Part shown: in pieces, positions 1 to 64,000 of the stretch | How the letters are laid out: the number at the start of each line of letters is the position of its first letter | How positions within the stretch are numbered: position 1 is the stretch's first letter | Source of the DNA: Spirochaetia bacterium | GTDB lineage: Bacteria > Spirochaetota > Spirochaetia > UBA9216 | Length of the DNA: 64,000 bases | Reading direction: 5' to 3' | Assembly (NCBI GenBank): GCA_963675665.1 | Contig: OY776510.1 | Span: 1,536,001-1,600,000 of the forward strand | Made by a program: the position numbers and the translations under genes | Notes under the pieces: model-generated | What the model was told of the DNA's origin: nothing | Seen by the model: only the letters and a program-made list of their open reading frames with translations | Database searches by the model: none

Positions 1-164
1 CTGTTTGCTTCTTTAATTACTGCATTACGATCTGTAGCTCTTGCCTTTTCAAGTTTTGAGTTAGATTTAGAATTCTTTCTACCTTTTATGACGATTACGA
101 CGATAATAATAGCAACAATAGATGCAATAATAGGGATGACTGCATAAGATTCCAATACGAGCAT
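1..164 (-). CDS. Partial gene (5' end only; continues off the left edge): N-terminal TM anchor, probably a spirochaete TPR protein
   Basis: Not in the ORF track. The minus strand from ATG at 164 reads MLVLESYAVIPIIASIVAIIIVVIVIKGRKNSKSNSKLEKARATDRNAVIKEAN with no stop. The TPR call is recalled similarity of the 'DRNAVIKEAN' segment. Confidence 0.7.
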   Translation of the reverse strand, partial: MLVLESYAVIPIIASIVAIIIVVIVIKGRKNSKSNSKLEKARATDRNAVIKEAN

Positions 165-169
165 GGTTC

Positions 170-241
170 ATTATTGTGTTTGCTAAAGTAAATGTCAAGT
201 TGATAAAAATTATTGACAAAATATTTAGCGGGTAATACGTT
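170..241. promoter_or_regulatory. Divergent sigma70 promoters
   Basis: Minus strand: TTGACA (198-193), N17, AATAAT (175-170), 5 nt before the ATG. Plus strand: TTGACA (213-218), N17, TACGTT (236-241). Confidence 0.5.
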
Positions 242-259
242 TAGTATAGAGGTAAAGAA

Positions 260-1588
260 ATGGATAATTCTACAATAGGTATAAAAATAGCAGACGGTAC
301 TTTTTTTCCTGTTATTGAGGAAGACAGCAGGAAGAAAAAAAGGCTCGTCCTAACCACTGTGAATGATGATCAGGGTAGTGTCCAGATAGATCTCTATAAA
401 GGTTCAGGAAAAGAAATAGCGGATGCCTCCTATATCGGAAGTCTCGTTATTGAGGATATTATGCCTGCAATGAAAGGAGAACCGGAGATTGAGCTGATAG
501 TCGGTGTAGATGAAGACGGAAATCTGAACGCTGTGGCCGGAGATGCAGGCTCGGATGATAAACAGAGTTTAAGCGTCAGTCTTGAATCTCTGGGAGAAGA
601 CAGCTTTTCAACTCCGAATTTCGAAATAGATGATAATGCTTTTGATGAATTGTCCGGCGAGGAAACGGCTGAAGAAGATTTCAGTCTGGACGGCCTGGAT
701 GACGATTTCGATGAAGAATCATTAACAGAAGAAGAACTTCCGGAGATGGGTGAAACGGAAGAGGATGAATCAGTTTTTGATGATGTTCCGTCATTTGAAG
801 AAGAACAGGATCTGGGAGATTTGCCGGCACTGGATGAAGAGTCCGGTTTTGATGAAAATATGTCATTTGAGGAAGATTCTTCCTTTGAAGATGAGTTCAG
901 CTTTGATGAGGAATCAGGCTTTGATGAGGAATCAGGCTTTGATGAGGATTCAGGCTTTGATGAGGAATCAGGCTTCGATGAGGAATCAGGCTTCGATGAG
1001 GATTCAGAGTACGATGAGGATTCAGAGTACGACGACGGGGACACAGGCTATGATGACGAGGAGCCGGGATATGCCTCATCAGATCAGAGGGATTATGTTT
1101 CTGCCGGGGCGAAGAAGCGCAGCCCGCTTGCATTGATAGTAATCATTATTCTTGTACTGGCTATTCTCGGTGTTGGGGCCTTCTTTATAATACGCAGTCT
1201 GAACGGCGATACCGTTCCTCCGCTTGAAGCTGAAAAATCTGCTTCAGGAGATGTAGAGATGAGTGTTGAAGCTGAACCCCAGCCTGAGGTTGAGAGTGTT
1301 TCTCCTGCAGAGCCGGAACCTCAGGTGGAGGAGGTGACTCTTGCAGAGCCTGAACCGCCGGCTGTAAGCGAAACTGTCGATACGCCCCGAACCATGTATG
1401 ATCAGGTTCCTCCTGCAGGCCATGGCGGAGGGGTCTGGTATCGCCTGAAGTGGGGCGATACTTTGTGGGATTTGTCCAATTCTTTCTATCGGACACCATG
1501 GCTTTACGGTCTTATTGCAGTTGAAAACAATATTAAAAATCCTGATATTATTTATGCAGGAAGCGATATAATTATTCCTGAAAATTAA
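260..1588 (+). CDS. Membrane protein: Hsp70 substrate-binding-like N-domain, acidic repeat region, one TM helix, Pro/Glu linker, C-terminal LysM
   Basis: TTVNDDQGSVQIDLYKG...IGSLVIEDI.PAMKGEPEIEL resembles the DnaK SBD-beta. FDEESG repeats follow. TM is LALIVIIILVLAILGVGAFFII. LysM is YRLKWGDTLWDLS...NNIKNPDIIYAG. Confidence 0.85.
   Translation: MDNSTIGIKIADGTFFPVIEEDSRKKKRLVLTTVNDDQGSVQIDLYKGSGKEIADASYIGSLVIEDIMPAMKGEPEIELIVGVDEDGNLNAVAGDAGSDDKQSLSVSLESLGEDSFSTPNFEIDDNAFDELSGEETAEEDFSLDGLDDDFDEESLTEEELPEMGETEEDESVFDDVPSFEEEQDLGDLPALDEESGFDENMSFEEDSSFEDEFSFDEESGFDEESGFDEDSGFDEESGFDEESGFDEDSEYDEDSEYDDGDTGYDDEEPGYASSDQRDYVSAGAKKRSPLALIVIIILVLAILGVGAFFIIRSLNGDTVPPLEAEKSASGDVEMSVEAEPQPEVESVSPAEPEPQVEEVTLAEPEPPAVSETVDTPRTMYDQVPPAGHGGGVWYRLKWGDTLWDLSNSFYRTPWLYGLIAVENNIKNPDIIYAGSDIIIPEN
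830..1027 (+). repeat. In-frame 18-bp tandem repeat (TTTGATGAGGAATCAGGC, FDEESG), about 11 units, degenerate at the ends
   Basis: Near-identical units at 902, 920, 938, 956 and 974. Variants at 992 and 1010, and looser units at 830-901. Confidence 0.9.
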
Positions 1589-1610
1589 ATAAAACTGTAT
1601 ACTCAATTCC

Positions 1611-3665
1611 ATGCGTCAGATCAGGTTCCTCTCTGTTGTTTCAACAATAGTGTTATTTTTATTAAGCTGTAGTCCTGAAGAACCGGACAGTATTTCGGTT
1701 GATGATTTTATGGAAATTCTCGAACAATCCATCTCCTCTGATAATTTATCGTCCGACAGGATTTCCGGGCTTGATCCGTATGAATCGTATTTTATTGCGC
1801 GCAAAGCGGAAACCTGCGGTTATCAGGATGTGTCGATTGCCCTGGCAGAGCATTGCATGAAAAACAGTCGCGGTTTTATCGGAGCCAGGGCAGCGGAGCT
1901 TCTGATACGAATTTATACGGATAACGGCGATTATAAGGATGCCGAGTTTACAGCCAGCCTGGCTTCGGCTGAGTATCCGGATAATTATTCGTTTAAAAGA
2001 GCCGTGGTGGAGGCTGAATACCGGCAGCAGGAGGATTCGGCGGTAATTGACGGGATTAACGCATTACGGGTATTCGATGAGGCCGATACCGATTACGAAC
2101 TGGCCCTTTTTAAAGCGGTGGCGGCGTTCAGGCTGGGTTTACCGGACTGGAAGATTTCCTGGATAGAGCTTTTCACGGAAGTCCCGGCATCAGAGTTTAT
2201 TCTACGGGGCTGGGATTATCTGTCTGATAAAATTTATGAACCGACTTCGGAGTTCCCGGGATATGAAAATCTTGTAAAAGGCAAATATCTTTACTCTACC
2301 GGAAAAAAGAGGGAATCGGTTGAATATTTCAGAGCTTATGCGGAGAATATTACTTCGGTAGAGATAACGGAAGCTGTAATCGGCGATATTGAGAATGCTT
2401 TTGTCGGAACAGGACAAACTCTTAGGGGTGCGGTCCTGTTTGATGAAATGGGACGACAGTCCGGCGATTTAAGATGCCTGTTTGCTGCTGCGAGGTTGTA
2501 CCGCCGTTCAGGAAAGTATCCGGAGGCAGAAAAGTGTATGGAAGCAGTACTTGCCGGGTTTAATCAGGGAGAGATCCCGGATAGAGAGCTTTGGTATTCT
2601 CTTGATATCAGGATTCGGCGGAATCTGTCCGATGCTCTTAATGCGCTTGATTTCTATATTGAGCAGTGGACTGAACCGGAATTCTTTTCCGATTCGCTTG
2701 ATAATCTGTGTACCGGTCTGGTTCGAAGACGCAGATGGAATGATGTTGCCCGGCTTGCTGCAGCTTTGGAGCATAACGGGCCTGACGGGGTTTATGATCG
2801 CTGCAGATACATCAGTGAAAGGGCAGCCGAGTCCGGTTATCTGCCGGAACAGGAATTCAGCGCGCCGTACAGTGATCTTTATTATCGCATACTTTCCGGA
2901 GATGAACTGGAGGAGTTCGGTGACCCGGAAGCCGTTATCATTGCTGAATATAAACCGAGGAATGAAGCAGAGCTTTATATTAAAAAGCTTATCGATTATG
3001 AAGTTGGAAACATCCTTGATGAGGTGAAGTTATATCAGAAAAGTCTCTCGGAAGAATTTCTTGTTTATTGTGCCGAGAATATTTCGGGATACGGAAAAGC
3101 TCTTGATTCCATTCGTATTATGTATCAATATCAGGGAGATTATTCCGCCGTCGGTCTTGGTGCTGTATATCCCGATCTTTACAGGCAAGAAATAGAATCG
3201 GCAGCCGAACAGAACGGTATTCCGGTTCAGATAATGTTGGCGCTTGTATGGAAGGAAAGCGGGTTTGAAAGGGAAATTGTGTCGCGCTCGGGCGCAGTAG
3301 GTTTAAGCCAGCTTATGCCGTCCACTGCTGATGATGTAGCCCGCAGGATCGGGACAAGCGTTTCTGATTTATCGGATCCGTATGAAAATCTTTCACTCGG
3401 AAGCTGGTATCTTGCCTGGCTTAAAGGCTATGTTGGAAATACCGCTTCAGCTGTGCTATCCTATAATGGCGGCCCCGGGCGGGTAAAGGGATGGATGAAA
3501 CAGTACGGGGATCTGCCGGACGATCTTTTTTATGAGATAATACCGGTGCCGGAGACGCACCAATACGGTAAAAAGGTACTGACTGCTTCCGTATTATACG
3601 GTTTGTTATATTACGGTATTGAACCGCAACAGACTCTGAAATTATTTTTTACAGAGAATAATTGA
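1611..3665 (+). CDS. Lipoprotein lytic transglycosylase (SLT domain; resembles the spirochaete flagellar-assembly LTase)
   Basis: Lipobox LLSC, helical repeat region, SLT motifs KESGF, GAVGLSQLMPSTA, SYNGGPG and ETHQY. Confidence 0.9.
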   Translation: MRQIRFLSVVSTIVLFLLSCSPEEPDSISVDDFMEILEQSISSDNLSSDRISGLDPYESYFIARKAETCGYQDVSIALAEHCMKNSRGFIGARAAELLIRIYTDNGDYKDAEFTASLASAEYPDNYSFKRAVVEAEYRQQEDSAVIDGINALRVFDEADTDYELALFKAVAAFRLGLPDWKISWIELFTEVPASEFILRGWDYLSDKIYEPTSEFPGYENLVKGKYLYSTGKKRESVEYFRAYAENITSVEITEAVIGDIENAFVGTGQTLRGAVLFDEMGRQSGDLRCLFAAARLYRRSGKYPEAEKCMEAVLAGFNQGEIPDRELWYSLDIRIRRNLSDALNALDFYIEQWTEPEFFSDSLDNLCTGLVRRRRWNDVARLAAALEHNGPDGVYDRCRYISERAAESGYLPEQEFSAPYSDLYYRILSGDELEEFGDPEAVIIAEYKPRNEAELYIKKLIDYEVGNILDEVKLYQKSLSEEFLVYCAENISGYGKALDSIRIMYQYQGDYSAVGLGAVYPDLYRQEIESAAEQNGIPVQIMLALVWKESGFEREIVSRSGAVGLSQLMPSTADDVARRIGTSVSDLSDPYENLSLGSWYLAWLKGYVGNTASAVLSYNGGPGRVKGWMKQYGDLPDDLFYEIIPVPETHQYGKKVLTASVLYGLLYYGIEPQQTLKLFFTENN

Positions 3666-3764
3666 GGGGACTTCTGAAACTGAAGTTTTCCTTAGAAATT
3701 ATACAGGAATGTGCAATCGGATTTTAAAATATATGCTTTCATGGCTACATTTTCGGGAGGAAAT

Positions 3765-4562
3765 ATGACATATCTGCAATCTGTTTTTCTGGGAGTTCTT
3801 CAGGGAATAGCGGAATTCTTGCCTGTATCGAGTTCAGGACACCTTGTAGTTTTCAGAAATTTTATGAATCTGGGTGAAGTGCCGGTACTTTTTGACGTTC
3901 TGCTTCATTTGTCCACTCTTATAGTGGTCATCATTGTGTTCAGAAATACAATATGGGATCTGTTGAAATCACTCGGTCGTTTTCTTGCCCGCAGGGTTGA
4001 GGAAGAAGACAGGGCCAATCTGAGAATTATTCTTGTTATTCTCGGCGCAAGTTTTATTACAGCTGTTCTCGGGTTTTTTATTGAATCTTTAGACGTGGCG
4101 CAAAAACCCAAGTTTGTTTCCCTCCTCTTTCTCGGTACTGCAGCAGTGCTTTTATGTACCCGTTTTATTAAAACAAAAGAAACCGGATATAAGGGCGCCG
4201 GGGTTAAAACTGCCTTGATAACCGGACTTGCGCAGGGCATTGCCGTTTTACCCGGAATATCACGCTCCGGAATGACTATATCCGCATCGCTTTTTGCGGG
4301 TATCGGAAAGGAAAAAGCTGGTGAATATTCATTTATCCTCTCTATTCCGGCTATTGCAGGCGCAATTCTTCTTGAAATGCGTGATCTTGACGTCCTGGGC
4401 AGCACGGTTTCCCCTGCTGTTCTGACAGCCGGAATGGCTGCCGCCTTCATCACAGGAATGGTTTCCATTCTGTTTCTTTTAAGATTGATTAAACGGGAAA
4501 GACTTCATCTTTTCAGTTTTTACCTGATACCGTTCGGGATCTTCTCTTTTATTGTGTTATAA
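3765..4562 (+). CDS. uppP: Undecaprenyl-diphosphate phosphatase
   Basis: GIAEFLPVSSSGHL and PGISRSG motifs. Start moved to ATG 3765 after a GGGAGG RBS. Confidence 0.95.
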   Translation: MTYLQSVFLGVLQGIAEFLPVSSSGHLVVFRNFMNLGEVPVLFDVLLHLSTLIVVIIVFRNTIWDLLKSLGRFLARRVEEEDRANLRIILVILGASFITAVLGFFIESLDVAQKPKFVSLLFLGTAAVLLCTRFIKTKETGYKGAGVKTALITGLAQGIAVLPGISRSGMTISASLFAGIGKEKAGEYSFILSIPAIAGAILLEMRDLDVLGSTVSPAVLTAGMAAAFITGMVSILFLLRLIKRERLHLFSFYLIPFGIFSFIVL

Positions 4563-4640
4563 GTTATGCAAAGCTGCTAAAATCGCCGGGATTTATTCCG
4601 ATAATCAAAGGGAGAACTTATCGCCACTAAGGAGAGTGCT

Positions 4641-7328
4641 TTGAATAAAAGAGCCTTAAGGCTTATCGCTGCTTTGATCATTGCAGCAGCGGGATTGTAT
4701 CTGCTTATAGTTTTACTTAATTCTATGAGACCGGTTTTCCAGACGGGAATATTGTTAATTCCGGGACGGTTTCTTTACCTCAGTTTTCTTGAAGCCTCCT
4801 TCTATCTTCCTTTATTGTTTCTGATCAGCAGTTTTTTGCTGTTTGCCGACTATTATAACAGCAGAATATTTATAGTTAAGCTGCTGTCTCTGCTGCCGTT
4901 TTTTACCCTGTCCCTGTTGATGAGAGTGTTGAATTATATCCCGGGATCTCCGGCTGCTGATTCTGTTATCCGAACTCTCGGAGTAAGAGGCGGTTCCATG
5001 GTTTTAGGGCTTCTTCTGATAGTTGAGTTCCTGATAATAACCAGGGTTTTGCTGGGACGGAGCAAAAAGGTGCCGACTGAACCGGTAAAACCCCGGATTG
5101 AAGAAGCGGCTTCCCCAGTTGCCGAACCGGAAAATGAAGAACCCGAACATAATTTTGAGCCTGTTCCGCTGAAATGGAAAGACTCTGAAGATTTGGAAAA
5201 CATGGGGAAATATGAGTCTGATGCAGAAGAAGATCTTGAAGAAGATATTATCGATGAAGATCTTTCCGGGGATCACATCCCGGAGGTAGAGGAAATCAGC
5301 CTTGAAGAGATTGACTCGCCGGAGTCTGAAGAAGAAGAGGTTGAGGACAATTCCGGGCTTGTTGAGGATGATTTTGAGATTGAACCCGACTTTTCAGACG
5401 AGCAGCAGATAATTGAACCTCTTGATCTTGATCCTGAAGCAGGAAGCATAGAGCACTCAGCTGAAACCGCTTCGGCTGATGCAGTTAGACCTCCGGGAGA
5501 TGAGAATTTCCCGGATGCTCCCGTTCGCGGAGACGAGGAAGAAAATACAAATGCCGCCAGAGAGGTTTGGGCGGATGCAGAGCAATTGGGTTTTGTAGAT
5601 GAATTGCCCGGGAACAGCCGGATTGAACCTGTTTCCGATCCGCAGGCTCTGCCGTCTGATGACTCAACCGATGATTTTAAGCTTGAGCTTGAAACAGGGG
5701 CGGCAAAGCTTGAAGTGCCTGTACTTTCCGTCGAACCGGATTCCGAATCTGTTGATGAGGATTTGGAAGATTTGGAAGATTTGGAAGAGCTGGAAGAAGC
5801 TGATAGTGATCCCGGGGAGGCAGACCCGGACCCTCAATTGGAGCCGGACTCAGTTCCGGCAAAGCCTGAGATTCCTGAACCGGTAAAAAGCAAAAAGAAG
5901 AAATCCGTTAAATATTCAGTTCCGGTTGATAATCTTCTTGAACGATATGATGATGACAACTACTGGATTGTTGATGATGAAACCAGAGAGGCGTCCGAGG
6001 TCCTAAGGGAAACTCTTGAAGAGTTTAAAATAGCTGCTGAAGTAACGGGAATAAGCAAAGGGCCGGTAATTACAATGTTTGAAATTCTTCCGGCGCCGGG
6101 AGTCAAACTTTCAAAGATAGTTAATCTTGCTGACAATATTGCTCTCCGGCTTGCTGCATCACGCGTCCGAATCGTAGCGCCGATTCCCGGAAAGCATGCG
6201 GTCGGAATAGAAGTCCCGAATAAAACCCGGGCAATAGTCTCATTCAAGGAGATACTTGACGAAGACAATCTTAAAAAATCCAGAATGGATATTCCGGTTG
6301 TACTCGGAAAAGATATAACCGGAGGTTCCAGGATAATAGATCTGGTCCAAACCCCGCATCTGCTGATAGCGGGCGCAACCGGATCAGGAAAATCAGTATG
6401 TGTTAATTCTCTTATCTGTTCCGTGCTTTATTCCAGAACTCCCGATGAAGTCAAAATGATTCTGATAGATCCGAAAATTGTTGAACTTAAGATGTATAAT
6501 AATATTCCGCATCTGCTTACGCCCGTGATTACCGAACCAAAACGGGCTTTTCAGGCTTTACAGTATGCCATGTGCGAGATGGAGCGCCGTTATTCGCTGC
6601 TTAATGCGCTTGGTGTGCGCGATATAAAATCTTACAACCGGAAGGTTCGGGACGGAAGGATTGCTACAGATTTACTTCCGTATATAGTAATAATTGTAGA
6701 TGAATTTGCGGACCTGATGGCAACCACAGGCAAGGAACTTGAAAATGTAATCTCAAGACTTGCAGCAATGAGCCGGGCTATAGGTATTCACCTGGTTCTT
6801 GCCACCCAAAGGCCTTCGGTTGATGTAATTACTGGCCTGATAAAAGCAAATATTCCGTCCAGAATTGCATTCATGGTTGCAAGTAAAACAGATTCAAGGA
6901 TTATTCTCGACAGTATGGGTGCGGACAAGCTTCTTGGTAAAGGCGATATGCTCTTCACCTCCGCATGGGATCCTAATCCCGTCAGAATTCAGGGGGCTTT
7001 TCTTTCCGATGACGAAGTTGAGCGGGTTACCGATCATGTTAAAACCCTCGGAGAGCCGGACTATATTGATGACGAGATTTTTATTTCTGAGGATGAAGGC
7101 GGTGATTTTGAACTGGAAAGCATGGGATCCGGCGATCCGCTGATGGATGCAGCTGTTTCAATTGTTGTGGAAGCCGGTAAGGCTTCAGCCTCCTATCTGC
7201 AGCGGCGGCTGAAGATAGGATACAACAGGGCTGCCAGAATGGTTGAAGAAATGGAAGACCGCGGAATTGTAGGCCCTGCAAACGGCAGCAAGCCTCGTGA
7301 AATTATTCATATACCTGATCGAGTTTAA
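4641..7328 (+). CDS. ftsK: DNA translocase FtsK
   Basis: N-terminal TMs, long acidic linker, PHLLIAGATGSGKS, DEFADLM, and gamma domain LQRRLKIGYNRAAR. TTG start after AAGGAG. Confidence 0.97.
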   Translation: MNKRALRLIAALIIAAAGLYLLIVLLNSMRPVFQTGILLIPGRFLYLSFLEASFYLPLLFLISSFLLFADYYNSRIFIVKLLSLLPFFTLSLLMRVLNYIPGSPAADSVIRTLGVRGGSMVLGLLLIVEFLIITRVLLGRSKKVPTEPVKPRIEEAASPVAEPENEEPEHNFEPVPLKWKDSEDLENMGKYESDAEEDLEEDIIDEDLSGDHIPEVEEISLEEIDSPESEEEEVEDNSGLVEDDFEIEPDFSDEQQIIEPLDLDPEAGSIEHSAETASADAVRPPGDENFPDAPVRGDEEENTNAAREVWADAEQLGFVDELPGNSRIEPVSDPQALPSDDSTDDFKLELETGAAKLEVPVLSVEPDSESVDEDLEDLEDLEELEEADSDPGEADPDPQLEPDSVPAKPEIPEPVKSKKKKSVKYSVPVDNLLERYDDDNYWIVDDETREASEVLRETLEEFKIAAEVTGISKGPVITMFEILPAPGVKLSKIVNLADNIALRLAASRVRIVAPIPGKHAVGIEVPNKTRAIVSFKEILDEDNLKKSRMDIPVVLGKDITGGSRIIDLVQTPHLLIAGATGSGKSVCVNSLICSVLYSRTPDEVKMILIDPKIVELKMYNNIPHLLTPVITEPKRAFQALQYAMCEMERRYSLLNALGVRDIKSYNRKVRDGRIATDLLPYIVIIVDEFADLMATTGKELENVISRLAAMSRAIGIHLVLATQRPSVDVITGLIKANIPSRIAFMVASKTDSRIILDSMGADKLLGKGDMLFTSAWDPNPVRIQGAFLSDDEVERVTDHVKTLGEPDYIDDEIFISEDEGGDFELESMGSGDPLMDAAVSIVVEAGKASASYLQRRLKIGYNRAARMVEEMEDRGIVGPANGSKPREIIHIPDRV

Positions 7329-8673
7329 GTTTCTTTAACTGCGCGTTCAGTGCAATTGCCGCGGTTAATGTTGTCAGAATGTCGGCAACAGGATTTGCAG
7401 CCCAGACTCCGATGGCTCCGAACAGCGGACAGATGACAAGCATGACGGGAATAAAATAAATCACCATTCTGCAGGTGACGAAAACAGCCGCCCTTTTGGC
7501 TGCGCCTGTAGCCTGCAGCAGAATCAGCGTGTTAAACATAAAACCGTATAGCGGATACATGCAGAAAAATATTCTCGGAGCATTGTAAATTTCTTTAAGA
7601 ATTAAAGGCTCGGTAATAAACCAGCCTGTAACAAGCCTTGGTGCAAAAATCAGCATTGACCAGAAAAAGAGGGTGAAAACAGTTGCATAAGCAGTAAAGG
7701 TTGCATAGCCCTTAAACAGCCTGATTGTTTTTCCCGCTCCGTAATTTACGCCTATAAAAGGCTGCATGCCCTGGGCTATCCCCCATACCGGGGGCAATAA
7801 AAGGCTGAATATTTTAAAAATTGTTCCAAGGGCTATTACATCGTTCTGGACTGCAAAAAGATCGAGCATCTTGTATGCAGTAACAATTTCAATAATTGCC
7901 ATAAGCGGAAGGGCCAGGGCTGAAAACCCGATTGAAAGGATCTTTTTAATCATCTCGGGATTAATTAGCCTGAAGCTGAGGCTGACATGGACCAGGCTTT
8001 TTTCAGAATGCAGAAATAAAAGGCTTAAAATCATACTGAGGGCCTGTGAAATAACAGTTGCGGCGGCGGCCCCTCTTATCCCCATATTGAAGCCTATTAT
8101 AAGAACAGGATCAAGTACAAGATTCAGAACTGCACCGGCTCCGAGGATTAACATCGCCTGGCGAATCATTCCTTCCGAACGGATAAGCATATTGGAAGAG
8201 GCCGCAAAATTTATAAAAAATGTTCCGGCAACAACAACACGCATATACTGTATGCCGAGATCCAGCATTTCGCCTTCCCCGCCCATGAAAGAAACGAATT
8301 GAGGCGCAAAAACAATTGATACGGCTGTTAACGCGGCGCATATTATCAGGTTGAGCAGTAAAATAGCTGGAAATACACGCCTGAGAATACTGTTGTCTCC
8401 GCTTCCGATGCTGCGGGAAACAATTGAAGCTGCGCCGGTTCCTATAAGCCCGGAAATACCGTTGTTCAGGAGAGAAAAGGGGTATACAAGACCTACAGCA
8501 CCCATTCCCTCGGGGCCTACAAACTGGCCGACGAAAACTCCGTCTACAAACTGGTAAAAGCCGAAGACCAGCATTCCAATGATGCCCGGAACCGAAAGTT
8601 TAAAGAATAAAACTGACGGTTTTTCATTAAGCAGCTTTTCCTGCCGGTCGGTAAATGTATCCACTCTGTTCAA
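7303..8673 (-). CDS. MATE-family efflux transporter
   Basis: VDGVFVGQFVG, NLVLDPVLI.GF.MGIRGAA.AT and GMQPFIG.NYGA motifs; about 12 TMs. Confidence 0.92.
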   Translation of the reverse strand: MNRVDTFTDRQEKLLNEKPSVLFFKLSVPGIIGMLVFGFYQFVDGVFVGQFVGPEGMGAVGLVYPFSLLNNGISGLIGTGAASIVSRSIGSGDNSILRRVFPAILLLNLIICAALTAVSIVFAPQFVSFMGGEGEMLDLGIQYMRVVVAGTFFINFAASSNMLIRSEGMIRQAMLILGAGAVLNLVLDPVLIIGFNMGIRGAAAATVISQALSMILSLLFLHSEKSLVHVSLSFRLINPEMIKKILSIGFSALALPLMAIIEIVTAYKMLDLFAVQNDVIALGTIFKIFSLLLPPVWGIAQGMQPFIGVNYGAGKTIRLFKGYATFTAYATVFTLFFWSMLIFAPRLVTGWFITEPLILKEIYNAPRIFFCMYPLYGFMFNTLILLQATGAAKRAAVFVTCRMVIYFIPVMLVICPLFGAIGVWAANPVADILTTLTAAIALNAQLKKLKLDQVYE

Positions 8674-8706
8674 TCTACAAATATTTCATGTTTCACGCAA
8701 GTATAA

Positions 8707-9897
8707 TTAATTTATTATGGTCTTCAGCGCTGAAGCCAGTTTGTAAAAGTCGTCCCGGCGGCTGAACCGTCCAAGCGAAATCCTGATTGAGCCGGATGCT
8801 CTTTTGGCCGGTCGGCCCATGGCCCTGAGTACAGCCGACTGACCCGAAAGCCTTTCGGAGCAGGCGGAGAATCTGCTGATGCAGATGTTCATTCTGTTAA
8901 GCATAAAGAGAAGTTCTTCCAGATCAACATCTGATTTAAAACTGATGCAGAGAATTCCGGGAGCACTTTTCTCCGGGGTTTCTATTGTAAATCCGAGCCC
9001 GGTTTTTTCCAGAATTGAAACGCCGTCCCTGCACAGAGCTTCAAGCATCTTTATCTCATCCTGCTGCTGCAATTTCATCAGTTTTAGCGCTTCGCACAGC
9101 GCTGCGGCTCCGGGGACGTTTTCTGTTCCCCGCCTTATTGTCGACAAGCGTATTCCCGGTCGCGACCAGATGAGTGCTGTTCCCTTCGGAGCGTAAAGTT
9201 TATGGCCGCTTATACAGAATATATCGCAGAATGGAGCCCATTCCGACGGTTGAAGCCTTGCCGCCGCCTGGACAGAGTCCAGGATAACCAGGGCCCCGAA
9301 CTTCCGGGCCGCTGCAGCAATCTCCTTTACCGGTTGTATGCTGCCGGTTTCATGGTTTACCGGCGATAATATCAGTGCGGTACTGCCGGGTCCGGGAAAT
9401 GTCCGGCTAAAAGTTTTTTCAAGCAGGGGGACGGAAAGCATGCCGTTGTAATCCACCGGCAAAGTCAGAACCGATCCGGCATAACCGCGGGGAGCAAGGG
9501 GTGTTTTTCTTGCAAGATGAAACAGCGGGTGCCTGACTGCCTGATGTTCGACTGCGGTTGTGATTATATTCAGATCGTTTTTTCTGGAGCACAGGCCGAA
9601 CAGAATTGCCGCGATTGCATCCGTACCGCTGTTGCAAAGTTCAAAACCGTCTGCATTCACGCCGAAAAAATCCGAAGCGGCTGAATTGAGCTGTTCAAGT
9701 TCGTTCCAGCCGGCTGAACCGGCGCTGTGCAGGCTGGACGGGTTTCCCCATGTTCGTCTGCAGGCCCGTTCGAAAGCGCCTATCACCCGGGGATCAACAG
9801 GTGTTGTGGCATTGTAATCCATATATACGGTTCGTTCCGGTACCCAAGGAACTGCCGCCTCCCTGATTTTGCGTCTTAACTCACATTTGCATGCCAT
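8707..9897 (-). CDS. Cysteine desulfurase-like PLP enzyme (IscS/NifS group I)
   Basis: YMDYNATT, EHQAV, NHETG, SGHK (PLP lysine), GTENV and SACS (catalytic Cys). Confidence 0.85.
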   Translation of the reverse strand: MACKCELRRKIREAAVPWVPERTVYMDYNATTPVDPRVIGAFERACRRTWGNPSSLHSAGSAGWNELEQLNSAASDFFGVNADGFELCNSGTDAIAAILFGLCSRKNDLNIITTAVEHQAVRHPLFHLARKTPLAPRGYAGSVLTLPVDYNGMLSVPLLEKTFSRTFPGPGSTALILSPVNHETGSIQPVKEIAAAARKFGALVILDSVQAAARLQPSEWAPFCDIFCISGHKLYAPKGTALIWSRPGIRLSTIRRGTENVPGAAALCEALKLMKLQQQDEIKMLEALCRDGVSILEKTGLGFTIETPEKSAPGILCISFKSDVDLEELLFMLNRMNICISRFSACSERLSGQSAVLRAMGRPAKRASGSIRISLGRFSRRDDFYKLASALKTIIN

Positions 9898-9902
9898 GGT
9901 TT

Positions 9903-9931
9903 AAAGTAGCATGGAGGCGGAGGCTTGTAAA
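9903..9931 (-). promoter_or_regulatory. Sigma70 promoter, probably giving a leaderless transcript
   Basis: TTTACA, N17, TACTTT, then AAACC and ATG; no Shine-Dalgarno. Confidence 0.5.
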
Positions 9932-9959
9932 TTGAACAAATTCATGATTTTATACTCAG

Positions 9960-11174
9960 ATGAAGAAAATGTTTCTGCGGATATTTCCTTATAAAGGCTT
10001 GCCTGTTCCCGTATATGTTTTGTTTTTTTCGAGAATAGTAAACCGGATGGGTGATTTTGTAAGATTTTTCCTGACGCTTTATCTTACAGGGTTTCTCGGT
10101 ATGGACGAAAAATCCGCGGGTTTTATAATCACTTTAAGCGGCCTTGCCTCAATGGCCGGAAATATAGCCGGAGGAAAACTTACCGATCATGCAGGCCGTA
10201 AAAAAGTGATGCTTGGGGCCCAGATTTGCAGCGCGGCTTTTATAGGCTTTTGCGGATTCATTCCTGATTCAGCGCTACTTCCTTGGCTGCTGATAGTCTC
10301 CCAGTTCTTTTGCGGAGCCGTCAGGCCGGTAAGTTCATCTATGGTTATGGATCTTACTGTTGCAGAACAGAGGCAAAAAGCTATTTCGCTTCTGTACCTC
10401 GGGATAAATATCGGGGTTGCGGTGGGTCCGCTTATAGCGGGGTTTTTATTTAATAATTTTCGGCGTTGGATTTTCTGGGGAGATGCAGCTACAACCATTA
10501 TTGCCGTACTTCTTGTTGCTTTTCTGGTCCCTGAATCAATGCCCGCTGCGGGTAATGATGAAAGTCTGCCGGAGCAGGAACGTCACGAAGAAGGATCGGT
10601 GTTCAAAGTTCTTTTAAAGCGGCCGGTGCTGGCGATCTTTCTGGCCTCGTCTGTTTTGATGGCTTTTATATATTCGCAGGCTTCATTTACGTTGCCGCTT
10701 CAGTGCAGCAAAGTCTTTCCGGGAGACGGTGCCCGTATTTTCGGAATACTTATGTCTGCCAATGCCGTTACAGTTCTTGTTCTTACACCGGTGGTACTTA
10801 AAATCTTCGGTAACCGTAAACCGCTGTCCAATCTTGTAACAGGCAGCCTCTGCTTTGCCTGGGGGTTCGGAATGCTTTACAGAATGGATGCAGGAATTTC
10901 CTGGTATCTTTTATCGACGGTAATCTGGACTGTCGGTGAAATAATAATGGTCACAAATGAAGGTGTTTTCACGGCAGCGCATTCCCCGGTCAATCACAGG
11001 GGAAGAATTAACGGAATACGTAATATGATGCACAGTGCAGGATCTGCGGCGACGCCGCTTCTTTCGGGAATCTTCATCAGCGCTGTCAGCCTTAGGGCAG
11101 TATGGCCGCTCATAATTATATTATGTCTGGTTTATCTGGCTGTAATTGCTTATCTGAATCACAGGGATTCCTGA
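9960..11174 (+). CDS. MFS transporter (MdtH-like drug/metabolite exporter)
   Basis: Motif A GKLTDHAGRKK, GINIG.AVGP, about 12 TMs. Confidence 0.9.
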   Translation: MKKMFLRIFPYKGLPVPVYVLFFSRIVNRMGDFVRFFLTLYLTGFLGMDEKSAGFIITLSGLASMAGNIAGGKLTDHAGRKKVMLGAQICSAAFIGFCGFIPDSALLPWLLIVSQFFCGAVRPVSSSMVMDLTVAEQRQKAISLLYLGINIGVAVGPLIAGFLFNNFRRWIFWGDAATTIIAVLLVAFLVPESMPAAGNDESLPEQERHEEGSVFKVLLKRPVLAIFLASSVLMAFIYSQASFTLPLQCSKVFPGDGARIFGILMSANAVTVLVLTPVVLKIFGNRKPLSNLVTGSLCFAWGFGMLYRMDAGISWYLLSTVIWTVGEIIMVTNEGVFTAAHSPVNHRGRINGIRNMMHSAGSAATPLLSGIFISAVSLRAVWPLIIILCLVYLAVIAYLNHRDS

Positions 11175-13449
11175 AAGTGGTTCCTATGACCGCGGGAAGC
11201 AGTATAAGTGTTCCGAGCATTGTGAAAGTGAGCGAGAAACAAATTAGAAGCCCGAAGTAGACTATACCCAGAAAATTGGATAACATCAGGAAAAGCAGTC
11301 CCCCGACTATGGATATGGTTGTATGAAGAATGGGCCGGCCCGCTTCCATATGCGTCAGCTCAATGGCCTTCTCAATTTTACAGCAGAGTTTCAGGTTCTT
11401 TTTAAAATGGATGTTATAGTGAATAGCATCGTCTACTCCTACACCAATAACAATCGATGAAACCATAAGCGTCAGCATATCCAGAGGAATCTGCATAATA
11501 GCCATAAAGCTGAAGTTCAGCATCAGGCCGGTGAACAGCGGAAGCAGAGTAAGCAAGGCATATTTTATACTTCTGAATGTTAAACACGATACAAAGCAGA
11601 CAAAAATAATCGCTATTATTGTTGATGTAACCTGCCCCCTGTTCAGCAAATCAGCAAGGTAGAGAAATCTGAAATCCGATGACCATAAATCCGGGTTAAG
11701 GCTGGTCAGTTCCAAATTGATTTTATTCTCTACCCTGTTTACAAGTGAACGAAGAGAATCTTCGGAAAGGCCTATGCTCCTTTCCTTATTATAAATCCTG
11801 AATGTTATTGTGATTTGTGAAAAATCTTCATTTGCCAGTTTCTGCAGGTTTGCATTGCCGGCATCTTCGGCTCTTATCAGTTTCAGATATCGAGCAAGAA
11901 GATTAATTAATCCCTTGCTTTCGGGAATTTCATGTTCATTTTTCATCAGATAATTAAGTTCGCGAATAAAAAATGCGACGGAAGATACGGAGATTATATC
12001 GTCGTCTTCAAGCAGCTCAAGCTCAAAATCTGAAATTTTCTTTAAAATATCCGGTTGCAGAAAAAATCCCGGCTCATTGTCCGGACTGTGAAGGGAAAGG
12101 TTCAGCACCTGGTACCCTCCGGTTTTCATCGTGATGTAGCTTGTTTCATTTACTACGGAATCGTCTTCGGGAAAATAAGACAGGTAATCCGACTGCGAGG
12201 GTATTTGCGGGTATAAGTAAATAAACAGAATCGTAATTGCGAGAATAACAGCAATGAACACTTTCTTGTATTTAAATACCCACAATCCCAGTTTTCCCAT
12301 AAGTCTTGCAAACAACCCGCTTCGCATGTTTTCCTTCTGGGATTCCGTAGGGGGAGTTATTTTGGAAAGAACGGCCGGCATGTAAAATACCGTCAACAGC
12401 ATGCATGAAATGATTCCAAAGCTGGTAACTATGCCGAATTCCCTTGTCTGATCCAGGGGAGTAAACAACAGACTGATAAAGCCGATTACTGTTGTAAGAC
12501 ATGCAAACATTATAGTTTTATTGACATGCAGGGTGGCATCGACTATCCATTTCCGATCTTTCCGGTCGGGCTGCGATTCCCGATAGTATTGATTGAGTAT
12601 ATGGATGGCATATGAGCTCCCGATTGTCAGTACCAGGGGCGGTATAATAAGGCTTATCATATTCAGCTTGTATCCCAGGATACTCATTAAACCGACCGAC
12701 CAGATTGTTCCCATGACTACAACCGACATCGGAAGAAGAAAACTGCGCTTTGATTTAAATCCGAGATAAAATGAAGCAAGCATAAAAAGAAAGGCAAACA
12801 ATACAAGCTTGCCCAAATCGTTGAGCAGGTACGTATTGCACCGATCAGAGATGGGAACATCTCCGGTAGTGTAAACTGTAAAGTAAGACTCGAGCTTGTG
12901 TTTTATTTCTCCGTAGTCTTTCATAAACCCGGCAGCTTCATCGGTCAGCGGGCGGCATGGAAAACCTATGCTCAGCATGGTTCCGTCTTCGGAGATCATT
13001 GAACCGGAATAGAACGGGTTTCCGATCAGGTTCACTTTGAATTGTTCCAGTTCTTTTTCGGTTCCCGGGGCCTTTCCTGAAGGGGCAAGGGGGTGAACTG
13101 CAAGCCGGCCCCCTTCGTTTGAGAATGTCATGGTACTGAAAGGGTTTATGCCCGGGGTAATTCCCGGAAGTTTTTCAATATCGGCAATAGCTTTTTCAAG
13201 TGTCTGAAGGCCTTCCAGTGTAAACAGGTTGTCGCTTTCAACTGCAAAAAGAAAATAGCCGGAAAGAGATGAATCAGATTCATACTTTTCGAGCATCTCA
13301 ACTACCTTGCTGTGTTCGGGAACAAGGTTTTCAGCCGACGGGTCAATGTCGACATTTGAAGCTTTGAATGCAAACAGAAGAGTTATAGCCAGAGTGAGAG
13401 TGATGACGATATTGGAATGTTCAAATGCGTAATGGAATATTCTTCTCAT
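11116..13449 (-). CDS. MMPL/RND-family transporter
   Basis: Two repeats of a periplasmic domain plus TM bundle; TIGSSYAIH and GVGVDDAIH motifs. Confidence 0.88.
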   Translation of the reverse strand: MRRIFHYAFEHSNIVITLTLAITLLFAFKASNVDIDPSAENLVPEHSKVVEMLEKYESDSSLSGYFLFAVESDNLFTLEGLQTLEKAIADIEKLPGITPGINPFSTMTFSNEGGRLAVHPLAPSGKAPGTEKELEQFKVNLIGNPFYSGSMISEDGTMLSIGFPCRPLTDEAAGFMKDYGEIKHKLESYFTVYTTGDVPISDRCNTYLLNDLGKLVLFAFLFMLASFYLGFKSKRSFLLPMSVVVMGTIWSVGLMSILGYKLNMISLIIPPLVLTIGSSYAIHILNQYYRESQPDRKDRKWIVDATLHVNKTIMFACLTTVIGFISLLFTPLDQTREFGIVTSFGIISCMLLTVFYMPAVLSKITPPTESQKENMRSGLFARLMGKLGLWVFKYKKVFIAVILAITILFIYLYPQIPSQSDYLSYFPEDDSVVNETSYITMKTGGYQVLNLSLHSPDNEPGFFLQPDILKKISDFELELLEDDDIISVSSVAFFIRELNYLMKNEHEIPESKGLINLLARYLKLIRAEDAGNANLQKLANEDFSQITITFRIYNKERSIGLSEDSLRSLVNRVENKINLELTSLNPDLWSSDFRFLYLADLLNRGQVTSTIIAIIFVCFVSCLTFRSIKYALLTLLPLFTGLMLNFSFMAIMQIPLDMLTLMVSSIVIGVGVDDAIHYNIHFKKNLKLCCKIEKAIELTHMEAGRPILHTTISIVGGLLFLMLSNFLGIVYFGLLICFSLTFTMLGTLILLPAVIGTTFRNPCDSDKQLQPDKPDII

Positions 13450-13556
13450 TTTCTCCGTGCGAATTGTATCAGAATTCCAGACAAAAGAGTATCCGAATTA
13501 TTAAAAAAGCATGAATTCACAAATAAACATGAGCGGGATGTTAAGTTCCGATTTAT

Positions 13557-13597
13557 AAAAAAAGCCGTCGGCTTTGCTGAAAGGCAAAACTGACGGC
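13557..13597 (-). terminator. Intrinsic terminator of the lipoprotein gene
   Basis: GCCGTC...TTTGC/GCAAA...GACGGC stem followed by T7 on the minus strand. Confidence 0.75.
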
Positions 13598-13618
13598 GAA
13601 TATTAAGGGTAACAGATT

Positions 13619-14179
13619 CTAGTCAAAAGAAAACAGACTGCCGAGGCCGCCGAAAACACCGTCTGCATTCAGGTTGGGTGCTATGTTTGTTTTATCCAGA
13701 CCGCCGGCAGCTTTCAGGTATCTTACCGTGTCGGCTCTTTCCTGATCAACTGTTCCGAGGTCTACAAGTTTGAGGGCTTTTCCTCTAACAGTAACAGTCT
13801 CTTTAATTAGAATAATATTGTTGGTGCTTGATGAGTATATTGATGTTACATAAATACCGTCGGCTCCGACAGTTTTCATCGCATCATAAGCAGCGCATCT
13901 GGCGCCCACATCGTTTGAAGCGGTTCCGAAGATACTGGCAATACTTGTTGCCGGGGTGTCGCCCAATGGAAGGTACCCGAAAAGTTTTGAATATTCGACG
14001 GTCCCTTCGACGTCTCCGATAATTTCGTAAGCTACTTCAGAAGGTCTTGCCCACATTGAGTTTGTTTCAGTGCTTAATGCAATATCGTCTTTCATGAGAG
14101 GCTTTTTATCATAAGTGGTACATGCGGACATTCCGAGTACGATCACTGCAAGCAGCGCAAAAATGATTAGTTTTTTCAT
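13619..14179 (-). CDS. Lipoprotein of unknown function
   Basis: MKKLIIFALLAVIVLGMSAC lipobox; GAGGAG RBS. Confidence 0.8.
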   Translation of the reverse strand: MKKLIIFALLAVIVLGMSACTTYDKKPLMKDDIALSTETNSMWARPSEVAYEIIGDVEGTVEYSKLFGYLPLGDTPATSIASIFGTASNDVGARCAAYDAMKTVGADGIYVTSIYSSSTNNIILIKETVTVRGKALKLVDLGTVDQERADTVRYLKAAGGLDKTNIAPNLNADGVFGGLGSLFSFD

Positions 14180-14326
14180 TTTTTCATCTCCTCTTGATTT
14201 ATATTATGAATATAGCGTTATAGATAAAATTGATCAATGAGAATCTTTTAAAATATGGAATTCCTTTCAGGTAAAACATGGTTTTCCGGAATTCAATGAA
14301 AGGTTTTTCATAAAGTAATTTTTTTC

Positions 14327-14362
14327 TTGACAATTTAAGATTATATTGTTATAACAATATAA
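14327..14362 (+). promoter_or_regulatory. Sigma70 promoter overlapped by a perfect 22-bp palindromic operator
   Basis: TTGACA (14327), N17, TATAAC (14350). Palindrome TTATATTGTTATAACAATATAA at 14341-14362. Confidence 0.8.
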
Positions 14363-14517
14363 TAAATAGGCAGGCGGCATCATTCGAATGCAGCCGCGGA
14401 AAGTTATATACCGTTGTTATTAAATAAGCTTGATATTAAGGCCGTTTCGTTTAGGTTGAGTTTATAAAAAGAAAGCACCGGCAAAACAGGAACTGTTAAA
14501 AAGGAACAAGTGAAAAC

Positions 14518-15720
14518 ATGATCGACACAAAACGATTACAAACTATTAAAAAAATATATCACCGTGTTTTGGAAAAAGATGTAATTCCTTTTTGGCTGCA
14601 AAATTCTCTCGATGAGAAAAACGGCGGTTACTATAATTATCTGGATAGGGATGGAGAAGTTTTAAGCAGGGATAAATCAGTCTGGCTTCAGAATCGCGAA
14701 ATGTGGTTTTTCTCAAAGATTTATAATGAGATTGAACACCGTGAAGATTGGAAAGATGCGGCGGCTCTTGGATATAACTTTATCGGGAAACATTGTTTGG
14801 ATAACGACGGAAGAATGTTTTTTCTGGTAGATGAACAGGGCCGTAAACTTCGCAAGAGGCGCTATTGGCTGACTGATACTTTTGCAGTTCTCGGGTTTAG
14901 TCAGTATTCAGTTGCGTCAGGAGACTATAAGGCTCTCAGGGCGGCACGGCGTTCTTTTGATAAAATTATTGACTTGTATGAGAAACCGGAAGGTTTGGAG
15001 CCGAAGTTTTTTATTGAAAACAGATCTATGAAAGCATTAGTTGCACCAATGCTATTGATGTCGACTGCCCAGGAAATCAGGCAAGTTGATAAAGACTATA
15101 CTGAAAAATATAACAAAGTGATTGATACCTGCATCTGTGAAGTGAAAAATAATTTTTATAAAAAAGAAGAAGGTGCTTTGCTTGAGACAGTGTTGTCTGA
15201 TGGGCAGATTTTAAATAATCCTGAAGGAAGAATTGTAAACCCGGGACACTCTATTGAGACATCATGGTTTCTGATGAATGAAGCTTTATACAGAAAAGAT
15301 AAAGATCTTTTTTATTTGGCTCTGGAGATTCTAAATTGTTCCTATGAAAGAGGCTGGGATAACGAGTATGGCGGAATCCTGACTTTCACTGATCTTTGGG
15401 GAAAACCAAGCCCAAGGCTGGAGTGGGATATGAAATTCTGGTGGACACATACCGAAAGTCTGTTTGCCATGCTGCTTGCTTATATAGCAACACAGGATGA
15501 TTCATATCTGGCTAAATATGAGAAATTACACAAGTGGACTTTCGATTATTTTCCTGATTGTGAATATGGTGAATGGTTCGGGTACCTGCACAGAGATGGC
15601 AGCATTTCTTCTCAGATTAAGGGTTCAGAATGGAAAGGGACACTGCATTTACCCAGACTGTTATTAAACGGAATTAATTGTATTGATAATTATTCTCAGA
15701 TAGGTGCCATATTCGGTTGA
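14518..15720 (+). CDS. N-acylglucosamine 2-epimerase (AGE) family protein 1
   Basis: PFW...S.D...GGY, KSVWLQNR, NPGHSIE, KFWWTHTE, GEWFGYLHRDG, KGSEWKG.LH.PR. Confidence 0.92.
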   Translation: MIDTKRLQTIKKIYHRVLEKDVIPFWLQNSLDEKNGGYYNYLDRDGEVLSRDKSVWLQNREMWFFSKIYNEIEHREDWKDAAALGYNFIGKHCLDNDGRMFFLVDEQGRKLRKRRYWLTDTFAVLGFSQYSVASGDYKALRAARRSFDKIIDLYEKPEGLEPKFFIENRSMKALVAPMLLMSTAQEIRQVDKDYTEKYNKVIDTCICEVKNNFYKKEEGALLETVLSDGQILNNPEGRIVNPGHSIETSWFLMNEALYRKDKDLFYLALEILNCSYERGWDNEYGGILTFTDLWGKPSPRLEWDMKFWWTHTESLFAMLLAYIATQDDSYLAKYEKLHKWTFDYFPDCEYGEWFGYLHRDGSISSQIKGSEWKGTLHLPRLLLNGINCIDNYSQIGAIFG

Positions 15721-15836
15721 TTTCATGATTTGGCGGCGGATTGTCGGGGAGTATTATCAAGTGACATAACAAGCCTGTTGCTTGAAAGATCAGAGCTTGT
15801 AAAAAACTGATAGATAAGGGGTATTTTTAAGTTGAT

Positions 15837-15926
15837 TAAGAACGTTCTTACCATGTGTCAATAATATGATATCGAAAATAGTTAAATAGATATTAGATAT
15901 AGAAATAAAATATAAGAACGTTAATG
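15837..15926. promoter_or_regulatory. Pair of LacI-type operators
   Basis: Perfect palindrome TAAGAACGTTCTTA (15837-15850) and partial copy TAAGAACGTTAATG (15913-15926), upstream of the pfkB-lacI unit. Confidence 0.7.
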
Positions 15927-15973
15927 TTCAAGTGATTTAGGAGTACGTCTTTTATAATGTGTCGGGAGGACTT

Positions 15974-16864
15974 GTGAATAAGGTTTTAGTTTTCGGGATG
16001 GTGTTGTTTGACTCGATAAACGGGAAAAACTACATTGGGGGTCCGCCTCTCAATGTAACATTGCATATGGCCAGACAGGGCTTTCCTTCAATATTTATTT
16101 CTTCTGTTGGTAATGATGAGCTTGGAGTAATTGCAAAGTCCGTGTTGAAGGAAGAAGGGGTTTCTGCAGAATACGTAAAGACCGATTTACATGAAACAGG
16201 CAAGGCTGTTGCAGTTATCGATGATAATGGAATTCCTGCTTTCAATATAAAAAAGGATGTGGCCTACGATTATATTACCCTGGAGAAGGAAGAACTGGAT
16301 CGTTTATCCCATGAATATTTTGATATGCTTTACTTTGGAACAGTTGAACAACGTGGTGCGGTAACATCGGAAACATTGAAGAAAATACTGAGTCGAGTGA
16401 AGTTTAAGAATATATTCTACGATATCAATTTAAGGAAAGGGCATTTTACCCGGGAGGTTATAGATTTCTCTTTAAATAATACCAGTATTTTCAAGTTGAA
16501 TGATGAAGAAGTGATGATGCTGGATCGGATATTCGGTCTGGACCTGAATGATGAAAAAAGAATTGTTGATTGGTTATTTAATACTTATAGCATCGATGTC
16601 ATAGTTATTACCAGGGGAAGGCAGGGCGCCAGTGTTTTTACGCGTATATCTATACACGACATAGATGGAATTAAAATTGAAGTTAAAGATACAGTGGGTT
16701 CTGGAGATGCATTTTCTGCCGGTTTCATTACAGAATATCTGAAAAGCGGTGATGTGGTTGCAGCAGCTAAAAAAGGTAATGGACTCGGTGCATATGTTGC
16801 CGCGCACTCCGGGGCTGTACCGGGGTTGGAAAAGAGTAAAACAAAAGCGAAGGTAGCGAAATGA
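15974..16864 (+). CDS. PfkB-family carbohydrate kinase (fructokinase-like)
   Basis: GGPPLNV, DINLR, and DTVGSGDAFSAGF signature. GTG start after GGGAGG. Confidence 0.92.
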   Translation: MNKVLVFGMVLFDSINGKNYIGGPPLNVTLHMARQGFPSIFISSVGNDELGVIAKSVLKEEGVSAEYVKTDLHETGKAVAVIDDNGIPAFNIKKDVAYDYITLEKEELDRLSHEYFDMLYFGTVEQRGAVTSETLKKILSRVKFKNIFYDINLRKGHFTREVIDFSLNNTSIFKLNDEEVMMLDRIFGLDLNDEKRIVDWLFNTYSIDVIVITRGRQGASVFTRISIHDIDGIKIEVKDTVGSGDAFSAGFITEYLKSGDVVAAAKKGNGLGAYVAAHSGAVPGLEKSKTKAKVAK

Positions 16865-17889
16865 CTACCATAATGGATGTTGAGACCAGGAGCGGTGTTT
16901 CCCGTTCAACCATATCCCGATATCTGAACGGCAAGCCGGTGACAAGTCAAAATCGGCAAAAGATAGAACAGGCTATAAAAGAACTTTCATACCGGCGCAA
17001 TCCCATGGCGAGTGGTCTTAAGACAAGCAAGACATATACTGTAGGTGTAGTATTGCCGGAGATCACCGACCCTTATTTTCCAAGACTTGTAAAATATTTT
17101 CAAAATTATATGCATGAAAACGGGTATCAGACTATTTTTAACAGTTACGGCAACGATCCTGAACTTGAAATTGAACATGTAAAAACCCTGGCAAACAAGC
17201 GTGTGGACGGGCTTGTTGTGGCTACCATAAACAGGAAAGGAAATCATATCAGGGAGTGCCTGGATGCCGGATTGCCGGTGGTACTGTTTGACAGGCTTAT
17301 AGAAGGGTTGGATTGCGACAGTGTAACGGTAGATAACTACCAGGCAGTATACGACGCGATTTCCCTGTGTATACGAAAGGGCCACCGGAAAATCGGTTTT
17401 GTAGGTGGTTCGGAATACTACACAGATATAACAAGGTTTCGGGGGCTTTGTGATGCGTTGGGAAATGCAGGGATAAGTCTCCGGGAAGAATATATCAACT
17501 TCGCAAATATTTTGGAGCATGATGCTACCCGTCAGTTTATGCGACTGATGACTCTCACAGACCCGCCGACGCTGATTTTTTGCTCAAATATCTATCATGC
17601 ATTGGGAGCCTTTGAAGCGATGCTGCAGTACGATCTTGTGATTCCCCGGGATGTATCCGTTATTACTTTCGACAGACTTTCGGCCTCTCCTTATTACGGT
17701 TTTATACAGTGCATACATCCCGAATTTGCGAGTATTTGTCAGCCGCACAAAGAGCTCAGTTTGCAAACGGCAAAGACGCTGTTGAAAAGAATCCAATTCG
17801 GTATGGATAATTTCGAACCCATGCGACTCGAACTGAAGACAAGTTTTTATATGACCGAATCTGTTGCAGATATCAAGGAAGATTCATGA
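16861..17889 (+). CDS. LacI-family transcriptional regulator
   Basis: TIMDV...SGVSRSTISRYLNG HTH, YRRNPMA hinge, sugar-binding domain (IPRDVSVITFD). Confidence 0.93.
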   Translation: MTTIMDVETRSGVSRSTISRYLNGKPVTSQNRQKIEQAIKELSYRRNPMASGLKTSKTYTVGVVLPEITDPYFPRLVKYFQNYMHENGYQTIFNSYGNDPELEIEHVKTLANKRVDGLVVATINRKGNHIRECLDAGLPVVLFDRLIEGLDCDSVTVDNYQAVYDAISLCIRKGHRKIGFVGGSEYYTDITRFRGLCDALGNAGISLREEYINFANILEHDATRQFMRLMTLTDPPTLIFCSNIYHALGAFEAMLQYDLVIPRDVSVITFDRLSASPYYGFIQCIHPEFASICQPHKELSLQTAKTLLKRIQFGMDNFEPMRLELKTSFYMTESVADIKEDS

Positions 17890-17979
17890 TTTATGTGAGA
17901 AAAACAAAAGGGTAAATGAAAAAGGATTTGACTCTCATAGAGAGATGGTAACTTAAATTGAAAATTTGGAGGATTATTA

Positions 17980-18729
17980 ATGATTAAAATTTTGTATGCA
18001 GGCGATTATGCCTTGATATCGCACACGTACATCAAGGGTATGAATTCATGGACTTCGGGAGAAGCGTTTGATGAGCGGAACTTCCTGCTTGAACCGATGA
18101 AAGCGGACACTGAACTTGAGATCAATTATCTACCGACACCTTATATTTCGAAAGATTTTCCCTGCACAAAGGAAGAGCTTGGCAAATACGATGTTGTTAT
18201 GATCAGCGATGTCGGTACGGATACGTTGCTGCTTTACCCGGATATATTCAAGATACCGATGGGTGAGAACAGGTTAAAGCTTATTTCTGAATATGTGAAA
18301 GAAGGCGGCGGTTTTATGGCGGTCGGCGGATGGATGTCGTTCGGCGGGAAAATGGGTCAGGGCAAGTTTCACGGAACACTGTTGGAAGACGTGTTAAATA
18401 TCAACTGCAGTCCCTACGATGACCGCGTGGAAGTGCCTGAAGGATTAAAGTACAACCCAGTCAAAGCTGAGCACCCTCTGATCGAAGGTATGGATTGGGA
18501 TAAATCTCCGTTACTGTTTCTCGGGTATAACCAATTTGAAGCTAGAGACAAGGACGGTGTTATTGCAGAATGGAACGGCGACCCGATGATGGTTGTTAAT
18601 AAATACGGAAAAGGCAGAACTCTGGCATTTGCATCAGATCTTGCACCTCATTGGGGCCAGGGATTTGTCGAATGGGATAATTATACAAGGTTCTGGAGCA
18701 AGTGCTTCAGATGGCTTGCAAACAGGTGA
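17980..18729 (+). CDS. DUF1355 / glutamine amidotransferase-like protein 1
   Basis: FP...EEL..YDVV.ISDVG..TLLL, GGGF.A.GG.MSF, DDRVE.PEG, GYN and SD.APHW motifs. Confidence 0.85.
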   Translation: MIKILYAGDYALISHTYIKGMNSWTSGEAFDERNFLLEPMKADTELEINYLPTPYISKDFPCTKEELGKYDVVMISDVGTDTLLLYPDIFKIPMGENRLKLISEYVKEGGGFMAVGGWMSFGGKMGQGKFHGTLLEDVLNINCSPYDDRVEVPEGLKYNPVKAEHPLIEGMDWDKSPLLFLGYNQFEARDKDGVIAEWNGDPMMVVNKYGKGRTLAFASDLAPHWGQGFVEWDNYTRFWSKCFRWLANR

Positions 18730-18763
18730 AAGAGATAAAATATGGTTTTTGGAGGTTCTTTAG

Positions 18764-19954
18764 ATGAAGCTTGAAAGAGTGAAAGAATTATATGATATAT
18801 ATCGGCGGGATCTATTTGAAGATGTATTGCCGTTCTGGACAAAGTATTCTATCGACCATGAGTACGGAGGATACCATCATTACCTTGATTGCGACGGAAA
18901 GCTGATCAGTGCGGAAAAATCAGGAATACTGAACAGCAGGCAATTGTGGACATATTCATATCTGTATAACAATTTTGGAAACAAGCAGGAATGGCTCGAT
19001 ATCGCGAAAGCCGGCTACGACTTTTTTATAAAGCATTTCATAGATTATGACGGAAGGATTTTCTTTCAGGTAACACGCGACGGCAGGCCTCTTCGAAAAA
19101 GAAGATACTGGATTGCAGAAACCTTCGCCATTTCCGCGCTGGCGGAATATTCCAAAGCTGCAGGCAGCGCAGAGGCACTACAGAAAGCGCGGGACACATT
19201 CAATCTGGTACTGTATCTGATAGAGCATCCTGACCAATTGGAGCCCAAGTTTAATCCGCAGACGCGTCCCATGATTGGCCATGTAGGCCCAATGCTGTTA
19301 ATCAATTCCGCCCAGACTATGAGGGATATCGATCCGGAAAATGCCGGTTTGTACAACGATACTATTGATCGCATGCACAATCTGATTATGGAACATCTGG
19401 TCAAGCCGGCGTATAAAGCTGTGTTTGAAGTTGTCGGGGGCAACGGAGAGGTTATGGATGACACGCCGTTGGGAAGATGTATCTCGCCGGGACACGGTAT
19501 TGTGAATGCCTGGATTGTGCTGCTTGAAGGACAATATAGAAAAGATCAAAAAATGATTCGGACCGGGCTTGATATGCTGGACTGGTCTTTGGAGATCGGT
19601 TGGGATAAGGAGTTTGGAGGCTTACTCTATTTTGTTGATCTGAAAGGGCTTCCAACTGATCAATCGAACTACCAGATGAAATATTGGTGGCCTCACAACG
19701 AAGCCATGTATGCACTTCTGCTTGCTGATGATCTTACGAATGATGGTAAATATGAAAAATGGTACGGGAAAGTTCATGAGTGGTCATATAAGCATTTTAA
19801 AGATAATGAAAACGGCGAATGGTTCGGTTATCTGAACAGAGACGGCAGCATAAATCTTCCGGTTAAAGGCGGCGACTGGAAAGGTTCGTTCCATACGACA
19901 CGTATGTATATGTACGGGTTGCAGTTGTTGGAGAAGATGAAAGCTGCCGGTTAA
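18764..19954 (+). CDS. AGE-family protein 2 (diverged active-site motifs)
   Basis: LPFW..YSID.EYGGY, SPGHG, KYWWPHNE, GEWFGYLNRDG, KGGDWKGSFH. Confidence 0.9.
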   Translation: MKLERVKELYDIYRRDLFEDVLPFWTKYSIDHEYGGYHHYLDCDGKLISAEKSGILNSRQLWTYSYLYNNFGNKQEWLDIAKAGYDFFIKHFIDYDGRIFFQVTRDGRPLRKRRYWIAETFAISALAEYSKAAGSAEALQKARDTFNLVLYLIEHPDQLEPKFNPQTRPMIGHVGPMLLINSAQTMRDIDPENAGLYNDTIDRMHNLIMEHLVKPAYKAVFEVVGGNGEVMDDTPLGRCISPGHGIVNAWIVLLEGQYRKDQKMIRTGLDMLDWSLEIGWDKEFGGLLYFVDLKGLPTDQSNYQMKYWWPHNEAMYALLLADDLTNDGKYEKWYGKVHEWSYKHFKDNENGEWFGYLNRDGSINLPVKGGDWKGSFHTTRMYMYGLQLLEKMKAAG

Positions 19955-20028
19955 TAAACAGGTTCATGGGTGATCGGGTAATTACCCGGTCTGATTTTTA
20001 TAGAGATCAAATATATAGGGAGTAAATA

Positions 20029-20775
20029 ATGAAAGTATTATTAGTTGGAGAATCATGGTCTGGAGCAGATCAGCATACCAAGGGTTTTGATGTCGTAACT
20101 CTGGGATCTTTCAAATTCAACTGGGGCAAGCCTTATATTGATGCTGTAAGAGCGAGCGGAATTGAGTTGGAACATATGTACTGTCATATCGCGCAAAGCG
20201 ATTTTCCGATCGAACTGAAAGAGCTTCAGAAATATGATGTGGTTATTTTCAGCGATGTAGGAAGTAACACTCTTCTGCTTGATCCGGTAATGCAGTGGGA
20301 AGGTGTGCCGCGACCGAACCGCCTGAAACTGCTTGTTGAATATATCCGGCAAGGGGGAGGATTTATCATGTTCGGTGGTTGGGTCAGTTTTGCGGGATTC
20401 GAGAATAAAGCAAGGTATGCCATGACGCCGTTGGCGGAAGCGCTTCCTGTTGAGATCCTGAATTATGATGATCGGATCGAAGAGCCGGCAGGTGTTGTAC
20501 CGGAAATGGTGATAAAGGAACATCCTGTTCTGAATGGTGTCGAAGAGAAATGGCCGAGCTATCTTGGCTACAATAAATTGAAGACAAAGGCCGATGCACA
20601 GGAAATTGCTACGATCGGCGGAAGCTCCTTTATGGCCGGAATGGAATTTGGAAAAGGCCGTTCTTTTACGTTCGCAACTGACTGTGTTGGGCACTGGGGC
20701 TACGAAATGACTCAATGGAACAGCTACTCAAAGCTTATGTCCAATATGATTCGGTGGGTTGCTGGAGAAGTGTAG
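20029..20775 (+). CDS. DUF1355 / glutamine amidotransferase-like protein 2
   Basis: MKVLLVGESW...H.KGFD, FP....EL..YDVVIFSDVGSNTLLL, GGGFIMFGGWVSF, TD...HW. Confidence 0.88.
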   Translation: MKVLLVGESWSGADQHTKGFDVVTLGSFKFNWGKPYIDAVRASGIELEHMYCHIAQSDFPIELKELQKYDVVIFSDVGSNTLLLDPVMQWEGVPRPNRLKLLVEYIRQGGGFIMFGGWVSFAGFENKARYAMTPLAEALPVEILNYDDRIEEPAGVVPEMVIKEHPVLNGVEEKWPSYLGYNKLKTKADAQEIATIGGSSFMAGMEFGKGRSFTFATDCVGHWGYEMTQWNSYSKLMSNMIRWVAGEV

Positions 20776-20928
20776 TTAAATTATAAGCAATAAGCTGTTG
20801 TTTGCGGCAATGCCGATAAATATTTCCGAGTAGAAGGAGCTGAATTATAAAAAGAAGGAGGGAAATGAACTTTAGAGTTATAAGAAAATATATTTAAAAA
20901 AGAGGCTATAAAATCAGGAGGATAAAAG

Positions 20929-21879
20929 ATGAAGATTGTATTTGTAATTTTTTTAAGTTTAGTTGTTGCGATGGGAGCCGTGGCCTCCGGGAATTCAGAG
21001 GAAGCTGCTGATGATGGAATGATGAAGCTGGGTGCAATTGTGCAGAATTCGGCAAATGAGTCTCAAGCTTATTGGCAGAAACTTTTCACAAAGCATGCAG
21101 CAGATTACGGGTTTAAATGCACTCAGTATGACGGTAAAGGTGATGCGACGGTTCAGAGTGCGGCAGTAAGAGACTGTATCGCTCAGGAGATGGACGCGAT
21201 TCTGATCTGCACCTGTGATCAGGCGGCGGTTACACCCGCACTCACAGAAGCCGTATCTGCCGGCGTTGTGGTAGGCCTGCTGAATGCCACTATCACACCG
21301 ATGGGTAAAGAGAACTACACCTTCTATGTAGGTGTCGATGACGTTCTTGCCGGTCAGGCTGCCGGAAAGGCATTTATTGAACACTTTCCGAATGGAGCAA
21401 AAATTGTAGAAATCGGCGGAGGTGCTGGTTCGTCTCCGGCACTCAATCGGCATGATGGTTTTGCCCAGGGAATTGCAGGAAGCAATATCGAGGTTATCGA
21501 GTATCAGGCATGCTCTGATTGGATCGCGAACGAAGCGATGGGTATTATGGAAAACATGATTGTTAAATACGGAGATCAGATAGAGGGTGTATTCTGCCAT
21601 TGGGATAACGGTGCCACAACAATTATTCAGGCGCTGCAGGCTGCCAACATGAATGATGTTTATATCATCGGAGTCGACGGGTGCCGTGCCGGATTTGACC
21701 AGGTTAGAGACGGTACGCAGGCTGTTACGATCATGCAGAATTTCGACAAGATGATTCCGCAGGCAATTGAAGACGCGATGAAAGCTGTCAAGGGTGAGTC
21801 GTTTCCGAATCCCGATCTTGTTGAATGGGATGTTGTAACAATCGACAACATCGACGATTTCCTTTATCCGCAGTGGTAA
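20929..21879 (+). CDS. Sugar ABC transporter substrate-binding protein
   Basis: Signal peptide ending ...VASGNSE; RbsB-like fold (DGKGD...Q, VYIIGVDG). Confidence 0.9.
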   Translation: MKIVFVIFLSLVVAMGAVASGNSEEAADDGMMKLGAIVQNSANESQAYWQKLFTKHAADYGFKCTQYDGKGDATVQSAAVRDCIAQEMDAILICTCDQAAVTPALTEAVSAGVVVGLLNATITPMGKENYTFYVGVDDVLAGQAAGKAFIEHFPNGAKIVEIGGGAGSSPALNRHDGFAQGIAGSNIEVIEYQACSDWIANEAMGIMENMIVKYGDQIEGVFCHWDNGATTIIQALQAANMNDVYIIGVDGCRAGFDQVRDGTQAVTIMQNFDKMIPQAIEDAMKAVKGESFPNPDLVEWDVVTIDNIDDFLYPQW

Positions 21880-21895
21880 GGAGCAGTTGAATTTG

Positions 21896-21926
21896 GGCCC
21901 GTTTCGTTTTCCTGATGGAGCGGGCC
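21896..21926 (+). terminator. Hairpin after the SBP gene
   Basis: GGCCCG...CGGGCC stem. Confidence 0.45.
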
Positions 21927-21956
21927 ACCGTAATCTTTGTAGAGAGGATTCATTTT

Positions 21957-22050
21957 ATGAAACAAAATGCATCGATATTATTCTTTCTGTTAAAGATGTC
22001 AATAAAAAGTTTTCAGGTGTATTGGCGCTGAACAATGTTTTCATGGAAAC
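21957..22050 (+). pseudogene. Frameshifted 5' remnant of an ABC ATPase paralogue
   Basis: agagaggattcattttATGAAACAAAATGCATC-GATATTATTCTTTC...GGCGCTGAACAA aligns with the RBS and start of the intact ATPase at 22930, with a 1-nt deletion. Confidence 0.85.
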
Positions 22051-22150
22051 CAGTATGACATTGGTTATTTTATCAATACCAGGCCGGAACTGAATGAGAT
22101 GTTTTATAAGTATGATTGAACTTATATAGAGATAAAAGGAGGTTAGCACT

Positions 22151-22705
22151 GTGAAAACGGTTGATATTAAACTGGAAAGATTATCGGATGTGACTCCGGA
22201 AGAGTTTTTACCTTATGGGTATATAGTAGGACGTAAGGAAACAAGTCGACTTACAATGGAAAATACCAGGTCAAATTTAACGGTATATTGGGAACTTCTG
22301 CCCTTCTTAAAAGAAGAATCAGGTGTATTATCGGTAGCACTGCTTACATTCAAACCAAAGGATTCAGACAAGCTGACCGATTGGATGGAGTGCCATAAAG
22401 GAACTGCCGAGTTTTTTATTCCGATGGGCGGCAAGGAAATTGTATATGTAGGCGCTCCTGCAGGAGAAAAACCTGATGTTGAAAAAGCAAGGGCGTTTAT
22501 TGTAGGTCCCGATGAAGGCATTGTTATACCGAAGGGTGTCTGGCATTGCGCTCCGTATGCTCTTAACGGCCCCGCTCAGTGTTTGATGCCGAGATATGGA
22601 GATCTGGTTGAAACTGCCGGAGGTTTTCTGGATTCCAGAAACACTGTATGTTACGGTTCCAAGGCAAATGACGGAACTGAAATGAGTATAAGGCTTATAT
22701 TTTAA
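22151..22705 (+). CDS. Ureidoglycolate lyase (AllA)-like cupin
   Basis: TPEEF.PYG, MECH...AEFFIP, RAF...P.EG...KGVWH; AAAGGAGG RBS with GTG start. Confidence 0.78.
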   Translation: MKTVDIKLERLSDVTPEEFLPYGYIVGRKETSRLTMENTRSNLTVYWELLPFLKEESGVLSVALLTFKPKDSDKLTDWMECHKGTAEFFIPMGGKEIVYVGAPAGEKPDVEKARAFIVGPDEGIVIPKGVWHCAPYALNGPAQCLMPRYGDLVETAGGFLDSRNTVCYGSKANDGTEMSIRLIF

Positions 22706-22727
22706 AAGCTTTAAACGAAATCTAAAG

Positions 22728-22857
22728 AGCGTGCTTGATTAAAAGAAGCAATGGATATCATGGAAAACATGATTGTGAAAAACGGAAATGAAATAGAAGT
22801 TCAGTCTCTATTGTCACAACAGACAATATCTACAATTTCATTTATCCGGAGTGGTAA
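22728..22857 (+). pseudogene. Internally deleted remnant of an SBP paralogue
   Basis: EAMDIMENMIVKNGNEIE matches EAMGIMENMIVKYGDQIE of the SBP at 20929. It is fused to GACAATATCTACAATTTCATTTATCCGGAGTGGTAA, which matches that SBP's 3' end (DNIDDFLYPQW*). Confidence 0.85.
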
Positions 22858-22929
22858 AAAAATAAAAAGCGAAGGTGTATGTTTTTTAACTGAATGTGCC
22901 TGCGCATATTATGGAGAGGAGTCATTCAA

Positions 22930-24411
22930 ATGAAAGAAAATGAGCCAGATATCATTCTTTCCATTAATGATGTTTATAAATCGTTTCCCGGCGTGGTGGC
23001 GCTGAACAAGGTTTCCATTGATGTCAAATGTGGCAGTGTGCACGGCATTGTGGGTGAAAACGGCGCGGGTAAGTCAACACTTATGAAGATCTTGTCCGGT
23101 GTCTATACTAAAGATTCGGGAACGATTGTTTTTGACGGGAAAACCATCAACCATATAACGCCCATTCAGTCCTTGCATATGGGACTCAGTATCATTTATC
23201 AGGAGTTCAATCTTGTTAACTCGATGAGTGTAGGTGAAAATATATTCTTGGGCCGTTTTAAAGAGATGAACGGTATGAAAGGAACACATCAAAAGGCGAA
23301 AGAATTGTTAAAAAGTATCGGCAGTTCTATCGACACCAGGAAATTGGTCTCTGAATTGAGTGTTTCTGAAAAGCAGATGGTTGAGATTACAAAGGCATTG
23401 TCGTTTGATTCAAAGCTTATCATCATGGATGAACCGAGCAGCAGCCTGACAGCTGACGAATTGAAGTGCCTCACAGAAATTATTCATCAATTGAAAGAAG
23501 ACGGTATATCTATCATTTATATAAGTCACAAACTGGATGAAATATTTGACCTGTGCGACATCGTAACCGTTATGCGTGACGGGAACGTTATCGATACCAG
23601 GCCGGTATCAGAGATTACACGAAGCGAGATGATATCGAAGATGGTCGGCAGATCCATTGAGCATGAATTTCCCGAACGCCCTCATTGTATGGGTGAAACG
23701 ATCATGGAAGTCCGTTCAATAAATACCCGCAGGTTGGATAATGTATCTTTTGAGCTGAAAAAAGGTGAAATTCTCGGGCTTGTGGGATTGGTTGGCGCCG
23801 GCAGGACGGAGATTGTCAGAGCTGTTTACGGTGCCGACAAAGCCAGAGGGCACCAGGTTTTGATTGAAGGTAAACCCGTCAGGATCAAAAAACCTGCGGA
23901 AGCAAAAAAAGCCGGTATGGGATTGGTACCGGAAGACAGGAAACTGCAGGGCCTTATTTTGGATTTCCAGGTTCAAACAAACATCACTCTGGCCAGTCTC
24001 GGGAAGCTGACTAAATTCGGGTTTCTCAACTTTTCCAAAGAGAAGGAGATTGCAGGCCGACAAGTGAAGAATCTTGCAATCAAGACGCCTTCTGTTACGA
24101 CTCAGGTAATTAGCCTGTCGGGAGGAAACCAGCAGAAATGTATTGTTGGTCGCTGGCTGGAAATCAGTCCGAGTATTCTGATATTAGACGAACCGACGAG
24201 GGGTATAGATGTTGGAGCCAAATACGAGATTTATATGCTGATGAAAAAGATTGTCGAAAATGGGGGTTCCATCATTTTAATTTCCTCGGAATTACCTGAA
24301 GTGCTCAACATGAGCAATAGGGTTTTAACCATATGTGACGGGAAGATTACGGGAGAATTCAATCCCGAGATAACATCGGCGCACGATATTATGGAAAAAG
24401 CGATCGGTTAG
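22930..24411 (+). CDS. Sugar ABC transporter ATP-binding protein (CUT2, two NBDs)
   Basis: GENGAGKST, MDEPSS, LSGGNQQK, DEPTRGIDVGAK. Start moved to ATG 22930. Confidence 0.95.
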   Translation: MKENEPDIILSINDVYKSFPGVVALNKVSIDVKCGSVHGIVGENGAGKSTLMKILSGVYTKDSGTIVFDGKTINHITPIQSLHMGLSIIYQEFNLVNSMSVGENIFLGRFKEMNGMKGTHQKAKELLKSIGSSIDTRKLVSELSVSEKQMVEITKALSFDSKLIIMDEPSSSLTADELKCLTEIIHQLKEDGISIIYISHKLDEIFDLCDIVTVMRDGNVIDTRPVSEITRSEMISKMVGRSIEHEFPERPHCMGETIMEVRSINTRRLDNVSFELKKGEILGLVGLVGAGRTEIVRAVYGADKARGHQVLIEGKPVRIKKPAEAKKAGMGLVPEDRKLQGLILDFQVQTNITLASLGKLTKFGFLNFSKEKEIAGRQVKNLAIKTPSVTTQVISLSGGNQQKCIVGRWLEISPSILILDEPTRGIDVGAKYEIYMLMKKIVENGGSIILISSELPEVLNMSNRVLTICDGKITGEFNPEITSAHDIMEKAIG

Positions 24412-24428
24412 TACGGAGATGTGAAAAT

Positions 24429-25403
24429 ATGAATATTGGAATAAAACTTAAAAAAATATTGCTTGAATACCTGGTGCTGGTCTTTATTGTACTTCTCGTA
24501 ATAGTTACTGTCATTGTGGAACCGAAATTTATGACGGGCCCGAACCTCAGCAATATAATGCGTCAGTTCGGACCATTGAGTTTCGTTGCTCTCGGTATGA
24601 CTTTTGTAATTATCGGCGGTTATATAGATCTGTCGGTGACAGGGATCATTTCTCTTGTAACTGTCATAACAGTATCGCTTATCGATCCGATAGGCCAGAT
24701 TCCGGCATTGATTGTAGGGCTTGTGATAGGAGCGGGAGCAGGATTAATAAATGGTCTTTTATTGATAGCAGGGGGAGCTAATACGCAGGCTAAAGCACTG
24801 TTCATCACTTATGGTATGAGTTCGCTTTATGGAGCGCTTGCATTGATGTATACAGGGGGAGCAACCGCTCATATGAGCTGGCTTGAAACTTCTCAAACGG
24901 TGTTTACGGCTATCGGATCGGGGAACGTGGGATTTCTTTCCGTATCGTTCATCGTGTTCCTGGCATGTCTTTTTGTGCTTTATGTCTTTTTAAACAATAC
25001 GCATGAAGGCAGGGCGATACATGTTCTGGGTGGAAACAAGGTTGCAGGAGAGCTGTCCGGAGTTCCGGTGAAACGCAGCCTTGTATTGATATATATGTTA
25101 TGCGGTTTTATGTCGGCAGTCGGCGCTGTAGTATTGTTTTCAAGAACAACAATGGCTATGCCGGCCTGCGGTAAAGGGTATGAGGTCAATGCAATACTGG
25201 CCGTAGTTGTTGGAGGGACGAGTCTTAAAGGAGGCAACGGCAGTGTCCTGCGTACGGTGCTGGGTGTTCTGTTAGTGACGTTGATGGCCAATTGTCTCGA
25301 CCTGTTGAGGGTATCCACATACTACCAAACAGTATTTAAAGGTTTGATCCTTGTGCTTGCTATCTGGCTTGATAACCGGAATAAACAGCAGGGAGGGGAA
25401 TGA
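24429..25403 (+). CDS. Sugar ABC permease
   Basis: GMTFVII.G.IDLSV, AI.AVVVGGTSL.GG.G. Confidence 0.93.
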   Translation: MNIGIKLKKILLEYLVLVFIVLLVIVTVIVEPKFMTGPNLSNIMRQFGPLSFVALGMTFVIIGGYIDLSVTGIISLVTVITVSLIDPIGQIPALIVGLVIGAGAGLINGLLLIAGGANTQAKALFITYGMSSLYGALALMYTGGATAHMSWLETSQTVFTAIGSGNVGFLSVSFIVFLACLFVLYVFLNNTHEGRAIHVLGGNKVAGELSGVPVKRSLVLIYMLCGFMSAVGAVVLFSRTTMAMPACGKGYEVNAILAVVVGGTSLKGGNGSVLRTVLGVLLVTLMANCLDLLRVSTYYQTVFKGLILVLAIWLDNRNKQQGGE

Positions 25404-25404
25404 T

Positions 25405-26373
25405 ATGAACAATATACATATGATTGGCCGGAAAGTTTTAAAAATCTCTACAAAACAAAAAGCAGTGGTAGCGATTTTCTTAATGATGATATTTATGATT
25501 TTCCCGGATACGAAATTCTATTCAACCTATAACCTGATAAATCTGATTCGATCGACGTCAGTGCTTGAAATCATAGCATTTGGTGTTACGTTGACTATAA
25601 TTTGCGGTGGAGTCGACCTGTCTGTAGGCGGAATGGTATCGCTCTCAGGGATTCTTACCATAAAACTTATGAATTATATGCCTATAGTTCCTGCTATTCT
25701 ATGCGCAGTACTGGTTGGGGCTGTCGTGGGTTTTATTAACGGATTTCTTTCCGTGCATCAGAAAACTGAGCCTTTTATTATAACATTGGGTATGGGAATG
25801 CTTCTTAAGGGTATAAGTCTGGTTATGTCGGATGCTCACCCGGTTCCCTGTATGAATCCGATGTTTGTGAAAATATCGAATGGATTCCTGTTTGGTAGTA
25901 TTCCAAATATAGTCGTATATATGTTAGTGCTTCTTGTGGCTACATACTCCCTGTTGAGGTATACAAGGTTTGGAAGGAACTGTTATGCAATAGGAGGCGA
26001 TTATAGTGTGGCCGCATATTCGGGTATCAATGTTATCTGGACTAAATGGGCTACCTTTATTCTAAGCGGAATGTTCGCTGCGCTTGCCGGAGTATTATTA
26101 GCCTCAGAGATGAATACAGGTTCTCCTAATTATGGAGATGCAATTCCTCTTTTGGTTTGTTGCGGTGTTGTAGTAGGCGGTACTTCTTTCTCGGGTGGTG
26201 TGGGAGGAGCATTTCAGAGCTTTTTCGGTTTGCTTGTTATTCAATTACTCACAACCTGTATGAATATGTTAGGAGTCGGGGCTTATCCGCAGCAGGCTTT
26301 TCAGGGAATTGTTATTGTAATGATTATCTGGATGGACTGTTTTGCGGACAAGCGAAAACGAGAGGCTGTGTGA
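25405..26373 (+). CDS. Sugar ABC permease
   Basis: G.TL.II.GGVDLSVG, PFIITLG, VVVGGTSF.GG. Start at ATG 25405. Confidence 0.93.
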   Translation: MNNIHMIGRKVLKISTKQKAVVAIFLMMIFMIFPDTKFYSTYNLINLIRSTSVLEIIAFGVTLTIICGGVDLSVGGMVSLSGILTIKLMNYMPIVPAILCAVLVGAVVGFINGFLSVHQKTEPFIITLGMGMLLKGISLVMSDAHPVPCMNPMFVKISNGFLFGSIPNIVVYMLVLLVATYSLLRYTRFGRNCYAIGGDYSVAAYSGINVIWTKWATFILSGMFAALAGVLLASEMNTGSPNYGDAIPLLVCCGVVVGGTSFSGGVGGAFQSFFGLLVIQLLTTCMNMLGVGAYPQQAFQGIVIVMIIWMDCFADKRKREAV

Positions 26374-26449
26374 CAGAATTATCTGTTACGGTATATTTCG
26401 GGGAGCTATGAAAATAAATATAGCTTATTAAATATTTGGAGGACTATTA

Positions 26450-27001
26450 ATGAACTTGGAATCAACACTAACAAAATGGACAAAGGAAGAATTACAAAAG
26501 AAGGCGTATGATTTGGCCCATACATATGAACACGAATGTGCTTATTGTCCGCAGGCAACAATTGCAGCTCTTATGGATGTTTTTCAAATAAAAGATGATG
26601 ATCTGTTCAGATCGGCTTATGGATTTCATGGAGGCGCCGGAGACCGTGGTATCGGTACTTGCGGAGCTTTATGCGCCGGTATTTTAATTATCAGTTATTT
26701 ATACGGAAGAAACAAAACAGAATTTAATTTTGGAAAGGCAAATCGAAGGGCGACAGATTTAGCCGGAAAACTTGTTGATGAATTTAAAAAAGAATTTGAA
26801 GGAATTACATGCAACGAAGTGCAGGAGAAAATGTTCGGCCGATCTTTTAATAATTATGACGAAGAAGAAGTCAAGCTTTTTCTTGAAGAGGGCGGACATA
26901 CTGAGAAATGCCCTATAGTTACCGGACGGGGAGCTGCTTTGGCCGCCGGTATTATTTGGGAGGAATTGGAGAAAGAATTATTTGGGTTGGATATTGAATA
27001 A
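26450..27001 (+). CDS. C_GCAxxG_C_C-family putative redox-active protein
   Basis: YCPQA, GFHGG.G, GTCGALCAG, ITC and EKC cysteine pattern. Confidence 0.85.
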   Translation: MNLESTLTKWTKEELQKKAYDLAHTYEHECAYCPQATIAALMDVFQIKDDDLFRSAYGFHGGAGDRGIGTCGALCAGILIISYLYGRNKTEFNFGKANRRATDLAGKLVDEFKKEFEGITCNEVQEKMFGRSFNNYDEEEVKLFLEEGGHTEKCPIVTGRGAALAAGIIWEELEKELFGLDIE

Positions 27002-27021
27002 AATAAAGAATTAATTTTTAA

Positions 27022-27063
27022 GCCGAGAGTTTACAGGATGCCTTTTAACTTGAAACTCCCGGC
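27022..27063 (+). terminator. Hairpin ending the ABC/redox unit
   Basis: GCCGAGAGTTT...AAACTCCCGGC imperfect stem. Confidence 0.45.
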
Positions 27064-27178
27064 ACATAAACTGATTTTTCGGATTTAACAACCGGGTTTT
27101 ATCATCTATTGATTAATTAAAACAGTTGTAAATGCGGAAACTCGCTGCTGGATAGAAATGTAAACAGGAGGCATATTC

Positions 27179-27457
27179 ATGAAAACTGGACTTGTAAATA
27201 CAATTTCAGCTGATTACAGACTGGATGAACTATTGAATGTCGCTGCTGATGCTGAGAGAAAGCATACCGATGGTATGCAAATCGAGGAGGGCCGCACTGA
27301 CGGATCTGAGGGAATAGAGAGTTCAGGATTAAACTATTTTTCGAATACTTTAATGGAAGGTCCGGTTCAAAGAGAGTTTTTAATATTCTATACAAAAATG
27401 ACAATAGACGGCACATTGATACAGAACAAATATAACACAATATACGGGATAGGATAA
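27179..27457 (+). pseudogene. Short ORF, possibly a remnant of a sugar-phosphate isomerase/epimerase (xylose-isomerase-like TIM barrel)
   Basis: Strong AGGAGG RBS. The N-terminus MKTGLVNTISADYRLDELLNVAADA resembles that family's first beta-alpha unit, but the ORF is only 92 aa. Confidence 0.4.
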
Positions 27458-28170
27458 TGGAACTGCAGGAAATAGCCGATATGATTGATCACTCTCTTTT
27501 GCGACCGGAGCTTACAACTGCAGAGATAGTCGAGGGGTGCAGGCTTGCTGATAAATATCATTGCGTCTCAATATGCTGCAGACCTTCCGATGTTAAGTTG
27601 TGTACAGAAGTTCTCCGGGATTCCAAAACCATAGTAACAACAGTTATAGGTTTTCCTCACGGCAGCAGTCTGACCGGAATAAAGGTTCTTGAGGCTGAGA
27701 CAGCATGCAGAGACGGTGCTGTTGAGCTTGATATGGTAATAAATATAGGCAGACTGTTGTCCGGGGATTATGAGTATGTAGAAAATGATATCAGAGCTGT
27801 TGCCGAGGCTGCTAAAAAATACGATGCAATTATAAAAGTAATACTTGAAAATTGCTATCTGGATGATGAACACAAGCGCATAGCCTGCAGACTTAGTGAA
27901 AAAGCCGGTGCTGCATTCGTAAAGACTTCAACAGGTTTTGGAAAACCAGCTGATGGACGGGCTACAGGAGCTACTCTGGATGATTTAAGGCTCATGCGGG
28001 AGGAATGCAGTTCTTCTGTAAAAATTAAAGCTGCAGGTGGAGTGCGCAGTTTAACCGAAATGTTGGAAGTAAAAGCAGCCGGAGCAGACAGGGCCGGTGC
28101 AACGGCCACAAAATCGATAATGGAGGAGGCAAAGCAAAGAGAACTTGAGGGAAAGCTGGAAATTGTATAG
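27457..28170 (+). CDS. deoC: Deoxyribose-phosphate aldolase family
   Basis: IDHSLL, VIGFPHG, ELDMVINIG, KVILE, VKTSTGF, KAAGGVR. Confidence 0.92.
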   Translation: MELQEIADMIDHSLLRPELTTAEIVEGCRLADKYHCVSICCRPSDVKLCTEVLRDSKTIVTTVIGFPHGSSLTGIKVLEAETACRDGAVELDMVINIGRLLSGDYEYVENDIRAVAEAAKKYDAIIKVILENCYLDDEHKRIACRLSEKAGAAFVKTSTGFGKPADGRATGATLDDLRLMREECSSSVKIKAAGGVRSLTEMLEVKAAGADRAGATATKSIMEEAKQRELEGKLEIV

Positions 28171-28200
28171 ATTGTAACCTGGATGAAATAAGGATATGTT

Positions 28201-28959
28201 ATGGAGAAAATAGATTACAATTCAGGAATGCCGCTTTATCTTCAATTGAAAGATATAATAAAAAAACAGATTATGGCAGGCCATTATTCGCCTGGAGTAA
28301 AGATTCCAACAGAAGAAGAATACTGTAAAAAGTATGATATCAGCCGTATTACTGTGCGGCAGGCGATCAACTACCTTGTACAGGAAAAGCTTCTGATTAG
28401 AAAGCAGGGAAAAGGAACCTTTGTAGCTTCGGCAAAGATGAAAAAGCACCTGCCTAAATTGTACAGTTTTACTGAAGACATGATTGCAGAAGGACGAACT
28501 CCTGATTCGATTATTATGAACAGCTCTGTTATGGATGCAGATGAAGAGATTGCAGGAATACTTGAATTGCCGGAAAGCAATAAAAAGGTTTTTAAGCTTT
28601 GCCGTGTGAGGCGGGCAGATGAGGTTCCGATTCTTTACGAAACCACCTATATACCTGATTATCTTTGTCCGGAACTCGGCAGGTTCGATTTTTCACAGGT
28701 GTCTTTATATAAGGTTCTTCAGCAGGAATATGAATTAATTTTTAAATATGCGGAGGAGAGATATGAGGCTTCTCTTTTAAATAAGGAAACTGCGGTTATT
28801 CTTGAAACTGCAATGAACGATCCGGCGTTTAATATATATCGTGTGGCATTTCTGGAAGACAGCCGACCGTATGAGCTGACATATGCAACCGGAAAAGGCG
28901 ATTCATTGAGTTTTACAGTTACTCTGGTTCCTGAAACAAAAATAAAACGCAATTATTAG
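28201..28959 (+). CDS. GntR-family regulator (HutC/UTRA)
   Basis: PLYLQL...I..G.Y.PG.KIPTE...ISRITVRQA...GKGTFV followed by a UTRA domain. Confidence 0.93.
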   Translation: MEKIDYNSGMPLYLQLKDIIKKQIMAGHYSPGVKIPTEEEYCKKYDISRITVRQAINYLVQEKLLIRKQGKGTFVASAKMKKHLPKLYSFTEDMIAEGRTPDSIIMNSSVMDADEEIAGILELPESNKKVFKLCRVRRADEVPILYETTYIPDYLCPELGRFDFSQVSLYKVLQQEYELIFKYAEERYEASLLNKETAVILETAMNDPAFNIYRVAFLEDSRPYELTYATGKGDSLSFTVTLVPETKIKRNY

Positions 28960-28978
28960 GAGTTTTTTTAATTGGTTC

Positions 28979-28994
28979 TAATATTATAACATTA
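28979..28994. promoter_or_regulatory. Second copy of the TTATAACA-core operator, upstream of the SDR operon
   Basis: TAATATTATAACATTA, a near palindrome related to 14341-14362. Confidence 0.55.
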
Positions 28995-29030
28995 TATAGA
29001 TATATTATAATAAGGGCGTACAGGTTTTTT

Positions 29031-29879
29031 ATGAAGACAAATATATTTGAATTAAAAGGACAAACTGCGGTCGTTACCGGGGCCGGCGGAGAACTGGCCG
29101 GAGCAATATCAATCGGGCTGGCTGAATTGGGTGTAAAGGTAGCTGTTCTTGATATAAATAAAGACAAAGCTGAGAACTGCACGGATAAAATAAAGGCCGG
29201 CGGGGGATTTGCAAAAGCCTATGTCTGTGACGTACTCGATGCCGGTCAATTAAAGGAAGTTTATTCTGAAATAAAAAAAGACTGGGGTACTCCGGGGCTG
29301 CTTTTAAACGGTGCGGGCGGTAATCATCCCATGGCAACTACAGATAACGAGTTCCTTGAGCGTGAAGATTTGAATAATGAAGAGTTAACCCGGATTTTTT
29401 TTAATCTTGATATGAAAGGTGTTGAGGCAACATTTGCGTTAAATTTCTACGGCACATTTCTTCCTTCCCAGATTTTCAGCAGGGGAATGATTGAGAACGG
29501 CAGGGGATCAATTGTAAATATCTCATCAATGAACGCCTTTACTCCACTGACGAAAATTCCTGCATATTCCGCCGCAAAATCATCCGTATCAAATTTTACA
29601 AGGTGGCTGGCTGTGCACTTTTCGCATGCGGGAGTCAGGGTTAATGCAATTGCTCCAGGTTTTTTTATGACGGAACAATTACGTTTTTTACATATTGATC
29701 AGCAAACAGGTGAATATACGCCAAGAGCAAAAAAAGTTGTTGAGCATACACCGATGGGTCGTTATGGAGAACCGGAAGAGCTGCTGGGAACAGCTGTATG
29801 GCTTTTTTCGGAAGCTTCAAGCTTTGTAACCGGGGCTGTGATCCCGGTAGACGGCGGCTTTTCTTCGTATGCTATTTAA
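29031..29879 (+). CDS. SDR oxidoreductase, UxuB-like (mannonate/fructuronate reductase type)
   Basis: NGAGGNHP.ATT, NISSMNAFTPLTKIPAYSAAK, VNAIAPGFF. Confidence 0.85.
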   Translation: MKTNIFELKGQTAVVTGAGGELAGAISIGLAELGVKVAVLDINKDKAENCTDKIKAGGGFAKAYVCDVLDAGQLKEVYSEIKKDWGTPGLLLNGAGGNHPMATTDNEFLEREDLNNEELTRIFFNLDMKGVEATFALNFYGTFLPSQIFSRGMIENGRGSIVNISSMNAFTPLTKIPAYSAAKSSVSNFTRWLAVHFSHAGVRVNAIAPGFFMTEQLRFLHIDQQTGEYTPRAKKVVEHTPMGRYGEPEELLGTAVWLFSEASSFVTGAVIPVDGGFSSYAI

Positions 29880-29889
29880 GGAGAAGACA

Positions 29890-30744
29890 GTGAGTGAGAC
29901 TGAATATACAGTACCGAATGAACTGCCGGTAAAAAAAGCAAAGATAGATTTAAGCGGGCAGAAAGCTGTTATAACAGGGGCAAGTAAAGGTATTGGCTCT
30001 GCTATAGCGTTAGAGTTGGCGGAAAGCGGGGCGGATGTTCTTATAAATTACTATTCGGACAAGACCGGCGCTGAAGAGGCTGCCGATCTTGTGGAAGCAA
30101 CGGGACAGAAGGCTCTTCTATTCAAGGCTGATGTATCAGACGAACAGAATGTAATTGATATGTTCGCCGCCTGTAAAAGAGAATTCGGAAGAGTCGATAT
30201 CTGTATTCCCAACTCAGGCATCCAGAGAAATGCGCCCTTTGCTGAAATGACGCTGCAGGAATGGCAAAGGGTAATCGATGTGAATTTGACAGGTCAGTTT
30301 CTTGTATCCCGGGAAGCAGTAAAAATGTTTCTTGATCAGGGGATAAACAGCAAGATCTCGTATTCAGCAGGCAAAATTGTATATATGAGCTCGGTTCATG
30401 ATGTAATTCCCTGGGAAGGCCATGTAAATTATGCAACAGCCAAAGGCGGTATTATGCTTATGATGAAATCAGTAGCACAGGAGCTGGCCCACAAACGAAT
30501 CAGGGTTAATTCTGTTTCGCCCGGTGCGTGCAGAACTCCAATGAATGTGGAGAAGTTGACAAGTCCCGAGGAATTTGAAAATACCCTGCTGCGGCTGATA
30601 CCCTATAAAAGAATTGGTGAGCCGGAAGATGTTGCAAGAGCTGTAGCATGGCTGGCTTCTGATTCCTCTGATTATGTTAACGGTTCAACAATTTACGTGG
30701 ACGGCGGAATGTGTCTTTATCCCGGATTTATCGGAGGAGGTTGA
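29890..30744 (+). CDS. SDR oxidoreductase, glucose 1-dehydrogenase-like
   Basis: TGASKGIG, SSVHDVIPW.GHVNYATAKGG, IP..RIGEPED. GTG start after AAGGAG. Confidence 0.85.
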   Translation: MSETEYTVPNELPVKKAKIDLSGQKAVITGASKGIGSAIALELAESGADVLINYYSDKTGAEEAADLVEATGQKALLFKADVSDEQNVIDMFAACKREFGRVDICIPNSGIQRNAPFAEMTLQEWQRVIDVNLTGQFLVSREAVKMFLDQGINSKISYSAGKIVYMSSVHDVIPWEGHVNYATAKGGIMLMMKSVAQELAHKRIRVNSVSPGACRTPMNVEKLTSPEEFENTLLRLIPYKRIGEPEDVARAVAWLASDSSDYVNGSTIYVDGGMCLYPGFIGGG

Positions 30745-30746
30745 GA

Positions 30747-31928
30747 ATGCACCTGAATGAGAAACGAATAATTACTTTCAGAAAAGAACTGGAATTAAAC
30801 GGTCTGGATGCCGTAATTGTTCAGAAGCCGGAAAATGTTCTTTTTTTAAGCGGCTTTTGGCCGATGATTGGGATGTCGGTTCTTGTCTTGCCTGTATCAG
30901 GGAAGCCTGTCTGTATAATTCCTGACTGCTATAAAAACGAAGCCGAAAGCTGCCTTTGGGAGGCTGAAGCTGTATTTTACAAATACGGGCTTCTCGACTC
31001 CCCTGATCCGGAAGAGGCTATAATAAAAATCTTGGACGCTTTAATAAATAAAAGAAGCCTGAAGAGAATCGGCCTGGAATTGACCTCCGGAGTATCCGCA
31101 GTGTCCTGGAACAGTGCTGAGTTCATCCCTCCTTTGAATTGCATAAAAGAATTTCTGTCTGAAAATGAATCAGTCTCTAATTTGATCGATATTACTCCAC
31201 TGATTCAGGAACAAAAGCTGCGAAAGACCGAATATGAGGCGGAAAAGATAAATATCGCAAATGAAGCCGCCTGCAGAGGTCTCGATGCTTTTTATAAAAA
31301 TGTGTGCCCGGGGATTTCCGGAGTGGAACTTGTCGCCGAGATTGAGAAAGCTGTTATGACAGAATCAACCGCTTCCGGCTTGAAAAGGGTACGCGCTTAT
31401 GCCCAGGTTGCTGTCGGGGCGGATGAAACAGCTTCAGCATACAGACCGAACGAGATCTCCACAAATCGAAGGCTGCTTGACGGAGAAATTGCCATGCTTG
31501 AACTTGGAGTGACAGCCGACGGTTATTGGGCGGACCGGACCAGAACTGCAGTAGCCGGAAGAAATACCCCGGAACAACTGAAGATTTTTGATATAGTGAC
31601 AGAAGCACAGGAAAGGGCCGTTTTAAAAGTCCGTGCCGGAATAATGGCTTCGGAAGTTGATGAGGCAGCAAGAGCGTATATAGTTGAAGCCGGTTACGGA
31701 AAGTATTTTCCGCATATCACCGGGCACGGCGTAGGTTTTGTTTATCATGAACCAGGGCCGTTTATCCGGCCGGGAAACAGCCAAATCCTTGAAGAAGGTA
31801 TGATCTTCTCCATAGAACCGGGTATCTATATTCCGTCTTTCGGAGGCGTAAGGATAGAAGATAATGTTCTGGTTACGTCAGACGGAAGTAAAACTCTCGG
31901 CCCGTTTAGAAAGGCTCAATCGGCTTGA
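30747..31928 (+). CDS. M24 (pita-bread fold) peptidase/amidohydrolase
   Basis: Creatinase-like N-domain, ELG...GYWAD.TRT, HITGHGVG..YHE, EPGIY, RIED. Confidence 0.88.
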   Translation: MHLNEKRIITFRKELELNGLDAVIVQKPENVLFLSGFWPMIGMSVLVLPVSGKPVCIIPDCYKNEAESCLWEAEAVFYKYGLLDSPDPEEAIIKILDALINKRSLKRIGLELTSGVSAVSWNSAEFIPPLNCIKEFLSENESVSNLIDITPLIQEQKLRKTEYEAEKINIANEAACRGLDAFYKNVCPGISGVELVAEIEKAVMTESTASGLKRVRAYAQVAVGADETASAYRPNEISTNRRLLDGEIAMLELGVTADGYWADRTRTAVAGRNTPEQLKIFDIVTEAQERAVLKVRAGIMASEVDEAARAYIVEAGYGKYFPHITGHGVGFVYHEPGPFIRPGNSQILEEGMIFSIEPGIYIPSFGGVRIEDNVLVTSDGSKTLGPFRKAQSA

Positions 31929-32040
31929 ACTCGGCGCTGAAACTGTCTTCGACTGATCTGTGGGAACTGCCGGGGATTCAGACAGTATACGGGCCTGAAT
32001 CACTCGATACTCTATTGTAAACGATGAAAAAATAACGCGA

Positions 32041-32069
32041 TTGATAAAAAAAGCACTATATGGTAAAAT
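32041..32069 (+). promoter_or_regulatory. rex promoter with a possible Rex box
   Basis: TTGATA, N17, TAAAAT. TTGATAA-AAAA-AGCACTA (32041-32058) loosely fits TTGTGAA-N4-TTCACAA. Confidence 0.45.
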
Positions 32070-32095
32070 AGCTTTTCAGTAATGGAGAAAGAGTA

Positions 32096-32740
32096 TTGAG
32101 TGAAAATGAAATATTGAAAAACAGTGCGCCTTTGCCGTCGGTCAGACGCTTGCCGCTTTACTTAACCGTGCTTGAAGAATTTGAACGGGAAGGTAAAGAA
32201 TGGATCTCCACTACGGATTTTTCCGAAGTTCTTTTCCTTAAGCCGATCCAGGTAAGAAAGGACCTTGCACATACGGGGATAATCGGAAAACCCAAAAAAG
32301 GGTTTAAGGTCGACGAGCTTATTTCGACAATCTACGGCTTTCTCGGGTGGAACAATCTTACTGAAGCCTTTCTGGTAGGAGCCGGAGCGTTGGGGTCTGC
32401 ATTACTGGGTTACAGCGGTTTTCAGCGTCACGGCCTTGATATTGTCGCCGCGTTTGATGTTTCTTCTGATGTAATAGGTAAAAACATACACGGAAAAGAA
32501 GTTTTGTCGATGGAAAAGCTTCCCGATCTCGCCCGGCGGATGCAGATTAAGATCGGTATAATTACAGTTCCCAGCGACTGTGCTCAGAAGGCAGCAGACA
32601 GTCTTGTAGAATCAGGAATAAGCGGAATATGGAATTTTTCTCCGATAAAACTTCATGTTCCTGATGGAGTTGTTGTACAGCGGGAGGACCTTTCTTCAGG
32701 CCTTGCTGTATTATCTGTCAAACTGGGACGTTTTGACTGA
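32096..32740 (+). CDS. rex: Redox-sensing transcriptional repressor Rex
   Basis: RRLPLY, QVRKDL...G..G...GF, LVGAGALG.AL, GIWNFSP. Confidence 0.95.
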   Translation: MSENEILKNSAPLPSVRRLPLYLTVLEEFEREGKEWISTTDFSEVLFLKPIQVRKDLAHTGIIGKPKKGFKVDELISTIYGFLGWNNLTEAFLVGAGALGSALLGYSGFQRHGLDIVAAFDVSSDVIGKNIHGKEVLSMEKLPDLARRMQIKIGIITVPSDCAQKAADSLVESGISGIWNFSPIKLHVPDGVVVQREDLSSGLAVLSVKLGRFD

Positions 32741-32812
32741 TTTATCTCTATCAATTACAAAAATCGACAAGATTTAACTATAATAATAAACCGTAAAGAG
32801 TCATAATGGACC

Positions 32813-33793
32813 ATGCCGTGCATTTATAATCCGCTTTCAATAATTTTGCCGCTGGCAGCGGCTGTTGTTTTTGATATCCTTGCAGGCGAATACCCTGCGT
32901 TTGTTCATCCGGTAGTATGGATGGGGAAATATATATCAGGAATAGTTGAACATGCTGATCGAAGAAAAAGCCGTATATCACGTTTCTTTTCCGGAATGCT
33001 GATGGTGTTCTCCGGTTTTGCTATATTTGTTTTTCCGGCAGCTGTTGTGTTTGGAGTTTTTATTAATGCAGCTCCGGGTTCCGCAGTCTGGGCAGTTCTT
33101 TTAATAATAATTGTGTTCACAATAAAAAGTACTTTCAGTATTTCTGCGCTTTATAACGCCGGAAAGATCGTTGCCGATGCGCTCGACAATGATGATGTTC
33201 AGGAAGCGCGAATCCTGACGTCAACCCATCTTGTAAGCCGAAACACCACATCTTTGACCCCTGATGAGGTCTCTGCTGCCGTGATAGAATCACTTTCCGA
33301 GAATTTTACCGATTCTTTTATGTCGCCCTGGTGTTTTGTGGCAGTCGGAGGCCCTGCCGCGGCAGTAGGCTACAGGTTTGTAAATACCTGTGACTCAATG
33401 ATCGGGTACAGAACCGAAAAATTCGAATGGCTTGGTAAATTCGCAGCCAGGCTGGATGATGTCCTGAATTTTATTCCCGCACGCCTCGGTGGGTTTATCA
33501 TTTGTACCGCCGCCGCTTTTTTAAAAGGATATTCCGGAGGTAACGCATTCAGAACAATGTTCAGCGAACACCGGGTTACTGAAAGCCCTAATGCCGGCTG
33601 GACAATGGCGGCAGCCGCGGGTGCATTGGGAGTGAAACTGGTTAAACACGGACACTATGCAATTGCCGGCGGCCCGAACCTGCCTTCCTCTATTGAGATA
33701 AGGAAAGCATTAAAACTTTTAAGAGCGGCAACCGGTATTTCCGGAATAATTTTTATGATGATATTGTTCCTTGCCGGAGTTGGTGTTATATGA
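32813..33793 (+). CDS. cbiB: Adenosylcobinamide-phosphate synthase
   Basis: HPVVWMG, IESLSENFTD, NTCDSMIGY, ARLDDVLNFIPARL, SPNAGW. Confidence 0.93.
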   Translation: MPCIYNPLSIILPLAAAVVFDILAGEYPAFVHPVVWMGKYISGIVEHADRRKSRISRFFSGMLMVFSGFAIFVFPAAVVFGVFINAAPGSAVWAVLLIIIVFTIKSTFSISALYNAGKIVADALDNDDVQEARILTSTHLVSRNTTSLTPDEVSAAVIESLSENFTDSFMSPWCFVAVGGPAAAVGYRFVNTCDSMIGYRTEKFEWLGKFAARLDDVLNFIPARLGGFIICTAAAFLKGYSGGNAFRTMFSEHRVTESPNAGWTMAAAAGALGVKLVKHGHYAIAGGPNLPSSIEIRKALKLLRAATGISGIIFMMILFLAGVGVI

Positions 33794-34908
33794 AACAGGT
33801 CCACAGGAAGTACAGGGGAATCAATCCTCCGCCCCATGGAGGAACTCCCGGTTCAGACCTGTTGATGGATTTCAGTATTTCTGTAAATCCTTTTCCTCTT
33901 CCCGATTCAGTGATAACGGCATATCACGAAGCTGTTCATAATATATCAACTTATCCCGACACCGATAATAAAGAACTGACGAATGCTTTTGCCGGGGTTT
34001 CCGGTACCCCTGCTGAAAAACTGTTAATGACCAACGGATCTGCTGAAGCCTTCAGCATTACCGCAGCAGCGCTTCTTGAACCGGGCGGAAAGGTAATGCT
34101 ATGTGAACCTTGCTACAGTGATTATGAGCATCTGTCGCTGCTTGCGGGAGCTGAGATTGTGAAAATCAGGGCTGAAGAATCCGACCGGTTCATCATTGAT
34201 CCGAATACTGTTTCAACTGCTGTAGCGAAGCACAAGCCTGATTTAATCTGGTTGTGCAGCCCGAATAACCCCACCGGTTCTGTTGTTCCGGGAAGGCTTA
34301 TCGATTCTTTATGCATTCAGGCTGAAGCGTACGGCGGATATGTTGTACTTGATGAAGCATATGCCGCTTTCCTGTCGGACGGTTATCCTGTTTATAAGTC
34401 GGGCGGATTCGGGAATCATGAAAACCTTATAGTTATCCGATCCATGACCAAGGATTTCGGTATCCCCGGGCTTCGTCTCGGGAGCATTATTGCCGAGCCG
34501 GAACTTGTGCGTGTATTCAAACTGTTCAAACCATGCTGGAGTGTAGGCAGTCCGGCACAGGCAACAGGAAAAGCTGTACTGCGGGAGCTGTCGTATTTCA
34601 GCGAGAGCTGGCGCAAAACGCGCGAACTTCAGCTTGATTTGATTCAGGGGTTAAGGACCGCAGGCCTGGATCCTGCTCTGACTGCCGATAACGAGTGCGG
34701 AATATTTATATTTTTCAAATCGCCGGCGTTGCGTGAAGGAAGATTGTTCCATCAGGAGCTTGAAAACCTGGGAATAAGAATCAGGGATTGTGCCTCAATG
34801 GGCGCCGCCGGGTTCTGCAGGACTGGAGTCAAGCTGAAAAATGAGAATATGAAACTTATTGAAGCAACCGGCCGGCTGCTGAAAGAATACGGAGACGGGA
34901 ATGAATAA
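33790..34908 (+). CDS. cobD: Threonine-phosphate decarboxylase (class II PLP enzyme)
   Basis: HGG, DFS.SVNP, PNNPTG, DEAY, RSMTKDFGIPGLRLG; cob cluster context. Confidence 0.85.
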   Translation: MKQVHRKYRGINPPPHGGTPGSDLLMDFSISVNPFPLPDSVITAYHEAVHNISTYPDTDNKELTNAFAGVSGTPAEKLLMTNGSAEAFSITAAALLEPGGKVMLCEPCYSDYEHLSLLAGAEIVKIRAEESDRFIIDPNTVSTAVAKHKPDLIWLCSPNNPTGSVVPGRLIDSLCIQAEAYGGYVVLDEAYAAFLSDGYPVYKSGGFGNHENLIVIRSMTKDFGIPGLRLGSIIAEPELVRVFKLFKPCWSVGSPAQATGKAVLRELSYFSESWRKTRELQLDLIQGLRTAGLDPALTADNECGIFIFFKSPALREGRLFHQELENLGIRIRDCASMGAAGFCRTGVKLKNENMKLIEATGRLLKEYGDGNE

Positions 34909-35446
34909 AGATCTTTCAAAAATAATTCTGGTGCTCGGGGGAATCAGCAGCGGCAAGAGCCGTTTCGCTGAACAGCTTTCTGAAGAAAAGCACCAGTGCT
35001 TTGAAAACTGTTTTTATTTCACCCCTGCCGGAGAACCCCGGGATTCGGAAATGACGGAAAAGGTCAGGGTGCATAAAGCCCGCCGGCCTGCCTGGCTGAA
35101 GACAATCGAATGCGGCATAGAGCCAGTCAAAGCATTTAATGATTTGCCGGATCAGAGCCTGGTTATGTTTGATTCGGCAGGAACTCTGCTTGGAAGGCTT
35201 TTAATGGAAAATGAAGGTGCGGCAACCAAAAGGTCACAAGACCTTTTTATTAAACTTTGCCGGCTTTGCCGTGAAAAACGGTGCACCCTGATTTTTGTTT
35301 CCGAAGAAGCAGGCCTGACGCTTGTGCCGCTTTCAGAATCAGGCAGGACCTTCCAGAAGACATTGGGAGTACTTAATCAGTTTCTGGCGGAAGAGGCTGA
35401 TGATGTTTATTTTATAATCGCGGGATTACCGCAGAGGCTCAAATGA
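34901..35446 (+). CDS. cobU: Cobinamide kinase / cobinamide-phosphate guanylyltransferase
   Basis: LGGISSGKSRFAE, DSEM...V..H...RP..., VSEEAG..LVP, LNQ.LA..AD.V....AGLP. Confidence 0.92.
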   Translation: MNKDLSKIILVLGGISSGKSRFAEQLSEEKHQCFENCFYFTPAGEPRDSEMTEKVRVHKARRPAWLKTIECGIEPVKAFNDLPDQSLVMFDSAGTLLGRLLMENEGAATKRSQDLFIKLCRLCREKRCTLIFVSEEAGLTLVPLSESGRTFQKTLGVLNQFLAEEADDVYFIIAGLPQRLK

Positions 35447-36240
35447 AAAAAATTCTTGCCGCTTTCAGATTTATGACGATTATACCGGTTCCGGGCGGAA
35501 GCCATGCCGACCTTTCCGAAGCGGGAAAGTCAGCGGTGTTCTTCCCGTTAGTCGGATTATTGCTGGGCGGGATCCTGGTATTGACGGTTCTTCTTTCTGA
35601 GCTTTTCTGGTCGGCAATTGCGGTGTCGGCAGCCGTTACGGCGGTCTGGGTTGTTCTTACCGCAGGCATGCATATCGACGGGCTTGCCGATCTTGCCGAC
35701 GGGCTGGGCGGCGGCTGGGATGTTGAATCACGGCTGCGGATAATGAAGGATTCGTCTGTCGGGACCTACGGCGCTATTGCTGTTGGAATCCTTCTGCTTA
35801 TGAAAACAGTCCTGCTTTATGAACTGATAAACGATTCTGTTTCCGAAAGCGGCAGACAGCTGCTGTTCTCATCCCTGGTTTTTATCCCTGCAGCCGGACG
35901 CGGCATGCAGGTTTTAAGCATCAGAATCTTTCCTCCGGCCAAAAAAGAAGGGTTCGGAGCGGTTTTTAAAGCCGGCGTAACCGTCCCGGCGGCTGTAACG
36001 GCAGCTCTTGCAGTGGTTGCGGCAGCAACGGGGTTCTGGGGTCTTTCAGGGGCTGCTGTCTCGGGAGCCGCCTTTCTGTTCATGCTGGCCGCAGGAAAGT
36101 GGATATCATTAAGACTCGGGGGGCTTAACGGAGACTCGTACGGAGCTGTCTGCGAACTATCCGAATTGTTTGTTCTTGCGGCCCTGACAATTATGCGTCC
36201 GGAATTTTCCGGCTGGCTTAATCAATTATTTATAAAATGA
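35443..36240 (+). CDS. cobS: Cobalamin synthase
   Basis: F.T..PVP, G.H.DGLAD.ADG, IMKDS.VG.YG, GGLNGD.YGA. Confidence 0.95.
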   Translation: MKKILAAFRFMTIIPVPGGSHADLSEAGKSAVFFPLVGLLLGGILVLTVLLSELFWSAIAVSAAVTAVWVVLTAGMHIDGLADLADGLGGGWDVESRLRIMKDSSVGTYGAIAVGILLLMKTVLLYELINDSVSESGRQLLFSSLVFIPAAGRGMQVLSIRIFPPAKKEGFGAVFKAGVTVPAAVTAALAVVAAATGFWGLSGAAVSGAAFLFMLAAGKWISLRLGGLNGDSYGAVCELSELFVLAALTIMRPEFSGWLNQLFIK

Positions 36241-36917
36241 AAAACAAGGTTCGGAGCGCCGCATTCAGACTTATCCTCATAAGGCATGCCGAAGCAGAGG
36301 GCCAGGGAAGATACCTGGGACGGCGAAGCAATCCCCCTCTTTCTATAACCGGTTGTCGCCAGGCTGAACTTCTCCGTAACAGGTTGTCTGCTGAAACATT
36401 TGGAAATCATTCTGAAAATGTATTTTTATTTTCCAGTCCCCAAAAGAGAGCCTGTGAAACGGCCGAAATCCTGTTCCCTGCAGGCGGTGGAAAAATATCC
36501 GGAACATGCCGGCCGGAGATTATTCCGGAATTTGCTGAGATCGATTTCGGAGACTGGGAAGGTATGACCTGGAACGAGATCTCTGCAGCTGATGAAGAAC
36601 GTTATAAAACATGGATAAATAATCCACTCAAAACGGCGCCTCCGGGAGGCGGTGAGACTCTTGGGGATTTCGGGGGCAGAATTGATAACGGGTTTGAAAC
36701 CGTCTCTGCAAGGTTGCGAAAGGCTGAAAACGGCACTGCTTTTCTTGTTGTTCACGGAGGAGTTATAAGGATGTTGCTGTGTCGGCTGCTGGCATTGGAT
36801 GCTGACAAGTATTCAGCCTTTCATACCGATTGCGCCTCATACAGCAGTATAAGAGTTTTTGAGAATGAATATTCAGACAGAAGTGCCGTACTGGAATATA
36901 TGAACCGGCGATATTAA
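36237..36917 (+). CDS. cobC: Histidine phosphatase (alpha-ribazole phosphatase-like)
   Basis: IRHAE, SSP..RA.ETA, EIDFGDWEG, VVHGGVIR; follows cobS. Confidence 0.82.
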   Translation: MKNKVRSAAFRLILIRHAEAEGQGRYLGRRSNPPLSITGCRQAELLRNRLSAETFGNHSENVFLFSSPQKRACETAEILFPAGGGKISGTCRPEIIPEFAEIDFGDWEGMTWNEISAADEERYKTWINNPLKTAPPGGGETLGDFGGRIDNGFETVSARLRKAENGTAFLVVHGGVIRMLLCRLLALDADKYSAFHTDCASYSSIRVFENEYSDRSAVLEYMNRRY

Positions 36918-38509
36918 AGATTATCTACAGCAGCCTGCTCAATCGGAAGGCCGGCATGATATCTCTTATAAAATTTATTGAAACCTTCAACATCTTTCGG
37001 ATCAGGCTTGACGGTGCTGCCGGTGTCTGAACCGAAAACCCCGGACAGGAAGTCAGGCAGTGACAGGGATGAATCTTCTCTGCCGGCAAATGCCGCCAGA
37101 AGCGCTATTCCCCAGGCTCCTCCTTCACCGGCTGTTTCCAGAACCGTAACCGGGGTTCCGGTTGCTGCAGCCATTATTCTTTCTCCGACTCCTTTGGTTT
37201 TGAAAAATCCACCGTGCCCGTTTATTTCGTCTACCGTGACATTTTCTTCATTAAAAAGAATTTCCAGGCCGGTACGCAATGCACAAAGGGATGTAAACAA
37301 TTGGGCCCTGATTATATTTGCCGGGGTAAAAGCAGCATCCGGTTTTCGTACAAACAGCGGTCGGCCTTCCGTGAACCCGGTCATATGCTCGCCGGAATGA
37401 TAACCGTAGGCAAGCAGTCCCCCGCAGTCGGAGTCGCCGGTGAGGGCAAGGTTCATCATTGTATCGTAAAGCTGATCAGAAGAGAACCCGGCGCCGAGAG
37501 TTTTTGCAGCGCTGCCGAAAAGCTCAATCCAGGCGCTGTATTCGGTACTGCAGTTGTTCGAGTGTGCCATACCGACGAGGTTGCCGTCGGGAGTTGTCAC
37601 AAGATCTATCTCGTGATGAAGTTTATCCAGCTCTTTTTCCAGAACAAGCATTGCGAAAACCGAGGTCCCGGCCGATACGTTTCCGGTCCGCACTTTTACA
37701 CTGTTTGTCGCAACCATGCCGGTTCCGGCATCGCCTTCCGGCGGGCAGAGTCTGATTCCTGCTTCGAGATCCCCTTCCGGATCAAGAAGCTTTGCTCCTT
37801 TTGCTGTAAGCTCTCCGGCATCAGTGCCGGCGCATAATACCTCCGGAAGAATCTCTTCGAGTTTCCGACACAGTTTTTTGCTGCCGTTAAGATTGTTGAA
37901 TTTTTCTATCATATTTTTATTGAATGTTCCGGATTCAATATCAATCGGAAACATTCCTGAAGCATCGCCGACTCCGATTACCCTGCGACCGCTCAGCTTG
38001 TAGTGGACCCAGCCGGCCAGCGTGTTGACGGTTGATATTTTATCAATATGTTCTTCATTATTGAGAATAGCCTGCTGCAGATGGGCAATGCTCCAGCGTT
38101 GAGGTATCGGGTATTGAAACAGCTCTGATAGTTCTTCAGCGGCTGCACCGGTTATATTATTTCTCCATGTTCTGAACGGAACCAGAAGATTATCATTATT
38201 GTCGAAAGCAAGGTATCCGTGCATCATGGCGCTGATGCCCAAAGCCTTTGCCCTGGTGAGAACAATCCCGTATTTGTTCTTTATGTCGTTTTTCAGATCA
38301 ATGTAGCATGCCTGAAGTCCGTTCCAGATTTCTTCTTCAGCATAGGACCAGATTCCGTTTACCTGTGAATTTTCCCAGCCGAAACCGCCTGAAGCCAGTG
38401 GTGTTCCGTCCCGGGTTATGAGAACTGCTTTGATACGGGTTGAGCCAAGCTCTATTCCGATGTAAGTATTTCCGTCTTTGATATTCTCTATAATTTCTGA
38501 CCTGGTCAT
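36914..38509 (-). CDS. araB: FGGY-family L-ribulokinase (xylulokinase-like AraB/AraK type)
   Basis: IELGSTRIKAVLI, SAMMHGY, PPEGDAGTGM, SAGTSVF, EGGAWG; divergent from araD-araA. Start is ATG 38509 after AGGGAG. Confidence 0.85.
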   Translation of the reverse strand: MTRSEIIENIKDGNTYIGIELGSTRIKAVLITRDGTPLASGGFGWENSQVNGIWSYAEEEIWNGLQACYIDLKNDIKNKYGIVLTRAKALGISAMMHGYLAFDNNDNLLVPFRTWRNNITGAAAEELSELFQYPIPQRWSIAHLQQAILNNEEHIDKISTVNTLAGWVHYKLSGRRVIGVGDASGMFPIDIESGTFNKNMIEKFNNLNGSKKLCRKLEEILPEVLCAGTDAGELTAKGAKLLDPEGDLEAGIRLCPPEGDAGTGMVATNSVKVRTGNVSAGTSVFAMLVLEKELDKLHHEIDLVTTPDGNLVGMAHSNNCSTEYSAWIELFGSAAKTLGAGFSSDQLYDTMMNLALTGDSDCGGLLAYGYHSGEHMTGFTEGRPLFVRKPDAAFTPANIIRAQLFTSLCALRTGLEILFNEENVTVDEINGHGGFFKTKGVGERIMAAATGTPVTVLETAGEGGAWGIALLAAFAGREDSSLSLPDFLSGVFGSDTGSTVKPDPKDVEGFNKFYKRYHAGLPIEQAAVDNL

Positions 38510-38525
38510 AATTTCTCCCTTAAAA

Positions 38526-38624
38526 GCGTTATCGATAACGCATTTTAATATTATTACAGAGTATTTGTCAAATTTTATTTGACAGCACAGGGAAATCATA
38601 ATAGAATTGCGTTAACGATAACGC
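38526..38624. promoter_or_regulatory. Divergent promoters, each followed by a LacI-type operator
   Basis: GCGTTATCGATAACGC (38526-38541, perfect) and GCGTTAACGATAACGC (38609-38624). Plus strand TTGACA 38579, N17, TAGAAT. Minus strand TTGACA (38571-38566), N18, TAAAAT. Confidence 0.85.
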
Positions 38625-38636
38625 AAATGAGGGGTT

Positions 38637-39695
38637 ATGGCAACAATCAAGGATATTGCAAAAGCTGCCGGTGTCTCTATAGGCACAGTCGACAGAATAA
38701 TACATAACAGGGGCAGGTTTTCTGAAGAAACAGCGCGGCGAGTCAGAGAGTTGATGAATGAGATGGAGTATTCTCCCAACATTCATGCAAGAGGCCTGAA
38801 GAAAACCCGCAAGTATTCGTTCACAGCTGTTATACCCGAGGTATGGCAGGATGCAGGGTACTGGAGCATCGTGGCCGAAGGTATCAAACGTGCATCCTCC
38901 GAACTTTCAACGATCTGTGATGACATTCAACTGTTTCATTTCGACAGGTATTCTGCCGAATCCTGTATCGATGTCCTGTCGAAAATTTTTTTGTTAAAAA
39001 CCGACGGATTGCTTATTGCCCCCGTGTTTCCGGAAAATGTAGTAAAAATCCTCTCTGAAGCTGACGTTCCCTATATTTTTATAGATACAGATGTTCCTGA
39101 TATTTCCAGAAAGATTTCTTTTATAGGGCAGGATTCTTTTCAAAGCGGGGTACTGTCCGGAAAGCTTATGTCTCTGATGATCGGAAGAAACAAGAATTCA
39201 GGCAACCGGATGATAATTGTGGAACCTCCCGGCAGTGATTTTCATCTGAAAAGCCGGATAGACGGATTTACTGTATATTTGAATGAAAATGTTCCGGAAC
39301 TTGATATTTATCATTTAAAAATATCTTCAGACAAAGAGCCGGAATATCATAATGCGTTGAAAACCTGTCTCAGCGGGATCAACGGGCTGCCGGCAGGCAT
39401 TTTTGCTGCTAATTCTTCTGTTTATCACGTAGCTTCATATCTTAAACAGACGGGCGAACCTTACCGTTCGGTTCCGGTTATCGGTTATGATTTGATACCC
39501 GGTCGCGAATCATTGATTGAAGATGAAACAATCAATTTCATTCTGACGCAGCAGCCTGAACAGCAGGCATATCGGGGAATAATGATGCTTTATGATTCAA
39601 TAGTTCTTAATAAAACAGTGAACAAAAATGTAATTGTTCCGTTGAACATAATCACAAGAGAAAATCTTCATACCTTTGGAGAAAATTTCGGATAA
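38637..39695 (+). CDS. LacI-family regulator of the ara genes
   Basis: ATIKDIAKAAGVSIGTVDRIIHNR; periplasmic-binding-like C-domain. Confidence 0.93.
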   Translation: MATIKDIAKAAGVSIGTVDRIIHNRGRFSEETARRVRELMNEMEYSPNIHARGLKKTRKYSFTAVIPEVWQDAGYWSIVAEGIKRASSELSTICDDIQLFHFDRYSAESCIDVLSKIFLLKTDGLLIAPVFPENVVKILSEADVPYIFIDTDVPDISRKISFIGQDSFQSGVLSGKLMSLMIGRNKNSGNRMIIVEPPGSDFHLKSRIDGFTVYLNENVPELDIYHLKISSDKEPEYHNALKTCLSGINGLPAGIFAANSSVYHVASYLKQTGEPYRSVPVIGYDLIPGRESLIEDETINFILTQQPEQQAYRGIMMLYDSIVLNKTVNKNVIVPLNIITRENLHTFGENFG

Positions 39696-39709
39696 ACAGG
39701 GGTGTAGAA

Positions 39710-40420
39710 ATGAGTGAATATTCACAACTGAAAAAGAAGGTACTTGAATGTAATAAGGATATCCAGAAATACGGGCTGGCAATCTTTACCTGGGGGAATG
39801 TAAGTGCTGTCGACAGGGATAAAAAATGTATTGCTATTAAGCCAAGCGGGGTTTCTTATGACGACCTTACTGAAGATGATATTGTTGTTGTCGGCCTGGA
39901 CGGTGAAATTATTGAAGGTAATAAAAATCCGTCTTCCGATACGAATACCCATCTTGTTTTATATAATACCTTTGAAACAATAGGCGGGGTAGTTCATACG
40001 CATTCTACTTATGCGACAGGGTGGGCGCAAACCTGTACCGGTATTCCGATTTATGGAACTACCCACGCGGACCATCTTACCCAGGCTGTTCCATGCACTG
40101 AAATAATGCGTGATGAGCAGATTGAGGGCGACTATGAAACCGAAACCGGGATTCAGATTGTCGAAACCTTTAAAGAATTGAATCCGCAGGAAATCGAGAT
40201 GGTGCTTGTTGCCTGTCACGGACCGTTCACCTGGGGGAAAACTCCCGAAAAAGCCTTGTATAACGCTGTTGTTCTTGAGGAAATGGCAAGAATGGCATTT
40301 GTCACACATACGGTAAAGCCCGATACGCCCGAATTGAAGGCAAGTCTGAGGGCCAAACACTATTACAGGAAACACGGAAAAAATGCCTATTACGGGCAGA
40401 ATCAGGAGGAAATAAAATGA
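39710..40420 (+). CDS. araD: L-ribulose-5-phosphate 4-epimerase
   Basis: FTWGNVS, IKPSGV.Y, PSSDT.TH, VHTHS, GTTHAD, HGPFTWG, HG.NAYYGQ. Confidence 0.96.
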   Translation: MSEYSQLKKKVLECNKDIQKYGLAIFTWGNVSAVDRDKKCIAIKPSGVSYDDLTEDDIVVVGLDGEIIEGNKNPSSDTNTHLVLYNTFETIGGVVHTHSTYATGWAQTCTGIPIYGTTHADHLTQAVPCTEIMRDEQIEGDYETETGIQIVETFKELNPQEIEMVLVACHGPFTWGKTPEKALYNAVVLEEMARMAFVTHTVKPDTPELKASLRAKHYYRKHGKNAYYGQNQEEIK

Positions 40421-41904
40421 TCGAAGAGAAAAAAAAATTATGGTTTATAGTAGGCAGCCAGCATCTGTACGGAGAAGAAACGCTGAATCAGGTTGCTGAA
40501 CATTCAGTAAAGATTGTAGAAGGGTTAAACGGTTCAAAAAAAACAGGTTATGAGATTATCCTGAAGCCTGTTCTGACCACAGCGGATCAGATTTACCGGA
40601 CAATTGTCGAAGCGGGAGCGGATGAAAACTGTATCGGGCTTATTGCCTGGATGCATACTTTTTCACCAGCAAAAATGTGGATAAAAGGGTTAAAAAGCCT
40701 GACAAAGCCGCTGCTTCATCTTCATACGCAGTTTAACCGTGAAATACCATGGGATAAAATTGATATGGATTTTATGAACCTGAACCAGTCCGCTCACGGA
40801 GGGCGGGAATTCGGTTATATAAATACCCGGATGGGAATAAACCGCAAGGTTATAACCGGTTTCTGGCAGGATGAAAAGGTCCAGAAGCAGGTAGGTGCGT
40901 GGGCTGCCGTAGCTGCCGCTGTTTATGAAAGCCGGAACATGAAGGTAGCCAGATTCGGCGACAATATGCGCGACGTCGCTGTGACCGAAGGCAACAAGGT
41001 AAGTTCCCAGATAGATTTTGGATATGAAGTTCACGGTTTTGGAATAGGCGATATAACAGCTTATATTGAACAGGTGTCTGATTCTGAAATTGAGGATCTG
41101 GCTGCAGGATATATTGAACAATATTCAACTGTTGATTCCCTGAAAAAGGGCGGGGCTGCTTACAGCTCACTGATTGAAGCATTGAGACTTGAGGCTGGAA
41201 TTGAAAATTTTCTTGTAGACGGCGGATTTAAAGCCTTTACCACAACATTTGAGAACCTGCACGGTCTTAAGCAGCTGCCGGGACTTACTGCCCAGATCCT
41301 TATGGGCAAGGGTTACGGCTTCGGGGCTGAAGGCGACTGGAAAACAGCTGCCCTGCTTAGAACGATGAAAGTTATGGGGAGCGCAGGAACGGGCGGAACT
41401 TCTTTTATTGAAGATTATACATATCATTTTAACGGAGAAGACTCTCTTGTCCTGGGATCTCATATGCTTGAAGTCTGTCCCTCTATTGCCGGCGGCCCTG
41501 TAAGCATGGAGGTTCATCCTTTGGGTATCGGCGGAAAAGAGGACCCGGTACGGCTTGTTTTCAATGTTTCTGCAGGAAACGCCCTGAATGCCACGATGAT
41601 AGATCTCGGCAAGCGTTTCAGACTTGTTGTGAATGAGCTTGAGGTCGTGGAACCTCCTTCCGGATTTCCAAAACTTCCTGTTGCCCGTGCCTTGTGGAAG
41701 CCGATGCCGAATCTTGAGGTCGGTGCAAATGCCTGGATCTATGCAGGAGGCGCTCATCACTCTGTATTCAGCCAGTCTGTAACATCGGATCAGCTCAGGA
41801 CCTTCGCCGACCTCTGCGGAGTCGAAGTTGTCGTTATCGATAAAGATACGAAATTAAACGATTTCAGAAATGAACTGCGCTGGAATGAGGCTTATTTCGG
41901 ATAG
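40417..41904 (+). CDS. araA: L-arabinose isomerase
   Basis: GSQHLYG, WMHTFSPAKMW, MNLNQSAHG.RE, GFGAEGDWK, HMLEVCP, GGAHH. Confidence 0.98.
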   Translation: MIEEKKKLWFIVGSQHLYGEETLNQVAEHSVKIVEGLNGSKKTGYEIILKPVLTTADQIYRTIVEAGADENCIGLIAWMHTFSPAKMWIKGLKSLTKPLLHLHTQFNREIPWDKIDMDFMNLNQSAHGGREFGYINTRMGINRKVITGFWQDEKVQKQVGAWAAVAAAVYESRNMKVARFGDNMRDVAVTEGNKVSSQIDFGYEVHGFGIGDITAYIEQVSDSEIEDLAAGYIEQYSTVDSLKKGGAAYSSLIEALRLEAGIENFLVDGGFKAFTTTFENLHGLKQLPGLTAQILMGKGYGFGAEGDWKTAALLRTMKVMGSAGTGGTSFIEDYTYHFNGEDSLVLGSHMLEVCPSIAGGPVSMEVHPLGIGGKEDPVRLVFNVSAGNALNATMIDLGKRFRLVVNELEVVEPPSGFPKLPVARALWKPMPNLEVGANAWIYAGGAHHSVFSQSVTSDQLRTFADLCGVEVVVIDKDTKLNDFRNELRWNEAYFG

Positions 41905-41921
41905 TCAGTTTCAGTAAATAC

Positions 41922-41970
41922 GATCACGGATGCGGAAGAATAATCTTTCTGTCCGTGATCCTTCTGTTTT
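41922..41970 (+). terminator. Terminator after araA
   Basis: GATCACGGA...TCCGTGATC stem followed by a T-rich tail. Confidence 0.65.
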
Positions 41971-42052
41971 ATTATTAATTATATTCCGTTGACAGATGAT
42001 TTGGATTAGTGATAGGTTTGTTTAAAGTTAATATAAAAAGCAGGAGAAAAAA

Positions 42053-42736
42053 ATGATTAAAAAAATCTCGGGTATTGTCTCGACAGTGTTAATCGTGGCA
42101 ATTATTACAAGTTGTGCTTCGGTAATACATACATGGGAAACATATCCAATCGGAACAGATCTCGAAGTCAGGGAAAAGAGAATAGTTTACGTTGCGCCTG
42201 TGGAAGATCTCAGGAGTTCCAATATCACGGTGGCTACAGAAGAGCCTGTTCCGGGTGATATCTGCAAGATCAATGAGTATAATCAGATCTTTTATGTAGA
42301 AGACCCCGAAATGCAGAAAGCAACAGCATTTCTGGCGTCGGCGATAAAGCAGGACCTGCGCGACGCCGGTTTTGAGCTTACAACCATTGAAAGTCAGGCA
42401 GATTTTGTATTGAAAACCGGTTTAATCTCAATGGAAGCAAGCAAACTTAGAAATATGGGCAGCGCCGTGCTTGCAAGTGTTTTATTGCTTCCGACATTTG
42501 GAGCGTCCATGTATTTTATAAAGGATGATGTTGAAGCCTTGTGTACCTTCAAGACTTCGATCGTGGATAAAGATTCAGGCAAGGAAGTAAGTTCCCGTGA
42601 ATACACCTGTTCTGAAAAGCAGAAACAGAGAGTATTTATTGAGGGTAAAATTTTAAATCCCGGTTATTTCCTGTCCAAATGTATAAAGAGCAACGTTCAG
42701 CAGCTAATCTCGGAACTTATTACAGTTTCCGAATGA
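42053..42736 (+). CDS. Lipoprotein of unknown function (YajG-like alpha/beta fold possible)
   Basis: Lipobox ITSC; own TTGACA at 41989; AGGAG RBS. Confidence 0.7.
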   Translation: MIKKISGIVSTVLIVAIITSCASVIHTWETYPIGTDLEVREKRIVYVAPVEDLRSSNITVATEEPVPGDICKINEYNQIFYVEDPEMQKATAFLASAIKQDLRDAGFELTTIESQADFVLKTGLISMEASKLRNMGSAVLASVLLLPTFGASMYFIKDDVEALCTFKTSIVDKDSGKEVSSREYTCSEKQKQRVFIEGKILNPGYFLSKCIKSNVQQLISELITVSE

Positions 42737-42741
42737 TGAAT

Positions 42742-42782
42742 GGCCTCTCGAATAATCCTATATCGGTGTTATAGGAGATGCC
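42742..42782. repeat. Short imperfect inverted-repeat element, possibly an IS-end or MITE relic
   Basis: GGCCTCTCGAATAA...TTATAGGAGATGCC; arms match at 11 of 14 positions. Confidence 0.35.
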
Positions 42783-42795
42783 GCATTATAATAAT

Positions 42796-42830
42796 TCACC
42801 GGACGGTAATTCCCCGGCCGGTGAGTTTAT
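42796..42830 (+). terminator. Terminator-like hairpin
   Basis: TCACCGG...CCGGTGA followed by GTTTAT. Confidence 0.5.
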
Positions 42831-42926
42831 CTCTTAAACTTTATAATTCGTTAGCAGCCGGTTTTTCTGTTTAAATCCGCAGTTATACTCTTTCCAGGTT
42901 AATTTACAAATTTTGTAAATTTTCCC

Positions 42927-42995
42927 TTGCCAAATAGTAAATGTCAATTTATAATTGCGTTAACGTACACGTTAGATGCCGTGTACGTTAACGTG
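42927..42995 (+). promoter_or_regulatory. GH51 gene promoter with two inverted LacI-type operators
   Basis: TTGCCA, N17, TATAAT (42950). CGTTAACGTACACG (42958-42971) and its exact reverse complement (42980-42993). Confidence 0.85.
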
Positions 42996-43025
42996 AATTG
43001 TGTTAGATATCAGCGGGAGGTCTTT

Positions 43026-44540
43026 ATGGCTGTAATAAGAATAGACGGACGACGAACAATAGGTACTGTGGACAGAAAAATCTTCTCGGGTTTTGTTGAA
43101 CATCTGGGAAGATGTATTTACGGCGGTCTGTTTGAAAAGGATTCTCCGTTGGCCGACGAATACGGATTTAGACAGGATGTTACAGAGGCGCTGAAGGCGC
43201 TGAACCCGCCGGTTCTGAGATGGCCGGGAGGTAATTTCGTAAGTAATTACCACTGGACAGACGGAATCGGTCCGGTGGAAAAGCGTCCTGCAAGACTGGA
43301 GCTGGCATGGTTTCTGACTGAATCCAATATTATCGGAACCGATGAGTTTTTACGGTGGTGTGAGAGAGAAGGTTATGAGCCGTACATTTGTGTTAATATG
43401 GGTTCAGGCACTCTCGATGAAGCACAGTCCTGGGTGGAATACTGCAACGGGACCAAAGATACATACTGGGCGAATCTAAGAAGAAAAAACGGGCACCCGG
43501 AGCCCTACAATGTAAAGAAATGGGCGCTCGGAAATGAAATGTACGGAGAGTACCAGGTTGGTCAGCTTTCGGCTGAAGAGTATGTGAAAAAGGCGCGTTC
43601 CTTTGCAAAAGTAATGTACCGGACCGACAACAGTCTTGAATTTGTATCATGCGGTAAAGACGGCATCAGCCCCTGGGACAGAACAGTACTTGAGGGATTG
43701 GCGGATCTTGTCAGATATCACTCGATACATATTTATACCGGCTCACCGGATTACTGGACTAACGTTCTTGCGCCTCACCAGGCTGAAAGATGTCTCAGAT
43801 CCATGAGAGCTGTCATTGATGATGTTACCAGGCGCCTGGGAATCAAACATGAGATTAAGGTTGCATATGACGAATGGAATGTCTGGTACAGGTATACCGA
43901 GGGAGTTTTTGAACCTTCAGACCAGCCGCCGCTCGAAGAGCATTACGATTTTTCAGATGCGCTTGCTGTTGCAACATATCTTAATATTTTTATCCGGCAT
44001 TGTAAAACTGTAGGAATGGCAAATCTTGCCCAGATGGTTAATGTTATCGCTCCTATTTTCACAAATAAAGAAGGTATGTTTCTGCAGACTATCTATCATC
44101 CGATACAACTGATTTCCAGGTATACCGAGAAAATTGCCCTGGATGTTTTCGTCGACGGACCTGTTCATGATATGACCGAATCTGATGAAACTTCCCACTG
44201 GCTGTGGCCTCAGCCTGTATTCGATCTCGGTCCTTTTCAGATTCTTGATGTATCAGCAACTAAAAGTGAAGACGGCAAAACACTTGTTCTGTCTGTTGTA
44301 AACAGAGATTCTGAAAACGATGTTAAAGCAGATGTGCAAATCAGGGATCTGGTCATGAAAGGCACTGCAAATGTTTCGACATATAAAAGCGATGATCCAT
44401 ACATTAAAAATGATTTTGAAAATCCTGAATCAGTAATACCGGAAGAACGCACTGTTGATGTAAGCGGCACAGTTCTTGAGTATAATTTCCCGGCCTGCTC
44501 GCTCTCTATTATCAGAATACCTGTTGAGCCGGCTTTATAA
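43026..44540 (+). CDS. abfA: GH51 alpha-L-arabinofuranosidase (cytoplasmic)
   Basis: FVEHLGRCIYGG, RWPGGNFVS, LGNEM, YDEWNVW, ANLAQ.VNVI. ATG 43026 after GGGAGG; no signal peptide. Confidence 0.95.
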   Translation: MAVIRIDGRRTIGTVDRKIFSGFVEHLGRCIYGGLFEKDSPLADEYGFRQDVTEALKALNPPVLRWPGGNFVSNYHWTDGIGPVEKRPARLELAWFLTESNIIGTDEFLRWCEREGYEPYICVNMGSGTLDEAQSWVEYCNGTKDTYWANLRRKNGHPEPYNVKKWALGNEMYGEYQVGQLSAEEYVKKARSFAKVMYRTDNSLEFVSCGKDGISPWDRTVLEGLADLVRYHSIHIYTGSPDYWTNVLAPHQAERCLRSMRAVIDDVTRRLGIKHEIKVAYDEWNVWYRYTEGVFEPSDQPPLEEHYDFSDALAVATYLNIFIRHCKTVGMANLAQMVNVIAPIFTNKEGMFLQTIYHPIQLISRYTEKIALDVFVDGPVHDMTESDETSHWLWPQPVFDLGPFQILDVSATKSEDGKTLVLSVVNRDSENDVKADVQIRDLVMKGTANVSTYKSDDPYIKNDFENPESVIPEERTVDVSGTVLEYNFPACSLSIIRIPVEPAL

Positions 44541-44595
44541 AGGGCTTTTGTTTTGACGGGATCTTTCAGGTGGAGCTGTAGAAACAGGAGTTTCT

Positions 44596-44611
44596 ACGTG
44601 TACGTAAACGC
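44596..44611. promoter_or_regulatory. LacI-type operator upstream of the SBP gene
   Basis: ACGTGTACGTAAACGC, same family as the 42958 and 42980 sites. Confidence 0.7.
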
Positions 44612-44687
44612 TGTAAATGGTAATTGATCCGCAAAAACGGATTGTATTATATAGCAAGGGCAAGTAGCCCGAATAAGGAGGAATGCT

Positions 44688-45695
44688 ATGATTATAAAGA
44701 AAAAGAATGTTTTCTTTATTGCTTTGGTTGTATTGATGGTACTTCCAATGATGCTTATGGCCGGTGGAAACCAGGAAGTTTCGGCAGGAAATAACGGGGG
44801 TCTTCCTGTTCTTGAACAGAAAGATGCATATGTGATTGGTTTTTCTGCTCAGCAGTCAGACCACCCCTGGACTAATGCCCTTAATGATTCGATTAAAAAT
44901 GAAGGGACAAAAAGAGGGAATAAAGTAATAATGACCGATGCGCAGGGATCCACTGCCAAGCAGATGGCTGACGTAGAATCACTTATTGCACAGGGTGTTG
45001 ATGTAATTGTAATTACTCCCCGTGAAGAAAGACCTCTTGCTGAAGTTACTCTGAAGGCGAAAGAAGCCGGAATCCCTGTTTTTATAGTCGACAGAAATGT
45101 AGATCAGAGTGTTGCCCAGGCAGGTGTTGATTATGTTGCATTTATCGGTTCTGATTTTGTCGAAGAAGGTCGAATGGCAGGACGATGGCTTGTTGATCAG
45201 CTTGGCGGAAAAGGCGATATAATTGAGCTTTCAGGTACAACAGGTTCTTCAGCAGCAGACGACAGGGGCACAGGTTTTCGAGAGACTCTTGAAGGATCAG
45301 AAATCAACATCGTAGCCAGTCAGGATGGAGATTTTGTCAGAGATAAGGGCAGACGTAATATGGAAGCCCTTATTCAGCAGTATCCTGATATTGACGCAGT
45401 ATTTGCTCACAATGATGAAATGGCTCTCGGGGCGATAACAGCTCTGCAGGCCGCGGGTGTTGCTCCCGGAAAGGATCTGATCGTGGTTTCTGTTGACGGA
45501 CAGCGCGAAGCGCTTGAAGCTATTATTGACGGAACTCTTGGTGCTACCGCCGAATGCAATCCTAGATTCGGAAAAGCTGTTTATGATGCTATTGAAGCTT
45601 ATGCTGCAGGAGAATCTATTGCTCCGATGATGGTTAACAAAGATAACTTTTACGACAGCTCCAATGCTAAAGCTGAGTTACCGAACGCTTTCTAA
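44688..45695 (+). CDS. Sugar ABC SBP (YtfQ-like, furanose-binding type)
   Basis: Signal ...MAGGNQE; TDAQ...AKQ, DR.VD, IGSDF.EEG, Q.GDF.R..G, HNDEMALGA, ECNP.FG. Confidence 0.88.
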   Translation: MIIKKKNVFFIALVVLMVLPMMLMAGGNQEVSAGNNGGLPVLEQKDAYVIGFSAQQSDHPWTNALNDSIKNEGTKRGNKVIMTDAQGSTAKQMADVESLIAQGVDVIVITPREERPLAEVTLKAKEAGIPVFIVDRNVDQSVAQAGVDYVAFIGSDFVEEGRMAGRWLVDQLGGKGDIIELSGTTGSSAADDRGTGFRETLEGSEINIVASQDGDFVRDKGRRNMEALIQQYPDIDAVFAHNDEMALGAITALQAAGVAPGKDLIVVSVDGQREALEAIIDGTLGATAECNPRFGKAVYDAIEAYAAGESIAPMMVNKDNFYDSSNAKAELPNAF

Positions 45696-45711
45696 ATTAT
45701 TTTAAATCTAT

Positions 45712-45741
45712 AAAAACGGGCAGCTTTTGCTGTCCGTTTTT
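45712..45741 (+). terminator. Hairpin/terminator after the SBP gene
   Basis: AAAAACGGGCAGC-TTTT-GCTGTCCGTTTTT. Confidence 0.75.
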
Positions 45742-45758
45742 ATGCTTTGGTGTGTATA

Positions 45759-47291
45759 ATGAATAACATGAGAAATGAAATCCTTCTTTCAATGCAGAAT
45801 ATTACAAAAACTTTTGCAGGTGTTCCGGCTCTTGAAAATGCAAGTCTTGAGGTTGCCCGCGGTGAAGTGCATGCACTTATCGGAGAAAACGGGGCCGGAA
45901 AATCTACTATACTGAAAATTCTGACCGGGGTATATCATCATTATTCAGGGGCAATAATGTTCGAAGGCAAAGAAGTCGGGTTTTCATCGACTCATGATGC
46001 CCAGCAGTATGGAATAAGTCCTATTTATCAGGAGATAAATCTTGTTGCACAAAGGACAGTGGCTCAGAATATTTTTCTTGGCAAGGAACCGAAAAGATAT
46101 CTGCTGGTCGATCGAAAAAAAATGCGGGTGGAATCCGAGAGGTTGCTTGAACAGGTAGGGGTGAGCATTGATGTAGATAAACCACTGAACACCTATAGCG
46201 TTGCCACTCAGCAGATGGTTGCCATTGCAAGAGCTTTATCGTTTAAATCAAAGCTTCTAATAATGGACGAACCTACCTCATCGTTACATGATAAAGAAAT
46301 CGATGTTCTGTTTTCGGTTATTGAAAAGTTGAAAGATTCAGGTGTCTCTGTAGTATTTGTAAGTCATAAATTTGACGAAATATACAGAATTTGTGATCAT
46401 ATAACAATATTGCGAGACGGGAAAACCGTCTCAAGTGCACCTATACATGAATATAAAAGGATTAATCTTGTTGCAGACATGCTCGGCAAGGATCCGAATG
46501 AAATAAGAAGACGCGGACAAACCTCCTTCAACACAAGGAAGACGAAAAAGGGCGAGGTTCTTATGGAAATCAGGAACATCAGCTCTTTGCCCAAGCTGAA
46601 GGATGTAAGTCTTTCAATAAGGGCCGGAGAAGTTCTCGGTATTGCGGGACTGCTTGGTTCGGGACGAACCGAACTGGCCAAGGCAATATACGGAGCCGAA
46701 TTTTCCAAAAGCAGTGTTTTCAGGTATAAAGGAAAAGATTACAGACCTTCAACGCCTGAAAAATCAATTGCAGGCGGAATTGCTCTGGTTCCGGAAGACA
46801 GAAAAAGCGAAGGCCTCATTGGTGTAATGTCCATAAAAGAGAATTTAACATTATCCAGGCTGAATGAAATTTCCAGGTTCGGAATAATAAATGAAAGCAG
46901 GGAAAAAGAGATTGTTGAAGAATACATCAGGCTTCTATATATAAAATGTTCAAACATGAATCAGTCTGTGTCAGAGCTTTCCGGTGGAAATCAGCAGAAG
47001 GTCCTGCTCGGCAGAGCCATGATTCTTCAGCCTAATATTCTGATTCTGGATGAACCCACTCGCGGCGTTGATGTCGGGGCAAAGGCCGAAATTCAGGCGC
47101 TTATATCCGAGTCGATTCAGCGTCGCGAAGGTTTTGCAACAATTCTGATATCCTCGGAAATGGAGGAAATTCTGGAAGGCAGCAACAAGATACATGTGAT
47201 CAAGGACGGATTTTCCGTGCGTGATGTAGATCCTGAAACAGTGGAAAACTCGGAGTTGATGCAGTATCTGGCTTCAGAGATAGCAGAGTAA
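45759..47291 (+). CDS. Sugar ABC ATP-binding protein (YtfR-like)
   Basis: GENGAGKST, MDEPTSSL, LSGGNQQK. Start is 45759 or 45768. Confidence 0.94.
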   Translation: MNNMRNEILLSMQNITKTFAGVPALENASLEVARGEVHALIGENGAGKSTILKILTGVYHHYSGAIMFEGKEVGFSSTHDAQQYGISPIYQEINLVAQRTVAQNIFLGKEPKRYLLVDRKKMRVESERLLEQVGVSIDVDKPLNTYSVATQQMVAIARALSFKSKLLIMDEPTSSLHDKEIDVLFSVIEKLKDSGVSVVFVSHKFDEIYRICDHITILRDGKTVSSAPIHEYKRINLVADMLGKDPNEIRRRGQTSFNTRKTKKGEVLMEIRNISSLPKLKDVSLSIRAGEVLGIAGLLGSGRTELAKAIYGAEFSKSSVFRYKGKDYRPSTPEKSIAGGIALVPEDRKSEGLIGVMSIKENLTLSRLNEISRFGIINESREKEIVEEYIRLLYIKCSNMNQSVSELSGGNQQKVLLGRAMILQPNILILDEPTRGVDVGAKAEIQALISESIQRREGFATILISSEMEEILEGSNKIHVIKDGFSVRDVDPETVENSELMQYLASEIAE

Positions 47292-47308
47292 TTTACGGGA
47301 GTAATGAC

Positions 47309-48316
47309 ATGAGCGACATACCGGATAACATATCCAGTTCCCTGTTGACCAGGGTTAAAAAAGCATACAATACAGGCATAATACAGACAAACGGGGTTTG
47401 GTTTGCACTGATAGGCCTGATTATTTTCAATATGATTTTTACCAGAAACTTTATTTCAGTAAGGGTTCTGCAGGTAAATCTTACCCAGATGTCCGCAATT
47501 GCAATAGCTGCCATTGGTATGACATTAATTATTGCCGTAAAAGGAATAGATTTATCAGTCGGCGCGCTGATGGCTCTTGCCGGAGCAGCCTCGGGGTATC
47601 TTCTTGTTCTGGAAAATCCGTTTTTTCAGATATCCGCAGCCGGAACTCTTATAATTGTACTGTTAGGTGTGCTTGTAGCGGGAGTATTCGGATTTATTAA
47701 TGGTTATCTTATCGGGCGTATTAACCTGCAGCCCATTATCGCCACTCTTGTTATGATGATTTCAGGAAGGGGTATTGCCCAGCTGGCTACAAGCGGCAGG
47801 CTGTTTACAGTATCAAATACCGGGATCCTCTGGCTTGGACGTGGAACCTTTCTCGGAATTTCAATTCAGGCCTGGCTGATGATTATTGTTTTTATTCTTG
47901 CGGTGTTTGTCACTGGAAAAACAATACTTGGCAGATACGTAATCGCGGTAGGCGGCAATGAAGAGGCTGCCAGGCTGGCTGGAATAAATATACTAAAGGT
48001 TAAATGCATCGTTTATACAATCGGTGGTCTGCTTGCGGGGCTTGCCGGGATACTGATAGTCGGCATTAACGGTACAGTTGATACGGCAAATATCGGATTG
48101 GGATGGGAATTTACAGTCATCAGCGCGGTTGTTGTAGGCGGAACGCAGCTGTCTGGGGGCCGCCCCAGGATTGTCGGTACAATCGGGGGGGTTGCCCTGA
48201 TTCAGCTTCTGGCTTTCTCTCTGGCCAGTCATAATGTTTCTAAAGAAATAACCAATATAGTACAGGCTGGAGTAATAATTCTGGCAGTTGCACTGCAGTC
48301 TCAAAGAAAAGCATAA
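47309..48316 (+). CDS. Sugar ABC permease (YtfT-like)
   Basis: GMTL.I...GIDLSVG, QPIIATL..MI.GRGIAQL. Confidence 0.92.
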   Translation: MSDIPDNISSSLLTRVKKAYNTGIIQTNGVWFALIGLIIFNMIFTRNFISVRVLQVNLTQMSAIAIAAIGMTLIIAVKGIDLSVGALMALAGAASGYLLVLENPFFQISAAGTLIIVLLGVLVAGVFGFINGYLIGRINLQPIIATLVMMISGRGIAQLATSGRLFTVSNTGILWLGRGTFLGISIQAWLMIIVFILAVFVTGKTILGRYVIAVGGNEEAARLAGINILKVKCIVYTIGGLLAGLAGILIVGINGTVDTANIGLGWEFTVISAVVVGGTQLSGGRPRIVGTIGGVALIQLLAFSLASHNVSKEITNIVQAGVIILAVALQSQRKA

Positions 48317-48326
48317 AGGGCATATT

Positions 48327-49340
48327 ATGAGTGATAACATTGTAATTGAAGACAAAAAAAACAGGAAGCTTTTATATCTTTCGGATTTTGTTTTATCAAA
48401 TATTCCGCTTGTAATATTTGTTGCAGTATTGATATTTGCGGCAGTAAGGTATGATAACTTTTTCGGTAAATTCAATATTACCTCCATGCTTGCATCTACA
48501 GATTTTATCTGTATAGGATTGATGGCGATAGGAATGACATTTGTGATTTCTGCTGCAGAAATTGATCTTTCAGTAGCGGGAATTGTTGTTTCAGCCAGCG
48601 TTATAGCTGCACAATTTTCGACAAATAATATTGTAATTGTTTTACTTGTTTCGATTCTGTTTGGAGTAGTCATAGGGTTGATTAATGGAGGGCTTGTAAC
48701 AATTGCAAATCTCCCTTCTTTTATAGTTACCCTGGCTATGCTGTTAGCTCTGCGCGGGCTTGCTTTGCTTCTTTCCGGAAGACAGAAGATTCCGGTTGAG
48801 TATTCTTCATCTCTTGTAAAATTCTACAATTATAAGGTCTTTCATATACTTCCGGCTCCTTTTATTGTTGTAATGTTGATTTTTATTATTGCATGGATAA
48901 TATTTTCGAGAACCAGTTTCGGAATCCATGTGCTTGCGATAGGCGGAGACAAGGTTTCGGCAGAACTGATGGGTTTAAAATCCGGTGGAATCCGATGTAT
49001 GATTTTTGTTATCACCGGCGCTCTTTCCGGGCTTGCAGGGGCTTTTCTTGCAGCCAGAACAACTACGGGAAATCCTCTGGAGGCTCAGGGATGGGAAACA
49101 AACGCAATTGCTGCTGTAGTTCTCGGCGGTACGTTGTTGAACGGAGGAAAAGGATCGATATATTCAACTATGATAGGAGTTGCATTACTGACCGTTATTT
49201 TTCAGGTTTTGAATTTTGAAAATGGACAGGGCATTCCCATCAATTCATACTGGCAGAATGTTATCAGGGGATTGTTTTTATTGAGTATAGTTGTTGTGCA
49301 GGGCGTAACAACATCCAGAGTCAATAAATCAAAAGCCTGA
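48327..49340 (+). CDS. Sugar ABC permease (YjfF-like)
   Basis: GMTFVI....IDLSV, AIAAVVLGGTLL.GG.G, SYWQ.VIRG. Start ATG 48327. Confidence 0.92.
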   Translation: MSDNIVIEDKKNRKLLYLSDFVLSNIPLVIFVAVLIFAAVRYDNFFGKFNITSMLASTDFICIGLMAIGMTFVISAAEIDLSVAGIVVSASVIAAQFSTNNIVIVLLVSILFGVVIGLINGGLVTIANLPSFIVTLAMLLALRGLALLLSGRQKIPVEYSSSLVKFYNYKVFHILPAPFIVVMLIFIIAWIIFSRTSFGIHVLAIGGDKVSAELMGLKSGGIRCMIFVITGALSGLAGAFLAARTTTGNPLEAQGWETNAIAAVVLGGTLLNGGKGSIYSTMIGVALLTVIFQVLNFENGQGIPINSYWQNVIRGLFLLSIVVVQGVTTSRVNKSKA

Positions 49341-49469
49341 ATCTAAGCAAAGATTCATGAGCTGCGGTTTATTGAGACTTGTTTTTATATTATTATCAGT
49401 GAAGGTCTGTAAATTATATTTAATATTTCAGGAATTAAACAACAGGGAAGATGAAAAGGACAGTGCCAA

Positions 49470-50504
49470 TTGAAAAAGCGCGTAACAGTTAAGGATATTG
49501 CTCAAATTTGCGGTGTATCAATTGGCAGTGTTGATAGAGCGATACATAACAGACCCGGAATAAACAATGAAACTCGTGAAAAAATTCTCAAAGCATGTGA
49601 AGAATATGGTTTCAGAATCAACAGGTTTGCGCAGTCTCTTTCCCGGCAGCAATATAATCTGGCTGCTGTTCTGCCGAAGCAGAATGTGGACTTTTACAAA
49701 AGCCTGGAGAAAGGGCTGAGGCGTGCGGCGGAAGAATTGTCGGATTTGAATGTTTCTCTGCAGATTATAAAAAATACCAGGAACGGTTATCAGGCCGAAA
49801 AAGAAATTCTTGAAAAGATTGGTGAAATGAATTTAAACGGTATTGCTTTATGTGTCGATTATGCTCCGAAACTGAACGAGGCAATTAATGCAATTATTAA
49901 TAAGGATATTCCTGTTGTAACAATGGCTACAGATGCGCCGGAAAGTATAAGAACGACAACAGTAGCTGTTTCACCGGAGAAAACAGGAGAAATTGCCGCT
50001 TCGTATATGACGAGATTTATACACGAAGCCGGTACCGTATGCGTACTCCGCGGAAACAATGAAGCCATGGGGCAGACAAGAACTGCAGAAACCTTTTTCA
50101 ATTCAATAAGGAAAAACCGGCCCGAACTTTCTATCGGTGAAATATTTAATACTGATGAAAAACCGGCAAAGCTTAAACGCGCTGTGGATGAGATTAAGGC
50201 TAAATATGATGATTTAAAGGGAATCTATCTTACCGCCTGGGGTGGTCACATCTGTGCTGCACGGTTGGAAGAACTCGGCCTGCAGGAAGAAATCGTCTTT
50301 TTTGCCACAGGTATTTATACTGATCTGTGGCCTTATCTGGACAACGGAACTATCGATCTTTTGGTACATCGCAATCCTCATCGACAGGGTGCACTGGCAA
50401 TTAATTTGCTGTTTGATATGCTGACCGGCAAAGGTGTGGATAAGGATAAACATCATGTCAGACCTGAATTTATAATTCGTGAAAGTCTCTGGTTTTACAG
50501 ATAG
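49470..50504 (+). CDS. LacI-family regulator
   Basis: VTVKDIAQICGVSIGSVDRAIHNR. Confidence 0.92.
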   Translation: MKKRVTVKDIAQICGVSIGSVDRAIHNRPGINNETREKILKACEEYGFRINRFAQSLSRQQYNLAAVLPKQNVDFYKSLEKGLRRAAEELSDLNVSLQIIKNTRNGYQAEKEILEKIGEMNLNGIALCVDYAPKLNEAINAIINKDIPVVTMATDAPESIRTTTVAVSPEKTGEIAASYMTRFIHEAGTVCVLRGNNEAMGQTRTAETFFNSIRKNRPELSIGEIFNTDEKPAKLKRAVDEIKAKYDDLKGIYLTAWGGHICAARLEELGLQEEIVFFATGIYTDLWPYLDNGTIDLLVHRNPHRQGALAINLLFDMLTGKGVDKDKHHVRPEFIIRESLWFYR

Positions 50505-50539
50505 CATCTCTTTTAAAAACTCCCTGAAAAACTTTTTTC

Positions 50540-50582
50540 TTGACAGAAATGGAAACAGCTTGTACAGTGGTTGTACGTACAA
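50540..50582 (+). promoter_or_regulatory. Promoter of the AraR-like gene with operator 1
   Basis: TTGACA, N17, TACAGT. TTGTA-N6-TTGTACGTACAA at 50560-50582. Confidence 0.85.
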
Positions 50583-50599
50583 GGTGGAGCGAAAATATT

Positions 50600-51682
50600 T
50601 TGGATAAAAATATGTTTTTTGGTACCAAATATGAGATGGTTCGGCAATATATCAAGCAATTGCTTGTTGACGGAACCATTGAATACGGAATGAAACTTCC
50701 CTCTGAACATGAATTAACGAAGAAATTCCAGGTAAGCCGCCAGACGATAAGACAGGCATTCAGTGAACTTGCGAATGAAGGTTTGATCTACAAACAGCAG
50801 GGCAAAGGTACTTTCAGTAATTACCAGAAAAATGTAAAGCAAAAACAGATAATTGCAGTAATAACAACATATATTTCAGAATTTGTTTTTCCCGGAATCG
50901 TATCAGGAATAGAAGATGTTCTGTCCGATGAAGGCTATATGATGCTCTTTGCAAATACAAACAACAGTAAAAGAAAAGAAGCTGAATATCTTAAAAATGT
51001 GATGGAACATAATGTTGTCGGGATAATAATAGAACCTTCAAGAAGTGCTCAGGGTAATGCTAATCTTGATATTTTTAATACAATGCGCAGCAGAGGGACC
51101 AAATTTGTCTTCCTGAACGCCTGTTATTCGGATTTTGACAGTTCGTACGTTATTATGGATGACAAAAAAGGCGGTTATATGGCCGTCGAGCATCTGCTTC
51201 AATTGGGACACCGAAGAATAGCCTGTGTTTATAAAACTGATGACAAGCAGGGTGTAGACAGAAAGGAAGGCTATATCAGGGCCCTGGAAAAGTATGGTGT
51301 TCAGGTTGACAGTACACTTATGGGCGAATATGACACCTCCGGAATGTATCTTTTTCCGTATATGTTTACACAGTCCCTGTTGCGTTCTGATGACAGGCCC
51401 ACAGCTTTTTCCTGTTACAATGATCAAAGCGCGCTGATGGTTATCCAGGCCATAAAGGACAGCGGTTTGAGATTTCCTGAAGACGTGTCTGTAGTTGGTT
51501 ATGATGATTCAATAGAAGGCATGCCTAATGATATGCGGATTACTACAATCAAGCATCCTAAAAAAGACATGGGTATCCAGGGCGCCCGGTTTATGATCGA
51601 TATGATTGAGGGGCGAATGGGAAGGCCGCAGCTTGTTTATGAACCTGAATTAATTGTAAGGGACTCCTGTCGGAACATTTAA
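50600..51682 (+). CDS. AraR-type regulator (GntR wHTH plus LacI-like effector domain)
   Basis: KLPSEHEL...FQVSRQTIRQA...QGKGTF, IAVITTYISEFVFP.I..GIE, PEDVSVVGYDDS. Start is TTG 50600 or ATG 50612. Confidence 0.92.
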   Translation: MDKNMFFGTKYEMVRQYIKQLLVDGTIEYGMKLPSEHELTKKFQVSRQTIRQAFSELANEGLIYKQQGKGTFSNYQKNVKQKQIIAVITTYISEFVFPGIVSGIEDVLSDEGYMMLFANTNNSKRKEAEYLKNVMEHNVVGIIIEPSRSAQGNANLDIFNTMRSRGTKFVFLNACYSDFDSSYVIMDDKKGGYMAVEHLLQLGHRRIACVYKTDDKQGVDRKEGYIRALEKYGVQVDSTLMGEYDTSGMYLFPYMFTQSLLRSDDRPTAFSCYNDQSALMVIQAIKDSGLRFPEDVSVVGYDDSIEGMPNDMRITTIKHPKKDMGIQGARFMIDMIEGRMGRPQLVYEPELIVRDSCRNI

Positions 51683-51699
51683 TTTTTTTTTAAAGCAAC

Positions 51700-51724
51700 T
51701 TGTACGTACAACAAAAGTACAAGT
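51700..51724. promoter_or_regulatory. AraR-type operator 2
   Basis: TTGTACGTACAA-N6-TACAAGT. Confidence 0.85.
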
Positions 51725-51798
51725 TACAGAATAGGGTAGTATGCGGTACCGAATTTCAGTTTCTGTGCTGCATGAATATAAACAAGAGGAGAAAAAAA

Positions 51799-52917
51799 AT
51801 GAAAAAGAAAATGATGTGTGTAGCTCTGTTGATCACCATTCTGGTGTTTAGTTCGGTCTTTGTTTTTGCCGGAGGTCAGCAGGAGCCGGTAAGCAAACCG
51901 GAAGCAGCGGCTTCAGGAGGAACTCAGGAGACAGTCAAGTATTATGATTCAAAATTCTGTCCCGCTTTAGGCAAAATTCCCGAGCCGAGCAAGCCTTATC
52001 GAATAGGCTGTTTGGTAAAAACCCTTATCAATGACTTCTGGATGGATTTTGAGAACGGCTACAATGATGCCGGAAAAGTGTATGATAAACTGCAGATAGA
52101 TGTTTACGGCGCTCCGAGTGAGACCGATCTGCTTGTTCAGAAGCAGATTCTTGATGATATGATAGCAAAGAAATATGATATACTTCTTGTCTCTCCACTT
52201 ACAGATACAAATCTTGTGGCCGCGCTAAAGACTGCAACTGACAGAGGCATTCCTATCATCAATGTATGTGATGCTTATATCAGTCCTGAAGCACAGGCTA
52301 AACATGGAATAGATATCGAATGTGTAATAGCTACTGATTTCAGGGAAAATGCAAGACTGGTTACCAGGTATATGGCCGAACTTATCGGTGATGACGGCGG
52401 TCAGATAATGCATATCATGGGATTGCCCGGCGGACGTGCTGCAGAATACAGAAAAGAAGGTTACCTCGAGGAAGTTGCCAAATACTCAAATCTGGAAAAT
52501 ATCGGTGTATGGTCCGGCGAATGGGAAAGAAAGAAAGGTATGGATATAGCTGCTGATGTTATACAGTCACATCCCAATCTGAGGGCAATTGTAGCTGCAA
52601 ATGATAATATGGCTCTGGGTGCTTATCAGGCTGTTAAAAATGCAGGAAAAACTGATCAGATTTATATCGGCGGAATCGATGCTGTACCAGATGGAATTGT
52701 TTCTGTTATAAACGGCGAAATGGTATGTACACTGCCTTTTATGCAGTATCAAATGGCTTATACCGGAATCGAGGTTGCTGTACAGATACTTGAAGGAGAA
52801 TTTGATCCTGCAAACGCAGAGATTTACGGATATCAGGAAGTTTGGCATCAGGGAAACATCGGTGACAAGGTCGACGAGTACAGGGCGCAGTTTACCGGTT
52901 TGAAAAATTTAAAGTAA
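51799..52917 (+). CDS. Sugar ABC SBP (AlsB/RbsB-like)
   Basis: Signal ...VFAGGQQE; LVKTL.N.FW, ANDNMALGA, GGIDA. ATG 51799 after GAGGAG. Confidence 0.9.
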   Translation: MKKKMMCVALLITILVFSSVFVFAGGQQEPVSKPEAAASGGTQETVKYYDSKFCPALGKIPEPSKPYRIGCLVKTLINDFWMDFENGYNDAGKVYDKLQIDVYGAPSETDLLVQKQILDDMIAKKYDILLVSPLTDTNLVAALKTATDRGIPIINVCDAYISPEAQAKHGIDIECVIATDFRENARLVTRYMAELIGDDGGQIMHIMGLPGGRAAEYRKEGYLEEVAKYSNLENIGVWSGEWERKKGMDIAADVIQSHPNLRAIVAANDNMALGAYQAVKNAGKTDQIYIGGIDAVPDGIVSVINGEMVCTLPFMQYQMAYTGIEVAVQILEGEFDPANAEIYGYQEVWHQGNIGDKVDEYRAQFTGLKNLK

Positions 52918-52954
52918 TTCTTTCAATGCACAACTAAATACGTGATAATAAAGT

Positions 52955-52991
52955 AAAGCGCGCTCCCTTACAGAAAGGGGAGCGCGCTTTT
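52955..52991 (+). terminator. Strong hairpin after the SBP gene
   Basis: AAAGCGCGCTCCC...GGGAGCGCGCTTTT. Confidence 0.8.
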
Positions 52992-53022
52992 GGAGAGTTG
53001 ATTAAAGGAAGGTTACTATTTC

Positions 53023-53970
53023 ATGAAGGGTAAATTTATTACGAATATTTTAAGGACGCATCTGGGCGTCCTGATTACATTACTTGTTTTATGGGTGTTT
53101 TTCAGTCTTGCATCACCATGGTTCTTTAATATAGATAATATGCTGAATATCCTTAACCATATGACAATTACCCTCATACTTGCTTTAGGTATGGTTTTTG
53201 TCATTGCATCAGGCGGGATCGATCTTTCTGTCGGATCGATTCTGGGTTTTACCGGAATTATTGTGGCTATATTTCTGAAGGCTGAAATGCCTGTTTTTAT
53301 AGCAGTAATATTGGGACTGCTTGTTGGTGCGGGCATCGGGGCTTTTACCGGTTTTCTTATCGCCCGGTTCCGGCTTCAGCCTTTTATTGTTACATTGGGA
53401 ATGTTAAGTATCGTAAGAGGGCTGGCTCTTGTTTTTTCCGGCGGATTGCCGGTTATTGGGTTTCCGTCCAACTTTACCCAGTTTTTTGCAGGTTCTGCAG
53501 GAATTCCTACAAATATCTATATAATGATATTTCTTGTCTTTGTTGTCTCAATCATTTCGGCAAAAACCAAATTTGGAGTATATACCCGAAGTATCGGCGG
53601 AAGTGAAAAAAGCGCTGTTCTTTGCGGGATTGATACTGCAAGGATAAAGATATTTATTTATATGATGCAGGGTATGCTTGCCGCAATTGCTGCTTTTGTC
53701 TATATGTCGATGATGGATGCAGCTGAACCGCTGGCCGGCTTGCAGACTGAATGGCTTGAAGCAATTGCTGCGCCCATTATCGGAGGCAACAGTTTATCGG
53801 GAGGTGTTCTGTCAGTTTTCGGAACGGTTGTAGGAGCGCTTATTCTTTCCACTGTCAGAAGCGGTTTAAATGTTATGGGCGTGCAGGCTTTTACGCAGCA
53901 GCTGGTGATAGGTTTGATTATAATAATTTCAGTTGTTATCGATTCCCTGCGCCATCGCAAAAGGCTGTAA
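53023..53970 (+). CDS. Sugar ABC permease
   Basis: GM.FVI.SGGIDLSVG, QPFIVTLG, AIAA.IIGG.SL.GG. Confidence 0.93.
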   Translation: MKGKFITNILRTHLGVLITLLVLWVFFSLASPWFFNIDNMLNILNHMTITLILALGMVFVIASGGIDLSVGSILGFTGIIVAIFLKAEMPVFIAVILGLLVGAGIGAFTGFLIARFRLQPFIVTLGMLSIVRGLALVFSGGLPVIGFPSNFTQFFAGSAGIPTNIYIMIFLVFVVSIISAKTKFGVYTRSIGGSEKSAVLCGIDTARIKIFIYMMQGMLAAIAAFVYMSMMDAAEPLAGLQTEWLEAIAAPIIGGNSLSGGVLSVFGTVVGALILSTVRSGLNVMGVQAFTQQLVIGLIIIISVVIDSLRHRKRL

Positions 53971-53980
53971 GGGGGCGGCA

Positions 53981-55528
53981 GTGGATAATAAAGTTATAAT
54001 AGATATCAGGAATATAAAGAAAACTTACGGAGGCATTAAGGCTCTTAAGGGTGTTGATCTGAATTTAAAAGGCGGCGAGACACTTGGTCTGGTGGGTGAG
54101 AACGGAGCAGGCAAGTCTACTCTTATGAAGATCTTATGCGGAATTGAAAGTCCGGATTCGGGGGTAGGAGAAATAACATTTAACGGAACCGAAATCAGAA
54201 TGACAAGTCCCCATCAGGCCCAGGAACTCGGGATCGCTATGATTCCCCAGGAATTGATTCTTGTACCCCAGATGTCGGTAGTTGAAAATATTTTTCTGGG
54301 AAGGGAATATCTCGGAAAAAACCGGTTCCTGAAAAAGAAAGATATGATTAGCGCAACAAGAAAACTTTTGCGTGATCTTGAAAGCGAATATATTGATCCG
54401 GAAGCAACAGTTGAAAATATCCCGAAGGCTGATCAGCAGCTGGTTGCAATTGCCCGAAGACTTCATCAGGGCGGGAAAATTTTCATTATGGACGAACCTA
54501 CAGCTGCTTTTACCGAAAAGGAAACAAAAAATCTTTTTAAGGTTATAAGAGGGCTTTGTTCTTCAGGTTCCTCGGTTATTTTTATTTCTCATAGACTTGA
54601 AGAAGTTGTGGAGATTTGCGACAGAATTTCCATTCTGCGTGACGGCCAGATGATTACGACTCTTAACCGGGGGCCGGGTGTAGACAAAGCAGCTTTGATT
54701 TATCATATGGTAGGTTCTGAAATAAAAGATGAATTTCCGAAAGTTGAGGTTGAACGCGGCCGGGAAGTTTTCAGGGCCAATAATATTGCTTTTCACACAA
54801 ATCAGGGCAATCTGGTAGAAAATATCAACTTCTCTGTTCATGAAGGAGAAGTAGTTGGTATTACAGGACTGGTAGGCACCGGCAAAACCGAGTTGAGCCA
54901 GGCAATCTTCGGTTTGCGGCGAATTTTGGAGGGTGAACTTTTTGTTGAAAACAAACAAGTCCTTTTCAGAAATCCTATTGATGCGGCAAATGCCGGATTT
55001 GGCTATGTCAGTGAAGACAGACGGGGAGAAGGCCTGGTCCTGGAGATGCCGAGTCTTCATAACATGACAATAAACAGTCTTGAACGAATATCTAAAAACT
55101 TCGTCATTTCACCAAAAAAAGAGCTGGACCTGGGCGGTGAGTTTGCCGCCCGGCTTTCAATGAAAAGTGATTACCTCGATATGGAGGCCCGGCAGCTCAG
55201 CGGCGGCAATCAGCAGAAGGTTGTAATTGTCAGGCAGATTATACGTGATACAAAAATTATTATATTTGATGAGCCGACAAAAGGTATAGATGTGGCGGCA
55301 AAAAGAGAAGTAGCCCGGCTTATCGGCGAACTAAGTAAGGAGAAAAAAGCAATACTTCTGTTTTCTTCAGAACCACGTGAGGTTCTTGGAATCAGCGATA
55401 TCGTTTTTGTCCTGACAAAGGACGGTCTTGAGGGGCCGTTTTCAAGAGATTCCATCGACTATGAACAGTTGATGGCAATTGAATTCGGAAAAGATTCATC
55501 AAATGAAAAAGAGAGTTCAGAAAAATGA
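53981..55528 (+). CDS. Sugar ABC ATP-binding protein
   Basis: GENGAGKST, MDEPT, LSGGNQQK, DEPTKGIDV. GTG start 53981. Confidence 0.94.
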   Translation: MDNKVIIDIRNIKKTYGGIKALKGVDLNLKGGETLGLVGENGAGKSTLMKILCGIESPDSGVGEITFNGTEIRMTSPHQAQELGIAMIPQELILVPQMSVVENIFLGREYLGKNRFLKKKDMISATRKLLRDLESEYIDPEATVENIPKADQQLVAIARRLHQGGKIFIMDEPTAAFTEKETKNLFKVIRGLCSSGSSVIFISHRLEEVVEICDRISILRDGQMITTLNRGPGVDKAALIYHMVGSEIKDEFPKVEVERGREVFRANNIAFHTNQGNLVENINFSVHEGEVVGITGLVGTGKTELSQAIFGLRRILEGELFVENKQVLFRNPIDAANAGFGYVSEDRRGEGLVLEMPSLHNMTINSLERISKNFVISPKKELDLGGEFAARLSMKSDYLDMEARQLSGGNQQKVVIVRQIIRDTKIIIFDEPTKGIDVAAKREVARLIGELSKEKKAILLFSSEPREVLGISDIVFVLTKDGLEGPFSRDSIDYEQLMAIEFGKDSSNEKESSEK

Positions 55529-55562
55529 AAAAAGCTGTTTTCAACGAATGTCGGAGGCTTAT

Positions 55563-56525
55563 ATGGCTTTGAAAATAAGGAATAATCCATTCTTCAGAAA
55601 TTATATAGGAATAATCAGTGCAATAGTAATAATCGGAATCTTTCTTTCAATTGCATCTCCGTATTTTCTTAAGATAAGTAATTTTGTAAATATAGGTAAC
55701 CAGATAGCCCTTAATCTGATTATTGCAGTAGGAATGACAATAGTAATAACAACCGGCGGTATAGATTTGTCTGTCGGTGCCAATGTTGCTCTTACCGGAA
55801 TTGTGGTTGCGTTATTCTATTATGCGGCAGGCGGAGGTCCGGCGGCGCTGATTTTAGGGCTGGTTGTCGGGCTTGCAACAGGAGCCGGTATAGGTGTTTT
55901 TAACGGTCTGCTTGTTACAGTTCTGAATGTTCCTCCTTTTATTACAACGCTGGGAGGAATGGTTGCTTTTCGAGGTCTGGCTTTAGTATTATCGAACGGC
56001 AGGGTTCTTTACGGTTTGCCGGAAAGTTTTCAGTCTGTTTTCGGCGGATTTATATTCAATACCATACCCAAGTCCATTGTTATTGCGGTTGTTATCTCCG
56101 TTATAGGTGTGTTTATCTTAAACAAAACAAATCTCGGGCGTTATGCGAAGGCGTTGGGCGGTAATGAGCAATGCCTTCGGGTGTGCGGGATTAATATTAA
56201 TAAGATAAAAATGGGCGTATATATAATAAGCGGAGTGACCGCCGCAATAAGCAGTCTCGCGCTTACCAGTATGATGAATGCTGCAGAACCCAATGCAGGT
56301 AACTTTTATGAACTGGATGCCATAGCTGTTGTTGTTATGGGTGGTACCAGTCTGATGGGAGGGAAAGGAACAGTTGTCGGTACCATCCTGGGGGCCTTGC
56401 TTTTGGGTATTGTCCGGAATGGGTTGAATATAATGAAAGTGCCTCCCAATTTTCACCAGCTGATTGTCGGTATAATAATTCTCGGGGCAGTTATTCTCGG
56501 AAGCAAGCAAAATGATGCCGCCTGA
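55563..56525 (+). CDS. Sugar ABC permease (RbsC-like)
   Basis: GMT.VI.TGGIDLSVG, PPFITTLG, YELDAIA.VV.GGTSL.GG.G. ATG 55563 after GGAGG. Confidence 0.93.
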   Translation: MALKIRNNPFFRNYIGIISAIVIIGIFLSIASPYFLKISNFVNIGNQIALNLIIAVGMTIVITTGGIDLSVGANVALTGIVVALFYYAAGGGPAALILGLVVGLATGAGIGVFNGLLVTVLNVPPFITTLGGMVAFRGLALVLSNGRVLYGLPESFQSVFGGFIFNTIPKSIVIAVVISVIGVFILNKTNLGRYAKALGGNEQCLRVCGININKIKMGVYIISGVTAAISSLALTSMMNAAEPNAGNFYELDAIAVVVMGGTSLMGGKGTVVGTILGALLLGIVRNGLNIMKVPPNFHQLIVGIIILGAVILGSKQNDAA

Positions 56526-56539
56526 TATGGAGAAGTTAA

Positions 56540-57622
56540 ATGAACAAAGATATTGTTATTAATCTTGAAAAGAGTTTTTTTACCGATAAGGAAAAAAATC
56601 TTATTGAAAACGGAAGTCTTGAGGCATCAATTTTTACCTATAAAAGCGGAATTCATGCTGTAAGGCTTAAAAATTCTTACGGCTATCTGGTTATTCTGCC
56701 GTACAAGGGGCAGCAAATATGGGATGCAGTATTCAACAATAGAAGCATGAAGATGCATACGGTGAGAAAAGAGCCTGTCGAAACAGATTTCTTCCTGAAT
56801 TCCTACAGTTGTCTTATGATGCACTGCGGGGCTCTCAGGATGGGATGTCCCGGTGAAAAGGATACTCATCCGCTTCATGGTGAATTGCCTTATGCAGATT
56901 ATTCAAGCGCCCAGATTATTACTGGAAAAGATGAAACAGGATCCTATATCGGGGTTACCGGAATTTATGAACATATACATACTTTTGCACCCAGTTATTA
57001 TGCAAGGCCCTGTGTGAAGTTTTATGAGAACAGCGGGATTTTTGATATTTCCATAGAAATTACCAATTTGCTTCATTATCCGATGGAGTTAATGTATATG
57101 TGTCATATCAATTTTAAATCGAATCAAAAGAGTTCAATCTTCCAAAGCGTCGGATGGTCGGAAAAGGACATGGTCCTGAGCATTGAACATCTGCATGAGC
57201 AGGACAAATTATCCGATGAGAAAAAGAATCTTCTTGACGCCATAAAAAAGAATCCTAAACTCACCCAAACTGTTACAAAAGATGATGTTTATGATCCCGA
57301 GATCAATTATTTCTTTAAAAACATTAAGCCGGATAAAAACGGAGAGATTCATTTTCTGCAGGTCCTTGACGACGGAACAGGTAATTATGTCGGTTATAAA
57401 CCGGATTTGCTGGATCATGCTGTACGGTGGATTTGGAAAAATGAGGATTATGATGTAATGGGAATGGTCCTTCCGTCAACATGCGAACCTGAAGGGTACC
57501 TGAGGGAAAAGGAAAAGGGTTCGATAAAGGAGATTCCCGGCAAGGGTTCGGTTGTTCTTTCTGTAAAATGCGGATATCTTAATTTAAAGGAAACGGGAGA
57601 GATGAAAAAGAATCTATGCTGA
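56540..57622 (+). CDS. DUF4432 aldose-1-epimerase-fold protein (DeoM-like mutarotase)
   Basis: LPYKGQQIWDA.F, HCG...MGCP...DTHPLHGELP, YMCHINF, LPSTCEPEG. Confidence 0.8.
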   Translation: MNKDIVINLEKSFFTDKEKNLIENGSLEASIFTYKSGIHAVRLKNSYGYLVILPYKGQQIWDAVFNNRSMKMHTVRKEPVETDFFLNSYSCLMMHCGALRMGCPGEKDTHPLHGELPYADYSSAQIITGKDETGSYIGVTGIYEHIHTFAPSYYARPCVKFYENSGIFDISIEITNLLHYPMELMYMCHINFKSNQKSSIFQSVGWSEKDMVLSIEHLHEQDKLSDEKKNLLDAIKKNPKLTQTVTKDDVYDPEINYFFKNIKPDKNGEIHFLQVLDDGTGNYVGYKPDLLDHAVRWIWKNEDYDVMGMVLPSTCEPEGYLREKEKGSIKEIPGKGSVVLSVKCGYLNLKETGEMKKNLC

Positions 57623-58737
57623 CGCTGGAGATGTGCCGTAAAAGACGTTCCCGGCTATGGGCGCGTGTTCCGGATACAATCGAATGGATTGTTCTGGGAA
57701 ACCCCAAGCATATATATTACATGTGCGGGTTTTTGATAAACCCTGTCAGTTTTTCCGCCGGTGAGAAAGTGTTCCTGATTCTGGAAAGGTCCGAAAAAGC
57801 AATTCTGGTTGCGGATGATTTTGCCTTATCTTCTTCAGAAGCAGAATATTATGTTGATGATGTTGTTGAAGCGGGATGGTATGACAAAATTCATTCCGTC
57901 CGAAACAGGACCCGTTCGGTTGTAAAGGCTCTGGTAAACACATTATGTAAGTATCCAAAGGAAAACGGCTGTTCCGAATCGGAATGGGTTCCTTCAGGGC
58001 TTGGGCTGGAAAAAAATGAAGAGGTTTTGATTTCAGATATTATCCTTTCCCTGAGACGTAAAAAAGAACCTGATGAGATTGCGATTTTAAAAAAGATCGC
58101 GAAGGCGTCGGATGCCGGTCATGCCCGTGCTTTTGAAATAATCAGGCCGGGAATAACCGAAATGGAAGTCTATAGGGAAATTTCAGAAGCTGTTTTAAAA
58201 TCGCTTGGGCAACCGGCAATTATTTACGGTGATTTTCGTTTTGTAAACGCCCAAATGCCGTTGTGCGGGGGCACTCCGACCGGATACAGCTGCAAGCCGG
58301 GTGACCTTTTTATTCTGGATTATTCTGTTGCTTTTCTCGGATATAGAACGGATTGCACCAATACCATAAGCGTCGGGAAAGTTACGGAAGAGCAGCAGAA
58401 ACTTTTTGACCTAAGTTTAAATGCGATTAAAAAAACAGAACCGCTGCTGGTTCCGGATCGGCCTGCTTCTGAGGTTTTTTCGTTTATGTATCAGATATTT
58501 AAAGAGAATAACCATGAAACTGATTTCGGGCGGCATGCAGGTCATGGCCTTGGGCTGTCTCATCCCGAGGCTCCGTGTTTCGGTCCTGAAAGTGATGAGG
58601 TTCTGATTGAAGGAGACGTTGTTACTCTGGAGCCGGGGATATACATGAAAGGAACAGGAGGTGTGCGTCTGGAGCGAAACTATCTTATTACCGGAGATGG
58701 TCCGGAATTACTGACCCGGCATCGATTGTCACTATAA
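57616..58737 (+). CDS. M24 (pita-bread fold) peptidase/amidohydrolase
   Basis: LR..K.PDEI, LDYS....GY.TD.TNT, HAGHGLGL.HPE, LEPGIY, RLE. Confidence 0.88.
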   Translation: MLTLEMCRKRRSRLWARVPDTIEWIVLGNPKHIYYMCGFLINPVSFSAGEKVFLILERSEKAILVADDFALSSSEAEYYVDDVVEAGWYDKIHSVRNRTRSVVKALVNTLCKYPKENGCSESEWVPSGLGLEKNEEVLISDIILSLRRKKEPDEIAILKKIAKASDAGHARAFEIIRPGITEMEVYREISEAVLKSLGQPAIIYGDFRFVNAQMPLCGGTPTGYSCKPGDLFILDYSVAFLGYRTDCTNTISVGKVTEEQQKLFDLSLNAIKKTEPLLVPDRPASEVFSFMYQIFKENNHETDFGRHAGHGLGLSHPEAPCFGPESDEVLIEGDVVTLEPGIYMKGTGGVRLERNYLITGDGPELLTRHRLSL

Positions 58738-58762
58738 GTATTATCATTTTAATAATTTTTTC

Positions 58763-58805
58763 TTGACGTATCTGCGGATTGCTTGTATAGTAGTTGTACG
58801 TACAA
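58763..58805 (+). promoter_or_regulatory. Promoter with AraR-type operator 3
   Basis: TTGACG, N17, TATAGT. TTGTA-N6-TTGTACGTACAA at 58783-58805; same geometry as 50540-50582. Confidence 0.85.
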
Positions 58806-59023
58806 GAGGTTGTATAAATTACCTCAAATTGCGGTGTTATTTAATTGGATCTATAGACAGAAATACCTGGTGATAAACTGCCTGATTTTTAGGGCTTTAT
58901 TGGTGATAATGACCAACGATTCTTTAATGGAATTCCCTGGACAGGCCGGATATTCTTGGATTATCTGTATTTATAGGCAATATTATGAACTCTTCATTTT
59001 AAAAATTGTTTTTTTATTATTAC

Positions 59024-59048
59024 TTGTACGTACAAGAAGCTTACAAGT
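59024..59048. promoter_or_regulatory. AraR-type operator 4
   Basis: TTGTACGTACAA-N6-TACAAGT; same geometry as 51700-51724. Confidence 0.85.
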
Positions 59049-59122
59049 AGTTTTGTGGCATTATACGGTTTGCAAGCAGGGCTTGCCGGCCGTAAAAAAT
59101 AAAATAGCAAAAGGAGAGCTAA

Positions 59123-60259
59123 ATGAAAAAGAAATTGATGTGCATAGCACTGGTTGTAATGCTGGTACTTGGAGCAACGGTTGTATTTGCCGGAGGGCAG
59201 CAGGAATCAGGAGCAGCAGCAGACGATACGGTAAAAATAGGCGTATCGATCTGGGGTTACACGGACGCTTTGGGAACAAAGGTGTACAATTTTCTTAATT
59301 ATGCAGCAGACGCGCTTGATGCGGAAGTTGAGTTTGTAGCGACCGGTTTTGATACCGAGCAAACAGTAGCGAGTATAGAAAACCTGGTAGCGAGTGGGTG
59401 TGATGCGATAATCGTATGTAACTCGTCCGACGGTGTAATGCCGAAACTTATCAAGATCTGTGATGACAATGGAGTATACCTTGCACAGTTCTTCAGAAAG
59501 ATAGCTGATCCTGAAGTATTGAAGATAGCGGAAAGCTCAAAATACTACATTGGAACGACCCACGAAGATGAAATCAGCACCGGCTATAATCTTGGAAAAG
59601 CGCTTGCGGAGAAGGGCGTAAAAACCACAGCAATTATCAGTTGGAACCACGGCGATGCAACAGCAGAAGACAGGTATACAGGATATAAGAAGGCCTTTGC
59701 TGAAAGCGGAATAAAGATTCTTGCAGAGCAGTGGGAAATCATGGTAGCCGAAGAATCCGCAAAGGCAGCGGAAAGCTTCATGGCAGCCTATCCTAACCTC
59801 GAGAGTATTGTAGTAACCGGCGGAAGCGGCGAACCTCTGGCAGGAGCGGTAAGCGCAGTTGAAAACAGGGGAATGACCGGCAAGGTGCAGATAGTATCAA
59901 CCGATTTTATACCGACCTTGAGAGAAGACCTTGCGAGCGGAAGGATCTCTGCCATGTCAGGCGGCCACTGGACCGACCCGTTCTTCTCGTTCATGCTTGC
60001 CTATAACACGGTAGTCGGCGGATATGATGCGGACGGCTGGGAAGAGCTTCTTATGGACATGGTATATGTAAGCTCAGCGGAAGACTACGACAACTATGAC
60101 AAGTGGTTTAACGGTGATGTGCCTCCGTACACAACAGAAGAGATCCAGAACCTGGCTTATACCTTCAACAAGAACCATACAATTGGTGATCTGAAAGCGG
60201 CGGCGGCAGCTATCTCGCTTGAAGATGTAATGAAACGCCATGCAGGAATGATTAAATAG
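59123..60259 (+). CDS. Sugar ABC SBP
   Basis: Signal ...VFAGGQQE; periplasmic-binding fold (IENLVASGCDAII); AAGGAG RBS. Confidence 0.88.
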   Translation: MKKKLMCIALVVMLVLGATVVFAGGQQESGAAADDTVKIGVSIWGYTDALGTKVYNFLNYAADALDAEVEFVATGFDTEQTVASIENLVASGCDAIIVCNSSDGVMPKLIKICDDNGVYLAQFFRKIADPEVLKIAESSKYYIGTTHEDEISTGYNLGKALAEKGVKTTAIISWNHGDATAEDRYTGYKKAFAESGIKILAEQWEIMVAEESAKAAESFMAAYPNLESIVVTGGSGEPLAGAVSAVENRGMTGKVQIVSTDFIPTLREDLASGRISAMSGGHWTDPFFSFMLAYNTVVGGYDADGWEELLMDMVYVSSAEDYDNYDKWFNGDVPPYTTEEIQNLAYTFNKNHTIGDLKAAAAAISLEDVMKRHAGMIK

Positions 60260-60273
60260 AACAAAAGAATTTG

Positions 60274-60305
60274 CGGCGGTCTTTTGCGAAAGCAACGGAC
60301 CGCCG
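60274..60305 (+). terminator. GAAA-tetraloop hairpin after the SBP gene
   Basis: CGGCGGTC.TTGC-GAAA-GCAA.GACCGCCG with no T tail; may be an mRNA stabiliser. Confidence 0.5.
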
Positions 60306-60336
60306 TTGTCAAATAAGGAAACGGGAAAGCTGACAG

Positions 60337-61260
60337 ATGAAAGAGCTTAAATATATTTTGTTACTTATATGTGTGCCGTTGGCGGTATACATAGTCTTCT
60401 CGATAATGCAGCCGGAAAACTTCGGCAGCTTGAACAGCATACTGATGCTGATACAGCAGTGTCTGCTGCCGTCTCTGGCGGCCTTCGGTTTTTACTTCAT
60501 TATAACGATGGGTCTTTTTGATTTCAGCATAGGCGCGAATATAGTATTGAGCGGAATATTCGGAGTAATGCTGTCGCGATCGATGGGGTATGCCGGGTTG
60601 ATACTGGGAAGTCTTGTATGCAGCGCGGCGATAGGGTTTCTCAACGGAATAATCTATACGCGGCTTAGAATCCCCTCGATAATAGTGACCGTCGGTCTTT
60701 TGATGATCTATGAGTGTTTCGGAAAATTCTTAAGCAGCGAAAGCGTATTGTCGCTGGATAAGAGCTACCGGATGTTAGGCAGCGCGCCGCAGAACATAAT
60801 AGTAAGCGCGGCGGCGATGTTTGTAGCGATATTCCTGCTAAAATATTCAAGAATAGGAACATATATCAGGGCGATAGGCAACAATGAGAATATCGCGAGG
60901 AATATGGGAATAAAGGTGGACAGGTACAAGGTGATCGGGTTTTTGATCTGCGGACTGTTTGCCGGAATAACGGCGATATTGACCGTCAGTTACAGCTCGT
61001 CGGTAGCGGCGCAGCTGCGTATGAGCAGTATGGACAGGAACTTCACGCCGATAATGGGCTGTTTTGTAGGCCTGGCGCTTAAGAAATATATAAACCCGAT
61101 AATAGCGATATTTATCGGAGAGTTTACGATTTCACTGCTGATAAACGGACTTATGACGAACGGAATAGATTCGACGCTGCAGAAGGTAATAACCGGCTCA
61201 TTTTTGCTGATAATAGTGAGTTTTACGTCATATAAAAACAAAGCCCGGGTTGTTAAATAG
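60337..61260 (+). CDS. Sugar ABC permease
   Basis: G..DFSIG, IPSIIVT.G, RAIG.N...A...GI. Confidence 0.9.
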   Translation: MKELKYILLLICVPLAVYIVFSIMQPENFGSLNSILMLIQQCLLPSLAAFGFYFIITMGLFDFSIGANIVLSGIFGVMLSRSMGYAGLILGSLVCSAAIGFLNGIIYTRLRIPSIIVTVGLLMIYECFGKFLSSESVLSLDKSYRMLGSAPQNIIVSAAAMFVAIFLLKYSRIGTYIRAIGNNENIARNMGIKVDRYKVIGFLICGLFAGITAILTVSYSSSVAAQLRMSSMDRNFTPIMGCFVGLALKKYINPIIAIFIGEFTISLLINGLMTNGIDSTLQKVITGSFLLIIVSFTSYKNKARVVK

Positions 61261-61286
61261 GTATCGGAGCGGAAGGAATTGCAGGA

Positions 61287-62789
61287 ATGGGAAAAGAAAT
61301 AATATTAAGCCTGAAAGGGTTGTGCAAAACATTTGGTCCGACGAAAGCCCTGGATGATGTAAGTTTTGATATATACCGCGGAGAGATACGCGGACTGATA
61401 GGAGAGAACGGGTCCGGAAAATCGACAGCGATGTCGGTGGTAACCGGAATCCACCGGAAAGACGGCGGAGAAATGGTTTTTAACGGAGAAGAATATAACC
61501 CGGCAGATTTGCTGTCAGCGAACCAGTCCGGGATAAGCATAATAATGCAGGAAATGAATACCATTGAGGGATTGACGGTATCAGAGAATATCTTTTTGGG
61601 ACATGAAAAAGATTACCTTGTCTTCGGCTTCAAGAATATGGGAATGATGAACGCCGCAGCAAAGAAGCTGCTGGAAGAGTACGGGCTTGATGAAATAGAC
61701 CCGTCACTGGATATAGGTCATTTCAGCTTTGAAGAACGGAAGATGATAGAACTTGTGAAGGCGGTCAATTTTGAACCGCAGCTGTTTATAGTGGACGAAA
61801 CGACAACGGCGCTGTCGCAGGACGGGCGGGAGAAGCTTTACGGGATTATGAAAAGGCTCAAGGAAGAAGGCCGGTCTGTAGTTTTCATCTCGCATGATCT
61901 GCCCGAGGTGCTGCAGTGGTGCGATACGATAACGGTGCTGCGCGACGGAAAGTTTATCGACACGGTGGAAAAGAGCAGTGTGGATGAAGACGATCTGAAA
62001 CGGCTGATGGTCGGACGCGAACTCGGTGAGAAATACTACCGTGAAGATTATGAAAAGTTTGAGGGAAGTGAAAAGGTTTTAGAGATAAAAAGCATCACGA
62101 TCCCCGGGGTTCTGCATGATATAAGCCTTGATTTGCACAGGGGCGAGATCCTCGGAATAGGCGGTCTGACCGACTGCGGCATGCATGAGCTTGGAAAGGT
62201 TATATACGGAGCGGAGAAAAATTACAGCGGGAAGGTGATTTTGAGCGGGAAGAATGTAGAGATAACCGACATAAAGCAGGCGATTGATTTGGGGATTGGT
62301 TATGTATCGAAGAACCGGGACCAGGAAGCGCTGATGCTGTATTCGAGTATCAGGGACAATATCTGTCTGGTGTGCCTTGATGATCTTGAAAGAGGAATAC
62401 ATATATCGGACAAGACCGAAAAAAGCTTTTCGGAAGAGTTCAGTAAAAGACTGCAGGTGAAGATGACGTCTGTGGAACAATTCATCTCTGATCTGAGCGG
62501 AGGGAACAAACAGAAAGTGTCGGTGGCCAAGTGGCTGGCGAAAGGGTCGGATATCCTGATACTCGACTGCCCTACGCGGGGAATCGACGTGAAGGTGAAA
62601 GCAGCGATATACGAGCTGATGGAAGAGCTGAAAGAGCGGGGGAAGTCAATAATAATGATATCCGAAGAGCTGCTTGAGCTTATAGGAATGTGCGACCGGA
62701 TAGTGATTCTGAAGCACGGAGCAATCTCCGGAGATGTTGAAAGAAAGAAAGATATGTCTGAGGAAGAGCTCATAGATTACATGATATGA
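61287..62789 (+). CDS. Sugar ABC ATP-binding protein
   Basis: GENGSGKST, VDETT, LSGGNKQK, LDCPTRGIDV. Confidence 0.93.
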   Translation: MGKEIILSLKGLCKTFGPTKALDDVSFDIYRGEIRGLIGENGSGKSTAMSVVTGIHRKDGGEMVFNGEEYNPADLLSANQSGISIIMQEMNTIEGLTVSENIFLGHEKDYLVFGFKNMGMMNAAAKKLLEEYGLDEIDPSLDIGHFSFEERKMIELVKAVNFEPQLFIVDETTTALSQDGREKLYGIMKRLKEEGRSVVFISHDLPEVLQWCDTITVLRDGKFIDTVEKSSVDEDDLKRLMVGRELGEKYYREDYEKFEGSEKVLEIKSITIPGVLHDISLDLHRGEILGIGGLTDCGMHELGKVIYGAEKNYSGKVILSGKNVEITDIKQAIDLGIGYVSKNRDQEALMLYSSIRDNICLVCLDDLERGIHISDKTEKSFSEEFSKRLQVKMTSVEQFISDLSGGNKQKVSVAKWLAKGSDILILDCPTRGIDVKVKAAIYELMEELKERGKSIIMISEELLELIGMCDRIVILKHGAISGDVERKKDMSEEELIDYMI

Positions 62790-62801
62790 GAAGGGGTTGG
62801 A

Positions 62802-63725
62802 ATGAACAGGAAGATAAATATACAGAGAATGATACCCTTTGCCGGCCTGGTGGCAGTAATAGTGCTGTTTTCAGTATTAACCTCAGGAGAGCTTGTAACA
62901 GTAAAGAACATGAAGCTGGTATTGGAGCAGGCAATACTGGTGATGGTATCAAGTATAGGGGTGTTGTTTGTAATGACGCTGGGAAGCCTTGACTTCTCGC
63001 AGGGATCGATACTTGGAATCTGCTCGATAATAGCGACGACGGTATCGCATGCGAATATCCCGCTTGCGGTATTCCTGACGCTTGGAGCCGGACTATTGAT
63101 AGGGTTATTGAACGGAAGCATGCATGCAAAGTTGAAGATACCCTCGTTTATAGTGACGATCTGTACAATGTTTATATTCAGGGGGCTGACGTCTTACATT
63201 ACGCGAAAGAAAGCGCTGCAGATACCGTTTCGGCTGTATGATTTTGACGAGCTTGTCTATAAACTGCCGCTGCTTTTGCTGCTGCTTTTGATAGGTTTTT
63301 ATGTGTTTACGTATACACGGCTTGGAAAACAGTGCCGGGCGATAGGGTCCGGAGAGATAGCGAGTTTTTATGCCGGTGTAAAGGTGGATAAAATAAAGAT
63401 AATAGCGTTTGGAGCGGCAGGTCTTATGGGCGGAGTGACGGCGCTGTTTAATATAGTAAGGGTGGGAACTGCGTCTGCGAACACGGGTCTGCTGCATGAA
63501 ACGAACATTCTGATAGCGATAGTGCTGGGCGGAACGGCGGTAACCGGCGGAGCAAAGACAAAGTTCAACAGTGTGATAATAGGCAGCCTGCTGCTTGCGG
63601 TGCTGGCGAACGGGCTTGTTTTATTGGGTATAGATATAGCGGTACAGCAGCTGCTTAAAGGACTGATATTCCTCGGCGCTGTTTATCTGACCGTGGAGAA
63701 AGGCAGTAATTATGCTGTTAAATAG
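62802..63725 (+). CDS. Sugar ABC permease
   Basis: G.LDFS.G, IPSFIVT, AIVLGG..V.GG. Confidence 0.9.
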   Translation: MNRKINIQRMIPFAGLVAVIVLFSVLTSGELVTVKNMKLVLEQAILVMVSSIGVLFVMTLGSLDFSQGSILGICSIIATTVSHANIPLAVFLTLGAGLLIGLLNGSMHAKLKIPSFIVTICTMFIFRGLTSYITRKKALQIPFRLYDFDELVYKLPLLLLLLLIGFYVFTYTRLGKQCRAIGSGEIASFYAGVKVDKIKIIAFGAAGLMGGVTALFNIVRVGTASANTGLLHETNILIAIVLGGTAVTGGAKTKFNSVIIGSLLLAVLANGLVLLGIDIAVQQLLKGLIFLGAVYLTVEKGSNYAVK

Positions 63726-63750
63726 CAAAAACATATAAGGAGTATTTATC

Positions 63751-64000
63751 ATGAACAAGGTAGTTATTATTGGGGCAGGCAGTTCAATGTTCACTAAAAA
63801 ATTATTGGGCGATTTATTGTCGTTTGATGATATGAATATTGATGAATTCAGTCTGGTGGATATTAATAAGGAGAAGCTTGCCGTTATAGAAAAGGTAGCT
63901 GAAAAACTATGTTCTCAATTCGGGAAGAAAGTAAAGATATCGACAACAGATAAAAGACGGGATGTTCTGAAAGATGCACGCTGGGTAATTAATACTATAG
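63751..64000 (+). CDS. Partial GH4 NAD-dependent glycosidase (alpha-galactosidase/glucosidase type); runs off the right edge
   Basis: Not in the ORF track. AAGGAG RBS, then MNKVVIIGAGSSMFTKKLLGDLL...LVDINKEKL...TTDKRRDVLKDARWVINTI. Confidence 0.88.
   Translation, partial: MNKVVIIGAGSSMFTKKLLGDLLSFDDMNIDEFSLVDINKEKLAVIEKVAEKLCSQFGKKVKISTTDKRRDVLKDARWVINTI

Follow-up and report, generated by a model that had tools for sequence, protein, structure and literature searches.

The window, i.e., the whole stretch of 64,000 nucleotides that was analyzed, was scanned in the form of 56 open reading frames (26 + 30). All gene families named for a 17.6 kb span of it by an earlier sequence-only reading were recovered by Pfam and NCBIfam profile matches at the positions listed below. 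Where two start positions are given, the alternative start corresponds to the exact translation in the protein collection.

14180..28200, +, proposed accessory island of about 14 kb, 14 genes from AGE1 to DeoC (sister-genome comparison)
14335..14363, +, promoter-like site (TTAAGA, 17 nt, TATAAT) upstream of AGE1
14518..15720, +, AGE1, canonical AGE-clade epimerase (PF07221, 159.7 bits; NF052547, 367 bits)
15838..15925, +, pair of candidate LacI-type operators preceding PfkB-LacI (pattern matches)
15959/15974-16864, +, PfkB-family sugar kinase, fructokinase-like (PF00294, 124 bits)
16861..17889, +, LacI-family regulator, start overlapping the PfkB stop by 4 bp
17980..18729, +, DUF1355a (PF07090, GATase1_like, 228.9 bits; 35% identical to DUF1355b)
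18764..19954, +, AGE2, divergent AGE paralog (PF07221, 163.5 bits; 41% identical to AGE1)
19972..19991, +, terminator-like hairpin with T-run, separating AGE2 from DUF1355b (stem of 8 pairs including 5 G-C, 4 nt loop)
20029..20775, +, DUF1355b (PF07090, 265.1 bits), opening a conserved DUF1355-SBP-ABC-permease-permease module
20929..21879, +, CUT2 substrate-binding lipoprotein (SBP; PF13407, 148.6 bits)
21941..22048, +, decayed copy of the CUT2 ABC ATPase 5' end (ribosome-binding site and first ~26 codons; local alignment)
22151..22705, +, AllA-like cupin (PF04115, 55.9 bits), a rare divergent branch, between SBP and ABC
22741..22860, +, remnant of an SBP 3' end, decayed and split into two pieces whose frames differ (local alignment)
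22894/22930-24411, +, CUT2 ABC ATPase (73% identical to the ATPase of comparison locus L001)
24429-25403, +, CUT2 permease 1 (family match)
25405-26373, +, CUT2 permease 2 (family match)
26450..27001, +, C_GCAxxG_C_C putative redox protein (PF09719, 69.3 bits)
27179-27457, +, orf92, no family (without a Pfam match at E<=1), stop overlapping the DeoC start
27457-28170, +, DeoC, deoxyribose-phosphate aldolase (TIGR00126, 205.7 bits vs. cut-off 117.3, passing the equivalog level)
28201..31928, +, backbone operon GntR-SDR-SDR-M24, outside the island, all four genes present in the sister genome
28201-28959, +, GntR/UTRA regulator (family match; sister copy 98% identical)
29031-29879, +, SDR of the D-mannonate oxidoreductase subfamily (NF006132, 374 bits vs. 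cut-off 281; sister copy 100%)
29869/29890-30744, +, Gdh-like SDR (sister copy 98.9%)
30711/30747-31928, +, M24 with Creatinase_N, M24B metallohydrolase (sister copy 95.7%)

About 14 kb of the span represent a strain-specific island of the sugar-uptake type, which combines a LacI regulator, a CUT2 importer, the canonical AGE1, the divergent AGE2, a fructokinase-like PfkB, two DUF1355 genes and DeoC and is uncharacterized. For all 14 genes from AGE1 to DeoC, a relative of at least 90% identity was missing on the 5,378,709 bp contig of a sister genome, whereas all ten flanking genes tested (those for the aminotransferase, MMPL, lipoprotein, GntR, both SDRs, M24, Rex, CobD and AraA) had a copy there with 95.7–100% identity; what was compared was cluster membership at 90% identity instead of the sister's DNA itself. 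It places the split at about 28.2 kb, so that the island is bordered by the lipoprotein gene (13619-14179, minus strand) on one side and by the backbone GntR gene on the other. A direct repeat was looked for at the two island ends and none was found, and the junctions are placed approximately. At this site, the sister may harbor a replacement cassette that has diverged. Since it possesses GntR-SDR-SDR-M24 without the island genes, M24 is part of the backbone operon. This conserved unit (28.2–31.9 kb) with its own regulator would thus be a mere neighbor of the island, and the stretch is, on balance and with modest confidence, regarded as a composite of an accessory sugar island and an adjoining, unrelated backbone operon.

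Of the earlier interpretation, the uncharacterized sugar gene set was retained, while the idea of one pathway spanning 17.5 kb and acting on an N-substituted sugar is poorly supported, the sister carrying the last four genes but none of the 14 others. Co-direction of the genes, noted in the earlier reading, is no more than expected by chance: 51 of the 56 scanned ORFs are located on the plus strand, including the unrelated downstream Rex, cobalamin and arabinose genes, and shared direction therefore carries little meaning. Taken together, intergenic gaps of 238, 90, 153, 271, 188, 76 and 177 bp and the terminator-like hairpin argue for several transcription units instead of a single operon. 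The NanA, NanE, NagA, NagB and UxuA families were not matched by any of the 56 ORFs across the window, and the reported absence of the corresponding genes consequently stands at the Pfam level. The view that this is not a standard sialic acid, GlcNAc or hexuronate locus likewise held, as the gene set matches none of these.

Both AGE genes fall in the N-acylglucosamine 2-epimerase clade, as indicated by NCBIfam scores and solved structures. On the AGE model NF052547, AGE1 and AGE2 reached 367 and 328 bits, both under the equivalog cut-off of 600, vs. 73 and 89 bits on the cellobiose epimerase model; on the mannose isomerase model, AGE1 had no match at E<=1e-5 and AGE2 scored 32 bits. YihS-type isomerases match at E about 1e-6 only. 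Biochemically used AGEs were matched by both proteins at E about 1e-101, and AGE1 aligned best with the Pedobacter heparinus AGE (8bry, E 1.5e-101; see also PMC13763890), followed by the Anabaena enzyme (2gz6, 1e-91). The R, GHxxE, HxE and KGxxH motifs of AGE1 all align with solved AGEs. In AGE2, Val replaces the Glu of GHxxE; among 17 sequences compared, GHxIV occurs only in AGE2 and its 75% relative P0273, and the other 15, including AGE1, carry GHxIE. Substrates of AGE-clade enzymes are N-acylhexosamines, and to our knowledge every characterized member converts ManNAc to GlcNAc. Upstream of AGE1, a perfect 18 bp palindrome (14343-14360) overlaps the promoter-like site; its GT-N4-AC core is of a type found in HutC-type GntR operators, and the assignment to a regulator is putative.

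The kinase is most similar to fructokinases, both among NCBIfam models (90 bits vs. cut-off 450) and among solved structures (2qhp, deposited as fructokinase, E 2e-43). The best NCBIfam match of the regulator encoded next to it is RbsR (159.9 bits, under the cut-off of 382). Of the operator candidates upstream of both genes, one (15838-15849) is a perfect palindrome of 12 bp, from which the other (15914-15925) deviates by two mismatches. In total, 12 operator-like matches were counted in the window vs. 3.7 expected, 7 of the 12 lying within 14.8–22.8 kb, and a third intergenic match (22725-22736) is located upstream of the ABC gene; being pattern matches only, they are considered candidate operators.

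Among solved structures, DUF1355b matches 2gk3 (E 1e-56) and 3soz (7e-52), both proteins of unknown function. The order DUF1355-SBP-ABC-permease-permease was also found in locus L001, with identities of 60, 42, 73, 51 and 53%, respectively, and an SBP-ABC spacing of only 90 bp. In order to evaluate recurrence, 80 DUF1355 loci from other species were considered. A CUT2 ATPase or permease was encoded within 6 kb of DUF1355 in 46 of the 80 loci and a PfkB kinase in 28, the three DUF1355-adjoining kinases tested scoring 217–270 bits on the ribokinase model TIGR02152, and the PfkB-PTE-DMT set of the Salmonella rikA locus recurred in actinobacterial loci. A RihB-like nucleoside hydrolase was found beside DUF1355 in nine loci. 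Furthermore, 36/80 loci encoded one or more enzymes from the group M20 deacylase, PTE, nucleoside hydrolase, adenine deaminase-like, creatininase and cytidine deaminase, so that DUF1355 loci often pair a sugar kinase and a transporter with C-N hydrolases. DeoC-family genes (42% identity) were present in two fetched loci, adjoining DUF1355 and CUT2 genes in L015, while the one in L019 lies about 9 kb upstream and next to a different CUT2 set. DUF1355 is a widespread family tied to CUT2 transporters and ribokinase-like kinases. Because it adjoins ribokinase-like kinases, nucleoside hydrolases and deacylases elsewhere, its wider-family neighbors would point to ribosyl compounds, not hexosamines. 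None of the 80 loci carried an AGE, AllA-like or C_GCAxxG gene, and M24 was weakly matched in one. The sequence-only reading had itself named non-recurrence of the gene combination as counting against it, and within this sample the combination did not recur.

The AllA-like cupin scored 26–48 bits on ureidoglycolate lyase models with equivalog or subfamily cut-offs of 160–282, including 48 bits on one equivalog with a cut-off of 212, and at E<=1e-10 its relatives comprised only eight representatives among 1.84 billion. Its predicted model (pLDDT 88.8) adopts the AllA fold (1yqc and 1xsq, TM 0.69–0.82, 19–20% identity); after AllA structures, the fold search listed sugar epimerase/isomerase cupins, including the fructose-bound sugar isomerase 3mpb, and 9gyy. 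In the alignment, E80, H82 and W131 are nearly invariant and H132 is invariant. The gene is flanked by remnants of its neighbors. On the upstream side, 109 nt resemble the intact ABC 5' end (score 88, about 78% identity; protein score 73 vs. a maximum of 47 in 500 shuffles), and on the downstream side 56 nt resemble SBP positions 21528-21583 (score 67, about 84% identity; protein scores 67 and 60 vs. shuffle maxima of 40 and 41). Copies with 91–92% identity reside on contigs of 3.84 and 3.09 Mb from other genomes; in contrast, the best AGE2 relative on a contig of 3.84 Mb shares only 63% identity. Because of these remnants and copies, the cupin gene appears to be a secondary, later insertion with an independent distribution. 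Its nearest studied cousins are the DUF4867 cupins, whose own nearest characterized relatives are AllA-type lyases; 434 of the 557 members of their largest cluster occur in aldose/ketose (plain-sugar) gene clusters, a mutarotase or ring-opening role was proposed, and no activity was detected for the proteins themselves (PMC11968277).

The M24 protein aligns with the prolidases 1wy2 and 1pv9 (E-44) and retains the motifs DxTRT, GHGVG..HE, EPG and RIED, i.e., a metal-ligand pattern of the prolidase type, and does not look creatinase-like. The argument that three C-N-bond families sit together consequently lapsed: M24 has a prolidase-type pattern and lies outside the island, and the cupin is far below AllA cut-offs and a later insertion. 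As pointer to an N-acyl sugar, only AGE is left.

Based on these results, the widespread module of LacI regulator, DUF1355 and CUT2 ABC importer would represent the scaffold of the island, to which the lineage may have added two AGE-clade epimerases, a second DUF1355, the fructokinase-like PfkB, the C_GCAxxG_C_C protein and the DeoC aldolase; the cupin would have come later, between the SBP and ABC genes. The SBP and the ABC system are predicted to bring in a hexose-type sugar, AGE1 would interconvert gluco and manno C2 epimers, and PfkB would trap the product, or its ketose isomer, as phosphate ester; in the absence of the sugar, LacI would repress PfkB-LacI and possibly also the transporter. 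AGE2 with its Glu-to-Val exchange, both DUF1355 proteins, the cupin and the redox protein may contribute accessory steps, and aldol cleavage would be supplied by DeoC. DUF1355a ends 34 bp upstream of AGE2, a spacing which suggests that the two work together. As to the substrate, the first, albeit tentative, choice is an N-acylhexosamine, e.g., ManNAc or GlcNAc. An unsubstituted manno- or fructo-hexose is a less probable substrate, on a par with some other class of compound, and a ribose- or deoxyribose-like one is improbable. The fructokinase-like PfkB would fit a ketose better than an N-acylhexosamine, and we know of no PfkB-family GlcNAc or ManNAc kinase. Moreover, it is hard to see what DeoC would do downstream of AGE, and this counts against the main reading, as does the absence of nagA and nagB from the window.

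In the original proposal, the whole 17.5 kb constitutes a single pathway, the substrate being an N-acyl, N-carbamoyl or aminoacyl sugar, with AGE, the AllA-like protein and M24 acting on the C-N substituent and PfkB, DeoC and the SDRs on the skeleton. Adjoining genes of the same direction, the preference of the AGE clade for N-acylhexosamines and the C-N hydrolase-type genes in 36/80 DUF1355 loci are consistent with it; nevertheless, it is very unlikely given that M24 and both SDRs occur in the sister without the island, that the cupin is an apparent independent insertion far under ureidoglycolate lyase cut-offs, that no allantoin-pathway gene was found among the 56 scanned ORFs, that AGE, AllA-like and M24 genes are absent or nearly so from the 80 loci, and that co-direction is the rule here. 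Somewhat better, though still unlikely, is a pathway for an unsubstituted manno-, gluco- or fructo-hexose. Other AGE-superfamily enzymes are aldose 2-epimerases or aldose-ketose isomerases, and the AGEs would act as such, PfkB leading to fructose 6-phosphate or a related ketose phosphate and the cupin aiding ring opening or mutarotation of the ketose. The fructokinase matches of PfkB, the sugar epimerase/isomerase cupins in the fold search and the context and proposed role of DUF4867 agree with this, as does AGE2, where loss of the GHxxE Glu suggests altered chemistry. It is opposed by the scores of both AGEs, which are far higher for the N-acylglucosamine 2-epimerase model than for the models of cellobiose epimerase and mannose isomerase, by the poor YihS matches and by the lack of detected activity for DUF4867 proteins (PMC11968277).

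Between these two in probability, and itself doubtful, lies a ribose or deoxyribose locus, i.e., an rbs-like operon with DUF1355 as accessory enzyme, DeoC acting on deoxyribose 5-phosphate and the AGEs as passengers. SBP, permeases and LacI have their best NCBIfam or PDB matches among Rbs proteins, but all score far below cut-offs (e.g., RbsB 109 bits vs. 337 for the SBP, which is closest to ribose-binding proteins). DeoC exceeds its equivalog cut-off, and DUF1355 elsewhere adjoins ribokinase-like PfkB and RihB-like genes; the island PfkB itself does not belong to the ribokinase type (TIGR02152, 69 bits; 24–53 bits against DUF1355-linked kinases), and the island encodes neither a nucleoside hydrolase nor a phosphorylase. 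In Salmonella, RikA, a PfkB protein with ribose kinase activity, is encoded beside the DUF1355 protein STM3548 (PMC13432705), which favors this explanation, while the suggested joint action of DUF1355a and AGE2 speaks against it.

Compared with known systems, the cupin shares Pfam family PF04115 and fold with the E. coli ureidoglycolate lyase AllA and differs by its 19–20% identity, the missing allantoin-pathway context and its insertion into a sugar transporter operon. With the sulfo-EMP pathway (YihS, YihV, YihT), the island shares the logic of AGE-superfamily enzyme, PfkB kinase and DeoC/LacD-family aldolase, the kinase there being YihV, of the PfkB family, and the aldolase YihT, of the LacD type. 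Unlike in that pathway, the AGEs belong to the AGE clade and not to the YihS clade (E about 1e-6), the aldolase is a DeoC equivalog, and no sulfoquinovosidase or sulfolactaldehyde reductase was seen here. A further common feature is an AllA-related cupin, represented in sulfoglycolysis clusters by the DUF4867 proteins (PMC11968277). In its architecture, the island is similar to the ribose operon rbsDACBKR: both encode a repressor of the LacI family, a PfkB kinase and the SBP, ATPase and permease of a CUT2 system. The best named matches of SBP, permeases and LacI are Rbs proteins, all well under the equivalog cut-off; the island differs in lacking RbsD, in the DUF1355 gene adjoining the transporter genes and in its fructokinase-like kinase. 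The Salmonella locus rikA (STM3547)-STM3548-STM3549-STM3550 likewise combines a DUF1355 protein (STM3548, PDB 2gk3) with a PfkB neighbor; its carbon source is unknown and the functions of STM3548-3550 are unstudied according to the authors of PMC13432705. Unlike there, PfkB is fructokinase-like and not RikA/ribokinase-like, a CUT2 importer takes the place of the DMT transporter, no PTE gene is present, and AGE genes, found in 0/80 DUF1355 loci, are included. In the Bacteroides NanLE-RokA route, the AGE-type epimerase NanE-II converts ManNAc to GlcNAc (pathway named in PMC13228529). Different from this route, neither a sialate lyase nor a ROK kinase was detected in the 56 scanned ORFs, and the island features CUT2 ABC uptake, a pair of AGE paralogs, of which one has Val for the Glu of GHxxE, and two genes for DUF1355 proteins; common to both is a cytoplasmic AGE-clade epimerase followed by a sugar kinase within a sugar catabolic locus.

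Every gene family that the sequence-only reading had listed for a single 17.5 kb N-substituted-sugar catabolic pathway (14327..31928) was recovered by Pfam and NCBIfam scans, and its statement that NanA, NanE, NagA, NagB and UxuA are absent also held, as a scan of 56 ORFs spread over the window found no member of these families. The genes of the stretch are listed below.

Genes of the stretch (window positions, strand, gene)
14518-15720, +, AGE1, N-acylglucosamine 2-epimerase paralog
15959/15974-16864, +, PfkB
16861-17889, +, LacI
17980-18729, +, DUF1355a, PF07090 protein
18764-19954, +, AGE2, second N-acylglucosamine 2-epimerase paralog
20029-20775, +, DUF1355b, second PF07090 protein
20929-21879, +, CUT2 SBP
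22151-22705, +, AllA-like cupin
22894/22930-24411, +, ABC ATPase
24429-25403, +, permease 1
25405-26373, +, permease 2
26450-27001, +, C_GCAxxG_C_C protein
27179-27457, +, orf92
27457-28170, +, DeoC
28201-28959, +, GntR/UTRA
29031-29879, +, SDR of the D-mannonate oxidoreductase subfamily
29869/29890-30744, +, SDR, Gdh-like
30711/30747-31928, +, M24

The genes are indeed co-directional, but this carries little weight because 51 of the 56 scanned window ORFs are located on the + strand, including Rex, cobalamin genes and arabinose genes downstream. Intergenic gaps of 76-271 bp between many genes of the stretch and a terminator-like hairpin following AGE2 (19972-19991) point to several transcription units, and no riboswitch accounting for the long gaps was obtained from an Rfam scan of the whole window (0 matches). 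DeoC represents a deoxyribose-phosphate aldolase (TIGR00126, 205.7 bits, above the equivalog cut-off of 117.3). The stop codon of the putative gene orf92 overlaps the DeoC start; this genome was the only source of its exact sequence in the protein collection, and no family match was found, Pfam searches down to E ≤ 1 yielding nothing usable. Pfam searches at E ≤ 1 likewise yielded nothing usable for the lipoprotein gene upstream of AGE1.

The genes were compared with those of a near-identical sister genome (contig of 5,378,709 bp), which was identified by exact protein-collection look-ups and hit tables; the comparison is based on membership in 90% identity clusters, not on sister DNA. All ten backbone genes tested, namely an aminotransferase (8707-9897), MMPL, the lipoprotein gene (13619-14179), GntR, both SDRs, M24, Rex, CobD and AraA, have a sister copy at 95.7-100% identity, the lipoprotein and the first SDR being identical. 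By contrast, the 90% identity clusters of the 14 genes AGE1 to DeoC contain no member from the sister contig. The simplest reading of these cluster memberships is an accessory island of approximately 14 kb between the lipoprotein gene and GntR, with GntR-SDR-SDR-M24 (28.2-31.9 kb) being its neighbor only and part of the backbone, as an operon of its own. The proposal of one single 17.5 kb pathway is therefore not supported, as the sister, judged by cluster membership, possesses GntR-SDR-SDR-M24 without AGE1-DeoC. A search for direct or inverted repeats at the island ends revealed no common word of at least nine bases. The G+C minimum of the window (14001-16000, 36.6% vs 40-50% elsewhere) coincides with the left end of the proposed island, i.e., AGE1 and its upstream region. 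Downstream of M24, a Rex repressor gene and cobalamin nucleotide-loop genes (32096-36917: CobD/CbiB, aminotransferase, CobU, CobS, histidine phosphatase) share the direction of the stretch but have no relation to it; the sister possesses at least Rex and CobD as well. The two near-identical genomes, with and without the 14 kb sugar island, represent a natural presence/absence pair, so that a growth comparison between both strains would be a direct test of the island substrate.

The M24 protein of the backbone operon (Pfam M24 179.1 bits, Creatinase_N 44.6 bits) was aligned with the Pyrococcus prolidases 1wy2 and 1pv9 at E-44, with DxTRT, GHGVG..HE, EPG and RIED kept. The first Asp of the metal-ligand pattern is replaced by Glu, the binuclear metal-ligand positions being those of the Pyrococcus prolidase. 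The protein scored below the NCBIfam equivalog cut-offs for PepQ (169.2 vs 630 bits) and YpdF (139.6 vs 393). Based on the prolidase alignment and the retained motifs, it resembles metal-dependent M24B hydrolases more than enzymes of the creatinase type. Another M24 gene (57616-58737), with 28% identity to this one, adjoins a further CUT2 system and a DUF4432 protein; this set (51700-58737) comprises SBP, permease, ATPase and permease, followed by DUF4432 and the second M24, and hence M24 occurs twice in the window beside sugar ABC importers. In total, four CUT2 systems were observed: those of the island, of the arabinose region, at 51.7-56.5 kb and at 59.1-63.7 kb. The L-arabinose region (36914-49340) contains an FGGY kinase (minus strand), a LacI-type regulator, a class II aldolase (AraD-like), an L-arabinose isomerase, an alpha-L-arabinofuranosidase-like gene (PF06964) and a CUT2 transporter.

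The cupin located between the SBP and ABC genes was assigned to the AllA-type family PF04115 (55.9 bits vs a threshold of 23), and its predicted model (pLDDT 88.8) matched the fold of the AllA structures 1yqc, 1xsq and 2bdr (TM 0.69-0.82, 19-20% identity), followed by sugar epimerase/isomerase cupins and DUF4867. An allantoin-type function was rejected on account of insufficient scores and an unsuitable gene context: the cupin remained below all six NCBIfam ureidoglycolate lyase equivalog/subfamily cut-offs (best 48.4 bits vs 212; cut-offs ranging from 160 to 282), and no allantoinase, allantoicase or related family was found among the 56 scanned window ORFs. Moreover, the cupin is flanked by remnants of its neighbors. 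Upstream (21941-22048), a decayed ribosome-binding site and the first ~26 codons are copied from the ABC gene (alignment of 109 nt, score 88, ~78% identical; protein score 73 vs a shuffle maximum of 47), and downstream (22741-22860) the SBP 3' end is present in two pieces (protein scores 67 and 60 vs shuffle maxima of 40 and 41). In L001, the locus of another species carrying the closest related module, SBP and ABC are 90 bp apart with nothing in between. Copies within the 90% cluster of the cupin, with 91-92% identity, reside on a 3.84 Mb and a 3.09 Mb contig, whereas AGE2 reaches just 63% identity with its best relative on a 3.84 Mb contig. Judged by these sequence traces, the cupin was inserted later and has a separate history. 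It is rare, with eight representatives at E ≤ 1e-10 among 1.84 billion and two close homologues found, and the ESM Atlas returned the same Pfam families, and nothing else, for the cupin and DUF1355b.

DUF4867 cupins are described in passages of PMC11968277 as having AllA-type lyases as nearest characterised relatives, as occurring mainly within aldose/ketose and sulfoglycolysis clusters and as binding a metal through a 2His-2Glu site; a mutarotase or ring-opening role is proposed there, yet no activity was detected according to the same passages. Considering the low scores, the insertion history and the DUF4867 comparison, a C-N lyase role of the cupin is unsupported. The argument that three C-N-bond families are combined in one unit is not supported, because two of them (M24 and AllA-like) do not belong to the unit; with two of three C-N arguments stemming from such genes, the locus is unfit to serve as the model of an "N-substituted sugar pathway".

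Both epimerase paralogs clearly exceed the PF07221 gathering threshold of 23.4 (AGE1 159.7, AGE2 163.5 bits), and neither reaches the NCBIfam NF052547 equivalog cut-off of 600 bits (367.2 and 328.5, respectively). These values nevertheless greatly exceed those for the cellobiose epimerase model (72.7 bits for AGE1, 88.9 for AGE2) and for the mannose isomerase model (32.4), which matched AGE2 only. Catalytic residues of AGE enzymes are contained in the Arg, GHxxE, WWxHxE and KGxxH motifs, all of which are kept in AGE1 as deduced from alignments to 8bry, 2gz6 and 6f04. AGE1 matched the Pedobacter heparinus AGE at E 1.5e-101, a structure entry for which is named in a passage of PMC13763890, and the Anabaena AGE at 1e-91; by motifs and alignments it is a canonical AGE-clade enzyme. 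AGE2 is 41% identical to AGE1. Among the sequences compared, GHxIE occurs in 15 of 17, and GHxIV, with Glu replaced by Val, only in AGE2 and its 75% identical relative P0273. A tblastn search with AGE2 against plasmids returned 12 records, mostly Bacteroidota AGE genes.

DUF1355a and DUF1355b were assigned to PF07090 with 228.9 and 265.1 bits (threshold 27), DUF1355b matching the structures of STM3548 (2gk3, E 1e-56) and STM1381 (3soz, 7e-52). No invariant Cys was present in alignments of 25 and 26 DUF1355 sequences, which makes a classical amidotransferase Cys nucleophile unlikely in this family. For a survey of the family, 25 proteins were aligned and one genome per species was scanned. At least 588 stretches encode a DUF1355 relative, the best 80 of which were fetched, 47 as full 20 kb loci; the selection followed similarity to DUF1355b alone, with DUF1355a being 35% identical to it. 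All 19 window proteins were compared by phmmer with every ORF of at least 70 residues in the 80 loci. Among these best 80 of at least 588 loci, AGE, AllA-like and C_GCAxxG proteins were each found in 0/80, DeoC in two, M24 in one (weak), and LacI and the CUT2 ATPase in 53 each. Recurrence of the AGE-DUF1355-AllA combination, on which the single-pathway idea had been made to depend, was consequently not seen in the best DUF1355b-matching loci. Genes within 6 kb of DUF1355 were furthermore clustered and the clusters named.

Neighbors of DUF1355 within 6 kb in the best 80 loci
CUT2 ATPase or permease: 46/80
Ribokinase-like PfkB: 28/80, 14 within 400 bp
ArgE/DapE-type M20 deacylase: 15/80
PTE: 14/80
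RihB-like nucleoside hydrolase: 9/80
Adenine deaminase-like: 8/80
BtpA/SgcQ: 7/80
DMT: 7/80
At least one of six C-N hydrolase families: 36/80
None of the named neighbor families: 15/80

Compared with these loci, CUT2 and LacI are usual neighbors in the island, its PfkB belongs to another subfamily than the ribokinase-like one, and AGE is atypical. Recurrent DUF1355 operon types were observed across several phyla (e.g., L022:2574-13065, L024:8797-12800, L066:4071-12500, L068:4920-12484). Lachnospiraceae and other Clostridia encode a BMP-type SBP, ABC, two permeases, a RihB-like nucleoside hydrolase, M20, DUF1355, a ribokinase-like PfkB and M20, while LacI, DUF1355, PfkB, PTE and DMT in Actinobacteria constitute the same set as in the Salmonella rikA locus. 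Alphaproteobacteria and others feature CUT2, PTE, DUF1355, PfkB, BtpA and TenA, and Devosia a cytidine deaminase, a creatininase, an adenine deaminase-like protein, LacI, DUF1355 and PfkB. By their gene content, these operons look like catabolic systems for ribosyl compounds or N-linked sugars in which one step is still unassigned. In two Bacillota loci (L001:4818-8082, L015:14967-18241), genes for a glycyl radical enzyme and an activase lie beside the DUF1355-CUT2 module, L015 additionally encoding a DeoC-family aldolase together with two ROK proteins. A literature search gave no match for "DUF1355" by name, and for "PF07090" none other than the paper describing the Pfam database; titles and abstract openings on C_GCAxxG_C_C contained nothing on the function of that family. 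DUF1355 is a widespread family with two solved crystal structures and no assigned function, for which the AGE context is unusual; a passage of the 2026 paper on the neighboring RikA kinase leaves its function explicitly open (PMC13432705).

Regarding the working of the island, the order DUF1355b-SBP-ABC-permease-permease is identical in the homologous L001 module, whose partners differ (glycyl radical enzyme with activase, OYE-type reductase, Zn-ADH). Since L001 carries it beside quite different enzymes, the transport module looks portable. The best match of PfkB is 2qhp, deposited as fructokinase (E 2e-43). A sugar would be imported, epimerised at C2 or isomerised by AGE and phosphorylated by PfkB, presumably under control of LacI. 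LacI-type operator candidates comprise a perfect palindrome and a second copy before PfkB-LacI and a third match before the ABC gene; shared operators were rejected as proof of a single regulon, since no site other than that upstream of PfkB-LacI is convincing for the palindrome. Upstream of AGE1, another perfect palindrome of 18 bp (14343-14360) overlaps the -10 region of a promoter-like site, and its 14-mer has 17 matches at up to three mismatches vs 5.6 expected; among them, the one preceding the SDR (28980-28993) was discounted as too weak. The DeoC stop and the GntR start are separated by 30 bp. Given this short distance, it may be speculated that the 18 bp palindrome is a displaced GntR operator, if the island was inserted downstream of the original GntR promoter.

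Among substrate classes, an N-acylhexosamine appears to be the leading candidate, followed by a plain manno- or fructo-hexose and then by ribose-like sugars. A bolder proposal, which we regard as rather improbable, is a cytoplasmic route not yet described, in which DUF1355 would work with AGE-clade enzymes, including the AGE2/P0273 subclade with its GHxxE Glu to Val exchange, on a sugar derivative that has so far not been described to support bacterial growth. If this were true, the paired duplication (AGE1 with DUF1355a, AGE2 with DUF1355b) would provide a foothold for assigning the DUF1355 reaction, which would extend to the Salmonella rikA-STM3548 locus and relatives in several phyla.

Concerning known systems, the rbs operon is comparable in architecture, but the island proteins missed the rbs equivalog cut-offs (RbsB 109.3 vs 337, RbsA 522.9 vs 745, RbsC 184.1 vs 398, ribokinase 69.2 vs 299.65, RbsR 159.9 vs 382). 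The isomerase-kinase-aldolase logic of sulfo-EMP is likewise comparable; such a pathway was rejected because neither island AGE is YihS-like and the aldolase represents a DeoC equivalog. Among described systems, the closest are the Salmonella rikA-STM3548-STM3549-STM3550 locus, for which the authors state in a passage of PMC13432705 that the functions of STM3548-3550 were not studied, and the Bacteroides NanLE-RokA route, in which AGE acts as NanE-II according to a passage of PMC13228529. DHDPS/NanA, NanE and ROK families, representing sialic acid/ManNAc locus genes, were found in none of the 56 scanned window ORFs. The island belongs to none of these four systems; it is left as a mosaic sugar island that varies between strains and combines AGE and DUF1355 in an unusual manner.
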